Shown: positions 1 to 64,000 of the stretch, one piece after another
Layout of the letters: every line of letters starts with the position of its first letter
Position numbering within the stretch: position 1 is the stretch's first letter
From: Malacoraja senta
Lineage: Eukaryota
Assembly (NCBI GenBank): GCA_038087875.1
Contig: CM075995.1
Location: forward strand, 6,078,001-6,142,000
Direction: 5' to 3'
DNA length: 64,000 nucleotides
Program-made: the position numbers and the translations under genes
The notes under the pieces: generated by a model
What the model was told of the DNA's origin: nothing
What the model saw: the letters and a program-made list of their open reading frames with translations, nothing else
The model's database searches: none

Positions 1-1598
1 GCACAAATCCATGTTGACTGTTCCTAATCAGACCCTGCTTATCCAGATGCTTATATATATTATCTTTAAGTATCCTTTCCATTAATTTGCCCACCACTGA
101 CGTCAAACTAACAGGTCTATAATTGCTAGGTTTACTCTTCGAACCCTTTTTAAACAACGGAACAACATGCGCAGTACGCCAATCCTCCGGCACTATTCCC
201 GTTTCTAATGACATTTGAAATATTTCTGTCATAGCCCCTGCTATTTCTACACTAACTTCCCTCAATGTCCTAGGGAATATCCTGTCAGGACCTGGAGACT
301 TATCCTTTTTCAAAAGTGTCCGCACCTCCTCCTCTTTGAATCTCATAGTTTCCATTGCTACTCTGCTTGTTTCCCTTACCTCACATAATTCCATATCCTT
401 CTCCTTGGTGAATACCGAAGAAAAGAAATTGTTCAATATCTCCCCCATCTCTTTTGGCTCTGCAGATAGCTGTCCACTCTGACTCTCTAATGGACCAATT
501 TTATTCCTTGTTATCCTTTTGCTATTAATATAGCTGTAGAAACCCTTTGGATTTACTTTCACCTTACTTGCCAAAGCAACCTCATATCTTCTTTTAGCTT
601 TTCTAATTTCTTTCTTAATATTCTTTTTACATTCTTTATACTCAAGCACCTCATTTACTCCATGCTGCCTATAATTATTGTAGATCTCTCTCTTTTTCCA
701 AACCAAGTGTCCAATTTCCCTTGAAAACCATGGCTCTTTCCAATTTTTACTATTTCCTTTCAACCGAACAGGGACATAAAGATTCTGTACTCTTAAAATT
801 TCACCCTTAAATGTCCTCCATTTCTCTTCTACATCCTTCCCATAAAACAACATGTCCCAATTCACTCCTTTTAAATCAGCCTTTCTCCAATCAGCCTTTA
901 AGTTAGCCTTTCTCCAATCAAAAATCTCAACCCTAGGTCCAGTTCTGACCCTCTCCATAATTATATTGAAACTAATGGTATTGTGATCACTGGACCCGAA
1001 GTGCTCCCCGACGCATACCTCCGCCACCTGCCCTGTCTCATTTCCTAACAGGAGGTCCAGCACTGTCCCTTCTCTAGTAGGTACCTCTATGTATTGCTGC
1101 AAAAAACTATCCTGCACACATTTTACAAACTCCAAACCATCCAGCCCTTTTACAGAATGTGTTTCCCAGTCTATGTGTGGAAAATTGAAATCTCCCACAA
1201 TCACTACCTTGTGCTTACTACTAATATCTGCTATCTATAATACACCCCTATAAGTGTTGCTACACCTTTCCCATTTCTCAGTTCCACCCAAATAGCCTCC
1301 CTAGACGAGCCCTCTAATCTATCCTGCCAAAGCACTGCTGTAATATCTTCCTTGACAAGCAATGCAACACCCCCACCTCTTGCGCCTCCAATTCTATCAC
1401 CCCTGAAGCAACGAAATCCTGGAATATTTAGTTTCCAATCACAGCCCTCCTGCAACCATGTTTCACTGATCGCCACAACATCATACTTCCAGGTGTCAAT
1501 CCAGGCTCTAAGCTCATCCACCTTTCTTACAATGCTCCTAGCATTAAAATATACACATTTAAGAAACCCACCACCACTTATTCTCCGTTTATTATCTT
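1..1598 (-). mobile_element. CR1 LINE subfamily 'A', 5'-truncated; APE endonuclease and start of RT; continues off-window
   Basis: YDVVAISETW and VGDFNFP endonuclease motifs; near-identical to 24170-25810; internal deletions and frameshifts. Confidence 0.9.
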
Positions 1599-2406
1599 AT
1601 CTCTGGGGGACATGGATAGGTGATGTTTTGGGTTGGGACCCTTTATCAGACTAATTGTAGCCTGGAAGAGAGACGGGAGGGGCGAGACTAATCCAGGCAA
1701 GTGATAATTGAAGGAGGGTTTATTTGGTATATGGGTGATCGGAGATGAAAAGAAAACAAAAAGGCTGTGAAGTAAGGAGATATGAAATATTATGCAACAC
1801 ATGAAGTTAAAGGAGGTGCATCCAAACATCTAGAAAGGTTGCTGGGGTCCTATTTTTATGATCTCATCTACTAATGGTACCCATTTTTAATTGTCACACA
1901 TTAAAGTTTCTCTCCTTGTCTGTTCCCCTCAAACTTTACCATTTAAGAAATAGTTTGATAGCTTTGAGCAAGTCAGTCAGAAGACATTTCAAATACTTCT
2001 GAACGTTCAAGTTGCTTATTGTTTGGAAAGATCATGCAAAGGACTCAGTTCTGCACGGTATATTTTTCTTTATCCATCCATAGCAAATGGATTCGGTATT
2101 TAAGCACAAATGTGGTTTCAAGCCAGCTGCACCTCAGCATCAACTGCTGATCACACTTGCCAAGCTTTATCTTGCTCTGCTTGATATGCACTGATTTGTT
2201 AAAACCTCTAAACAATTCACAGCTGGCGTTGCAGATTCAAGTTGACGATCTCATTGCAGCATATGCTTTGTATTCTTCCGGAGAAATCTCTCCCAACTAC
2301 TGCTGCAAGTCTATTTGTTCTGAGCACTCCCTTTTATTATTTAAATTGGATAGTCAGGACAGCATTTGTCATATCAATTATTCTAATACATTTTACTTAA
2401 AACATT

Positions 2407-2768
2407 TGTTTAAGAAGGAACTGCAGATGCTGGAAAATTGAAGGTATTCGTAGAGTTGGAGGGCAGGGGGGGGGGATCACAGAGGGGGGGGGGTCACAGA
2501 GGGGGGGGATCACAGAGGGGGGGGGGGGGGGCAGTTGGAGAGGAGGTTGTGAAACTGTCTCCGGAGAGAGGAGGAGAACTTCTTCAAAGTAGGCATACCT
2601 TGAGGAGATTTCGCAGTGGAGTAGACAAAGTGTTTAAGAAGGACCTGCAGATGCTGGAAAATCGAAGGTAGTCTGAAGAAGGGTTTCGGCCCGAAACGTT
2701 GCCTATTTCCTTCGCTCCATAGATGCTGCTGCTGCACCCGCTGAGTTTCTCCAGCATTTTTGTGTACC
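2407..2768. mobile_element. Short rearranged Penelope-like insertion with hammerhead motif
   Basis: 14-bp direct repeat TTACTTAAAACATT at 2393-2406 and 2769-2782; internal repeat of tgtttaagaagga.ctgcagatgctggaaaat; segments in both orientations; same terminal sequence family as 8345, 17360, 29260 and 45947. Confidence 0.7.
2671..2702 (+). ncRNA. Minimal type I hammerhead ribozyme motif
   Basis: CTGAAGA-A-GGGT(TTCG)GCCC-GAAA-CG-TT: conserved core, 4-bp helix II, palindromic ACGT helix III. Helix I is only ~2 bp. Confidence 0.6.
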
Positions 2769-2925
2769 TTACTTAAAACATTGTTTTCCTTGTCTGCAAA
2801 ATAATTTTTAGGTCACTTTTACCATCTCGTAAGAAGTGGAAAATGTGCTGTTTGATATAACTGTCTTAACGTTCAACGTGATATTTTTGGAAGAAAATAT
2901 CTGTCTGTCTCAATGATTCCCATAG

Positions 2926-3113
2926 GCGGGCAAGGTGAGAAAGCATGTGTCTGAACAGGAGAAGACTGAAGAAGGACTCGGTCCAAATATCAAGAGTATT
3001 GTTACCATGCTGATGCTGATGTTATTAATGATGTTTGCTGTACACTGTACCTGGGTTACAAGCAATGCATACTCAAGCCCCAGCGTTGTCCTGGCATCAT
3101 ACAATCACGATGG
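2926..3113 (+). CDS. STT3B: STT3B internal coding exon (AGKVRKH...SPSVVLASYNHDG)
   Basis: Translation matches remembered vertebrate STT3B (EEGLGPNIKSIVTMLMLMLLMMFAVHCTWVTSNAYSSPSVVL). Acceptor catag| at 2925, donor |gtagga at 3114, ends in phase 2. Confidence 0.95.
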
Positions 3114-3399
3114 GTAGGAAATTAGTTTATTTCAATTATTTTTATATTTTATTAATTGATTTTTTTTCCTGGATGACATTTTGGCTTGGGTTGCGATCAA
3201 TATTTCATTAGTAGCATTAAAAAAATATAGCATTTTTATACACAAGGTATTGTTTCAAATCATTACTACCCTTGGGGATTTCTGGTATTCCAAAAAGTAA
3301 AATGGAGACATAAATTGTTAAAACTTTGTAGTTGTAAGTTAATTAAGAACATTTTGTGGAGTTAGTGGTGATGCATTCTTTACCCTTGGGATACAACTT

Positions 3400-4978
3400 T
3401 ATAACCATATAACCATATAACCATTACAGCACGGAAACAGGCCATCTCGGCCCTTCAAGTCCGTGCCGAACATTAAATAAAAAAGTTTTTTTAATTTATT
3501 TTTTTATTTTTTATTTTTTTATTTTTAAATAAATACTTCCCCCTAGTCCCATCTACCTGCACTCAGACCATAACCCTCCATTCCTTTCCCGTCCATATAC
3601 CCATCCAATCTATTTTTAAAGGATAAAATCGAACCAGCCTCTACCACTTCCACTTGAAGCTCATTCCACACAGCTACCACTCTCTTGAGTAAAGAAGTTC
3701 CCCCTAATGTTACCCCTAAACATCTGTCCCTTAATTCTCAAGTCATGTCCCCTTGTTTGAATCTTCCCTACTCTCAATGGAAAAAGCTTATCCACGTCAA
3801 CTGTCTAACCCGCTCATAATTTTAAAGACCTATCAAGTCCCCTCGTAACCTTCTGCGCTCCAAAAAATAAAGATCTAACTTGTTCAACCTTTCTCTGTAA
3901 CTTAGTTGCTGAAACCCAGGCAACATTCTAGTAAATCTCCTCTGTACTCTCTCTATTTTGTTGACATCCATCCTATAATTAGGCGACCAAAATTGTACTC
4001 CATACTCCAGAATTGGCCTCACCAATGCCTTGTACAATTTTAACATTACATCTCAACTTCTATATTCAATGCTCTGATTTATAAAGGCCAGCACCCCAAA
4101 AGCTTTCTTTACCACCCTATATACATGAGATTCCACCTTCAGGGAACTATGCACAGTTATTCCTAGATCCCTCTGTTCAACTGCATTCCTCAATTCTCTA
4201 CCATTTACCATGTACGTCCTATTTTGATTTGTCCTGCCGAGATGTAGTACCTCACATTTATCAGCATTAAACTCCATCTGCCATCTTTCAGCCCACTCTT
4301 CCTAATGGCCTACATCTCTCTGTAGACTTTGAAAATCTACTTCATTATCCACCACACCACCTATCTTAGTATCATCTGCATACTTACTAATCCAATTTTC
4401 CACACCATCATCCAGATCATTGATGTACATGACAAACAACAATGGACCCAACACAGACCCCTGAGGCACCCCACTAGTCACCGGCCTCCAACCTGACAAA
4501 CAGCCATCCACCATTACTCTCTGGCATCTCCCATTCAGCCACTGTTGAATCCATCTTGCTACTCCACCATTAATACCCAACAATTGAATCTTCTTAACCA
4601 ACCTTCCATGAAGAACCTTGTCAAAGGCCTTACTGAAGTCCATATAGACAACATCCACTGCTTTACCCGCATCAATTTCCCTAGTAACCTCTTCGAAAAA
4701 TTCTAGAAAATTAGTCAAACATGACCTTCCAGGCACAAATCCATGTTGACTGTTCCTAATCAGACCCTGCTTATCCAGATGCTTATATATATTATCTTTA
4801 AGTATCCTTTCCATTAATTTGCCCACCACTGACGTCAAACTAACAGGTCTATAATTGCTAGGTTTACTCTTAGAACCCTTTTTAAACAACGGAACAACAT
4901 GCGCAGTACGCCAATCCTCTGGCACTATCCCCGTTTCTAATGACATTTGAAATATTTCTGTCATAGCCCCTGCTATTT
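3400..4978 (-). mobile_element. CR1 subfamily 'A' 3' fragment (RT to tail)
   Basis: [18 protein letters not shown] and YADD motifs; stops and frameshifts; (TATGGTTA)n-type tail at 3400-3425. Confidence 0.92.
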
Positions 4979-5654
4979 ATGTATGGTCTTGTTCTTTCTT
5001 CTGAACATTTTATTGTCTAGCAACTTTTGGAGCAGATATGTGCCAAAAGGTAATACAAATCCATTGTATCCCTAGGGTAAGGAGTCACCCAGGATGTAAT
5101 AATTTTAAGTATCTCATGAGGTTGTAGATTAATGGAGTTATACTGCACAGAAGGAATCCCTTTGACCCAATACATCCATGCTAATCAAAACACCTATTTG
5201 AGCTAATTCTATTTGCCTGTGTTTAGGCTCTATCCTTTTCATGTTTCCAAGAGTCATACAGCATGGAAACTGGCCCTTTGGCCCAATTTGTCCATGCCAA
5301 CCAAGATGCCCCAAAGCTAGTCCTCTTTGCCTGCATTTAGTCCATATCCCTCTAACCCTTTGCTATCCAGGTATCTGTCCGAGTGTCTTAAATGTTGCTA
5401 TGTATCTATCTTAACTCCCTCATGGCAGTTCGTTTCACATACCCACTGCCCATGAATGAAAAAGTTGCCCCTCAGGTTTTTATTATATCTTTCCCCTCTC
5501 ACCATAAACCTATTCCCTCTCGTTCTTGATTTCCCCTACCCTGGATAATAGAATATTCTGTGAACTCACCCATTCAATTCCCCTTGTGATTTTATACGCC
5601 TCCATAAGATCACACCTTATCCTCCTACGCTCCAAGGAATAAAATGCTACCTTA

Positions 5655-5986
5655 TGCCCCTGTCCCACTTAGGAAACCTGAACGGAAACCTCTGGAGACT
5701 TTGCGCCCCACTCAAGGTTTCCGTGCGGTTCCTGGAGGTTTTTGTCAGTCTCCCTAATGGTCGAAAATGGTTTCCGCTTCTATGTTCCAGCGATTATTTC
5801 AAAAAATTCAAAACCGGCCGCGACTAAAAATAGGTTGCCGTTTTAAAAATCGGTAATTTTTTAGTCAAAGCTGGTTGCGATGCTAGTTGAAGGTGGTTGC
5901 CGGAGTTTGCAGGTAGTGGAAGGTCTTGGGTGGAGCGCAAAGTCTCCAGAGGTTTCCGTTCAGGTTTCCTAAGTGGGACAGGGGCA
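5655..5986. mobile_element. Non-autonomous DNA transposon (MITE), PIF/Harbinger-like
   Basis: About 60-bp near-perfect TIRs (tgcccctgtcccacttaggaaacctgaacggaaacctctggagactttgcgc) flanked by TTA and TAA; sits inside an old CR1 remnant (~5120-6070). Confidence 0.85.
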
Positions 5987-6237
5987 TAACACAATCTCCC
6001 CCTATAGTTCAGGCTCTCAAGTCCTAGCAACATCTTCGTAAATCTTCACTGTAGTCTTTCCAGCTTAATCGCATTATTTCTTATCAACGTAAATGTCTAA
6101 ATTTATTTTAAACCTTGTTTTTTTACCTGACTGCGAGCTCCTCTAGCAGGTTGTTCTGTATACCCGCCATCTTCTGTATGGGAAAACCTGCAGCTCTGAT
6201 TACTTAACATCTTTCCCCTCTCACTTTAAATCTGTAC

Positions 6238-6288
<51 letters not shown>

Positions 6289-7160
6289 GTTTTATTCGTC
6301 ACGCACATAAAGTGCAAGTGAAATGAATTTGCCAGCAGCAATGAAACAATGAACACACAAAAATGAAAAGAACACACAAAAACACAATAAAAATTCAACA
6401 CAAACATCCACCACAGCATTCATCACTGTGGTGGAAGGCACAAAATTTGGCCAGTCCTCCTCCATTTTCCCCCGTGGTCAGGACCTCAACCCTCCGGAGC
6501 CTCCGCTGCGGGCGTCCAGATGAGTAAAAGTCAAGGTAAGTCCGGAATCGGTGCCTCCCCCACCGGAGACCGCGACTTCAGGTTGGTGTAGGCCGCAGGC
6601 TGGCGGTCGAAGATTTAAAGTCAGAAGCACCGCAGACCGCAGGGCCGGCGGTCGAAGCTCCCCTCCAGGGGTCCCCGGCGAGGGGCCCCGCTCCTGATGG
6701 TAAGTCCCCGCCGCGCCCGCGGTAGAAGTTGGCCGCGGGCCGGCGGTGGGAGCTTCTTCTTCTCCCGGGTCCCCAACGAGGGATCCCAGGCTGCGGACGC
6801 CGCGCCGGCTGGCGCTCTGCAGACCGCGGCTTCAGGCTGCCGCGGGCCAGCAAATGGAGCGCTCCCCTCCGGCGAGCCCCAGCGAGAGTCCACGCTGCGC
6901 CCGCTGCTGAAGCCCCGGGCGCGTCTCCGGGAAAGGCCGCACCGATCCTCGATGTTAGGCCACGGGGGAGGCGACATGGAAAAAAACGCCTCTCCGTGCA
7001 AGAGACGACCGAAGCGGTTTCCCCCACACCACCCCCCACACAAAACACACAGAGAAACATTAAAAACATACATTTAAACACACTAAAATAATTTAAAAAG
7101 TTGAGAAAACTGACACGCTGCTGGCAGGGCTGTCGGCTTGCAGCGCCCCCACCGACCATC
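6238..7160 (-). mobile_element. GC-rich non-autonomous retroelement with (ATTG)n tail
   Basis: (TCAA)n at 6238-6288 next to a LINE-type 3' end (ttcacttgcactttatgtgcgtgacgaataaa on minus); CpG-rich body without credible ORF; splits an older repeat. Confidence 0.6.
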
Positions 7161-7893
7161 TAGTTTTCGTCTTAGATTTAGAATAGTGAAATGCCTGGGT
7201 AGAGTGGATGTGATGAGGATGTTTCCATTAGTGGGAGAGTCCAGGACTAGAGGCCATAGCCTCAGAATAGTCTGAAGATGGTGAGGCCAATTCATTGGGT
7301 ATTTTTAAAGAGCAGAATGACAGATTCTTGATTAGTAAGGGTGTCAGGGGTTATGGGGAAAAGGCAAGACGAAGGGGTTGAGAGGGAACGATAAATCAGC
7401 CACGATTGAATGATGGAGTAGACTTGATGGGCCGAATGGCCTAATTCTGCTCCTACAATTTATGAACTTCCATCCCTGGGAAAAAGTCTGTGATCTTCTA
7501 CCCCATATATACTCCTTATTTTATAAAGCATAAGGTCATAATAATTCTTGATTAGTATGGGTATCGAAGGTTACAGGGAGAAGGCAGGAGAATGGGATTG
7601 AGAGGGAAAGGTAGATCAGCCGTGATTGAATGGTGGAATGGACTTGATTGGCCAAATGGCCTAATCTGCTCCTATGTCTTTTGAAGATGAACCTCCTTTG
7701 CTGCAAGGGGAAAAGTCCCAGCTTTAGTTTAGTTTATTGTCACATATACTAAGGACTTAAAATAAAATAAATGTTGTAAACTGTTGATAGAGAGCTGTAT
7801 ACGTATTGGATTTTTGAATATTTTGAAGTTCTCTACATATCTAATTTGAAATGCATATTGGTATAATAATTTAAACATTTATTTTGAAAAAAG

Positions 7894-8065
7894 AACACGC
7901 AACATCCTCGATGACTTCCGTGAGGCATATTATTGGTTGCGACAAAATACAGATGACCATGTTCGAGTGATGTCTTGGTGGGATTACGGGTATCAGATTG
8001 CAGGAATGGCGAATCGGACAACGCTAGTAGATAATAACACGTGGAACAACAGCCATATTGCACTG
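7894..8065 (+). CDS. STT3B: STT3B coding exon containing the WWDYG motif
   Basis: [57 protein letters not shown]. First base completes the GG|A Gly codon from the previous exon; acceptor aag|, donor |gtaagt. Confidence 0.96.
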
Positions 8066-8344
8066 GTAAGTAGCCCAAGGAGCTACAGCCTGGTCCAGGG
8101 AGTTAATCTTAAGAGAAAGTGAATCTTTAGGGATGTTTACTTGTGGGAATGACATTCTTGTTTGACCCAAGTCCCCACCGTCTCAATAATAGCCATGGTT
8201 TAAAAGTAAATTGATTGGTCATTAAATATTTTGCAGTGTCTTTGTCACAAAAGGTGCTTTATATGCACGTTCATAGAATCATGGACTGCATCAGCACATT
8301 AGGAGATATTTGGCTTACTGTGTCTCATGTCGCCGGGGCTTAAA

Positions 8345-9454
8345 CGGGCACAAAATGCAGGGGTAACTCGGCAGGTCAGGCAGCATCTCTGGAAAACGTG
8401 GATAGGTGACAAGGTGTTGAGACCCTTCTTCAATCTGAAGTCTGAAGAAGGGTCTCGACCATAGTATTACATAATAGTATTCTTAATAGAGAATTGCCAT
8501 CAACAGAGGCAATTAGAGAAGACTGGGAAAAAGAATTAATGGCAAAAATTTCTAAAGAAACATGGGAAAGGTATTTGATATATATACATAAATGTTCAAT
8601 TAATGCTAGACATAATTTAATTCAATTTAAAATATTACATAGATTATATTATTCAAAAGTTAGGTTGAATAAATTGTATTCAAATATTTCTCCCATCTGT
8701 GATAAATATCTTTCTCAAAATGCCAATATCACACATTCTTTCGTTTCTTGCACAAAACTTCATGGATTTTGGTGTGATATATTTGATATATTTACTAGTT
8801 TATTTAAGATAAAAATGGAACCTAATATGGAAATTATTATCTTCGGAGTAATAGGAGATGGAAACAAATTAAATATATCCCAAATTTCATTTTTTAATTA
8901 TGGTTTAATAACAGCAAAAAAACTCATACTTAAATTTAGGAAAAATGCTAATATACCAACACTCAAAATGTGGATTGGTAATATGTTGGAAACTGCCCAC
9001 TTGGAAGAAATGAGACTCCTCCTAATAGACAAACAAGACTAATTCTTAACGAGTTGGTCTCCATTTATTGACCTTTTGGATTCATGTGGTGCAATAGTAT
9101 CGTAAAATTAAAAATTCTGGGTTTGGGCAAAAAATGATTAAGAATATAAAAAAGCATCGACTTGTGGCGAGGGAGAATCTCCTTTCTGCTTCACTTTCTT
9201 ACTTATTTCTTTTCTTTACCTCACACTCACTAGACTTTCCTTTACTCTTCACTACTTCTTTCTTTCTCATTTCTTTCTAAAAAAAAAGGAAGTTGTACAA
9301 AGAATGTTATAATAATTCTGGGAACCTGTAAAAAGGTACCATCAAAATATAATGTACTTCTAATAAATAAAAACATTAAAAAAAAAAGAAGGGTCTCGAC
9401 CAGAAACGTTAACTGTCCATGTTCTCCAGAGGTGCCGCCTAACCTGCTGAGTTA
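8345..9454. mobile_element. Penelope-like inverted (palindromic) insertion, interrupted; right arm resumes at 16211
   Basis: Minus arm 8345-8432 (gacccttcttca) followed by plus arm tctgaagaagggtctcgacc; continues 9386-9454 and 16211-16225 (gagtta|ctccagcattttg). Confidence 0.7.
8462..9385 (+). mobile_element. L1-clade LINE 3' fragment
   Basis: ORF 8494-9042 resembles the L1 ORF2 C-terminal zinc-finger region (IQFKILHRLY...C...HSFVSC); AATAAA plus poly(A) tail; 17-bp TSD AAGAAGGGTCTCGACCA at 8445-8461 and 9386-9402. Confidence 0.85.
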
Positions 9455-10453
9455 GAAACATAGAAAATAGGTGCAGGAGGAGGCCATTCGGCCCTTCGAG
9501 CCAGCACCGCCATTCATTGTGATCATGGCTGATCATCCCCTATCAATAACCCGTGCCTGCCTTCTCCCCTTATCCCTTGACTCCACTAGCCCCTAGAGCT
9601 CTATCTAACTCTCTCTTAAATCCATCCAGTGACTTGGCCTCCACTGCCCTCTGTGGCAGGGAATTCCATAAATTCACAACTCTCTGGGTGAAAAAGTTTT
9701 TTCTCACCTCAGTCTTAAATGACCTCCCCTTTATTCTAAGATTGTGGCCCTGGTTTTGGACTCGCCCAACATTGGGAACATTTGTCCTGCATCTAGCTTG
9801 TCCAGTCCTTTTATAATTTTATATGTTTCTATAAGACCCCCCCCTCATCCTTCTAAACTCCAATGAATACAAGCCTAGTCTTTTCAATCTTTCCTCGTAT
9901 GGGATCAATCTCGTGAACCTACGCTGCACTGCCTCAATCACAAGGATGTCCTTCCTCAAATTAGGAGACCAAAACTGTACACAATACTCCAGATGTGGTC
10001 TCACCAGAGCCCTTTACAACTGCAGAAGAACCTCTTGACTCCTATACTGAAATCCTCTTGTTATGAAGGCCAACATTCCATTAGCTTTCTTCACTGCCTG
10101 CTGTATCTGTAAGCCAACTTTCAGTGACTGGTGTACAAGGACGCCCAGGTCTCGCTGCACCTCCCCCTTACCTAACCTAACCCCATTGAGATAATAATCT
10201 GCCCCCTTGTTTTTGCCGCCAAAGTGGATAACCTCACATTTATCTATATTATACTGCATCTGCCCACTCACTCAACCTGTCCAGATCACCCTGCAACCCC
10301 CTAACATCCTCTTCACAGTTCACACTGCCACCCAGCTTTGTGTCATCCGCAAACTTGCTAGTGTTGCTCTTAATTCCCTCTTCCAAATCATTAATATACA
10401 TGTTAAACAGTTGCGGCCCCAACACTGAGCCTTGCGGCACTCCACTCGCCACG
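9455..10453 (-). mobile_element. CR1 subfamily 'D', 3' half (5' half at 15116-16212)
   Basis: Tail at 9455; RT text begins at [12 protein letters not shown], continuing from SEWQA at 15116. Confidence 0.85.
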
Positions 10454-13400
10454 GGAACCAACGAGAGAGCAGGCTATTCTAGACTGGGTATTGAGTAATG
10501 AGGAAGGGTTAGTTAGCAGTCTTGTTGTGCGTGGCCCCTTGGGCAAGAGTGACCATAATATGGTTGTTCTTCATTAGGATGGAGAGTGACATTGTTAATT
10601 CAGAAACAAGGGTTCTGAACTTAAAGAAAGGTAACTTTGAGGGTATGAGAAGTGAATTGGCCAAGATTGACTGGCAATTGATTCTTAAAGGGTTGACGGT
10701 GGATATGCAATGGAAAGCATTTAAAGACTGATATGTGAAGGGAAAGAAATGTAAGTTCCTTGCAGTCAGAAACAGGTGAATTGATCATGGGGAACAAGGA
10801 CATAGCAGACCAATTGAATAACTACTTTGGTTCTGTCTTCACTAAGGAAGACATAAATAATCTGCCGGAAATAGCAGGGAGGAATGAGATGGAGGAACTG
10901 AGTGAAATCCAGGTTAGCCGGGAAGTGGTGTTGGGTAAATTGAATGGATTAAAGGCCGATAAATCCCCAGGGCCAGATAGGCTGCATCCCAGAGTACCTA
11001 AGGAAGTAGCCCCAGAAATAGTGGATGCATTAGTGATAATTTTTCAAAACTCCTTAGATTCTGGAGTAGTTCCTGAGGATTGGAGGGTAGCTAATGTAAC
11101 CCCACTTTTTAAAAAGGGAGGGAGAGAGAAAACGGGGAATTGCAGACCAGTTAGTCTAACATCGGTAGTGGGCAAACTGCTAGAGTCAGTTATTAAAGAT
11201 GGGATAGCAGCACATTTGGAAAGTGGTGAAATCATTGGACAAAGTCAGCATGGATTTACGAAAGGTAAATCATGTCTGACGAATCTTATAGAATTTTTCG
11301 AGGATGTAACTAGTAGAGTGGATAAGGGAGAACCAGTTATATCTGGACTTTCAGAAGGCTTTCGACAAGGTCCCACATAAGAGATTAGTATACAAACTTA
11401 AAGCACATGGTATTGGGGGTTCAGTATTGATGTGGATTTCCAAAGTGGATTTCCAAGTGGATTTTCAGTGGATCAGTTCCTGTGGACTGGAGGGTAGCCT
11501 ATGTAAGTCCACTTTTTAAGAAAGGAATGAGAGAGAAATCAGGGAATTATAGACCAGTTAGCCTTACATCGGTAGTGGGGAAGATGCTGGAGTCGATTAT
11601 TAAAGATGTTATAGCAGCACATTTGGAAAGCAGTGACGGGATCGGTCAAAGTCAGCAAAGATTTATGAAGGGAAAATCATGCTTGACTAATCCTTTGGCA
11701 TTTTTTGAGGATGGAACAAGTAGAATGGATAAGGGAGAGCCAGTGGAGGTGGTGTATCTGGACTTTCAAAACAAGATATTAGTGTGCAAAATTAGAGCAC
11801 ATGGTATTCAGGGTAGGGTCTTTGTTCATCAGTCTATGAAAGTAAGCAAGCAGGTACAGCAGGCAGTGAAGAAAGCGAATGGCATGTTGGCCTTTATAAC
11901 AAGAGGAGTCGAGTATAGGAGCAAAGAGGTCCTTCTGCAGTTGTACAGGGCCCTAGTGAGACCACACCTGCCACACCTGGAGTGTTGAGTGCAGTTTTGG
12001 TCCCCTAATTTGAGGAAGGACATTCTTGCTATTGAGGGAGTGCAGCATAGGTTTACAAGGTTAATTCCCGGGATGGTGGGACTGTCATATGCTGAGAGAA
12101 TGGAGCGGCTCGGCTTGTACACTCTGGAGTTTAGAAGGATGAGAGGATATCTTATTGAAACATATAAGATTGTTAAGGGTTTGGACAAGCTAGAGGCAGG
12201 AAACATGTTCCTGATGTTGGGGGAGTCCAGAACCAGGGACCACAGTTTAAGAATAAGGGGTAAGCCATTTAGAACGGAGACGAGGAAACACTTTTTTCTC
12301 ACAGAGAGTTGTGAGTCTGTGGAATTCTCTGCCTCAGAAGGCGGTGGTGGCCGGTTCTCTGGATACTTTCACCTGAGTGAAATCCAGGTTAGTCGGGAAG
12401 TGGTGTTGGGTAAATTGAATGGATTAAACGCCGATAAATCACCAGAGCCAGATAGGCTGCATCCCAGAGTACTTGAGGAAGTAGCTCCAGAAATAGTGGA
12501 AGCATTAGTGATAATTTTTCAAAACTCTTTAGATTCTGGAGTAGTTCCTGAGGATTGGAGGGTAGCAAACGTAACCCCACTTTTTAAGAAGGGAGGGAGA
12601 GAGAAAACAGGGAATTACAGACCAGTTAGTCTAACATCGGTAGTGGGGAAACTGCTAGAGTCAGTTATTAAAGATGGGATAGCAGCACATTTGGAAAGTG
12701 GTGAAATCATTGGACAAAGTCAGCATGGATTTACGAAAGGTAAATCGTGTCTGACGAATCTTATAGAATTTTTGGAGGATGTAACTACTAGAGTGGATAG
12801 GGGAGAACCAGTGGATGTGTTGTATCTGGACTTTCAGAAGGCTTTCGACAAGGTCCCACATAAGAGATTAGTATACAAACTTAAAGCACACGGTATTGGG
12901 GGTTCAGTATTGATGTGGATAGAGAACTGGCTGGCAAACAGGAAGCAAAGAGTAGGAGTAAACGGGTCCTTTTCAGAATGGCAGACAGTGACTAGTGGGG
13001 TACCGCAAGGCTCAGTGCTGGGACCCCAGCTATTTACAATATATATTAATGATTTGGACGAGGGAATTGAATGCAACATCTCCAAGTTTGCGGATGACAC
13101 AAAGCTGGGGGGCAGTGTTAGCTGTGAGGAGGATGCTAGGAGGCTGCAAGGTGACTTGGATAGGCTGGGTGAGTGGACAAATGCATGGCAGATGCAGTAT
13201 AATGTGGATAAATGTGAGGTTATCCACTTTGGGGGCAAAAACAGGAAAGTAGACTATTATCTAAATGAACGAATACTTTTTTTTTGTTGTCATTATAACT
13301 TGTAAACATGTACAACGAAATTAAAAATGCCAACCAGTCAGTGCACCATTCACACATTTTCTAAAAGCAAAAGTCTAAAATAAATAACTAAAATAAATAA

Positions 13401-15115
13401 CATGAAAAAACACATTATTCTGTCGATTTCACAGTCCCTTTGGTGTGTAGCACACCTGCACTCATTTGGTGGCTACATTAAGTGTAGTTATTGCTGTTGG
13501 ATAAAAACTGTTTTTGAGTCTGTTTGTCCTTGTCCTCATTGATCTGTACCGTCTGCCTGACGGCAGCAGTTCAAACAGGGAGTGACCGGGGTGGAAAATG
13601 TCCTTTATGATGTTCTCGGATTTTTTGAGACAGTGGGAACTGTGTAGGTCCTCCAAGGTGAGGAGAGGGCAGCCGATAATCTTCTGGGCGTTGTCAATAG
13701 CCCTCTGGAGCGCTTTCCTCTTAGCCGCTGTGCAGCTGGTGTACCACACGCATACATAGTATGTTAAGATGCTCTCTATTGAGCACCGATAAAAGGATAG
13801 CAGCAGTCTCTGGGTGATGTTGTTCTTCCTGAGCACCCTCAGGAAGTACAGTCTCTGCTGGACCTTTTTCAGCAGCGCAGAGGTGTTCACGCTCCATGTC
13901 AGGTCCTCCTCAATGTGGATTCCCAGGAAGCGGAAATCCGCCACCCTCTCCACACAGTCCCCATAATGTCCGTTTTCTTTCTGTAATCTATTATCAGCTC
14001 CTTGGTCTTTGAGGTGTTGAGGAGCAGGTTATTTTCTCCACACCACCCTGTCAGCTGCTCCACCTCATCCCTGTATGCATACTCATCCCCCCCAGAGATG
14101 AGCCCCACCACCGTGGTGTCATCCGCGAATTTGACAATGGTGTTACTGTGGTGGGCGGGGGTGCAGTCATATGTGTAGATGGTGTAAAGCAGGGGGCTCA
14201 GCACGCAGCCCTGTGGAGAGCCGGTACTGAGGCTGAGGGCCGTAGATGTGTGATGGCCCACTCTGACTCTCTGACTGCGACCCGACAGGAAGCTCTTTAT
14301 CCACATGCAGGTGGAGTGTGGAAGTCCCAGGTCCCCCAGTTTGTCCACCAGTTTGTGGGGAAGAATGGTGGCCGATTAGGAAAAGGGGAGATGCAACGAG
14401 ACCTGGGTGTCATGGTACACCAGTCATTGAAAGTAGGCATGCAGGTGCAGCAGGCAGTGAAGAAAGCGAATGGTATGTTAGCATTCATAGCAAAAGGATT
14501 TGAGTATAGGAGCAGGGAGGTTCTACTGCATTTGTACAGGGTCTTAGTGAGACCACACCTGGAGTATTGCGTACAGTTTTGGTCTCCAAATCTGAGGAAA
14601 GACATTCTTGCCATAGAGGGAATACAGAGAAGGTTCACCAGACTGATTCCTGGGATGTCAGGACTTTCATATGAAGAAAGACTGGATAGACTCGGCTTGT
14701 ACTCGCTAGAATTTAGAAGATTGAGGGGGGATCTTATAGAAACTTACAAAATTCTTAAGGGGTTGGACAGGCTAGATGCAGGAAGATTGTTCCCGATGTT
14801 GGGGAAGTCCAGGACAAGGGGTCACAGTTTAAGGACAAAGGGGAAATCCTTTAGGACCGAGATGAGAAAAACATTTTTCACACAGAGAGTGGTTAATCTC
14901 TGGAACTCTCTGCCACAGAAGGTAGTTGAGGCCAGTTCATTGGCTATATTTAAGTGGGAGTTAGATGTGGCTAAAGGGATCAGGGGGTATGGAGAGAAGG
15001 CAGGTACAGGATACTGAGTTGGATGATCAGCCATGATCATATTGAATGGTGGTGCAGGCTTGAAGGGCCGAATGGCCTACTCCTGCACCTATTCTCTATG
15101 TTTCTATGTTTCTAT
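10454..15115 (+). mobile_element. CR1 subfamily 'B', 5'-truncated, containing two internal insertions
   Basis: Runs from [12 protein letters not shown] to GEKAGTGY* and a (CTATGTTT)n tail; interrupted by a chimeric segment from 11438 and by Rex1 at 13268-14363. Confidence 0.85.
13268..14363 (-). mobile_element. Rex1/Babar-type LINE 3' fragment
   Basis: TGSPQGCVLSPLLY, KFADDTTVVGLI and QQRLYFLR motifs; AATG duplicated at 13264-13267 and 14364-14367; host CR1 reads through across it. Confidence 0.8.
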
Positions 15116-16212
15116 GCCTGCCATTCTGAAAAGGACCCGTTCACTCCTACTCTTTGCTTCCGGTCTGCCAACCAATTTTCTATCCATGTCAACACCCTAC
15201 CCCCAATACCATGTGCTCTAATTTTAGTCACCAGTCTCCCGTGCAGGATCTTATCAAAGGCTTTCTGAAAGTCTAGATACACTACATCCACTGGCACCCC
15301 TTCATCCATTTTACTTGTCACATCCTCAAAAAATTCCAGAAGATTAGTCAAGCATGATTTCCCTTTCATAAATCCATGTTGACTTGGACTAATCCTTTTA
15401 CTGCTATCCAAATGCCCCATTATTACCTCTTTAATAATTGACTCCAGCATCTTTCCCACCACCGAAGTCAGGCTAACTGGTCTGTAATTCCCTGTTTTCT
15501 CTCTCGCTCCTTTCTTGAAAAGTGGGATAACATTAGCTATCCTCCAATCCACAGGAACTAATCCTGAATCTATTGAACATTGGAAAATGATCACCAATGC
15601 GTCCACTATTTCTAGAGCCACCTCCCTGAGGACGCTGGGATGCAGACTCAGGTCCAGGGGATTTATCATCCTTCAGTCCCATTAGCCTACCCAATACTAT
15701 TTCTCGCCTAATGACAATTTCTTTCAGTTCCTCCACCCCCTTAGATCCTCTGTCCTCCAGTACATCTGGGAGATTGTTTGTGTCTTCCTTAGTGAAGACA
15801 GATCCGAAGTACCTATTCAACTCTTCTGCCATTTCCTTGTTGCCCATAATCATTTCACCCGTGTCTGCCTTCAAGGGACCCACATTTGACTTTGCTACTC
15901 TTTTTCCCTTAACATATCTAAAGAAGCTTTTACTGTCATTCTTTATATTCCTGGCCAGCTTCCCTTCGTACTTCATCTTTTCAGCCCTTATTGCCCGTTT
16001 TGTTTCCTTCTGTTGTCCTATGAAAGTTTCCCAATCCTCTGGCTTCCGGCTACTCTTTGCTGTGTTATACATCTTTTCTTTTAGTTTTATTCTATCCCTA
16101 ACTTCTCTTGTCAGCCACGGTTGCCTCCTACTCCCCTTAGAATCTTTCTTCCTTTTTGGAATGAAATGATCCTGTGTCTTCCGGATTATGCCCAGAAATT
16201 CCTGCCATTGCT
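15116..16212 (-). mobile_element. CR1 subfamily 'D', 5' half
   Basis: ORFs 15533-16219 and 15112-15669 ([17 protein letters not shown]); joins to 10453. Confidence 0.85.
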
Positions 16213-17359
16213 CCAGCATTTTGTTTACTCTTGTATATTAACCAGTTTTTTATTTCTACATGTCGTCAGGGCATGGATGGTCAGCAAGGCTTCCTTTGTA
16301 TGAAACCCTATCATGCCAATTTAGTTGTTTTTGGGTGGAGTTTTTAGACAGTGGTCGAAATCTGGCATGCTCTGGTGAGAGATGGAGGTAGAGGCAGGTA
16401 CTCTCACACATGCAAGAAATATCTCGAGAAGCATTGTTCTTCAATATAGTTATCCAATTAGTTTCCTTCTTTCCGCGTGGTCTTGCAAAAAATATCCTTT
16501 ACATGAGCTTGCTTTCTTTTGAATGATGTTATTGAATTTGCTTGGCCCATCTTTTTATGCACCATTCTAATAATCAGCATTACTAATTAAAGAAATGTGC
16601 ATCGTTTTCGTTCATTGTGATTGTGGGTACAGTTTCCACTTGCTCAGTTCCGAGAGGAACAATCCAACTTTTGCCTAGTCACTTCATTCAAGAATTATTC
16701 TTGTTTGTCCTATAAGCAAGTCCTATTGAATCATCTCTATTTAATCTCTAGTACTGGTTTAGGTTTGTTAATGTCACGTGTACCGAGGTACAGTGGAAGA
16801 TTTTCAGAGGAACATACAGCATTTTTGCACGCTATCCAATCAGATCAAACAATACTGTACATAAATACAACCAAACTCAAGCGCAATAGCTAGAGCAAAG
16901 GAGAAGATACAAAGTGCAAAATATAGTTCTCAGTAGCACATGACTGTTGTTATAGTGCAACAATAAACCGGATACACAGTGCCTTTTTAACAACACAGGT
17001 TGGCACACATCCATCAATAGATCCATATTATTGAATTGGCTTTAAAATTTATAGTTTTAAATAATTAAACCAATTTAAATAAAGTTGACTCTCCATATTC
17101 ATCCTACTAAAGTAAATCATTTCACACATCCCTTCAGTGAATGTCACCTGCCAAGTCTACCGGTTTACCTCCTGCTGAAGTGGTTGCTGCCCACCACTTA
17201 CAAGCTTCACGCCATTTGTAAACTTGATAAATATGTACTTTATCCCAAAGTCCATTTTGTTATTATCCATTGAAATGGGTAACTGTTTTCCAACACCAGA
17301 TCATGAGCAAAATTACACCCCCCTATCCTTCCATATCTCCAAACACCTTCTCCCCTTAC

Positions 17360-17497
17360 TCTCAGTCTTAAGAAGGGTCTTGACCCGAAAAGTCACTCAT
17401 TCCTTCTCTCCAGAGATGCTGCCTGTCCCGCTAAGTTACTTCTGCATTTTGTGTCTGTCTCCGGTGTAAACCAGCATCTTCAGTTCCTTCCTACACA
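17360..17497 (+). mobile_element. Penelope-like terminal repeat with degenerate hammerhead core
   Basis: cttaagaagggtcttgacccgaaaagtc...ccagcatcttcagttccttcctacaca; same family as 29260 and 45947. Confidence 0.7.
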
Positions 17498-17844
17498 TAT
17501 ATATTTCTCTCCATTTTGAATGGACCATTCACCACTGCTATCTACTTTGAATTATTTAGCAAATTGTGTATCCCCTGTAATCATTATCCATTTAATCTCA
17601 AAACCCTCAATTGGTAATCTGTTTGTTATCTACTTTTAAAATTCCACAGTCTCTTTTTAACAGCTTTTAAATCATCTTTAAAGATTGGCACATCCATCAA
17701 TTGGCACATCCATCAATTTGGCACATCCATCTTATTATCAATCACACAAACTATAATAGCACTCAATCAAAGTTCATCAGATATTCTCTTTTAATCAATT
17801 GATCAGATTTTCATTTATTAAACCATAGTTTTCCAAGTGGCAAC

Positions 17845-18180
17845 CTGTTAGGTTTAGATTTACTATTGTCACGTGTACCAAGATATAATGAATAGCTTTG
17901 TTTGCATGCTATCAAATCAGATCAGATAATGCTAGGCATAAATAGAGTCAAGTCAAACTCAAGTGCAATAGATAGAGCAAAGGGGAAGATACAGAGTGCA
18001 AGTTCTCAGCATTGATGTGCCAGAGGTCCATACACAAAGTCCAATGTCTGCAATGGGGTAGAGGTGAATCGGACAGTATCCAAGCTTATGGTAGGACTGT
18101 TCAGAAACCTGATCAATTTGTTCCTGAGTCTGGTGGTGCGTGCTTTCAAGCTTCTGTACCTCTTCTTGCCTGAAGGAAGA
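17845..18180 (-). mobile_element. Old LINE 3'-end fragment (related copies at ~16755-16940 and ~28083-28530)
   Basis: Shared tttattgtcacgtgtaccgag...agcttttgt terminal sequence with a (TTTAG)n-type tail; family not certain (Rex1- or L2-like). Confidence 0.5.
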
Positions 18181-18658
18181 AGTGTCCTTACAGTCCTGGC
18201 TTACTGACTCGAAAAATTGCTCACCTCTTAAGGCAGACTAGCTGTTAGGTGCCAGGTTATCCCCACCCTTTTTTGAATTGGCTAACTTATGAGGAAAAGT
18301 GATGTACAATTGATACATATTCTTTGCTGTATCTTCCATGATGTTTTTAACCAGATACGGTATCTATTTATTTGGAAGTTAGTTCTTTCAATAATGAGCT
18401 TTAGTTTTACATATGACATGGAATTAAGAACAATGGTATGTGAATAGCCTTTAAAATCTACTCCACCATTCAATAAGAGCATGGCCTAGCATTCATTGCA
18501 ACATGATGACCCCTCATTCTCCTAAACAGCAAAGAATATGTATCAATTGTACATAATTTTTCCTCATAACTCGGTCAATTCTTTCCAAGAATCAGGTTTA
18601 CAAATATTGGTTACGCCTCACAGCCACTATTCCCCTCCTTAGTAAAGAGACCATACCT

Positions 18659-18960
18659 GGGCGGCACAGTGGCGTAGCAGTGGAGCTGCTGCCTTACAGC
18701 GGCAGAGGCCCGGGTTCAATCCTGACTGACCTTATGGAGTTTGTACATTGTCACCGTGACCTGCGTGGGTTTTTGCCGGGATCTCCTGTCTCTTCCCATA
18801 CTCCAAAGATGTACAGGGTTGTAGGTTAATTGGCTTTGGTAAATTTGTAAATTGTTCCTAGTGTGTGTAGGATAGTGTTAATGTGCAGGGATTGCTGGTC
18901 GGCGTGGACTCAGTGGGTCGAAGGGCCTGTTTCTGCACTATCTCTAAACTAAACTAAAAC
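18659..18960 (+). mobile_element. tRNA-derived SINE (HE1/V-SINE-like)
   Basis: A box TGGCGTAGCAGTGG, B box GGTTCAATCC, central tgcgtgggttt core, CR1-like 3' end (gaagggcctgtttc) and (CTAAA)n tail. Confidence 0.85.
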
Positions 18961-19372
18961 TGTACATGATGTTACAGGTGAAGGATTTGTCAAAACCCTT
19001 TATTGCATCAAGACTTTCTACCTGTTGTATTTCAACTCCATTGCAAAAACATGTTATTTCCATTGATGAGTGCTTGCCAAGCCCTAAATGAGGAGCCCTA
19101 AATCCTCCCCATTTACTAACATCACCTTTAAAAAAAAAAGTAACCTGCCTTTCGTAGAATCCAGTTTCCCCCTTCTTATTGTCCATGATTAAAGGAAGTG
19201 AATGGGGAACCAGTGAGTTTAAAGGAAGAGTGGCAATTGGGGCCCTGGTGGATTTAAAAGGAGTGTGGGAACTGTGACCCAGTGGGTTTAAAAGGAGTGT
19301 TCAGTCATTTGCCGTGCCATGTTCAGTCATTTTCACAAAGGGAGTCTAACATTGAGCGTGCTTACCATTCAG

Positions 19373-19546
19373 GTTGGAAAAGCGATGTCCTCCAATGAGA
19401 GTGCTGCCTATCAGATAATGCGGAGTCTGGATGTGGACTATGTTCTCATTATATTCGGCGGAGTGATCGGCTATTCTGGCGATGACATCAACAAGTTTCT
19501 TTGGATGGTCAGGATAGCGGAAGGAGAACATCCAAAAGATATCCGG
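19373..19546 (+). CDS. STT3B: STT3B coding exon containing the DK motif ([10 protein letters not shown])
   Basis: [58 protein letters not shown]; ttcag| and |gtacag; 174 nt, phase 0. Confidence 0.96.
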
Positions 19547-19631
19547 GTACAGTGATGCCTTTTAGTTAAAGAACTTGTATAATTAAAGGCCTTCCATGGC
19601 ATTGCTAATAAACTGTGATGTTTAACCTTAG

Positions 19632-19745
19632 GAAAGTGACTACTTCACACCCCAGGGTGAGTTCCGTGTCGATAAGGCTGGCTCGCCAACATTGCTGAAC
19701 TGCCTAATGTACAAGATGTCCTACTACAGATTTGGAGAGATGCAG
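19632..19745 (+). CDS. STT3B: STT3B coding exon ([38 protein letters not shown])
   Basis: Translated by hand (not in the ORF track); cttag| and |gtgaat; 114 nt. Confidence 0.95.
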
Positions 19746-20066
19746 GTGAATGGGGATTATGAATGCCATTCCTTACAACGCAACTGGTATTTTGATTATC
19801 GTTTCACTCGAACAGTTCCCTAGTACCTTTTTTGAGAAGTTGACTATGAGTTTAAACAGAGGCAGCAGGCAGCCGCCCTGCCGGGCCCACCTTGGTTCTC
19901 GTCGGCCCCCACTGGGTAGCTCTCGGCAGCCCTTGTCCCCCTATGCGCTCGACGCTCCACCTCCCTCGTGTAGTCCCTCCACCCTCGCAGGGTCCCACCT
20001 CGCTCTCAGTGCTTACGAATTGGTTTGGAGATATGGCAAATGTCACAGAAGTGTTTTGGTTTACAG

Positions 20067-20279
20067 CTGGATTTCAGAACACCGCCAGGGTTCGACCGCA
20101 CTAGAAATGCCGAAATTGGTAACAAAGACATCAAATTCAAGCATCTGGAAGAAGCCTTCACTTCGGAGCACTGGCTAGTGAGAATTTACAAAGTCAAGAA
20201 GCTGGACAACAGAGAGAAACTTGACCATAAACCAAGAGTAACTAACATAATACCCAAACAGAAGTATTTATCAAAAAAG
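20067..20279 (+). CDS. STT3B: STT3B coding exon (LDFRTPPGFDRTRNAEIG...KQKYLSKK)
   Basis: Matches the STT3B C-terminal domain including HLEEAFTSEHWLVRIYKVK; ttacag| and |gtgggg; 213 nt. Confidence 0.95.
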
Positions 20280-20965
20280 GTGGGGTAGGCTTTTAAAAAC
20301 TGAACTTTGTACATAATAAAGGCTTGCTTCAGTTGCCAAAATGTTCCTGAAATCCAGTGTGTTGCTGAATGCAGTCTGGCTTGTGAAGAAAATATTGATA
20401 TAATTTCTTCCCATTACTTCTCTATCATGGGGCAAGTGCCATGTGTGTCCCCAGTGGGTGAGGGTTTTGTGGGGAGATGTATTTTGCCCTCGGGGAGGGG
20501 GGATTTTGTACCTCTCATCAATGAAACTGTCATTGACATTTTATGCCAGTAAACGGCTGCCTTATCTCACACCATTCAACTTGTGATTGTGATAGTTCGC
20601 TAGTACATGATACTGGGAGAAACTAATGAGTTTGATAAATCTGGTATTGTGGAAACTCCTGGGCATGCTTAAAACCAGGTTTTTAATGCATATCAATTAA
20701 GCACCTCCAGTTATTTATTTTTGTTTTTTCAAGACATGTTTCAACAGAATATTATTCGTATTTTTATTTGAACGTTCATGGGAGAAAATGCCAAGCGTTT
20801 CTGCCTACCTGCCTTTTCCTTCCATCGCTCTTCCCCCAGTCCCTGACAAAGAAAGAATTGTGGCAAGACTGGAAGAAGGCCTTTATTTTCTAATGAATGT
20901 GCGACGCTGTATATATGGGCATTAAAGCAACAAAATTAATAATGCTGTTCATCTTTATGCCCTAG

Positions 20966-21046
20966 ACTTCTAAAAGAAAGCGTGGGTATGTGAAGAACAA
21001 ACTGGCACTGAAGAAAGGCAAGCGACCCAACAGGAAGACCAACTAA
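20966..21046 (+). CDS. STT3B: STT3B final coding exon (TSKRKRGYVKNKLALKKGKRPNRKTN*)
   Basis: cctag| acceptor; basic tail similar to mammalian TTKRKRGYIKNKL; stop TAA at 21044-21046. Confidence 0.93.
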   Translation, partial: TSKRKRGYVKNKLALKKGKRPNRKTN

Positions 21047-22790
21047 ATCATCTGCCAGTCCTGACAACAGGCAGTTGTCCTATGACAACCAGTCTTTGCC
21101 TTTTACCTGCAATCGGATTCAATTGCAACACAGAGTTGCATGCATTGCTCAAGAGATTCAAACAGTGTCAGCCCCGAAAATCTATTGGTTGTATATTGGC
21201 ACCTGTTTTATAGAGCCACATTTGATTGTGTTGGCAAGGCAGAGAGCTGCTGTCCAGGGGTAGCAGCAGAATTCTCATTGGTACATATTATCCTTCATTT
21301 AATTTAAAAAAAAAAAAAAACGATAATGGGCTAACTGCACCAAAGAACCGTGCTCTTTGTTTTGCCTGTACATGTGTACTTTCCAACCATATCAACGGGG
21401 CAGTGGGGAAGGGTTTCTCACGATTTGTTTTGCTAGGGTGAGGTTAATTTTAGATGGTGAAAACAAATGACTTCAGATAAGTTAAACCTATTGTACAAGG
21501 TTGTTTGGCATCATCCAGACTTGTATGGGCACAGTGTTTTTAGCTTGGTATACTGTTGGCAAAAAAACAAGCATTTCCACCTGAAGGAAGAGGACAAGAG
21601 GTTAGCCAGCATCCTTCTTCCACTTTGCCGTGCTTGAACACGCACGATGAGATGGACGCGTGTTTGATTTGGGAAGGTGGGTTGTTTAGAATTCAGCAAG
21701 AGGATCAAAAGGATCAGTGAAGAACTTTCCACTGCAGAAAGCTGGCAGCTACACATGTGCTTTCTTTCTTTTAGATTAAAAAACGAGAGGGTTTCCTCCT
21801 TGCCGCAGGCATGTTCATTTCGTTCCCATTGACACACCCTTTTCTTTCTGCTTTTTCCTCATATTTGCCTTTTAAAGAATGGTAGGCCTCTTAATGAGAA
21901 GCATTGACATTTCCAGGCTGCAAAACATTTCCATGGAGAAATTCATCTTTGGTTGCTGGTTCTAAATGCTTATGAGAGGTTTGTCTGCAGCTTTATTCAC
22001 CGCTGCACATTTGATGCCATTGAAGTCAGCAGTTGATACTGGTGGGTGATTTAGCGCAAGCAACCAAAGCCTATTTTTCTCTCCTTTGATTAGTTCAGGC
22101 TTAGACACGTTTCTTTTTTTTTCTAAATAAAATAAACTAATATATTAATCTGAGAGCAATTCAAGAGGATCTGTGCACTATTGGTAAAATCCGAGGCAGA
22201 CAAATCTTACTGTTGTGTTTTTTTGTTTTTGTAATTTTACCTCTCTGTAGAGAAGGCCCAATCTTGATACAATCTTTAGAAAAGTTCCTTTACCATAAGA
22301 TAACAAGTGAGTAATGAAGGCTGTTGGATGAAACTTGCTCTAAACAGTTAGTTGATGTTCCCCCTTCTTCCCGCGAGGGTTAAAATTGTAATTTTCTATG
22401 TATGCAGCGCTCTTCAATGCAAAAAAATAGCTGCAAATGCTATTGGTGTAAAAACAAATTAAAGAATAGTATGTACCGTATTTTGAAAACATTTGTAAAT
22501 TAAACTGTGCAGTACATGCCTTATTGCTGCTTCTGGATTGTAATTTTTTTACCATTTTGTTTGAGTGGGTGTGGGGTTGTCTTCATTCCCAACTTTTTAA
22601 AAACATTTCAGACTTACGGCTACAGTGACGTTAGTCTCTATGGTCTAAAGTAAACTAAAATTATGACTGCATTTATTTCTTATGGTGAGGACAAAGGCAC
22701 GGGAAAGCCATTTTTACGTTTTGCTTAGTTTTCAGATTGATCTGTTGTTCAACTGTAGCCAAAATAAATGTTAAAATGAAATTTTGTGTT
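21047..22790 (+). other. STT3B: Probable STT3B 3' UTR (~1.7 kb)
   Basis: Repeat-free, AU-rich sequence after the stop. AATAAA at 22763-22768 is followed by T/GT-rich sequence; further AATAAA hexamers near 22126-22136 could be a proximal site. The end point is inferred. Confidence 0.6.
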
Positions 22791-25700
22791 AAGAAAAAAA
22801 ATAACCGTCATCTTTTATCCAATTCTAACATGATGCACAAATTTATGTCTGCATGCGTGGTTTAATTGTAGCTTTGCGCTGTGCCTGACAACTATTACCA
22901 TATAACCATAACAGCACGGAAACAGGCCATCTCGGCCCTTCAAGTCCGTGCCGAACACTTTTTTTTTAAACTTCCCCCTAGTCCCATCAACCTGCACTCA
23001 GACCATAACCCTCCATTCCTTTCCCGTCCATATACCCATCCAATCTATTATTAAAGGATAAAATCGAACCTGCCTCCACCACTTCTACTGGAAGCTCATT
23101 CCACAGAGCTCCAACTCTCTGAGTAAAGAAGTTCCCCCTCATGTTACCCCTAAACTTCTGTCCCTTAATTCTCAAGTCATGTCCCCTTGTTTGAATCTTC
23201 CCTACTCTCAATGGGAAAAGCTTATCCACGTCCACTCTGTCTAACCGGCTCATAATTTTAAAGACCTCTATCAAGTCCCCTCTTAACCTTCTGCGCTCCA
23301 AAGAATAAAGACCTAACTTGTTCAACCTTTCTCTGTAACTTAGTTGCTGAAACCCAGGCCACATTCTAGTAAATCTCCTCTGTACTCTCTCTATTTTGTT
23401 GACATCCTTCCTATAATTAGGCAACCAAAATTGTACTCCATACTCCAGAATTGGCCTCACCAATCCCTTGTACAATTTTAACATTACATCCCAACTTCTA
23501 TATTCAATGCTCTGATTTATAAAGGCCAGCACACCAAAAGCTTTCTTTACCACCCTATCTACATGAGATTCCACCTTCAGGGAACTATGCACAGTTATTC
23601 CTAGATCACTCTGGTCAACTGCATTCCTCAATTCGCTACCATTTACCATGTACGTCCTATTTTGATTTGTCCTGCCGAGATGTAGCACCTCACATTTATC
23701 AGCATTAAACTCCATCTGCCATCTTTCAGCCCACTCTTCCAAATGGCCTAAATCTCTCTGTAGACTTTGAAAATCTACTTCATTATCCACAACACCACCT
23801 ATCTTAGTATCATCTGCATACTTACTAATCCAATTTTCCACACCATCATCCAGATCATTGATGTACATGACAAACAACAGTGGACCCAACACAGACCCCT
23901 GAGGCACCCCACTAGTCACCGGCCTCCAACCTGACAAACAGCCATCCACCATTACTCTCTGGCATCTCCCATTCAGCCACTGTTGAATCCATCTTGCAAC
24001 TCCACCATTAATACCCAACAATTGAATCTTCTTAACCAACCTTCCATGAGGAACCTTGTCAAAGGCCTTACTGAAGTCCATATAGACAACATCCACTGCT
24101 TTACCCTCATCAATTTCCCTAGTAACCTCTTCGAAAAATTCAAGAAGATTAGTCAAACATGACCTTCCAGGCACAAATCCATGTTGACTGTTCCTGATCA
24201 GACCCGGCTTATCCAGATGCTTATATATATTATCTTTAAGTATCCTTTCCATTAATTTGCCCACCACTGACGTCAAACTAACAGGTCTATAATTGCTAGG
24301 TTTACTCTTAGAACCCTTTTTAAACAACGGAACAACATGCGCAGTACGCCAATCCTCCGGCACTATTCCCGTTTCTAATGACATTTGAAATATTTCTGTC
24401 ATAGCCCCTGCTATTCCTACACTAACTTCCCTCAATGTCCTAGGGAATATCCTGTCAGGACCTGGAGACTTATCCGTTTTCATATTTTTCAAAAGTGTCC
24501 GCACTTCCTCTTCTTTGAATCTCACAGTTTCCATTGCTACTCTGCTTGTTTCCCTTACCTCACATAATTCCATATCCTTCTCCTTGGTGAATACCAAAGA
24601 AAATAAATTGTTCAATATCTCCCCCATCTCTTTTGGCTCTGCAGATAGCTGTCCACTCTGACTCTCTAATGGACCAATTGTATTCCTTGTGATCCTTTTG
24701 CTATTAATATAGCTGTAGAAACCCTTTGGATTTACTTTCAACTTACTTGCCAAAGCAACCTCATATCTTTTAGCTTTTCTAATTTCTTTCTTAATATTCT
24801 TTTTACATTCTTTATACTCCTCAAGCACCTCATTTACTCCATGCTGCCTATAATTATTGTAGATCTCTCTCTTTTTCCGAACCGTCCAATTTCCCTTGAA
24901 AACCATGGCTCTTTCCAATTTTTACTATTTCCTTTCAACCGAACAGGGACATAAAGATTCTGCACTCTTAAAATGTCACCCTTAAATATCCTCCGTTTCT
25001 CTTCTACATCCTTCCCATAAAACAACATGTCCCAATTCACTCCTTTTAAATCCTTCTGCATCTCCTCAAAGTTAGCCTTTCTCCAATCAAAAATCTCAAC
25101 CCTAGGTCCAGTTCTGACCCTCTCCATAATTATATTGAAACTAATGGTATTGTGATCACTGGACCCGAAGTGCTCCCGGACGCATACCTCCGCCACCTGC
25201 CCTGTCTCATTTCCTAACAGGAGGTCCAGCACTGGCCCTTCTCTAGTAGGTACCTCTATGTATTGCTGCAAAAAACTATCCTGCACACATTTTACAAACT
25301 CCAAACCATCCAGCCCTTTTACAGAATGTGTTTCCCAGTCTATGTGTGGAAAATTGAAATCTCCCACAATCACTACCTTGTGCTTACTACTAATATCTGC
25401 TATCTCCTTACATATTTGCTCTTCCAATTCTTGCTTCCCATTTGGCGGTCTATAATACACCCCTATAAGTGTTGCTACACCTTTCCCATTTCTCAGTTCC
25501 ACCCAAATAGCCTCCCGAGACGAGCCCTCTAATCTATCCTGCCAAAGCACTGCTGTAATATCTTCCTTGACAAGCAATGCAATACCCCCACCTCTTGCCC
25601 CTCCAATTCTATCACCCCTAAAGCAACGAAATCCTGGAATATATAGTTTCCAATCACAGCCCTCCTTCAACCATGTTTCACTGATCGCCACAACATCATA

Positions 25701-25922
25701 CTTCCAGGTGTCAATCCAGGCTCTAAGCTCATCCACCTTTCTTACAATGCTCCTAGCATTAAAATATACACATTTAAGAAACCCACCACCACTTATTCGA
25801 TGTTTATTATCTTTTTCTTCTTTCTCCCCTACATTTTGGGTCTGAGTGCTTCCCTTCTCTGCCTCCTGCCTCCCACATTTTCTGCTAGCTTTCTCTATTT
25901 TAGTCCCCCCCCCCCAACCGTT

Positions 25923-26855
25923 CTAGTTTAAAGTCTCCCCAGTAGCCTTTGCAAATCTCCCCGCCATGATATTGGTCCCCCTCGGGTTCAAGTGCAACCC
26001 GTCCTTTCTGTACAGGTCACACCTTCCCCAAAAGAGGTCCCAATGATCCAGAAATTTGAATCCCTGCCCGCTGCACCAGTTCCTCAGCCACGCATTTATC
26101 CTCCATCTCATTCCATTCCTACTCTCACTGTCGCGGGGCACAGGTAGTAATCCTGAGATTGTTACCTTTGCGGTCCTCCTTAACGCTCCTCCCAACTCCC
26201 AAAATTCTCCTTTCAGGACCTCTTCTCTTTTTCTGCCTATGTCATTGGTACCTATATGTACCACAACCTCAGGCTCCTCTCCCTCCGATTTCAGGATATC
26301 TTGGACACGTTCAGACACATCCCTGACCCTGGCACCAGGGAGGCAAACTACCACCCGGGTCTCCTGACTGCACCCACAGAATCGCCTCTCCGACCCCCTA
26401 ACCATAGAGTCCCCTATTACTATTGCCCTCCTCTTCTTTTCCCTACCCTTCTGAGCAACAGGGCCGGTCTCTGTGCCGGAGGCCCGGCTGCTGTCGCAAC
26501 CCCCAGAAAGGCTGTCCCCCCCAACAGTACTCAAACAGGAGTACTTATTTTCAAGGTGTACAGCCACCGGGGTACTCACTAGTCCCTGCCTCTGCCCCTT
26601 GCCCTTCCTAACCGTGACCCACTTGTCTGCCTCCCGTGGTCTTGGAGTGGCCACCTCCCTATAACTCCTCTCTATGACCTCCTCACTCTCCCTGATCAGA
26701 CAGAGGTCATCAAGCTGCTGCTCCAGGTTCCTAACACGGTCCCTTAGGAACCCCATCTCGACGCTCCTGGCACAGATGTGGACGTCTGGAGGGGTATCAG
26801 ACTCCATGACCTCCCACATCTGACATCCAGAACAGTAAACTGCCCTGGCCCTCAT
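25923..26855 (-). CDS. CR1 ORF1p: N-terminal Cys/coiled-coil region plus SGNH/GDSL esterase
   Basis: CxxC, LEQQLDDL, GDSMVRG, HIGTND and DGLHLN motifs; ATG start. Confidence 0.85.
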   Translation of the reverse strand: MRARAVYCSGCQMWEVMESDTPPDVHICARSVEMGFLRDRVRNLEQQLDDLCLIRESEEVIERSYREVATPRPREADKWVTVRKGKGQRQGLVSTPVAVHLENKYSCLSTVGGDSLSGGCDSSRASGTETGPVAQKGREKKRRAIVIGDSMVRGSERRFCGCSQETRVVVCLPGARVRDVSERVQDILKSEGEEPEVVVHIGTNDIGRKREEVLKGEFWELGGALRRTAKVTISGLLPVPRDSESRNGMRWRINAWLRNWCSGQGFKFLDHWDLFWGRCDLYRKDGLHLNPRGTNIMAGRFAKATGETLN

Positions 26856-27061
26856 TCTCCCCCCTTACCCTGGATACAATACAAAGCCTTACCCTGGATA
26901 TAATACAAACTGGTGGAGGAAATCAGCAGGGATCTGACTCCCAATCAGCTGCTTCCTCTTAGTCCTCTTCCACCAATCAGCTGCTTCCTCTTAGTCCTCT
27001 TCCACCAATCAGTGGCTTCCTCACTTATATGAAACGTGAATGCAATGTTGCAGTTTGGGGT

Positions 27062-27293
27062 TCCTCCTCCTGCAACGGTCCCTGGGCCTCTGGAAAGTAA
27101 AGCCCGCGCCGCTCCTCCTGCAACAGTCCCTGGGCCTCTGGAAAGCAAAGCCCCGCGCCGTTTATCTACTCACCACCTGGACGCCGCTCCTCCTCCTGCA
27201 ACGGTCCCTGGGCCTCTGGAAAGTAAAGCTCCGCGCCGTTTATCTACTCACCACCCGGACGCCGCTCCTCCTGCAACGGTCCCTGGGCCTCTG
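27062..27293 (-). repeat. Tandem CpG-rich 5' monomers of CR1-A (periods 48, 78, 75)
   Basis: tgcaac(g/a)gtccctgggcctctg recurs at 27071, 27119, 27197 and 27272. Confidence 0.9.
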
Positions 27294-27389
27294 TTCCAAG
27301 TTGTGAAAAATACATCCCAACTAAACACTGCTGCCCCCTCTCCTTGCTTTGGACCTGATGTAACTGGCTGTTGGTGGGATCCCAGGATC

Positions 27390-27980
27390 TAATCCAGAAC
27401 ATGGGATGTAATGTTGAGGCTCTACAAGGCCCAGATAAGGCCGCATTTGGATTATTGTGAGAAATTTTGTGCACCATATCTGAGGAAGGATGTGCTGGCT
27501 ATGGAGAGGGTCCAGAGGAGGTTGTCAAGAATGATCCCAGGAATGAGTACCTATGATGAGTGTTTGTCGGCACTGGGCCTGTACTCCCTGGAGTTTAGAA
27601 GAATGAGGGGGACCTCAATGAAACATACAGAATAGTGAAAGGCTTGGATAGAGTGGGCATGGAGACGATGTTTCCACTAGTGGGAGAGTCTGGGATTAGA
27701 GGTCATAGCCTCAGATTTAAAGGAGTTTCTTTTAGGATGAGGAGACATTTCTTGTCAGAGGGTGGTGAATCTGTGGAATTCTTTGCCACAGACGGCTATA
27801 GAGGCCAAGTCAGTGGATACTTTTAAGGCAGAGATGGATAGATTCTTGATTAGTGCAGGTGTCAGAGGTTATGGGGAGAAGGCAAGAGAATAGGGTTAAG
27901 AGGGAGATATAGATCAGCCATAATTGAATGGCGGAGTAGACTTGTTCGGCCGAATGGCCTAATTCTACTACTTATGACCT
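27390..27980 (+). mobile_element. Older CR1 3' fragment
   Basis: RPHLDYC and [12 protein letters not shown] motifs, CR1 3' UTR. Confidence 0.8.
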
Positions 27981-29257
27981 TAAGGCAAGCAAGATCCCAC
28001 CTACACCAGCTCCAAAACTGTGGACATTGTTTAATACTGGGTTATAACTCGTCCACATAACCTTAGGTTAATTCATATTGTCCAGTTTGAGTTTAGTTTA
28101 TTGTCGAGTGTACTGAGTTACAGAGAAAAGCTTTTGTTGCGTGCTAACCAGTTAGCAGCAAGACAATCCACGATTACAATCGAGCCAAACACAGTGTACA
28201 GTGATAAAGGGAATAACGTAAATAACGTTTAGTGCAAGATAAAGTTTAGTATAGTCCGATCAAAGATAGTCTGAATGTCTCCAAGGAGGTAGATAGTAGC
28301 TCAGGACTGCTCTCTAGTTACTGGTAGCATGGTTCAGTTGCCTGATAACAGCTGAGAAGAAATTGCCCCTGAATCTGGAGATATGCATTTTCACATTTCA
28401 ATACATTTTGCCCGATGGAAGAGGGGAGAAGAGGGGGGCGACTCGTCCTTGATTATGCTGCTGGCTTTGCCGAGGCAGCATGAGGTGTAAATGGAGTCAA
28501 TGGAAGTGAAGGTGGTTTGTGTGATGGTCTAACTGTTGGCAATAATTTGTGTTTATAAATAACCATTAACATTGTAAAACGCCCGAGTATTTCACAAGAG
28601 TGTTAGGGGAATCTTCGTCAAAGGGATGAATTCTATGGAGCATCTTAGAGGAGAGAGAGAGACGGAAAAGGTTAGGGAGGCAACTCCAGGGAGCCAAAGG
28701 CCCAGTGACCGATGGTGGAATGCCTACAGAAGACCTGAAGTGGAAGAATCACAAGATGACACAACTGGAGAAGATTTTAGCATATAAAGTGCCCTTGAAG
28801 GTATTTGATTATGAAGAAATTCATGTGGAATTAATGGCCTGAAGCAGTGCTGGGCAGGTGTGCTGCATTTTCTGCATGGCTCTCCATCTCTGAACAGCTA
28901 TCGGGAGATGAATATCAGGTCAGGTTCCCCCCCCCCACCAGAAGTTGAACCATTGTTCTCATTATGGAAAACTTGACATGCAGTTGAGTTGTGACTTGGG
29001 ATCTTGTCACATTGGTAACGCAAACTGGTCTTTTCTGTTTGAATGTTTGCGATGAGTATCAGTAGGTACGTTTATTTTCAATATATGACTCTTAATAGTA
29101 TTCTGAGTTTCTTCTCCTAATCACCTGCTCATGCTCATTCTGGGAATCCCTTGGAGATACTGAGTAAGCATAATTTTATAACCAGAGCAACTGAGATCAG
29201 TGTGCTGGGAAACCTGTTCGCAATTCGTTATGATTTAAACAAAAAGTAAAAGTGCTT

Positions 29258-29912
29258 CTGTAGGAAGGAACTGCAGATGCTGGTTTACACCGAAGATAGA
29301 CACAAAATGCTGGAGTAACTCAGCGGGACAGGCAGCATCTCTGGAGAGAAGGAATACGTGATGTTTCAAGTCAAGATCTCTGAAGAAGGGTCTCGAACCG
29401 AAACGCCTCTCATTCTTTCTCTCCATAGATACTGCATGTTCCACTGAGTTAAGGGCCTGTCCCACGAGCATGCGACTGCATGCGGCAAGCTCGACCTAAC
29501 GTGGTCGCTTGAGCCGTACGGCCTCGCGGGGCCGGTCCCACTTCGATCGCCGGAGCTGTATGGAGTTGTGCTCCGCAAAACTGACTGTTCAAACATTCCG
29601 CGCGGCAATGGCCTGCCGGGCCGCAGCCGCCTCGACACCATACGCACCGCCTCGACGGGCGTACGCAGCGTCTTGACGCCGTACGTCACGAGCGAACTTC
29701 GTTCGAACTTCACGTCACGAACGAACTTCACTCGAACTTCACGTCACTCACTCGACCTCCGCGCGGCCCCCGCTTCCGGTTTGGTCGTGCTTGCCGCATG
29801 CAGTCGCATGCTGGTGGGACCGGCCCTGTACGGGGATCACTCGACCTCCGCGCGGCCCCCGCTTCCGGTTTCGTCGCGCTTGCCGTATGCTCGTGGGACA
29901 GGCCCTTTACTC
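29258..29912. mobile_element. Penelope-like palindromic insertion interrupted by a MITE
   Basis: 14-bp TSD AAGTAAAAGTGCTT at 29244-29257 and 29913-29926; inverted arms; degenerate hammerhead core at 29380-29407. Confidence 0.75.
29452..29906. mobile_element. PIF/Harbinger-type MITE
   Basis: TIR AGGGCCTGTCCCACGAGCAT; TTA TSD at 29449-29451 and 29907-29909; CpG-rich; internal duplication of the right subterminal region. Confidence 0.88.
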
Positions 29913-31132
29913 AAGTAAAAGTGCTTACTGCACAGTGCTGCCATTCTCACTGTCTTTCGGAGAGGCTTTCCTAGTCATGAAAGCCTCAGATTCTTACCTT
30001 GAGACATTTAGTTCTTAGCAGGAACACTTTTAAACAACTCAGAACTAGGATTAGATGTGAGTACGATTCTATTTAACTGAGTTTTTGAAAAGCCTGCAGC
30101 AGTTCTCGGGGTAGCTGTACTCATTGCCGCTCCTAGGAGCTTACTGCAAGGAAACCCTTTGAGATGAAGCAGAATTTATTTTCTAGTTAAATAAGCAGAA
30201 ATCTTACTTAACTGGAAATTGATTCTGGTTCATCTCAGCACTGAAGAGGCAGCCTATTAGCATGTAAAGTAATTTATTAAGTGTCATTACTCCTGAACTG
30301 CTGAGTGATTCTGTTTTTCCACTCCCACTGAAACACCAGGAATGAATCAGAGTTCACCCGCTCTGTGAGATTTCTGCTTTGGAGTGAAACTCCTACGGTC
30401 CTGTCTCAATCATCCTACCATTATCATGTTGCCACTCACACAACCAGTGATGATTTTCAGCACTTGAAATGAAAACTTCTTTTTTTTTTAAAGGCTTTTT
30501 TTTGTTTGCAAGCGTGTAATCGGTTCTGCATCTTGGGGGAGTGGATGGTAGGGGGGAGGTTGTAAGCAGAGGATGCATTTCTGAACTTTAAATTTACTAA
30601 CTTTTGAAACACCCAGTTTCTTCTGCAGGCAAATGAGCAACTGACACTAGGAGTTGGTAACATTACCAGTAGAAACATTGTGATCATGCTGAACTGCCAG
30701 ACATCTTCCCTAAAACAATGGTAGACCAATTCAAACCAAACAGCAATTGACAAGTTATTTTGCAAGAAAGATTACCAATTGCAATTTTAGCAGACGTGTT
30801 GTAGAATGTATAGAATACTCCTGGATGTCCTGGTTTTCCAATTAGGAAACAGGTATATTTGGAGAGTACAAAAACTCCTGGTTCCACAATAATACCTTGA
30901 GATTCCCTCTGCCAGTCCCACACAGCACCACGTGCCCACAGTCCAAGCACCAGTCATTGCTTTTCCCATTCTCAGCTGAATCTGTGCCAGCCAACATTCC
31001 TCAGTTGCTGAGCTGTTTTTCAACTCCCTGCTGCAATCAAATAGGGTGCTGTGAGAGAGAAATGGCAAGAGCTCATCAGTAATTGGCACAGCCTCACAGC
31101 AAGAATTTACAGACTTTGCTGATTCTGATTAT

Positions 31133-33870
31133 TAGTTTAGATATACAGTACAGCGTGGAAACAGGGCCTTCAGCCCACCGAGCCCACGCCAACTAGCGAT
31201 GCCCGTACACGAACACTATCCTACACACTAGGGACAATTTATACTTTTTACCAAAGCCAAAATAACCTCATCGTAATAAGGTGGTTGAATTGAATGCGCA
31301 GTTAGTAGTTAAGGAATTTGATATAGTTGAAATTACGGAGACATGCCTCCAGGGTGACCAAGGCTGGGAGCTAAACATGCAGGGACATTCAATATTCAGG
31401 AAGGATAGACAGAAAGGAAGAGGAGGTGGGGTGGCATTACTGGTTAAAGAGGAGATTCATGCAATAGCAAGGAGAGACATTCGCTTGGATGCTGTAGAAT
31501 CATCATGGGTAGAACTACAAAATAGCCAAGGGCAGAAAACGCTTGTTGGAGTCGTATACAGACCACCAAACAGCAGTAGGGAGGTTGGGGATAGCATCAA
31601 GCAGGAAATTAAGGATGCATGTAGCAAAGGTACAGCAGTTATCATGGGTGACTAATCTACATATAGATTGGGCCAACCAAATTGGTAACAGAGCTGAGGA
31701 GGATTTCCTGGAATGTATACGGACGGGGTGGTTTATTAAACCAATATGTAGAGGAACCGACAAGAGGACGGGCCATCCTAGACTGGGTATTGTGTAATGA
31801 GGAAGGATTAGTTAGCGATCTTGTGCAAAGCCCCTTGGGCAACAGTGATCATAATATGGTGGAATTCTGCATTAGGATGGAGAGTGACACAGTTAATTCA
31901 GGGACTAGGGTCCTGAACTTGAATAAAGGGGACTTTGAAGGTATGAGATGGGAATTGGCTAGGATAGACTGGCACATTATACTTAAAGGGTTGATGGTGG
32001 AGATGCAATGGCAAAGATTTAAAGACCGCATGGATGAACTCCAAAAATTGTACATCCCTGTCTGGCGAAAAAATAAAACGAGGAAGGCGGCTCAACCGTG
32101 GCTAACGAGGGAAATCAAGGATAGTGTTAAATCCAAGGAGGAGGCATATAAATTGGCCAAAGGAAGCAGCAAACCGGAGGACTGGGAGAAATTTAGAACT
32201 CAACAAAGGAGGACAAAGGAGTGGGGGGGTGGGGGGGGGGGGAGCATAAAAGAAAGCTTGCTGGGAATATAAAAACTGACTGTAAAAGCTGCTTTAGATA
32301 TGTAAAAAGGAAAAGATTAGTGAAAACAAATGTACGTCCATTGCAATCAGAGACAGGTGAATTTATAAAGGTAAACAAAGAAATGTCAGAACAGTTAAAT
32401 GAGTACTTTGGTTCTGTCTTTACTAAGGAAGACAAACAATCTCCCAGAAATACTAGGGGACCGAGGATCTAGTGGGAGGGAGGAACTGAAGGGAATCCAC
32501 ATTAGTCAGGAAATGGTGTTAGGTAAACTGTTGGGATTGAAGGCAGATAAATCCCCAGGGCCTGATGATCTGCATCCCAGAATACTCAAGGTGGCCCTAG
32601 AAATCATGGATGCATTGGTGATCATTTTCCAATGTTTTCTCGATTCTGGATCAGTTCCTGTGGACTGGAGGGTAGCCAATGTAACCCTGCTTTTTTAAGA
32701 AAGGAGGGAGAGAGAAAACGGGGAATTATAGACCAGTTAGCCATACATCAGTAGTGGGGAAGATGCTTGCGTCGATTATTAAAGATGTTATAGCAGCGCA
32801 TTCGGAAAGCAGTGACAGGATCGGTTAAAGTCAGAATTGATTTATGAAGGGGAAATCGTGCATGACTAATCTGGAATTTTTGGAGGATGTAACAAGTAGA
32901 ATGGATAAGGGAGAGCCAGTGGATGTGGTGTATCGACATTCAAAATGAAGCTTTTTACAAGGTCCCACACAAGAGATTAGTGTGCAAAATTAGACCACAT
33001 GGTATTGGGGCTAGGGTATTGACATGGATAGAGAATGGGTTGCAGACAGGAAGCAAAGAGTAGGAGTTAATGGGTCCTTTTCAGAATGGCAGGCAATGAT
33101 TAGGGCGTCGCAAGGCTCAGTGCTGGGACCCCAGTTATTTACAATATAAACGATTTAGACGAGGGAATTAAATGTGACATCTCCAAGTGCTGTGAAAAGG
33201 ATGCTATGAGGCTGCAGGGTGACTTGGATGGGTTGGTTAAGTGGGCAGATGCATGGCAGATTCAGTATAATGTGGATAAATGTGAGGTTATCCACTTTAG
33301 TGGCAAGAACAGGAAGGCAGATTATTATCTGAATGGTATCAGATTAGGAAAAGGGGGGGGGGGTGAAACGAGACCTGGGTGTGCTTGTATATCAGTCACT
33401 GAAAGTAAGCATGCAGGTACAGCAGGCAGTGAAGGAAGCCAATGGCCTTCATTGTGAGATAATTTGAGTTTAGGAGCAAGGAGGTCCTACTGCAGTTGTA
33501 CAGGGCCCTGGTGAGACCGCACCTGGTGTATTGTGTGCAATTTTGGTCTCCTAATTTGTGGAAGGACATTATTCCTATTGAGGGAGTGCAGTGTAGGTTC
33601 ACCAGGTTAATTCCCGGGATGGGGATGATTTAAGATGATCAGCCATGAACATATTGAATGGCTGGCTCGAAGGGCCAAATGGCCTACTCCTACTCCTGCA
33701 CCTATTTTTCAATGTTTCTAACCTACAAATCTCTATGTCTTTGGATTGTGGGAGGAAACCTGAGCACCTGTGGAAAACCCATGTGGTCACTGGAAGAATG
33801 TACAAACTCCATACAGACCACCCGAGGTCAGGATCAAAACCAGGTCTCTGGAGCTGTAAAGCAACCCTGT
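31133..33870 (-). mobile_element. tRNA SINE split by a CR1 insertion (pieces 31133-31268 and 33719-33870)
   Basis: The two pieces join to match the intact SINE at 36893-37192. Confidence 0.75.
31269..33718 (+). mobile_element. Decayed CR1 (EN+RT)
   Basis: EN and RT motifs with many frameshifts; TAACCT duplicated at 31263-31268 and 33719-33724. Confidence 0.88.
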
Positions 33871-36800
33871 AATCCTCCACTATTACTTTCATATAGGATT
33901 TATTTGTCCTTTTATTATTTTATGGGGTATGGTGTCAATGACTAGGCCAGAATTTATTTCCCATTCTTAACTCTGTTGAGCCGATTTGTAACAACCATTA
34001 CTCTCTTCCCCATCACAGCAACCCTCCCTTGCACACACTCACAAATCTTCAAAGGAATTCCAGTTTACTTAGCTTCTTGATGTTAAAAGATGTTAATGTC
34101 AAGGGAAATCACTAAAATTACTATTTTGTCCATGTTTGTAGCGGTTGTCCCAGGGAATCCAAAGTAGTGCCATTGAGCAGATTCTTGGTACTGAGTACCA
34201 CTAGACAACCACATTGAAAACTTCTTGCATATTACTGATGAGAATAATCTTGTTAAATGGTAATTGGCTTTAGATATTTAGGTGGTTTGCTGATGATAAG
34301 GACAAGCTCTTTACTATGGCCTTGAAACCAATCAACTTTCTGAAGCAGTACCAGGTTAACCTCGTATACCTGCGCAAATTTTATTGCAAAGTTTTAAAGC
34401 AGTTTTACTTTCCCCAATATTCAATAAAACTGAGTCATATGGATCAAGATTCTAAAATGCAGAAAGGTGGAACAAAAGGGTTGTAGAATAGCAACGAGTT
34501 TGCTTTTAAATTTACCCAAAAATTATTTTTAGAAAGTTAGTTTTAACACGCTGTGGTTATGCCACAGTTGCCACTGCTAATTAATGTCCTGGTGTTAGCA
34601 TGCTGTTTTGCATCATTGGTTTAAGTACACTGATCCATTCCACTTCCTGAGTAGAATTTCCAAGTCACATTGTGAGCCAAATAGAGTGCAATGGCATAAC
34701 ACAAAATCACGAAAGGCCAGTTGTTAATAGATAACATGCGTGGTTAACTGTTGTGTTAAAGTGTTATATAATAGGAGATTGGAAGGATAGCAGAGTGAAT
34801 CCCTGTAGAATGCCTCCCATTCTTGAATATATTGATTCAACTTCTCTCATCTTGGCTAAAAGAAAAAATAACATAATGTCTGTTTGGTATGAATCTAGAA
34901 TATGCAATTGGAATTCATACCAATATAGGTCAAACATTGACTCTGTAGGTAACGAGCGTGCGAACGCACACGCACACAGTGTGTTTGATAAAAAAGGGGA
35001 TGGTTTCAAAAAGTTTAATCATATTCGGAAAGCTGAAGATTTTTGCTTGATAACAATTTCCACCTTTGGTTTGTCTGATTGTACATATTAACCAGGAATT
35101 CAATATTAACCATAGCTAGGCTTACCAATCACTTGGACTTGTAGAACAACTTATCTCAGCTGGCTTTCCCTGGTTAATGTCAAATCACGTTCAACAAACG
35201 TTCTGATGAGGTAGCAAAGTCAATGAGGGAAATGTGTTTGGTGTATGGATTTTCAAAATTATTTGAAATATATGCTATCTAATGGGCTTGTCATTAAGCT
35301 TTACCCCAGGAATGAAAGCGGTAGCAGAGCTTGCGTGAGACTTGGCAAAGTGTCAAGAAACTGCAATTTTAATCAAAATGAGAGACGTTGAATCACGACA
35401 TTAAATAATAATGAACAATTTTGCAGATGACACGAAACAAACTAGAGCGTAGTTCTCAGAGGCACAGAAATTGTTCAAATTGGCAGGGTAGGTTGAGCAA
35501 GCCATTTTTTAAAAGAGCATACTGTGCCCTAGGTTTTATAAATTGATGCAAGGAGTACAAGAGTAGTGAAACCACAATGCACATTTATTCAAGCTGCATA
35601 TTAAAATAATATTGTGTTTTATGTGCTGTGGTCAAAACTTAGGAAAAATGTGAAGGTAGTTCATTAGTGCAGAATAGATTTAGGTGAACGATTCCAGGTC
35701 TTAGCAATTTGGGTGCATGGACTTGCTGGGTGTGTTGTTGAAAAAGGGATTCTAGCGGGGCATACAAAAACCTTTTTGTTTCTTAGATTTTGCAGCACAC
35801 ATTTGGCTGATATTAGTCTAACCCACTTCTTTTTTGGGTTTCCTTTGTCCAAGTAATATCTCCTTTTCTAGGAGGAAAATTTGAATTTTGTTTGGTCTGT
35901 GGTGAGAAGGTTAACAGGGAAATACTTAAAGATAGAATAGAAAAGCAATACAAGGCAAAATGTGAAAGCATATTTATTACTTAATTAAAACAATTATAAA
36001 TCATCTTCCCATCATTGTAAATTACTTTATATAACAAGTGTTGCATAGGTACAAAGCAAACGTTACACAATTTGGTTGATGGCTAATTGGGGAGTTGCAA
36101 AGGTGAACAGGTTATTACACTCATATAAAAGAATGAATGAAATACCGGTAGTTAAAACATTCCATTGGCAGAATAAAACGTACTGTGTTAAGCATTGTGA
36201 AATTAGTCATGGATTTTAAATGCTAAATTCTTGAGGCAAAGGACAGTTAATTGTTCTAAAATTCTAGAAAATAGAAACTAAACATTAGTCATAGAAAATA
36301 TTAAATGGTTAAGTATAAAACCTGAACATTTTAGACTTAGCAGCACATCATAACGAAAGATTGCCAAGATTTGAAAAGGTAGCAGTTATTAAGAAAGGAA
36401 CAATGAAAAATGTTGCACTTTTAACCTTTTGTATATTGCAACTTCCATTATTTTTGTAGTGGATTCCATTTCTGCAATGATTTGTTGAGCTGAAGTAAAT
36501 AATTTTCAATTGACAGAGAGCCAAGTAAGTCACTTATATTTCCATCGTTGATGAAATAACTGAACTTCATGTAAAGAAGTGTGAGCTGATGGCACTGAAT
36601 ATCTGAACAGTTCAAAGCTACAGAAACTTTAATAATGCATTTGGCCATAGCTCTCTGAGCTGCTTATGTAATGCACTTTTTCAAGCACCAATAAATAACT
36701 AGTCCTGGTTCTTTATAACTTATACTTTCAAGGTGGTTTGAATCTCCAGAGAAACAATTTCGGTATTCACATACAAGCAAATGCTTATCAAAACAATGTC

Positions 36801-36892
36801 CCTATAAGTTGTTATTTTTATTTTAAAAATGGATGAAATATAGATTATAGAAGCCGTGATATTCCTTTTAAATTTGCAACAACATTCACGCG

Positions 36893-37192
36893 TTTAGTTT
36901 AAAGATACAGCGCGGAAACAGGCCCTTCATCCCACCAAGTCCGCGCCAACCAGCGATCCCCGCACAATAACACTATCCTACACACACTAGGGACAATTTA
37001 CAATTATACCAAGCCAATTAACCTACAAACCTGTATGTTTTTGGAGTGTGGAAACCAGAGATCCTGAAGAAAACCCACGCAGGTCACGGGGAGAACGTGC
37101 AAACTCCATAGAGACAGGCGCCATAGTTAAGATTGAACCTGGGTCTCTGGCGCTGTAAGGCAGCAACTCTACCGCTGCGCCATTGCCACCCT
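36893..37192 (-). mobile_element. tRNA-derived SINE (HE1/V-SINE-like)
   Basis: Reverse complement of the 18659-18960 family with A/B boxes and tail. Confidence 0.85.
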
Positions 37193-39639
37193 TATGGAAG
37201 GTAAGACTGAATATTGCAAGTGAAAGTTTGCTGCTTAGTGAATGTTCAAGATGAACAAAAATGTTTACTGTTAAAGAAAAATATTCTTAAAGTGGTCACT
37301 AAAGTTTTAAAACATTTTAGATTTAACTTGTCTCACATAGTATACTCCTCGATGATTATCTTCTCAAATCCAATAGTAGAAAATCATGCTTCAGAGTGAA
37401 CAGGGATGCAGGCTGCCCCCAACAATACAACTAAAACTCATCAAACTGCTGAATTATCAGGAAACTAGGAAACAAAGCCTACATGTATTGTGAACCAGGC
37501 CACTATTAGATCTCAGCTCATTCACGGGGATTTAACTAAATGTGGGCACTAGTGAGGACAAGCTGGATTCAAACCTCTACCTCTCAAACTCAAGTTGCCA
37601 GTTATCACAATGCCATGGCTAACAACGTATGTTAACAAATTGTACAAAGTATCTCCTATTAATTTAAGAAAATAGCATGATTCTTACCTTCGAGCTTGTA
37701 TACAGAAAAAAAATTGATAGTGTAAAGTGAAATTATTTATGCATCCTAATGATTTTGCTGATAGAAATTTAATTGAATGCATTTAAATTATTAAGTTATG
37801 TGTATTTTTTAATTTGGCCACTAATTTTGTTAACTTTTGTTCATCTGGTCAGGCAACTGAAAAGAATTCCTTGTGCATATTTTAAGATGCATATCAATTA
37901 TTATTTTGACCAGATAGAGGTTACTGACTAGCAGATTTTGATAGTTTGAAATTATCTGGCATGGTTTTACCAACCCCCCCTTGTTTCGGTGAATGCAGCA
38001 AATTGCATAATCTGAATTGACTATCGGATTTCAATCAACAGCCATTCATAAAAACAAGTTTTGAATAATAAGGAAGGATTAACAACTTGTAAAGGAGATG
38101 TTAAAGTTCCAAAACATGCATCACAAATTTCACTCCAGTTCAAACAGGTAACGTTAAAGGCAAGAGTTACACTGATCTATTGTTTCATTATTCCACTTTT
38201 TTTTAAGCCATAGCTTCGCTCCTTTGCATAACTGTTAACCAAATAATTGACAGTTTACAAACATCTGAAAAGATATAAAGTGTTATTACATTTCTGTCAA
38301 TAACATACATATTATTATAAATTGGCATCATTTAACATATACCCTGCTCTCACTTACAACAAAAACTATTCATCACAGTTTCATTTATTTTTTCTGGAAG
38401 ATGACTTTACTATAGCTGCATATAGTGTTTATGGGACAAAGCATCAACATTGGAAGTTGAAAGGTTTTCAAAGTATATAAATATTTATCTTGCATAACTC
38501 AATCTGGACCAAAGGAATAGAGAAGGCAGGGTCCACTGCCACTAAAAATTGTATAGAGGAGCAACCTCTCTGGAAGAGACATAAAACCTTGCCCTAGCAG
38601 TGTGCATATTTTACCAGTTTGCTTATGAACAAGTTTTGAATAATTTTGCATGCTGCATTTACAAACAATGCAGATTAGACATCAGTTTGTTAGTGTGGAT
38701 TGTGAATATCGAGAAGAGAACAGGGAGATTAATTCTCTCCTATAAATAATTTATTTCCTGCTTCAAATTTAAAGAAACAGTGTACAGAAATAATCAAAGC
38801 AATGAAAACCAGTTTATGTGCTTCTCTTAAGGTGTTACATTCATTTAAGTAATAAACTTTTAGGTAAGATAAACTCCTAGTGTCAAGAAAAGGAACATGA
38901 ATGAGGCAAAGCGAACACTGCCTGAACACGGGGATCTTTACTGGATTATTTGAACCAGCAAAGGATTTTAACAACACTGAATTTAGCACGGGTCTCAGAG
39001 GTCATGGGGAGAAGGCAGGAGAATTGGGTTAGGAGGGAGAGATAGGTCAGCCATTGTTGAATGGCGGAGTAGACTTGATGGGCTGAATAGCCTAATTCTG
39101 CTCCTATCACGTATGATCTTATGAACTAATGGAGTTTTGGTGTTCCCATAATCTCAATTACTGTTATTAATAAAATTACTGTTAGCTTACTTTTAAAAAG
39201 GACAACTAAACCTGCTGAAATAATTTAGAGTCCCCTGGTCAGATGATTGTCAACACTGCTACTATTGGTTTCTGGTAGATAGTTTCATTTTGCATGACTT
39301 TCAACCTTTCAATGTACGGATGACTTGAGTGAGAAAGAATGTTGATGTCTGTCATATTATGGGAAAGTAATACCAAAATCTGTAGAAATTAATACTGGAA
39401 TTCTGATTTGTCTATTAGTGGGATTTATTATCCTCAATTTCTCAAGGTAACTTCTAATACTGAAAGCAAAAGGCATAACTCTTAACTGTTGACTTTATAT
39501 ATATTTTAAAATTTAGATCTTTAAAATTGTAAGTCAATAGATGAGAATTAAAATGGTTTGCAAAATGACAGCGAGTCTACAGTTGAGAATCATTTAGCCT
39601 AGAAATTTACTTTTGGGAGTGGTCATTAATTTCAAAGAT

Positions 39640-40005
39640 GCCTGGACTCGAGGGCCTGACCCATAGGGAGAGGTTGCACAGGCTAGGACATTATTCCTTG
39701 GAGCGCATAATTAATGAGGAGTGATCTTATAGAGGTGCAATAGGTTTAAGGTGAGAGGCAAAAGATTTGATAGGATCCCAAGGGACAACCATTTTTTTTA
39801 CACAAAGGGTGGTGAGTATATGGAACGAGCAGCCAGAGGAGGTAGTTGAGGCAAATACTATCATAATATTTAAAAGACATTTGGACAGGTACATGGATAG
39901 AATAGGTTTAGAAGGATATGGGCCAAAGGCAGGCAGGTGGGACTAGTGTAGATGGGGCATGTTGGTCAGCAGGTTGGGCCGAAGGGCCTGTTTCTATGGT
40001 GTATG
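39640..40005 (+). mobile_element. Old CR1 3' fragment
   Basis: Degenerate ORF2 end followed by a gggccgaagggcctgtttc terminus. Confidence 0.7.
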
Positions 40006-40144
40006 ATGACGACTCTTGGTGCAACTCTTTTCTGATGTGGAAATTCTTCTTGCCTCATTCTGAAATGGCCAGCCATTTGCCATGAGACTATGCCTATTTT
40101 TCTAGACTAGCTAGCCTTGACCTTATGGAATTCCATCTAGTTGT

Positions 40145-40672
40145 AGAATAAGAGGGGGCTCTTTTAAAACTGAGATGAGGAAGAACTTCTTCACCCAGAG
40201 GGTGGTTAATTTATGGAATTCACTGCCCCAGGGAGCAGTGGAAGCAGAAACATTAAATATATTTAAGTCTAAAATAGATGGTTTTTTAGCTGCCAAGGGG
40301 ATAAGGGGCTACGGGGAGAGGGCAGGGATATGGACCTAGGTATGGTTAGTATAGTAAGACCTGAGTGATCTCCTGGACAAGTGTCGATCGCCTGGATTGG
40401 GGTCGGAGAGGAATTTCCCGGATTTTTTTCCCGAATTGGACCTGGGTTTTTATCCGTTTTTTGGCCTCCCCCAGGAGATCACGCGGTTCTTGGGGTGGAG
40501 AGGGGTGATAGCGATATAAAGGGGAGGGTAGTGTCTTGTGTTCTGTGTCTTGTGTCTACTGTTTGTGGGTAAGGGTGTCTGTTTAGTGTTCAGCCATGAG
40601 CGAATGGCGGTGCGGGCTCGATGGGCCTGGTGGTCTACTCTCGCACCTACTTTCTATGTTTCTATGTTTCTA
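40145..40672 (+). mobile_element. CR1 3' fragment with extended 3' UTR
   Basis: EMRKNFFTQRVVNLWNSLP-type end; (CTATGTTT)n tail; extra ~250 nt in the UTR. Confidence 0.75.
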
Positions 40673-41467
40673 TTCCTAAAGACTTCTCTCCTGAAAGAGC
40701 TTCTACTGTGAGAGTATTAGGACTGCCCCGGCCCTCTAGTTATGTATATCTGCCTTCTTCCAAATTTCAGAAGAGTATATGGCAAGACCATCCCACCACT
40801 TCCCCCAGTCATTCTTGAATTAATTCAGTGACTCTCAGCTGCACTGCGCCAGGGACAAGTATATTCTTTCTTATGCTTGGATACTGGATCTGAACAAAAT
40901 GCTTCAAAGAGGTGTCATCCAAGAGCTTTACAATTGCGGCATGACCTCCTTACTTTCACAGTTCACGGCCCTTGTAGTAATGATCAACACACCACTCTCC
41001 GCCTTTGTACCTCCTCTTTGTATGAACCAGCACCATGCGATCCCACTGTATATCAACAATCACTAGTTTCTGAACAATAAAAAAATGTTTTTTTCTATTC
41101 TTACCACTGAAGTAAACATCAGCACAACTTAAATATCGTATTGTATTACAACCTGATCAGAATACACAAAGGCACTGCTGACATTTTACTGGAATCCACA
41201 AACAAATCCAAAAATTAATCCCTTTGGAAAATAATTTTACTATGAAATTCAGTGACAAACCTACCTCAATACTTGCTGTGAATCCAAATTTTCACTCTGT
41301 GTGATCAGTTGGTTTTCTCAAGGAAATTATTTCCCCTAAATTAGAAAGCATATTATCTAACATGGTGAAGAATTGCAGAGCTCTGAAATGGAGGGTTCTT
41401 GAGCATAGTTTGAAAAAGGCTAGTAGGTTTGTACTGTAAATGATTAGGGAAGCTAATCAGATGTTAT

Positions 41468-44046
41468 AGCAGTAGTAGTGAAGTTGGGGATGGCATCAAA
41501 CAGGAAATTAGAAATGCGTGCAACAAAGGCAAAACAGTTATAATGGGTGACTTCAATCTACATATAGATTGGGTGAATCAAATTGGCAGGGGTGCTGAGG
41601 AAAAGGATTTCTTGGAATGTATGAGGGATAGTTGTCTAAACCAACATGTAGAGGAACCAACGAGAGAGCAGGCTATTCTAGACTGGGTATTGAGTAATGA
41701 GGAAGGGTTAGTTAGCGGACTTGTTGTGCGTGCCCCCTTGGGCAAGAGTGACCATAATATGGTTGAGTTCTTCATTAGGATGGAGAGTGACATTGTTAAT
41801 TCAGAAACAACGGTTCTGAACTTAAAGAAAGTTAACTTTGAGGGTATGAGACGTGAATTGGCCAAGATTGACTGGCAATTAGTTCTAAATGGGTTGACGG
41901 TGGATATGCAATGGAAGGCATTTAAAGACTGCATGGATGAACTACAAAAAATGTTCATCCCAGTTTGGCAAAAGAATAAATCAGGGAAGGTAGTGCATCC
42001 GTGGATAACAAGGGAAATCAGGGATAGTATCAAAGCAAAAGATGTTGCGTACAAATTAGCCAGAAAAAGCAGCATACCAGAGGACTGGGAGAAATTCAGA
42101 GACCAGCAGAGGAGGACAAAGGGCTTAATTAGGAAAGGGAAAATAGATTATGAAAGGAAACTGGCAGGGAACATAAAAACTGACTGCAAAAGTTTTTATA
42201 GATATGTGAAGAGAAAGAGATTAGTTAAAACAAATGTAGGTCCCTTGCAGTCAGAAACAGGTGAATTGATCATGGGGAACAAGGCTATGACGGACCAATT
42301 GAATAACTACTTTGGTTCCGTCTTCACTAAGGAAGACATAAATAATCTGCCGGAAATAGCAGGGGGCCGCGGGTCAAAGGAGATGGAGGAACTGAGTGAA
42401 ATCCAGGTTAGTCGGGAAGTGGTGTTGGGTAAATTGAATGGATTAAAGGCCGATAAATCACCAGGGCCAGATAGGCTGCATCCCAGAGTACTTAAGGAAG
42501 TAGCTCCAGAAATAGTGGATGCATTAGTGATAATTTTTCAAAATTCTTTAGATTCTGGAGTAGTTCCTGAGGATTGGAGGGTAGCAAACGTAACCCCACT
42601 TTTTAAGAAGGGAGGGAGAGAGAAAACGGGGAATTACAGACCAGTTAGTCTAACATCGGTAGTGGGGAAACTGCTAGAGTCAGTTATTAAAGATGGGATA
42701 GCAGCACATTTGGAAAGTGGTGAAATCATTGGACAAAGTCAGCATGGATTTACGAAAGGTAAATCGTGTCTGACGAATCTTATAGAATTTTTCGAGGATG
42801 TAACTAGTAGAGTGGATAGGGGAGAACCAGTGGATGTGTTGTATCTGGACTTTCAGAAGGCTTTCGACAAGGTACCACATAAGAGATTAGGATACAAACT
42901 TAAATCACACGGTATTGGGGGTTCAATATTGATGTGGATAGAGAACTGGCTGGCAAACAGGAAGCAAAGAGTAGGAGTAAACGGGTCCTTTTCACAATGG
43001 CAGGCAGTGACTAGTGGGGTACCGCAAGGCTCAGTGCTGGGACCCCAGCTATTTACAATTTATATTAATGATCTGGACGAGGGAATTGAAAGCAACATCT
43101 CCAAGTTTGCGGATGACACTAAGCTGGGGGGCAGTGTTAGCTGTGAGGAGGATGCTAGGAGACTGCAAGGTGACTTGGATAGGCTGGGTGAGTGGGCAAA
43201 TGTTTGGCAGATGCAGTATAATGTGGATAAATGTGAGGTTATCCACTTTGGTGGCAAAAACGGGAAGGCAGACTATTATCTAAATGGTGGCCGATTAGGA
43301 AATGGGGAGGTGCAGCGAGACCTGGGTGTCATGGTACACCAGTCATTGAAAGTAGGCATGCAGGTGCAGCAGGCAGTGAAGAAAGCGAATGGTATGTTGG
43401 CCTTCATAGCAAGAGGATTTGAGTATAGGAGCAGGGAGGTTCTACTGCAGTTGTACAGGGTCTTGGTGAGACCACACCTGGAGTATTGCGTACAGTTTTG
43501 GTCTCCAAATCTGAGGAAGGACATTATAACCATAGAGGGAGTGCAGAGAAGGTTCACCAGACTGATTCCTGGGATGTCAGGACTTTCATATGAAGAAAGA
43601 CTGGATAGACTTGGCTTATACTCGCTAGAATTTAGGAGATTGAGAGGGGATCTTATAGAAACGTACAAAATTCTTGTGGGGTTGGACAGGCTAGATGCAG
43701 GAAGATTGTTCCCGATGTTGGGGAAGTCCAGGACAAGGGGTCACAGCTTAAGGATAAGGGGGAAATCCTTTAAGACCGAGATGAGGAAAAACTTTTTCAC
43801 ACAGAGAGTGGTGAATCTCTGGAACTCTCTGCCACAGAGGGTAGTTGAGGCCAGTTCATTGGCTATATTTAAGAGGGAGTTAGATGTGGCCCTTGTGGCT
43901 AAAGGGATCAGGGGGTATGGAGAGAAGGCAGGTACGGGATACTGAGTTGGATGATCAGCCATGATCATATTGAATGGCGGTGCAGGCTCGAAGGGCCGAA
44001 TGGCCTACTCCTGCACCTATTTTCTATGTATCTATGTATCTATGTA
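41468..44046 (+). mobile_element. Young 5'-truncated CR1 subfamily 'B' with uninterrupted 800-aa ORF2 remnant
   Basis: ORF 41543-43945 is open; (CTATGTAT)n tail; nested in an old CR1 remnant (~41340-44600). Confidence 0.95.
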
Positions 44047-45399
44047 TTTATTAAGGGGAATTCAATATAAAGGTTGGGAAGATGTGCTTCACCTAGAGAA
44101 GACGTTGGCGAGATCACATCTAGAGTGCTGTGTGCAGTATAGATCCCCATAAATTATTAAGATTGTTGATGTGCTGCAAGTAGCTCAGAGAAGCATTACT
44201 TGGCTGACATGTGAAATGGACAGGTTGTCCGATGAAGAGTGATTGAACAGGCTAGGCCTGTTTCTGCTGAAATTCAGGCAAGTGAAAGGTGACTTGAAGC
44301 ATAAGATCCTGAGGAGTCTTGACAGGGTTTTGTGGAAAGGATGTTTCCTTTAGTGGGAGAATCTTGAACCAGAGGGTCACTGGTTAAAACAAAAGGGAAT
44401 GCTTGTTTAAGACAAAGGCTTTTCTCTCAGAGGAACACATGTTTTCAGAACTCTCACTCACAGATCAAAGGAAGCAAAGTCTTTGAAGGTGTTTAAGGCG
44501 GAGATCGATAGATTCTTGATAACCTTTCACACTTGATTACCAGGGAGAGGCAGGAATGCAGAGTTGTGGTTACAGTTAGGAGTAGGCTGAGTGGCCTACT
44601 AAATTATGTTTATATGAAATCAGGTGCTCTGAAACAAAGTGCATAAGTTTGTTAACTACTGGAATATATATCCACTATGTGTGGGTGCTGCATTGCGGAA
44701 GCCAATGACGTGATAGTGCTATCAAGACGAGTTGGTGATTTGCTGGTGTTTAGATAACAGAATTGGTAAAGTGTCTAATGGATGCAAAAGCAAAAGGAGG
44801 TCTACAGGTGGAATAATTTTGTGACTAGCTACAAATTGGAATAATTTTGTGACTAGCTACAAATTGCATATCAAGTAAAGTATGTAGAAGAGATGCAAAA
44901 TAAATGTATCATCATTTTGCTTTTACAAAAAGGACAAAAGATCAATCATATTTCCCCTTATTGTACCTCTAAAATTCTGAATGTGGGATGACAATATTGG
45001 GTTTATTACAATATCATTCTTTTCAAATAATTCTCATTTTGTAATTGATTAGTGAATCTCTATCCCATGTAGAAACCAAAAGGCCTTTCTGATTAGCCTT
45101 TAGGAACTATAAAGTTGAGTCTCATTATCCAAACTACAAGGTACAAATAAGGTACAAATAGTTGTGTTTCTCAGCACTAATCTCAGATTTTCTTTACAAA
45201 ACGCCATTCATTCTGACTAGTTTTAGAAACAGACTAGGTGTAATAATTTAACTTTTGTAAGCGATGGAAATCACTGCAGTAAAAAGTGTTCTATGTGCCC
45301 CGTGGTACTGAATACTATAGGGTTTATGCAATGGCATGCCCATTAACCAAATCAAAACAGTCCTACATCATTTAGTTCACAAAGATATCTTAAAGTGAC

Positions 45400-45740
45400 T
45401 ACACCAATGGCACATTTATTTGTTTAAGTGCAAAAAACCCTTTGCAAGTGAAAAATATAAAATCTTAAAACATTAAAATAAAATTTCTTCATTATCAACT
45501 TTTCAATCTCTTGTATGCAGATCTCATTGAATACAGGACAACACCTGAATACATTTATTTTCATGAACCTGCAAGTATTTTTAATTTGGTACTCAATATT
45601 GTTTCTATTTTTTATACATAACATTGTCACGCATTTGCCTTTTTAATTTTCTTTTCAACATCACCTCAGAGTTATTTGCAGATGGCAAATCGCTAATTGG
45701 AGGATACCCGAGGTAGCTGGTGGAGGTCAATTTGAGTCTG
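45400..45740 (-). other. OSBPL10: Probable OSBPL10 3' UTR (minimum extent)
   Basis: Minus-strand AATAAA at 45559-45554 and 45420-45415; another at 45007-45002. The true end is unknown. Confidence 0.45.
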
Positions 45741-45788
45741 TCAGTAGTGTGCCTTCCAGATGGGATTAGAGTACACCCAACCATCTCC
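45741..45788 (-). CDS. OSBPL10: OSBPL10 final coding exon (GDGWVYSNPIWKAHY*)
   Basis: Translated by hand; acceptor ataacag|; resembles the mammalian GDGWVYFNPLWKAH terminus; TGA at 45743-45741. Confidence 0.92.
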   Translation of the reverse strand, partial: GDGWVYSNPIWKAHY

Positions 45789-45946
45789 CTGTTATGGAAT
45801 AGGAAAAAGTGGTTAATTCATTACCACAACCAGTTTGAAAGGACACAATATACCTTGTTCTTAAAGTGCAATAACAGAAGAAATTTAAAGATATTTCTTG
45901 ATGGATAGAAGGACAGATCATCCAAGTGCAACAAGGCTACAAATTG

Positions 45947-46066
45947 TGTAGGAAGGAAAGACGCAAACGAGTCTGAAGAAGGGTCTCGACCCGAAACGTC
46001 GCCCATTCCTTCTCTCCAGAGACACTGTCTCTGCTGAGTTACTCCACTATTTTGTGCCTATCTTCG
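45947..46066 (+). mobile_element. 120-bp Penelope-like insertion
   Basis: 13-bp TSD AGGCT(A/G)CAAATTG at 45934-45946 and 46067-46079; short inverted 5' piece (tgtaggaagga). Confidence 0.75.
45971..46002 (+). ncRNA. Minimal type I hammerhead ribozyme motif
   Basis: CTGAAGA-A-GGGT(CTCG)ACCC-GAAA-CG-TC; GUC triplet ends at 46000. Confidence 0.62.
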
Positions 46067-47325
46067 AGGCTGCAAATTGCTAATATGATCATCAGTGGAA
46101 ACTCGTGTAGTGTTTTGCTGTTGGCTACACGTTCTGTTAAAATTACAATAAAGGGGCAAACGGAATTCTTACTTCAAGAGTTCCCAGAAAGGAAATGTAG
46201 CATTGCCAATAAGTGTAATAATGAGAAGGTCTCTGCCTGTGCCATTTCATAGTCAATATTAATGTTATGGTATCTTACGCCATGTTATATACACCCTGGG
46301 GTGGGGGAGCACAAAGATTGATATTAATCAATCTGAAGTGCCATGTGAATGAGAATTGCAGAACCGAGGGACAAGCCAGAATGAAGAGGTCAGTAACTTT
46401 GCAGACAGACATTTTAAAATAATGCCATGTGTTTTAGCTAAATATGTTGAGATCTGTTTAGCAAAGACAAAGTTATCAAGTGCCAGATACAAAGAATATC
46501 ATACATATACTCCTGGAAGTGGCCTAATTGCGAGGAGCGATGAGGGGCTCAGGTTTACCTGAGCAATTAATCAAGTACACCTCAACATTAGTTCTGGTGG
46601 CCTTTAAGATTTTACTGAAGTCGTTCACTCCATCCCAGCAGGCAACAATGTTGTGCAATTAGCCTTAAAGGTTTGATTAATCTTCTGCAATGATCTTGAT
46701 TAATCAAGATGTAAGTACATATGATTTTCGAAACACAACGAAGCTGAATTACTTTATTCCAATTTTTATTGTGTTACGAAATGTGACTGTGGTCCTTTTA
46801 AAGTTTGTTAACATATGTCAAAATGGCTTCTGAAAGAAAGTATAATCACTTAGAAATATTAAAATCTCTTGATGGCTTCATTCTTCCAATCACAAAAATA
46901 AAGACTACACTGGTTCATTCTTTCCGGAGTAAAATTCTGACTTAAAGGCAAGGGTGCTAATTTGACACTTTCATCCATTGCTTCCGTACATTGCATCTTG
47001 TGTATTCGCTCCTGTACTTGCTTCTTTAATAGTGGTTGTGCTATGAATAATCTAGGCATTAAGCTCGAAAGATTATTCTTCCCTAAACGTCTCAACCGTT
47101 TCTTTTAACAGCCTTCATAAGTCGTGCTTTAAAGAACTTGGCAAAATGCAGCAACAAACAAGAACTACCAAGTTCTAATATAGTTCTAATAATTTCTGGA
47201 GCTCCCACATTTTGAAGCAAATTTGTAATGGAATTGAATACTGGAATTTATATACAGTTGTGGAATATGATTATATTGATGTTTATTCCCATGTTTGGCT
47301 GACAAACTGCAAGGATTTTAATTAC

Positions 47326-47479
47326 CTCTTTTTGAAAATACTTTGGTTTCCAAAGATTGTTTGTCGATACTCTTTGCCTCTCCTCAACTCTCTGTCCCTC
47401 CTCCAGAAGGTGCTTGTTCTCTGTTGCTGCATCAATATTACCCACTTTTAGTGCATTGGTCACTAGCTCCCAGAGACGC
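47326..47479 (-). CDS. OSBPL10: OSBPL10 penultimate coding exon
   Basis: RLWELVTNALKVGNIDAATENKHLLEEGQRVEERQRVSTNNLWKPKYFQKE; ttttag| and |gtaatt; phase compatible with both neighbouring exons. Confidence 0.92.
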
Positions 47480-47612
47480 CTAAAAGGTCAGGAAAATCCA
47501 AAATCTTATTATCACAGATATTGCCAATAGAAACATTATGTTTTAAATATAATATTTGCTATTATAATGGAAAGACACTCTCATTAATCACAATCTCAAT
47601 GATAAAATGGAG

Positions 47613-50600
47613 GAACATAGAAACATAGAAAATAGGTGCAGGAGTAGGCCATTCGGCCCTTCGAGTCTGCACCGCCATTCAATATGATCATGGCTGATCA
47701 TCCAACTCAGTATCCTGTACCTGCTTTCTCTCCATACTCCCTGATCCCTTTAGCCACAAGGGCCACATCTAACTCCCTCTTAAATATAGCCAATTAACTG
47801 GCCTCAACCGGTCCTAAAAGATTTCCCCCCCTTATCCTTAAACTGTGACCCCTTGTTCTGGACTTCCCCAACATTGGGAACAATCTTCCTGCATCTAGCC
47901 TGTCCAACCCCTTAAGAATTTTGTACGTTTCTATAAGATCCCCCCTCAATCTTCTAAATTCTAGCGAGTACAAACCGAGTCTATCCAGTCTTTCTTCATA
48001 TGAAAGTCCTGACATCCCAGGAATCAGTCTGGTGAACCTTCTCTGTACTCCCTCTATGGCAATAATGTCAGATTAGGAGACCAAAACTGTACGCAATACT
48101 CCAGGTGTGGTCTCACCAAGACCCTGTACAACTGCAGTAGAACCTCCCTGCTCCTATACTTAAATCCTTTTGTTATGAATGCTAACATACCATTCGCCTT
48201 CTTCACTGCCTGCTGCACCCGCATGCCTACTTTTAATGACTGGTGTACCATGACACCAGGTCTCGTTGCATCTCCCCTTTTCCTAATCGACCACCATTCA
48301 GATAATAGTCTACTTTCCTGTTTTTGCCACCAAAGTGGATAACCTCACATTTATCCACATTATACTGCATTTGCCCACTCACCCAGCCTATCCAAGTCAC
48401 CTTGCAGCCTCCGAGCATCCTCCTCACAGCTAACACTGCCCCCCAGCTTCGTGTCATCCGCAAACTTGGACATGTTGCATTTAATTCCCTCGTCCAAATC
48501 ATTAATATATATCGTAAATAGCTGGGGTCCCAGCACTGAGCCTTGCGGTACCCCACTAGTCACTGCCTGCCATTGTGAAAAGGACCCGTTTACTCCCACT
48601 CTTTGCTTCCTGTCTGCCAGCCAGTTCTCTATCCACAACAATACTGAACCCCCAATACCATGTGCTTTAAGTTTGTATACTATTCTCTTATGTGGGACCT
48701 TGTCGAAAGCCTTCTGAAAGTCCAGATATAACACATCCACTGGTTCTCCCTTATCCACTCTACTAGTTACATCCTCGAAAAATTCTATAAGATTCGTCAG
48801 ACATGATTTACCTTTCATAAATCCATGCTGACTTTGTCCAATGATTTCACCACTTTCCAAATGTGCTGCTATCCCATCTTTAATAACTGATTCTAGCAGT
48901 TTCCCCACTACCGACGTTAGACTAACTGGTCTGTAATTCCCCGTTTTCTCTCTCCCTCCCTTTTTAAAAAGTGGGGTTACGTTAGCTACCCTCCAATGCT
49001 CAGGAACTACTCCAGAATCTAAAGAGTTTTGAAAAATTATCACTAATGCATCCACTATTTCTGGGGCTACTTCCTTAATTACTCTGGGATGCAGCCTATC
49101 TGGCCCTGGGGATTTATCGGCCTTTAATCCATTCAATTTACCTAACACCACTTCCCGGCTAACCTGGATTTCACAGTTCCCCCATCTCATTTGACCCCCG
49201 GTCCCCTGCTATTTCCGGCAGATTATTTATGTCTTCCTTAGTGAAGACAGAACCAAAGTAGTTATTCAATTGGTCTGCCATGTCCTTGTTCCCCATGATC
49301 AATTTGCGTGTTTCTGACTGCAAGGGACCTACATTTGTTTTAACTAATCTTTTCCTCTTCACATATCTATAAAAGCTTTTGCAGTCAGTTTTTATGTTCC
49401 CTGCCAGTTTTCTTTCATAATCTATTTTCCCTTTCCTAATTAAGCCCTTTGTCCTCCTCTGCTGGACCCTGAATTTCTTCCAGTCCTCTGGTAGGCTGCT
49501 TTTTCAGGCTTATTTGTATGCTTCATCTTTTGTTTTGATACTATCTCTGATTTCCCTTGTTATCCACGGATGCACTACCTTCCCTGATTTATTTTTTTGC
49601 CAAACTGGGATGAACAATTGTTGTAGTTCATCCATGCAGTCTTTAAATGCCTTCCATTGCATATCTATCGTCAACCCATTAAGAATCAATTGCCAGTCTA
49701 TCTTGGCCAATTCACTTCTCATACCCTCAAAGTTACCTTTCTTTATGTTCAGGACCCTTGTTTCTGAATTAACAATGTCACTCTCCATCCTAATGAAGAA
49801 CTCAACCATATTATGGTCACTCTTGCCCAAGGGGCCACGCACAATAAGACTGCTAACTAACCCTTCCTCATTACTCAATACCCAATCTAGAATAGCCTGC
49901 TCTCTCGTTGGTTCCTCTACATTTTGGTTTAGAAAACTATCCCGCATACATTCCAAGAAATCCTCTTCCTCAGCACCCTTGCCAATTTGATTCACCCAAT
50001 CTATATGTAGATTGAAGTCACCCATTATAACTGTTTTACCTTTGTTGCACGCATTTCTAATTTCCTGTTTGATGCCATCCCCAACTCCACTACTACTGTT
50101 AGGTGGCCTGTACACAACTCCCACTAGCGTTTTCTGCCCTTAGTGTTTCGCAGCTCTACCCATATCGATTCCACATCCTCCAAGCTAATGTCCTTCCTTT
50201 CTATTGCGTTAATCTGCTCTCTAACCAGCAACGCTACCCCACCTCCTAATTCCCTTTCTGTCTATTCCTCCTGAATATTGAATAACCCTGGATATTCAGC
50301 TCCCAGTCTTGGTTACCCTGGAGCCATGTCTCCGTGATCCCAACTATATCATAGTCATTAATAGCTATCTGCACATTCAACTCATCCACCTTATTACGAA
50401 TGCTCCTTGCATTGAGACACAAAGCCTTCAGGCTTGTTTTTACAACACTCTTACCCCTTATACAATTATGTTGAAAAGTGGCCCTTTTTGATTTTTGCCC
50501 TGGATTTGTCTGCCTGCCACTTTTACTTTTCACCTTGCTACCTATTGCTTCTACCCTCATTTTACACCCCTCTGTCTCTACGCTCACACATTTAAGAAAC

Positions 50601-50655
50601 CCTTTCCCTTTAACTCCATCCTCAACTATCCCATTCGACACCTCACCCCCCTTAT
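47613..50655 (-). mobile_element. CR1 subfamily 'B', whole ORF2 region, decayed
   Basis: EN (LNARSIRNK, GITETW) through RT to tail; several frameshifts and deletions. Confidence 0.92.
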
Positions 50656-51020
50656 AACACCCCAGATTTCACTTGGGTAGCTTAAATTCTCCAACGTTAG
50701 GTAAATAATTCCCTCCCCTTTTCCACCCCTCTCCCCTGTGCCCCGGCTGGACGTGCACCCAGTTCTCCCTTTCCCCTACCCACACCCTCCCCTTCTACCC
50801 ATATTCCTTTCTCTGGCTACACATTTCACGTCCCTTTTATCCTTATCTCCCCATCTCACACTCTGTCTTTTCATCTCTAGCCTTTGTCTCTAGCCTTTGT
50901 CCATCCATCTGCCTATCAAAGCCCCCCTTCACATATCACTAGCCTGGTCCCCCGGTTCCACCACACCATCTCTCTAACAGCTTTCTCCCAATCTGAAGAA
51001 GTGTCCTGATCTAGAAGTTG
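50656..51020 (+). mobile_element. Degenerate Penelope-like 3' region
   Basis: Pyrimidine-rich tract ending in tctgaagaag (decayed hammerhead-like motif); a similar minus-strand piece lies at ~1600-1760. Confidence 0.45.
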
Positions 51021-51240
51021 TGAACTATTATGTTACAACAGTCCTCTAGCTGGAGAATGCATTGTGACAAACACAAAGCATTGGACTGTAGCTGCAAAAT
51101 GACATCTACTCCATCAAAACACTTAACAGTTGCAAGAATGTGCAACATGACTGTTCAACACAGTATTACACAGGGAATCCTGACAATGTCAATTGAATTA
51201 AAGTTCCTTCTTTGCTACTTGCTTCCCGAATTCGGATTAA

Positions 51241-54200
51241 CCCAGGGACCGTTGCAGGAGGAGGAGCGGCGTCCGGGTGGTGAGTAGATAAACGGCGCGG
51301 GGCTTTGCTTTCCAGACACCCAGGGACCGTTGCAGGAGGAGGAGCCCAAAACTGCAACGTTCCATTCAAGTTTCCTATAAGTGAGGAAGCCGCTGATTGG
51401 TGGAAGAGGACTAAGAGGAAGCAGCTGATTGGGAGTCAGATCCCTGCTGATTTCCTCCACCAGTTTGTATTATATCCAGGGTAAGGCACTGTGTTGTATC
51501 TAGGGTAAGGGGGGAGATTGAGGGCCAGGGCAGTTTACTGTTCTGGATGTCAGATGTGGGAGGTCATGGAGTCTGATACCCCTCCAGACGTCCACATCTG
51601 TGTCAGGTGCGTAGAGATGGGGTTCCTAAGGGACCGTGTTAGGAACCTGGAGCAGCAGCTCGATGACCTTTGTCTGATCAGGGAGAGTGAGGAGGTCATA
51701 GAAAGGAGTTATTGGGAGGTGGCCACTCCAAGACCACGGGAGGCAGACAAGTGGGTCACGGTTAGGAAGGGCAAGGGGCAGAGGCAGGGACTAGTGAGTA
51801 CCCCGGTGGCTGTACACCTTGAAAATAAGTACTCCTGTTTGAGTACTGTTGGGGGGGACAGCCTTCCTGGGGGTAGAGACAGCGGCAGGGCCTCCGGCAC
51901 AGAGACCGGCCCTATTGCTCAGAAGGGTAGGGAAAAGAAGAGGAGGGCAATAGTAATAGAGGACTCTATGGTTAGGGGGTCGGATAGGCGATTCTGTGGA
52001 CGCAGTCAGGAGACCCGGATGGTAGTTTGCCTCCCTGGTGCCAGGGTCAGGGATGTGTCTGAACGCGTCCAAGATATCCTGAAATCGGAGGAAGAGGAGC
52101 CTGAGGTTGTGGTACATATAGGTACCAATGACACAGGTAGAAAAAGAGAAGAGGTCCTGAAAGGAGAATTTAGGGAGTTGGGAGGAGAGTTAAGGAGAAG
52201 GACCGCAAAGGTAACAATCTCAGGATTACTATCTGTGCCACGCGACGGTGAGAGTAGGAATGGAATGAGGCGGAGGATAAATGCGTGGCTGAGGAACTGG
52301 TGCAGCGGGCAGGGATTCAAATTTCTGGATCATTGGGATCATTGGGACCTCTGGGGAAGGTGTGACCTGTACAGAAAGGACGGGTTGCACTTGAACCCGA
52401 GGGGGACCAATATCCTGGCGGGGAGATTTGCAAAGGCTACTGGGGAGACTTTAAACTAGAACGGTTGGGGGGGAGGGACTCAAATAGAGAAAGCTAGTGG
52501 AAAATGTGGGAGGCAGGAGGCAGAGAAGGGAAGCACTCAGACCCAAAATGTAGGGGAGAAAGAAGAAAAGGTAATAAACAGAGAATAAGTGGTGGTGGGT
52601 TTCTTAAATGTGTATATTTTAATGCTAGGAGCATTGTAAGAAAGGTGGATGAGCTTAGAGCCTGGATTGACACCTGGAAGTATGATGTTGTGGCGATCAG
52701 TGAAACATGGTTCCAGGAGGGCTGTGATTGGAAACTATATACTCCAGGATTTCGTTGCTTCAGGGGTGATAGAATTGGAGGGGCAAGAGGTGGGGGTGTT
52801 GCATTGCTTGTCAAGGAAGATATTACAGCAGTGCTTTGGCAGGATAGATTAGAGGGCTTGTCTAGGGAGGCTATTTGGGTGGAACTGAGAAATGGGAAAG
52901 GTGTAGCAACACTTATAGGGGTGCATTATAGACCGCCAAATCGGGAGCGAGAATTGGAAGAGCAAATATGTAAGGAGATAGCAGATATTAGTAGTAAGCA
53001 CAAGGTAGTGATTGTGGGAGATTTCAATTTTCCACACAAAGACTGGGAAACACATTCTGTAAAAGGACTGGATGGTTTGGAGTTTGTAAAATGTGTGCAG
53101 GATAGTTTTTTGCAGCAATACATAGAGGAACCTACTAGAGAAGGGGCAGTGCTGGACCTCCTGTTAGGAAATGAGACAGGGCAGGTGGCGGAGGTATGCG
53201 TCGGGGAGCACTTCGGTTCCAGTGATCACAATACCATTAGTTTCAATATAATTATGGAGAGGGTCAGAACTGGACCTAGAGTTAAGATTTTTGATTGGAG
53301 AAAGGCTAACTTTGAGGAGATGCGAAAGGATTTAAAAGGAGTGAATTGGGACATGTTGTTTTATGGGAAGGATGTAGAAGAAAAATGGAGGACATTTAAG
53401 GGTGACATTTTAAGAGTACAGAATCTTTATGTCCCTGTTCGGTTGAAAGGAAATAGTAAAAATTGGAAAGAGCCATGGTTTTCAAGGGAAATTGGACACG
53501 GTTCGGAAAAAGAGAGAAATCTACAATAATTATAGGCAGCATGGAGTAAATGAGGTGCTTGAGGAGTATAAAGAATGTAAAAAGAATATTAAGAAAGAAA
53601 TTAGAAAAGCTAAAAGAAGATATGAGGTTGCTTTGGCAAGTAAGGTGAAAGTAAATCCAAAGGGTGTCTACACCTATATTAATAGCAAAAAGATAACAAG
53701 GAATAAAATTGGTCCATTAGAGAGTCAGAGTGGACAGCTATCTGCAGAGCCAAAAGAGATGGGGGAGATATTGAACAATTTCTTTTCTTCGGTATTCACC
53801 AAGGAGAAGGATATGGAATTATGTGAGGTAAGGGAAACAAGCAGAGTAGCAATGGAAACTGTGAGATTCAAAGAAGAGGAGGTGCGGACACTTTTGAAAA
53901 ATATGAAAACGGATAAGTCTCCAGGTCCTGACAGGATATTCCCTAGGACATTGAGGGAAGTTAGTGTAGAAATAGCAGGGGCTATGACAGAAATATTTCA
54001 AATGCCATTAGAAACGGGAATAGTGCCGGAGGATTGGCGTACTGCGCATGTTGTTCCGTTGTTTAAAAAGGGTTCTAAGAGTAAACCTAGCAATTATAGA
54101 CCTGTTAGTTTGACGTCAGTGGTGGGCAAATTAATGGAAAGGATACTTAAAGATAATATATATAAGCATCTGGATAAGCAGGGTCTGATTAGGAACAGTC

Positions 54201-55510
54201 AACATGGATTTGTGCCTGGAAGGTCATGCTTGACTAACCTTCTTGAATTTTTCGAAGAGGTTACTAGGGAAATTGATCAGGGTAAAGCAGTGGATGTTGT
54301 CTATATGGACTTCAGTAAGGCCTTTGACAAGGTTCCTCATGGAAGGTTGGTTAAGAAGATTAAATTGTTGGGTATTAATGGTGGAGTAGCAAGATGGATT
54401 CAACAGTGGCTGAATGGGAGATGCCAGAGAGTAATGGTGGATGGCTGTTTGTCAGGTTGGAGGCCGGTCACTAGTGGTGTGCCTCAGGGGTCTGTGTTGG
54501 GTCCACTGTTGTTTGTCATGTACATCAATGATCTGGATGATGGTGTGAAAAATTGGATTAGTAAGTATGCAGATGATACTAAGATAGGTGGTGTTGTGGA
54601 TAATGAAGTAGATTTTCAAAGTCTACAGAGAGATTTCGGCCATTCGGAAGAGTGGGCTGAAAGATGGCAGATGGAGTTTAATGCTGACAAATGTGAGGTG
54701 CTACATCTCGGCAGGACAAATCAAAATAGGACGTACATGGTAAATGGTAGCGAATTGAGGAATGCAGTTGAACAGAGGGATCTAGGAATAACTGTGCATA
54801 GTTCCCTGAAGGTGGAATCTCATGTAGATAGGGTGAAAAAGAAAGCTTTTGGTGTGCTGGCCTTTATAAATCAGAGCATTCAATATAGAAGTTGGGATGT
54901 AATGTTAAAATTGTAGAAGGCATTGGTGAGGCCAATTCTGGAGTATGGAGTACAATTTTGGCCGCCTAATTATAGGAAGGATGTCAACAAAATAGAGAGA
55001 GTACAGAGGAGATTTACTAGAATGTTGCCTGGGTTTCAGCAACTAAGTTACAGAGAAAGGTTGAACAAGTTAGGTCTTTATTCTTTGGAGCGCAGAAGGT
55101 TAAGAGGGGACTTGATAGAGGTCTTTAAAATTATGAGCGGGTTAGACAGAGTGGACGTGGATAAGCTTTTCCCATTGAGAGAAGGGAAGATTCAAACAAG
55201 GGGACATGACTTGAGAATTAAGGGACAGAAGTTTAGGGGTAACATTAGGGAGAACTTCTTTACTCAGAGAGTGGTAGCTGTGTGGAATGAGCTTCCAGTG
55301 GAAGTGGTGGAGGCAGGTTCGATGTTATCCTTTAAAAATAGATTGGATGGGTATATGGACGGGAAAGGAATGGAGGATTGTGGTCTGAGTGCAGGTAGAT
55401 GGGACTAGGGGGAAGTTAAAAAAGAACATTAAAAAAATAAAAGTATTCGGCACCGACTTGAAGGGCCGAGATGGCCTGTTTCCGTGCTGTTATGGTTATA
55501 TGGTTATATA
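51241..55510 (+). mobile_element. Near-full-length CR1 subfamily 'A'
   Basis: 5' monomers (78-bp period); ORF1 51518-52459 (ATG changed to TTG, GDS to EDS); ORF2 with a frameshift near 53500 and a stop at 54914-54916; tail tatggttata. Confidence 0.95.
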
Positions 55511-55833
55511 ATCACTAGTTGCAATCAGCTGAAATCAATTCATTTTTTTCAGACCAAAATCGAAAGTTAAAATGCAGAAAATTAAATCTGAAATTTTGTG
55601 CAGAGATAGTTAATTAATTTATATCAAAATACTTTGCCCGCCATTTGAAAGGAAACATTCATGTCTCCCTTAAAATGGTGGACTGAGGGCTTAATGTAAA
55701 CTACGTAACAATTTGTGGCACAATATTGTACTGAATAACCCTTAGGCTAATGCTTCAGCAATCGGTAGAATTGAACTGGCAAATTTGAAAGGAATTGTAT
55801 CTATTTTCATTAGATCAACCCTTTTCCAAGTAA

Positions 55834-58410
55834 CAAAGTGGATTTCCAAGTGGATTTTCAGTGGATCAGTTCCTGTGGACTGGAGGGTAGCCTATGTAAC
55901 TCCACTTTTTAAGAAAGGAATGAGAGAGAAATCAGGGAATTATAGACCAGTTAGCCTTACATCAGTAGTGGGGAAGATGCTGGAGTCGATTATTAAAGAT
56001 GTTATAGCAGTACATTTGGAAAGCAGTGACGGGATCGGTCAAAGTCAGCAAAGATTTATGAAGGGAAAATCATGCTTGACTAATCCTTTGGCATTTTTTG
56101 AGGATGGAACAAGTAGAATGGATAAGGGAGAGCCAGTGGATGTGGTGTATCTGGACTTTCAAAACAAGATATTAGTGTGCAAAATTAGAGCACATGGTAT
56201 TCAGGGTAGGGTCTTTGTTCATCAGTCTATGAAAGTAAGCAAGCAGGTACAGCAGGCAGTGAAGAAAGTGAATGGCATGTTGGCCTTTATAACAAGAGGA
56301 GTCGAGTATAGGAGCAAAGAGGTCCTTCTGCAGTTGTACAGGGCCCTAGTGAGACCACACCTGGAGTGTTGAGTGCAGTTTTGGTCCCCTAATTTGAGGA
56401 AGGACATTCTTGCTATTGAGGGAGTGCAGCATAGGTTTACAAGGTTAATTCCCGGGATGGCGGGACTGTCATATGCTGAGAGAATGGAGCGGCTCGGCTT
56501 GTACACTCTGGAGTTTAGAAGGATGAGAGGATATCTTATTGAAACATATAAGATTGTTAAGGGTTTGGACAAGCTAGAGGCAGGAAACATGTTCCTGATG
56601 TTGGGGGAGTCCAGAACCAGGGACCACAGTTTAAGAATAAGGGGTAAGCCATTGAGAACGGAGACGAGGAAACACTTTTTTCTCACAGAGAGTTGTGAGT
56701 CTGTGGAATTCTCTGCCTCAGAAGGCGGTGGTGGCCGGTTCTCTGGATACTTTCACCTGAGTGAAATCCAGGTTAGTCGGGAAGTGGTGTTGGGTAAATT
56801 GAATGGATTAAACGCCGATAAATCACCAGGGCCAGATAGGCTGCATCCCAGAGTACTTAAGGAAGTAGCTCCAGAAATAGTGGAAGCATTAGTGATAATT
56901 TTTCAAAACTCTTTAGATTCTGGAGTAGTTCCTGAGGATTGGAGGGTAGCAAACGTAACCCCACTTTTTAAGAAGGGAGGGAGAGAGAAAACGGGGAATT
57001 ACAGACCAGTTAGTCTAACATCGGTAGTGGGGAAACTGCTAGAGTCAGTTATTAAAGATGGGATAGCAGCACATTTGGAAAGTGGTGAAATCATTGGACA
57101 AAGTCAGCATGGATTTACGAAAGGTAAATTGTGTCTGACGAATCTTATAGAATTTTTGGAGGATGTAACTACTAGAGTGGATAGGGGAGAACCAGTGGAT
57201 GTGTTGTATCTGGACTTTCAGAAGGCTTTCGACAAGGTACCACATAAGAGATTAGTATACAAACTTAAAGCACACGGTATTGGGGGTTCAGTATTGATGT
57301 GGATAGAGAACTGGCTGGCAAACAGGAAGCAAAGAGTAGGAGTAAACGGGTCCTTTTCACAATGGCAGGCAGTGACTAGTGGGGTACCGCAAGGCTCAGT
57401 GCTGGGACCCCAGCTATTTACAATTTATATTAATGAACTGGATGAGGGAATTGAAGGCAACATCTCCAAGTTTGAGGATGACACTAAGCTGGGGGACAGT
57501 GTTAGCTGTGAGAAGGATGCTAGGAGACTGCAAGGTGACTTGGATAGGCTGGGTGAGTGGGCAAATGTTTGGCAGATGCAGTGTAATGTGGATAAATGTG
57601 AGGTTATCCACTTTGGTGGCAAAAACAGGAAAGCAGACTATTATCTAAATGGTGGCCGATTAGGAAATGAGGAGATGCAGCGAGACCTGGGTGTCATGGT
57701 ACACCAGTGATTGAAAGTAGGCATGCAGGTGCAGCAGGCAGTGATGAAAGCGAATGGTATGTTAGCTTTCATAGCAAAAGGATTTGGGTATAGGAGCAGG
57801 GAGGTTCTACTGCAGTTGTACAGGGTCTTGGTGAGACCACACCAGGAGTATTGCGTACAGTTTTGGTCTCCAAATCTGGGGAAGGACATTATAGCCATAG
57901 AGGGGGTGCAGAGAAGGTTCACCAGACTGATTCCTGGGATGTCAGGACTTTCATATGAAGAAAGACTGGATAGACTTGGCTTATACTCGCTAGAATTTAG
58001 GAGATTGAGAGGGGATCTTATAGAAACGTACATAATTCTTATGGGATTGGACAGGCTAGATGCAGGAAGATTGTTCCCGATGTTGGGGAAGTCCAGGACA
58101 AGGGGTCACAGCTCAAGGATAAGGGGGAAATCCTTTAAGACCGAGATGAGGAAAAACTTTTTCACACAGAGAGTGGTGAATCTCTGGAACTCTCTGCCAC
58201 AGAGGGTAGTTGAGGCCAGTTCATTGGCTATATTTAAGAGGGAGTTAGATGTGGCCCTTGTGGCTAAAGGGATCAGGGGGTATGGAGAGAAGGCAGGTAC
58301 GGGATACTGAGTTGGATGATCAGCCATGATCATATTGAATGGCGGTGCAGGCTCGAAGGGCCGAATGGCCTACTCCTGCACCTATTTTCTATGTATCTAT
58401 GTATCTATGT
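55834..58410 (+). mobile_element. Chimeric CR1: internally deleted copy fused at ~56755 to a subfamily 'B' 3' portion
   Basis: Junction ggatactttc|acctgagtgaaatcc; ends in a (CTATGTAT)n tail; first ~1.4 kb is shared with 11441-~12850. Confidence 0.85.
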
Positions 58411-59613
58411 AAGAGAAGAGGCCTCTTAAAGATAGCGGAGGCAGGGGATATGGGGAGAAGGCAGGAACGGGGTACTGATTGGGGATGATCAGCCATGATC
58501 ACATTGAATGGTTCGAAGGGCCGAATGGCCTACTCCTGCACCTATTGTCTATTGTCTATTGGTATTGGCATGGATAGAGAACTGGTTGGCAGACAGGAAG
58601 CAAAGAGTAGGAATTAACGGGTCCTTTTCAGGCAGTGACTAGTGGGGTGCCGCAAGGCTCGGTGCTGTGACCCCAGTTGTTTACAATATATGTAAACGAT
58701 GTAGACAAAGGAATTAAATGTAACATCTCTAAGTTTGCGGATGACACAAAGCTGGGTGGCAGTGCGAGCTGCGAGGAGGATGCTATGAGGCTGCTGGGTA
58801 ACTTGGACAGGTTGGGTGAGGAGGCAGAACCATGGCAGATGCAGTATAATGTGGATAAATGTGAGGTTATCCATTTTGGTGGTAAGAACAGGAAGGCAGA
58901 TTATTATCTGAGTGGTGTTAGATTAGGAGAAGGGGGGGTGCAACGAGACCTGGGTGTGCTTGTACATCAGTCACTGAAAGTAAGCATGCAGGTACAGCAG
59001 ACAGTGAAGAAAGCTAATGGCATGTTGGCCATTGTGAGAGGATTTGAGTTTAGGAGCAAAGAGTTGCTACTGCAATTGTACAGGGCCCTGGTGAGACCGG
59101 TGTGCAATTTTGGTCTCCTAATTTGATTAAGGACATTATTGCTATTGAGGGAGTGCAGCGTAGGTTCACCAGGTTAATTCCCGGGATGTCGGGACTGACA
59201 TATGATGAAAGAATGGGTCGACTGGGCTTGTATTCTCTGGAATTTAGAAGGATGAGAGGGAATCTTATAGAAACATATAAAATTCTTAGAGGATTGGACA
59301 GGGTAGATGCAGGAAAAATGTTCCCTATGCTGAGGGAGTCCAGAACCAGGGGTCACAGTTTAAGAATAAGGGATAAGCCATTTAGGACTGAGATGAGGAA
59401 TAACTTTTTTCACCCAGAGAGTTGTGAATCTGTGGAGTTCTCTGCCACAGAAGGCAGTGGAGGCCAATTCACTGGATGTTTTCAAGAGGGAGTAGATTTA
59501 GCTCTTAGGGCTAACGGAATCAAGGGATATGGGGTACTGATTTTGAATGACGGCGCTGGCTCATTATGCCGAATGGCCTACACCTGGACCTATTTTCTAT
59601 GTCTATGTTTCTA
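58411..59613 (+). mobile_element. Two further head-to-tail CR1 3' fragments (58411-58560, 58561-59613)
   Basis: Each ends in a CR1 3' UTR and tail; the second has [10 protein letters not shown]. Confidence 0.85.
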
Positions 59614-59694
59614 AGACCAAAAAAAATTCTTAATTTTAATATCTGAAAAATTACATATAATTCAACAAAATATAAATGTTCAAATGCCACAGAC

Positions 59695-59877
59695 CTTGAT
59701 TCCAGGAATCCTTGCTTTTTGATGGGCCGTATTTTTTTTCTTATTACTGGCAGTTTGGTCGTATCAATCACTTTTGTTTCACCGTTGCTATATGTGAATT
59801 CAAGAGTTCCGTTCCATTCCCCCTGTGCCTTGCACACAATCGTGTTTGTAGGATTATGCTTTACCTCAGCCGTAACT
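59695..59877 (-). CDS. OSBPL10: OSBPL10 coding exon (oxysterol-binding domain C-terminal part)
   Basis: [60 protein letters not shown]; ttgtag| and |gtctgt on the minus strand; 183 nt. Synteny with STT3B favours OSBPL10 over OSBPL11. Confidence 0.9.
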
Positions 59878-60865
59878 CTACAAGGACAAAAATATGGAAA
59901 CAAAAGGGTGAAATAAATAGAAGGGAATTCAACTGTTGATCTACAACTCTAGTAAACACAATGAATAGCTTTAAATGTAAAACTTTATTCTCGTGTTTAA
60001 ATCCCATCCTGGTCTTGCTGCATTTCTCTTACAGGCAAATATACCACCTCCACCTCTCATCTCTGAAACATCTTGAAACTGGCCTGCATGTGGATCCACA
60101 ACCTTGATGTCAATGTTCACCGCATACAACATGTTGCTGTTTACTTAAACAAGCAAACTTGTTCAGAACTCCCACCAACACCTCTCAGCTGTTATTAAGT
60201 GTACAGTGCCAACTTAAGAAGTATTTATATAAGCACATAGATATGTGGTGAATGAAGGCGGAGTATTGAAGTAGGCATTTCATTGTTCCGTTTCGGTACG
60301 TATGATAATCAAACGCTCTTAACTCTTGGATCATGTTGAGACGGGAGATTAGTTTATCTTGGCATCATGTCAATCCCTTCAAGATGGTGGCGGCGGGCGG
60401 AGGAAAACAACGATGTTGGTGAGCAGGCAGGGGGCTCAACCTCCGACGCCCTCCGAGGTGCTCGAGGTCACCTGCAGGAGGCACCCCAGGGCACAGAGGC
60501 TGAGCGATAGCCATTGAAGCCCATGTCGAGGAGGTGTCGGAGTGGGTGAGTCGGTGAAGTGGGCCGTTGGAGGACCTGATGTAGCCCAGGGCTCGATTGG
60601 ATCGGACGTTGCTCCGTGGCCCAGCACGTGGCATGGATGTGGCCTGCAGCATCACAGAACGGTGGAGCAGTGGTGGAGGGCAATGACACATCATCTGGCC
60701 AGGCTGATCTCTGCACCTCTGACCCAGTGGCACTGCCAGGACAATGGGTCGATATGGCCGTTAAGACTCTAACATTTTTTTCAAATTTTGGACTTGAAGG
60801 GTACAAGAGGGCACCTAAACCGTGGCAACTCTTGTGTACTGACTACTATACTCTTATACTTAACA

Positions 60866-63800
60866 TTTTACTTCGGAGTCACGTGAGTGACTACGTGAAG
60901 AAGACCCGTCAGGGCGCATGCGCGTCATTACGTCTGACGCATTGGCGCGAACGACAGCAGGAGGACGGAGCTTCTCCTGCAGGTGAGTAGTTACAGCTCC
61001 ACCAAAGTCGGGGAGACTTTGGAGGAGTTAGAAAAATGTAGAAGTTTGTTGCTGTATTTTTTCCCAGCAATACAGGAACAAGTAAAAAATCATCAAGGTG
61101 CAGGCCTGCTACGGACAAGGAGAGAGAGAGCTGCGGGAGCGCAGTCTCTGAAAGGCAGCCTGTCACCTCTGGGGAGTCGCAAGCCGGTAGCGGTGCGGGG
61201 ACAGACTTGGCAAAGTGCCCAGCCGGGTACACAGCCAACACCAGTCGGGCGGTAGGTATAAGCCAAGTCTGTCAGGGCCATTGACTCCGCAGAATCGGGC
61301 TAGGAGAGTCCCGTTGGGGACAGGATACCGTGCCCCAGCGGTTATCCAAAAGGAGCAGCGCATACAGGGACTGCTCCACAAAGCCACACTCCAGGAGGAG
61401 TTGTGCAGGCGGGAGGCCGTGGGGACGGCTCCGCCGGCAGTGCCTAGGAGAGGCCTGCTTCACAAAGCCACACTCCAGGAGGAGTTGTGCAGGTGGGAGG
61501 CCGTAGGGAAGGCTCCGCCGGCAGTGCCTTGGAGAGGCTTGCTTCACAAAGCCACACTCCAGGAGGAGTTGTGTGGGCGGGAGGCCGTCGGGAAGGCTCC
61601 GCCGGCAGTGCCTAGTAGAGGCCTGCTTGAAAGCACCCTCTTTGCAAGAGGTGAGTGCAGAAGGGCAGATACGCTCTGACCCTGAGTCCGACGACGACTT
61701 CCAAAGGGAGGGCATGCAGCGGCCAGAGCTGACACCGTGTGCAGCACGGTTTGCCATGTCGTCGGACGCTGGTGAACCTCTGGGTGAGGAACTTGCCACC
61801 AGCATAAATTACCAAGTCTCACATCAGCTACAGGAGCTGACAATGGATGAGACAGTAAGGAAGCATGAAGCCCCAATCAACTGTGGCCTGTTAAAAGTTC
61901 CTGTTGGGAACAGGAAGATTTGGGGCAAGATGGGCATACAAATGAGAGCCCAGGAGGAGGTGAAGCTCCAGCATATTTTTAAAGTTGCTGGCATCTGGCA
62001 TAACGAGCTTTGCTAGGATGGTGGATGGAGAGGCCATGACGAAATTAAAACAAAAGGTGTGGCGCTATTGTGGAGTGCCCACTTTGAGATCAACTGCCTC
62101 TGCAAGACTGTGTTTAGACCAACCATCAACCCTAAATATGCTTCACTCTGCCAGCCTCGCACAGTGCAACCGGCACAGCTGTTTGGCGAGGATTTTGCAA
62201 AGCAGGTGAAGGAGCTGGGGGAAGTATCCCTATAAGCGAGGAGACTGGTCCGGGCAAGGGACGAGTCCAGCTACGATGCAGCGCATTTGGCGTTCGGCTG
62301 TAGCAGCGTCAGGGAAGGTGAGATATCTAGCTCGAGGCCGGGGAAGAATGCCAGGTGGTAAGGACGTAAGTGGGTCTGGTTCTCATGTAGACAGATCTAA
62401 TGGGATACAATTAAATGTTTACCTCAGATATGTTTATACTGTAGGTTATTGAAGGGTATCGAATAAAGCTTAATGCAAATTCTGATTTACCCATGCAACA
62501 TGTTCCAAAAAAGGAGTTTGACCAGTATCACTGAACAATTGGAAGTTCAGGTGGAACTTGCAAGCTTATGTAGTAAAGGTGTAATTGCTAACGCAGTTTA
62601 CCAAAGCCATCAGTTTGTGTCCAATATCTTTCCCAGACCAAAAAAGGATGGGGGATGCAGAATTATACTGGACCTGAATAGTCTTAAACCTTTTTTGTAC
62701 GGTATAGACATTTTAAGATGGAAACGTTTGAGGAGATCTCAAAGATCCGGATTCAGTGTCTGTTCATTTGCAGGATAGAAGATTTAAAATTCAGCTGGAT
62801 GGCGCAATTATGGCAATACAATGCACTGCCTAATTGTTTGTCTTCAGCTCCTAGAGTAATTACAAAGTTGTTAAAACCTATTCTAGGCATGATGAGAAGT
62901 CAAGGGCAGGTGCTCATGGCTTAACTAGATAATATCTTGATTGTAGGACAATCAAAGGAAACAGCTGAAGCATCAGTGGCAGTTGGTAAAAACCACTTTT
63001 TAAAAATTGGGCTTCATAAGCTATCTAGAGAAATCTAAATTAATACCTGTGACACAAATTGACTAGTTGGGTTCACAATAGACTTAATCAACATGATTGT
63101 GACCTTGCCCAGGCAAAAAAGGGTAGAGCTAATTAAGAGCTGTATCAAGTTAATTGCTGACACACAGCCTTCAATTAGCCAGGTGACGAGTCTGCTGCGG
63201 AAATTGCTGGCACCATTCCCAGCAGTTCAATAGTGGCCACTTTATTATCTACAATTACAAAGTTCAAAGGAACAAGCACTGAGGATACATTGGGGTCATT
63301 ATAATAGACCTATGCTTCTATCAATAGAGGCTGTTGCTGATGTACAATGGTGGATTCAGCATGTGTCCACTAGTAGTTCCAAAGTGTTATTGGACCAAGC
63401 TTCCATGATTTTGCAGACAGGTGTCAGAGCACTTGGGTGGGGTGCTACTGATACAAGATCCAGCTGTGGAGACAGATGGACATTGCTTCTGCAAACATGG
63501 GTAATTAACCAAGAGTATTTTATGGACTCAAGACTTATGGCACTAACAAAACTAGTTTGCATGTGCAGTGCCAAATAGACAACACTACAGCAGTTGCTTA
63601 TATGAATCACATGGGTGGAATCAAATTGTTATCATGTGACAGGTTGGCAAATAAAATTGGACCTGGAGTATGGATATTTGGATTGGAGCTATCTGCCAGG
63701 GAAACTTAATGTAGTACCAGATGGCAGCTCACGAAAATTCCGTGATAATACAGAGTGGATGTTGAACCAGGATGTGTTCAAGAACATAGTACTTCTATAT

Positions 63801-64000
63801 GGAAGGCCAAAATATGTTTCATGGGCACCAGATCCAGGGGCAGTGGCAATTGATGCTTTTTCACTAAATTGGGATGATATGGTTGTGTACATTTTCCCAC
63901 CATTCTGCCTCGTAGCTCGGTGTTTGAGAAAATCAAGCAGGATGCCGCTTCAGGGGTTTTGGTGATACCAAATTGCCCGATTCAACCATGGTTCCCTCTG
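60866..64000 (+). mobile_element. Decayed DIRS1-type (tyrosine recombinase class) retrotransposon, 5' part; runs off-window
   Basis: RT FVSNIFPRPKKDGGCRIILDL and LSSAPRVITKLLKP; RNase H-like LGWGA; methyltransferase-like AIDAFSLNW...YIFPPF. The recombinase itself is not seen in the window. Confidence 0.82.
61371..61628 (+). repeat. 84-bp tandem repeat, three copies, inside the DIRS element
   Basis: Unit starts at 61371, 61455, 61539 and 61623 (partial). Confidence 0.92.

Follow-up and report, generated by a model that had tools for sequence, protein, structure and literature searches.

Hammerhead-bearing insertions in the window

The window, a 64-kb stretch of the Malacoraja senta genome, has eight sites with a hammerhead motif, two of them intact. 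A sequence-only reading had reported the motif at a series of positions; the motif or a remnant of it is present at all of these, but it is whole only at 2673 and 45973. That reading also described target-site duplications and inverted segments in three insertions (here A, B and C), and both are confirmed. Two of the duplications are exact over 14 bp and the third covers 13 bp with one mismatch; in random pairs of flanks, a match of 12 nt or more with one mismatch is seen in 5 of 3000. Inverted arms are present in all three insertions. Positions within the element are given relative to C3 of the hammerhead core, taken as 0.

Insertion A lies on the forward strand between identical 14-bp duplications (2393..2406 and 2769..2782). 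Its inverted arm (2407..2669, reverse strand) consists of tail and 5'-body pieces of a coding element in three template-switched segments: 2407-2446, 2448-2472 and 2502-2670 match positions 2842-3020 of the coding locus L065 in inverted orientation at 89-100% identity. The direct pLTR head of a young subfamily follows (2670..2768, forward; 96% identical to L065:2750-2847); it begins 3 nt before the core and runs to the first of two fixed 3' ends. It contains a predicted minimal type I hammerhead (2673..2700, forward, C3 at 2673) with an intact core, a 4-bp helix II, a UUCG loop and a palindromic ACGU, and the predicted cut falls after 2700.

Insertion B (29244..29926, forward) has exact 14-bp duplications at 29244-29257 and 29913-29926, an inverted arm with tail (29259-29379) and a direct arm from about 29378 to 29912, in which the motif at 29380 has a changed U16.1 and a helix II mismatch. 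Nested in this insertion at 29 kb is a MITE of 455 bp (29452..29906) with terminal inverted repeats and a TTA duplication, which is foreign to the Penelope element and may be of the PIF/Harbinger kind. Insertion C (45934..46079, forward; 13-bp duplications at 45934-45946 and 46067-46079, with one mismatch) contains a short inverted remnant (45947-45969) and a direct head (45970-46066) that also starts 3 nt upstream of the core. Its hammerhead (45973..46000, forward), predicted to be minimal type I and intact, belongs to a CUCG loop subfamily.

A further head-to-head insertion has an inverted arm with a decayed core (8349..8432, reverse; motif site at 8433) and one direct head (8439..9453, forward). 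The motifs at 8442 and 9386 are a single copy, its pieces (8439-8461 and 9386-9453) separated by a LINE-like insertion (8462-9385). The latter is a 3' end of 0.9 kb that carries poly(A); it matches zf-RVT at E 0.0014, short of the curated cut-off, and its 17-bp duplication is the ribozyme sequence itself (8445-8461, repeated at 9386-9402).

The remaining heads are broken. One at 1599..1651 (reverse; HMM E 0.0015; motif site at 1649) is decayed and old, with a core broken at G8 and G12. Another, an HMM match at 17324..17497 (forward), extends upstream into the pLTR and has the optional 3' tail; G5 is changed in its motif at 17367, and the upstream part aligns to L099, a locus with a GIY-YIG end. 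A decayed old copy at 50790..51020 (forward; motif site at 50993) has lost the 3' half of the core, and its upstream pLTR part aligns at 66-77% to several loci. All heads in the window are single rather than tandem. An Rfam scan of the window gave no hammerhead family match at E <= 1 and one chance match, and an exon-like frame at 59523-59948, searched for host-gene identity, had no match in Pfam or PDB.

The 27-nt motif pattern has 43,873 exact matches in the genome versus none for the reversed control, the HMM search of the reversed sequence likewise gave none, and the genome has about 109,000 intact minimal hammerhead cores. The claim that the family has spread densely at this locus does not hold: the HMM has 8 matches in the 64 kb of the window, whereas genome samples taken at even spacing have 138 in 390 kb, so motif density here is below the genome average.

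A coding Penelope-like element in the same genome

The genome encodes an uninterrupted RT and GIY-YIG frame of 1,222 codons, and open frames reach 1,224 codons. Among the matches listed for the coding element, all 112 of those scored are 97-100% identical and stop-free; 1,160 homologues have E <= 0.001 among 7,987 scored. The single ORF matches Pfam RVT_1 (E 6.5e-6) and GIY-YIG (E 0.0015), both just under the curated cut-off, and its translation has a CX4CxxC linker before the endonuclease. L065 has a pLTR-ORF-pLTR layout with the hammerhead motif in both repeats (2481-2858 and 6550-6927, direct, 98.4% identical). All intact coding copies have the minimal core, helix II and the palindromic 15.2-16.2.

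In longer copies of every subfamily tested, the motif lies 84-276 nt downstream of the GIY-YIG C-terminus. This bears out the proposed link to Penelope ORFs and, with each tested subfamily trailing a GIY-YIG end, the view that the pieces derive from Penelope and carry its kind of minimal type I hammerhead. The repeats are, judging from sequence, almost certainly 95-130-nt pLTR heads of an autonomous, endonuclease-bearing Penelope-like element. The idea of a distinct non-coding derivative spreading alone is not supported: the copy at 2407-2769 is piecewise 89-100% identical to the coding element, flanks and 5' ends vary by copy, and most motifs are broken.

Conservation and predicted activity of the ribozyme

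Only 9 of 57 copies that span the motif have it fully intact. Helix II had been described as keeping its pairing across variants; in the common pairs of the spanning copies the variation is one-sided (U-A to U-G), and no two-sided compensatory change was seen. Among subfamily majorities, the core varies in 1 of 11 columns and the tail in 15 of 61 (p 0.38, ribozyme versus tail). Non-CpG mismatch is 6.2% versus 9-10% (p 0.001-0.007), a comparison confounded by unresolved subfamilies. Helix I has U-A/G and G-C only, with an A-C mismatch at the third position, and falls short of the 4-5 bp expected. In ViennaRNA folding the active fold is favored neither in the monomer, where the probability of helix II is near 0, nor in the co-fold, and pairing of ACGU yields just -1.7 kcal/mol.

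Exact starts across the genome, counted after filter correction, number 216 at +25, 555 at +28 and 219 at +33. The resulting 2.5-fold excess at the predicted cut is an upper bound, since many of 30 inspected cases among 123 raw matches of dispersed copies are microhomology deletions or fold-back joints. Two of the 25 loci at which a copy restarts at the head begin at the cut, which weakly suggests infrequent cleavage in vivo. From this evidence, the motif probably cuts rarely.

A sharp 5' edge upstream of the ribozyme

The copies have two fixed 3' ends, at about +94 and +124 to +130 (clusters at +92-96 and +124-132). Among 60 short copies, 41 have target-site duplications of at least 9 nt versus 3 of 60 controls; lengths range from 9 to 21 nt with a mode of 14 nt. 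In young-subfamily copies the 5' edge is sharp and lies 3-4 nt before the ribozyme. Once corrected for filtering, the counts of exact starts across the genome are 2,052 at -3, 1,072 at -4 and 56 at -8, a 37-fold fall from -3 to -8, and the sequence beyond the edge varies among copies. When 80 young copies were anchored by their sequence downstream of the ribozyme, 5' ends fell at -6..0 in 21, at +1..+19 in 28 and at -12..-7 in none; 73 retain the cut site, and about a quarter run far upstream like ordinary 5'-truncated copies. BLAST mapping of 5' ends in mixed subfamilies gave the same pile-up, with noise too high for single-base claims. Contigs of two other organisms likewise contain copies that end loosely before -3, next to unrelated flanking sequence.

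In every subfamily the core follows a pyrimidine tract and CAG. Apparent ends at -29..-37 (6 of the 80 copies) and the restart loci L323, L326, L328 and L334 were discarded as alignment breaks in the pyrimidine tract.

Restarts give a second view of the edge. In the first 100 of 474 places we found 62 loci that join tail to 5' body, 25 of which restart at the head. Nine loci, with 10 junctions, restart at -3/-4, and 7 of the 10 junctions have an extra G that the element lacks at that place (binomial p 0.006); several are preceded by an A-rich run. In dispersed copies this G does not stand out clearly: counted by hand, it is present in 39 of the first 100 starts at -3, where about 27 would be expected and where microhomology to the inverted arm accounts for 16 of the 39, and in 18 of the first 100 at -4.

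Origin of the short copies

The sharp edge and the extra G at restarts point to a capped transcript start with run-off stubs. The RNA of the coding element likely begins 3-4 nt before the hammerhead, and the edge would then be a capped transcription start at an initiator-like TCAGT, with the ribozyme as the first 31 nt of the transcript. Reverse transcription would begin at either of two internal sites that bracket the tail and run to the RNA 5' end; we think it fairly probable that the stubs are run-off copies of this kind. On this view each stub would be made anew from the RNA and protein of the coding element and would leave no further copies, unlike a SINE that propagates itself. The ribozyme would be mostly misfolded and uncut in the copied RNA, and a small minority of RNAs may be cut, probably with protein help or as a dimer. 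An anole element studied in vitro has internal RT starts at both tail ends and uses uncut RNA (PMC11167929). Overall, the explanation we prefer, and consider probable, is that the repeats are pLTR heads of coding Penelope-like elements and the tiny ones are run-off copies from internal RT starts.

The spread of 5' ends over -6..+19, rather than at one base, speaks against this explanation. RT might also be halted here by a stem-loop or the C-rich tract, and the stubs might then be ordinary 5'-truncated copies from the 3' pLTR, with RT stalling or switching at the structured hammerhead or the C-rich tract upstream. This spread would suit such an origin, as would a second pile of ends at +10, a junction point of inverted arms at which GUUUCG and CGAAAC could pair, the weakness of the extra G in dispersed copies, and the description of most PLE insertions as 5'-truncated (bioRxiv 10.64898/2026.07.22.740005). 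We judge it rather unlikely, given the 37-fold drop, the restart junctions with their extra G and A-rich runs, and the arms, whose 5'-body sequence shows that the template extended into the region after the 5' pLTR.

D. virilis Penelope is laid out differently: an intron ends at its hammerhead, and the start is 46 nt before that intron (PMC2377424; PMC4209133). The edge could accordingly be a 3' splice site, spliced RNA being copied and a short first exon lost or unrecognized; the pyrimidine tract and CAG fit this, as does the D. virilis intron, which ends at helix I (PMC4209133). No genomic copy has the core joined to the one stop-proximal donor tested, the upstream sequence varies between copies, and AG or CAG is kept in copies, though splicing would remove it; we regard splicing as highly improbable. 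Four presumed-RNA contig sets, which are blind to starts and expression, gave 46 joints, and none of the 15 listed is a GT-AG skip.

Tandem arrays elsewhere in the genome

Tandem head arrays occur outside the window. In some of them, among these L247, L249 and L252 (the last with 13 units of 384 bp), every unit has a hammerhead, in agreement with how non-LTR retrozymes have been defined in print. These arrays and the very high copy number are what a non-autonomous, ribozyme-driven SINE or retrozyme family multiplying from short master copies might leave. Yet the window copies are single, each subfamily has its own coding 3' end, there is neither a shared 5' leader nor a fixed internal deletion, each array has a private junction, and the majority of motifs are broken. 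For the window copies this reading is largely refuted, and we think it very improbable.

Several arrays restart at the apparent RNA 5' end or at the cut, which suggests that they originate during reverse transcription. A fuller version of the run-off explanation, which we offer tentatively, is that RT on a capped, hammerhead-first transcript starts 94 or 129 nt downstream and runs off to give the mass of stubs (about 3% of the genome), and that, after a cut, head-to-tail joining of the uncapped product or repeated jumps on it give perfect tandem arrays starting at the cut. If true, this would be in vivo evidence of cleavage by a minimal Penelope hammerhead and a direct view of retrozyme-like arrays arising during Penelope reverse transcription.

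Comparison with known systems

Penelope hammerheads and their scattered stubs are already published. New here are the sharp start of young-subfamily copies 3-4 nt upstream of the ribozyme and the extra G at restarts. What may matter is the scale of copy number together with the insertion ends: with tens of thousands of near-identical young copies, the ends give testable positions for the transcript start, both RT starts and the cut, and an apparently intact young element is on hand for biochemistry. The role of weak PLE ribozymes has been termed unclear (PMC8557442). In the literature searched we found no paper on a shark, skate or ray Penelope hammerhead, and the searched text and two supplementary files of PMC4209133 contain no shark or skate terms.

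The motif has the same core as metazoan PLE minimal type I hammerheads (Cervera and De la Pena 2014, PMC4209133) and shares their extra base between A9 and G10.1, G10.1-C11.1 pair, palindromic 15.2-16.2 without loop 3, presence in both pLTRs, and mass single motifs from truncated elements. It differs from the usual form in its 4-bp helix II and 2-bp helix I, like the D. virilis variant. X. tropicalis has about 9,000 such cores and coelacanth 4,000 (PMC4209133), compared with the roughly 109,000 given above.

The coding element shares with Neptune/Nematis-type EN+ PLEs (Craig et al. 2021, PMC8557442) a single ORF with RT and C-terminal GIY-YIG, the DKG motif, a CX2-5CxxC linker (common to Neptune and Nematis; CX4CxxC here), pLTRs, an adjacent inverted 5'-truncated arm and an optional 30-40-bp tail. 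It differs in a long proline-rich N-terminal part and an ORF of about 1,200 codons. By its linker and domain features it would be of the Neptune/Nematis type.

With Anolis Poseidon PAc (Frangieh et al. 2024, PMC11167929) it would share two tail-bracketing RT starts downstream of the hammerhead and the use of uncut RNA as the main template. PAc belongs to the Poseidon clade, and its ORF begins inside the ribozyme. The available text of PMC11167929 reports no PAc reads ending at the cut, whereas here a few genomic copies start there; nor does that text place the PAc transcript start, while here genomic copies mark a 5' edge.

Animal non-LTR retrozymes (PMC7229834; bioRxiv 10.64898/2026.07.22.740005) are likewise pLTR-derived, and some tandem arrays of the present genome resemble them in having a hammerhead per unit. 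Li et al. proposed that a terminal repeat is amplified locally (bioRxiv 10.64898/2026.07.22.740005), whereas the restarts of several arrays here suggest that reverse transcription gave rise to them. The window copies differ from them in being single heads with a minimal rather than a canonical ribozyme.

Coding elements behind the short copies

The hammerhead motif was located where a sequence-only reading of the window had placed it, and the three claimed target-site duplications were borne out (insertions A, B and C, at 2393-2782, 29244-29926 and 45934-46079). That reading proposed a mostly non-coding Penelope derivative; the short copies instead belong with coding elements. These stubs, or heads, are ribozyme-bearing pieces of the pLTR, the direct terminal repeat of a Penelope-like element, and longer copies contain the C-terminus of a GIY-YIG endonuclease upstream of the head. 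The coding reference element elsewhere in the genome (L065) is organized as pLTR-ORF-pLTR, with a hammerhead in each repeat and a frameshift in the ORF; the frame at another locus (L061) runs uninterrupted for 1,222 codons. A protein search of the genome yielded, among the matches listed, 112 stop-free places at 97–100% identity, and open frames reach 1,224 codons. Shark and ray proteins are the closest named homologues (65–73% identity), which makes an elasmobranch host probable. The protein has a DKG motif and a CX4CxxC linker; PMC8557442 ascribes this motif and a linker of this type to both Neptune and Nematis. Insertion A is an L065-type head plus an inverted arm made of the element's tail and 5′ body. 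CUCG-loop subfamilies have separate, more diverged coding ends (52–84% identity). The longer copies and the coding ends of each subfamily thus assign the stubs to several coding families rather than to an independent non-coding one.

Scanning with a DNA profile detects eight pieces in the window, whereas reversed control sequence gives no match. The whole motif occurs there only at 2673 and 45973; the 50993 site is decayed and falls below the profile threshold, with an upstream portion that aligns with other copies. The pair at 8442/9386 is a single head rather than two sites; a LINE-like 3′ end interrupts it, and 17 ribozyme bases were duplicated in the process. Insertion B owes its length solely to a nested MITE. 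The supposed dense local spread does not hold: the window is poorer in pieces than the genome (8 profile matches in its 64 kb versus 138 in 39 evenly spaced 10-kb genome samples). Extrapolation from these samples gives roughly 690,000 pieces, 2.9% of genomic DNA. Exact matching across the genome gives 43,873 tight motifs and 109,514 open cores, the control for the latter yielding 735.

Ribozyme form and fold

The identification as a minimal type I hammerhead was correct: there is an extra base after A9, a closing G-C pair, and a palindromic ACGU replacing helix III, the form described in PMC4209133. Helix I has two pairs. In helix II, variation is confined to one side. The helix itself has a predicted probability near zero because GUUUCG pairs with CGAAAC in the predicted fold. 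The core is spanned by 57 of 130 sampled pieces and kept in 22, with the whole motif kept in 9. Published minimal hammerheads cleave weakly as dimers (PMC4209133) or, alternatively, require the element's own protein (PMC11167929); one of nine Xenopus dimers cleaved in vitro, according to bioRxiv 10.64898/2026.07.22.740005.

In the predicted fold of L065:2750-2882, the head's first bases pair with the tail end, so that the apparent transcript start adjoins the second RT start and the ribozyme is masked; by eye, other subfamilies conserve this only partly. A divergent core with a 14-nt spacer, in which the usual helix II is not formed, occurs at G000:C1:703465-703492 and C1:736943-736970 and may represent another, older family.

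Copy ends and the origin of stubs

With hammerhead C3 numbered 0 and the predicted cut directly before +28, young copies end 3′ at about +94 or +124 to +130, matching the two-site tail pattern attributed to internal RT initiation in PMC11167929. Among 80 young copies chosen by an anchor downstream of the ribozyme, 5′ ends are bimodal (49 within -6 to +19, 14 beyond -100, none at -12 to -7). The cut site is retained in 73 of the 80, so the template was mostly uncut. Genome-wide starts were counted with patterns forcing four mismatches ahead of each start; raw and filter-corrected counts are 21 and 56 at -8, 306 and 1,072 at -4, 586 and 2,052 at -3, 60 and 216 at +25, 123 and 555 at +28, and 68 and 219 at +33. 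The -3/-4 edge coincides with the initiator-like word TCAGT. An Inr-like word is also noted for a rotifer pLTR (PMC3846280).

Our best reading is that stubs arise by run-off on capped transcripts from internal RT starts. RT would initiate at +94 or +129 near the capped 5′ end and run off, leaving a stub of 95-135 nt; starts within the 3′ pLTR would give long copies. The tail runs into the 5′ body at 474 places; the first 100 of these correspond to 62 loci, all of which we examined. In 25 of the 62 the sequence returns to a head, and nine of those loci, with 10 junctions, do so at -3 or -4. Several of these restarts follow an A-rich run, and 7 of the 10 come after a G that the element does not have at that position. 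RT that reads a cap usually leaves an extra G, as established for LINE-1. In dispersed copies at -3 and -4 the extra-G signal is weak or negative, which counts against this model, and RT stalling at the structured head is a real rival explanation of the 5′ edge. Run-off from a capped start remains our preferred reading.

Possible cleavage and tandem arrays

Two of the 16 restart loci outside -3/-4 resume at +28, the first base past the predicted cut. Both are perfect, ribozyme-less tandem arrays with units starting at that base: L251 (10 identical 138-bp units) and L248 (three identical 165-bp units; start ambiguous by one base). A rough, post hoc hand estimate puts the probability by chance at ~0.01-0.02. 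Genome-wide starts at +28 are in 2.5-fold excess, a figure inflated by microhomology. These sequence patterns hint at rare ribozyme cleavage, in <2% of young copies. A similar array, L297 (five copies of 61-62 bp), was picked by searching for cut-site starts and hence is not independent. The +28-start arrays may have arisen via a circle, repeated jumping or later unequal crossing-over. In the retrozyme-like arrays (L252, 384-bp units; L247, about 275 bp; L249, 254 bp), most units, if not all, contain a hammerhead core, and the arrays terminate at the Penelope 3′ ends.

Tandem tRNA-gene arrays (Ala, Arg; period about 2-2.45 kb) at G000:C1:3869501-3879500 and G000:C1:4007001-4017000 carry Penelope heads in each unit; these heads multiplied passively along with the array.

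Other features of the window

LINE copies with long RT frames (1-1602, 3407-4978, 22893-27212, 41444-46000, 51241-55508 and others) account for much of the window. Their ORF1 is a GDSL-esterase (Pfam Lipase_GDSL_2), and we presume them to be CR1-like. An exon-like frame at 59523-59948 on the minus strand, without a match in Pfam and PDB searches, presumably resembles an oxysterol-binding-protein-like gene; if it is a host exon, both intact hammerheads would be antisense to the host transcript. An 84-bp tandem repeat (3.1 copies) lies within open frames at 61371-61628.

Comparison with known elements

Our literature search, with repeat databases and some supplements outside its scope, returned no paper on a comparable elasmobranch family; the survey by Li et al. 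(bioRxiv 10.64898/2026.07.22.740005) includes one chondrichthyan. The added value here is the end-mapping, which gives exact positions open to testing. In structure, insertion marks and ribozyme, these elements all match EN+ Penelope-like elements as described.
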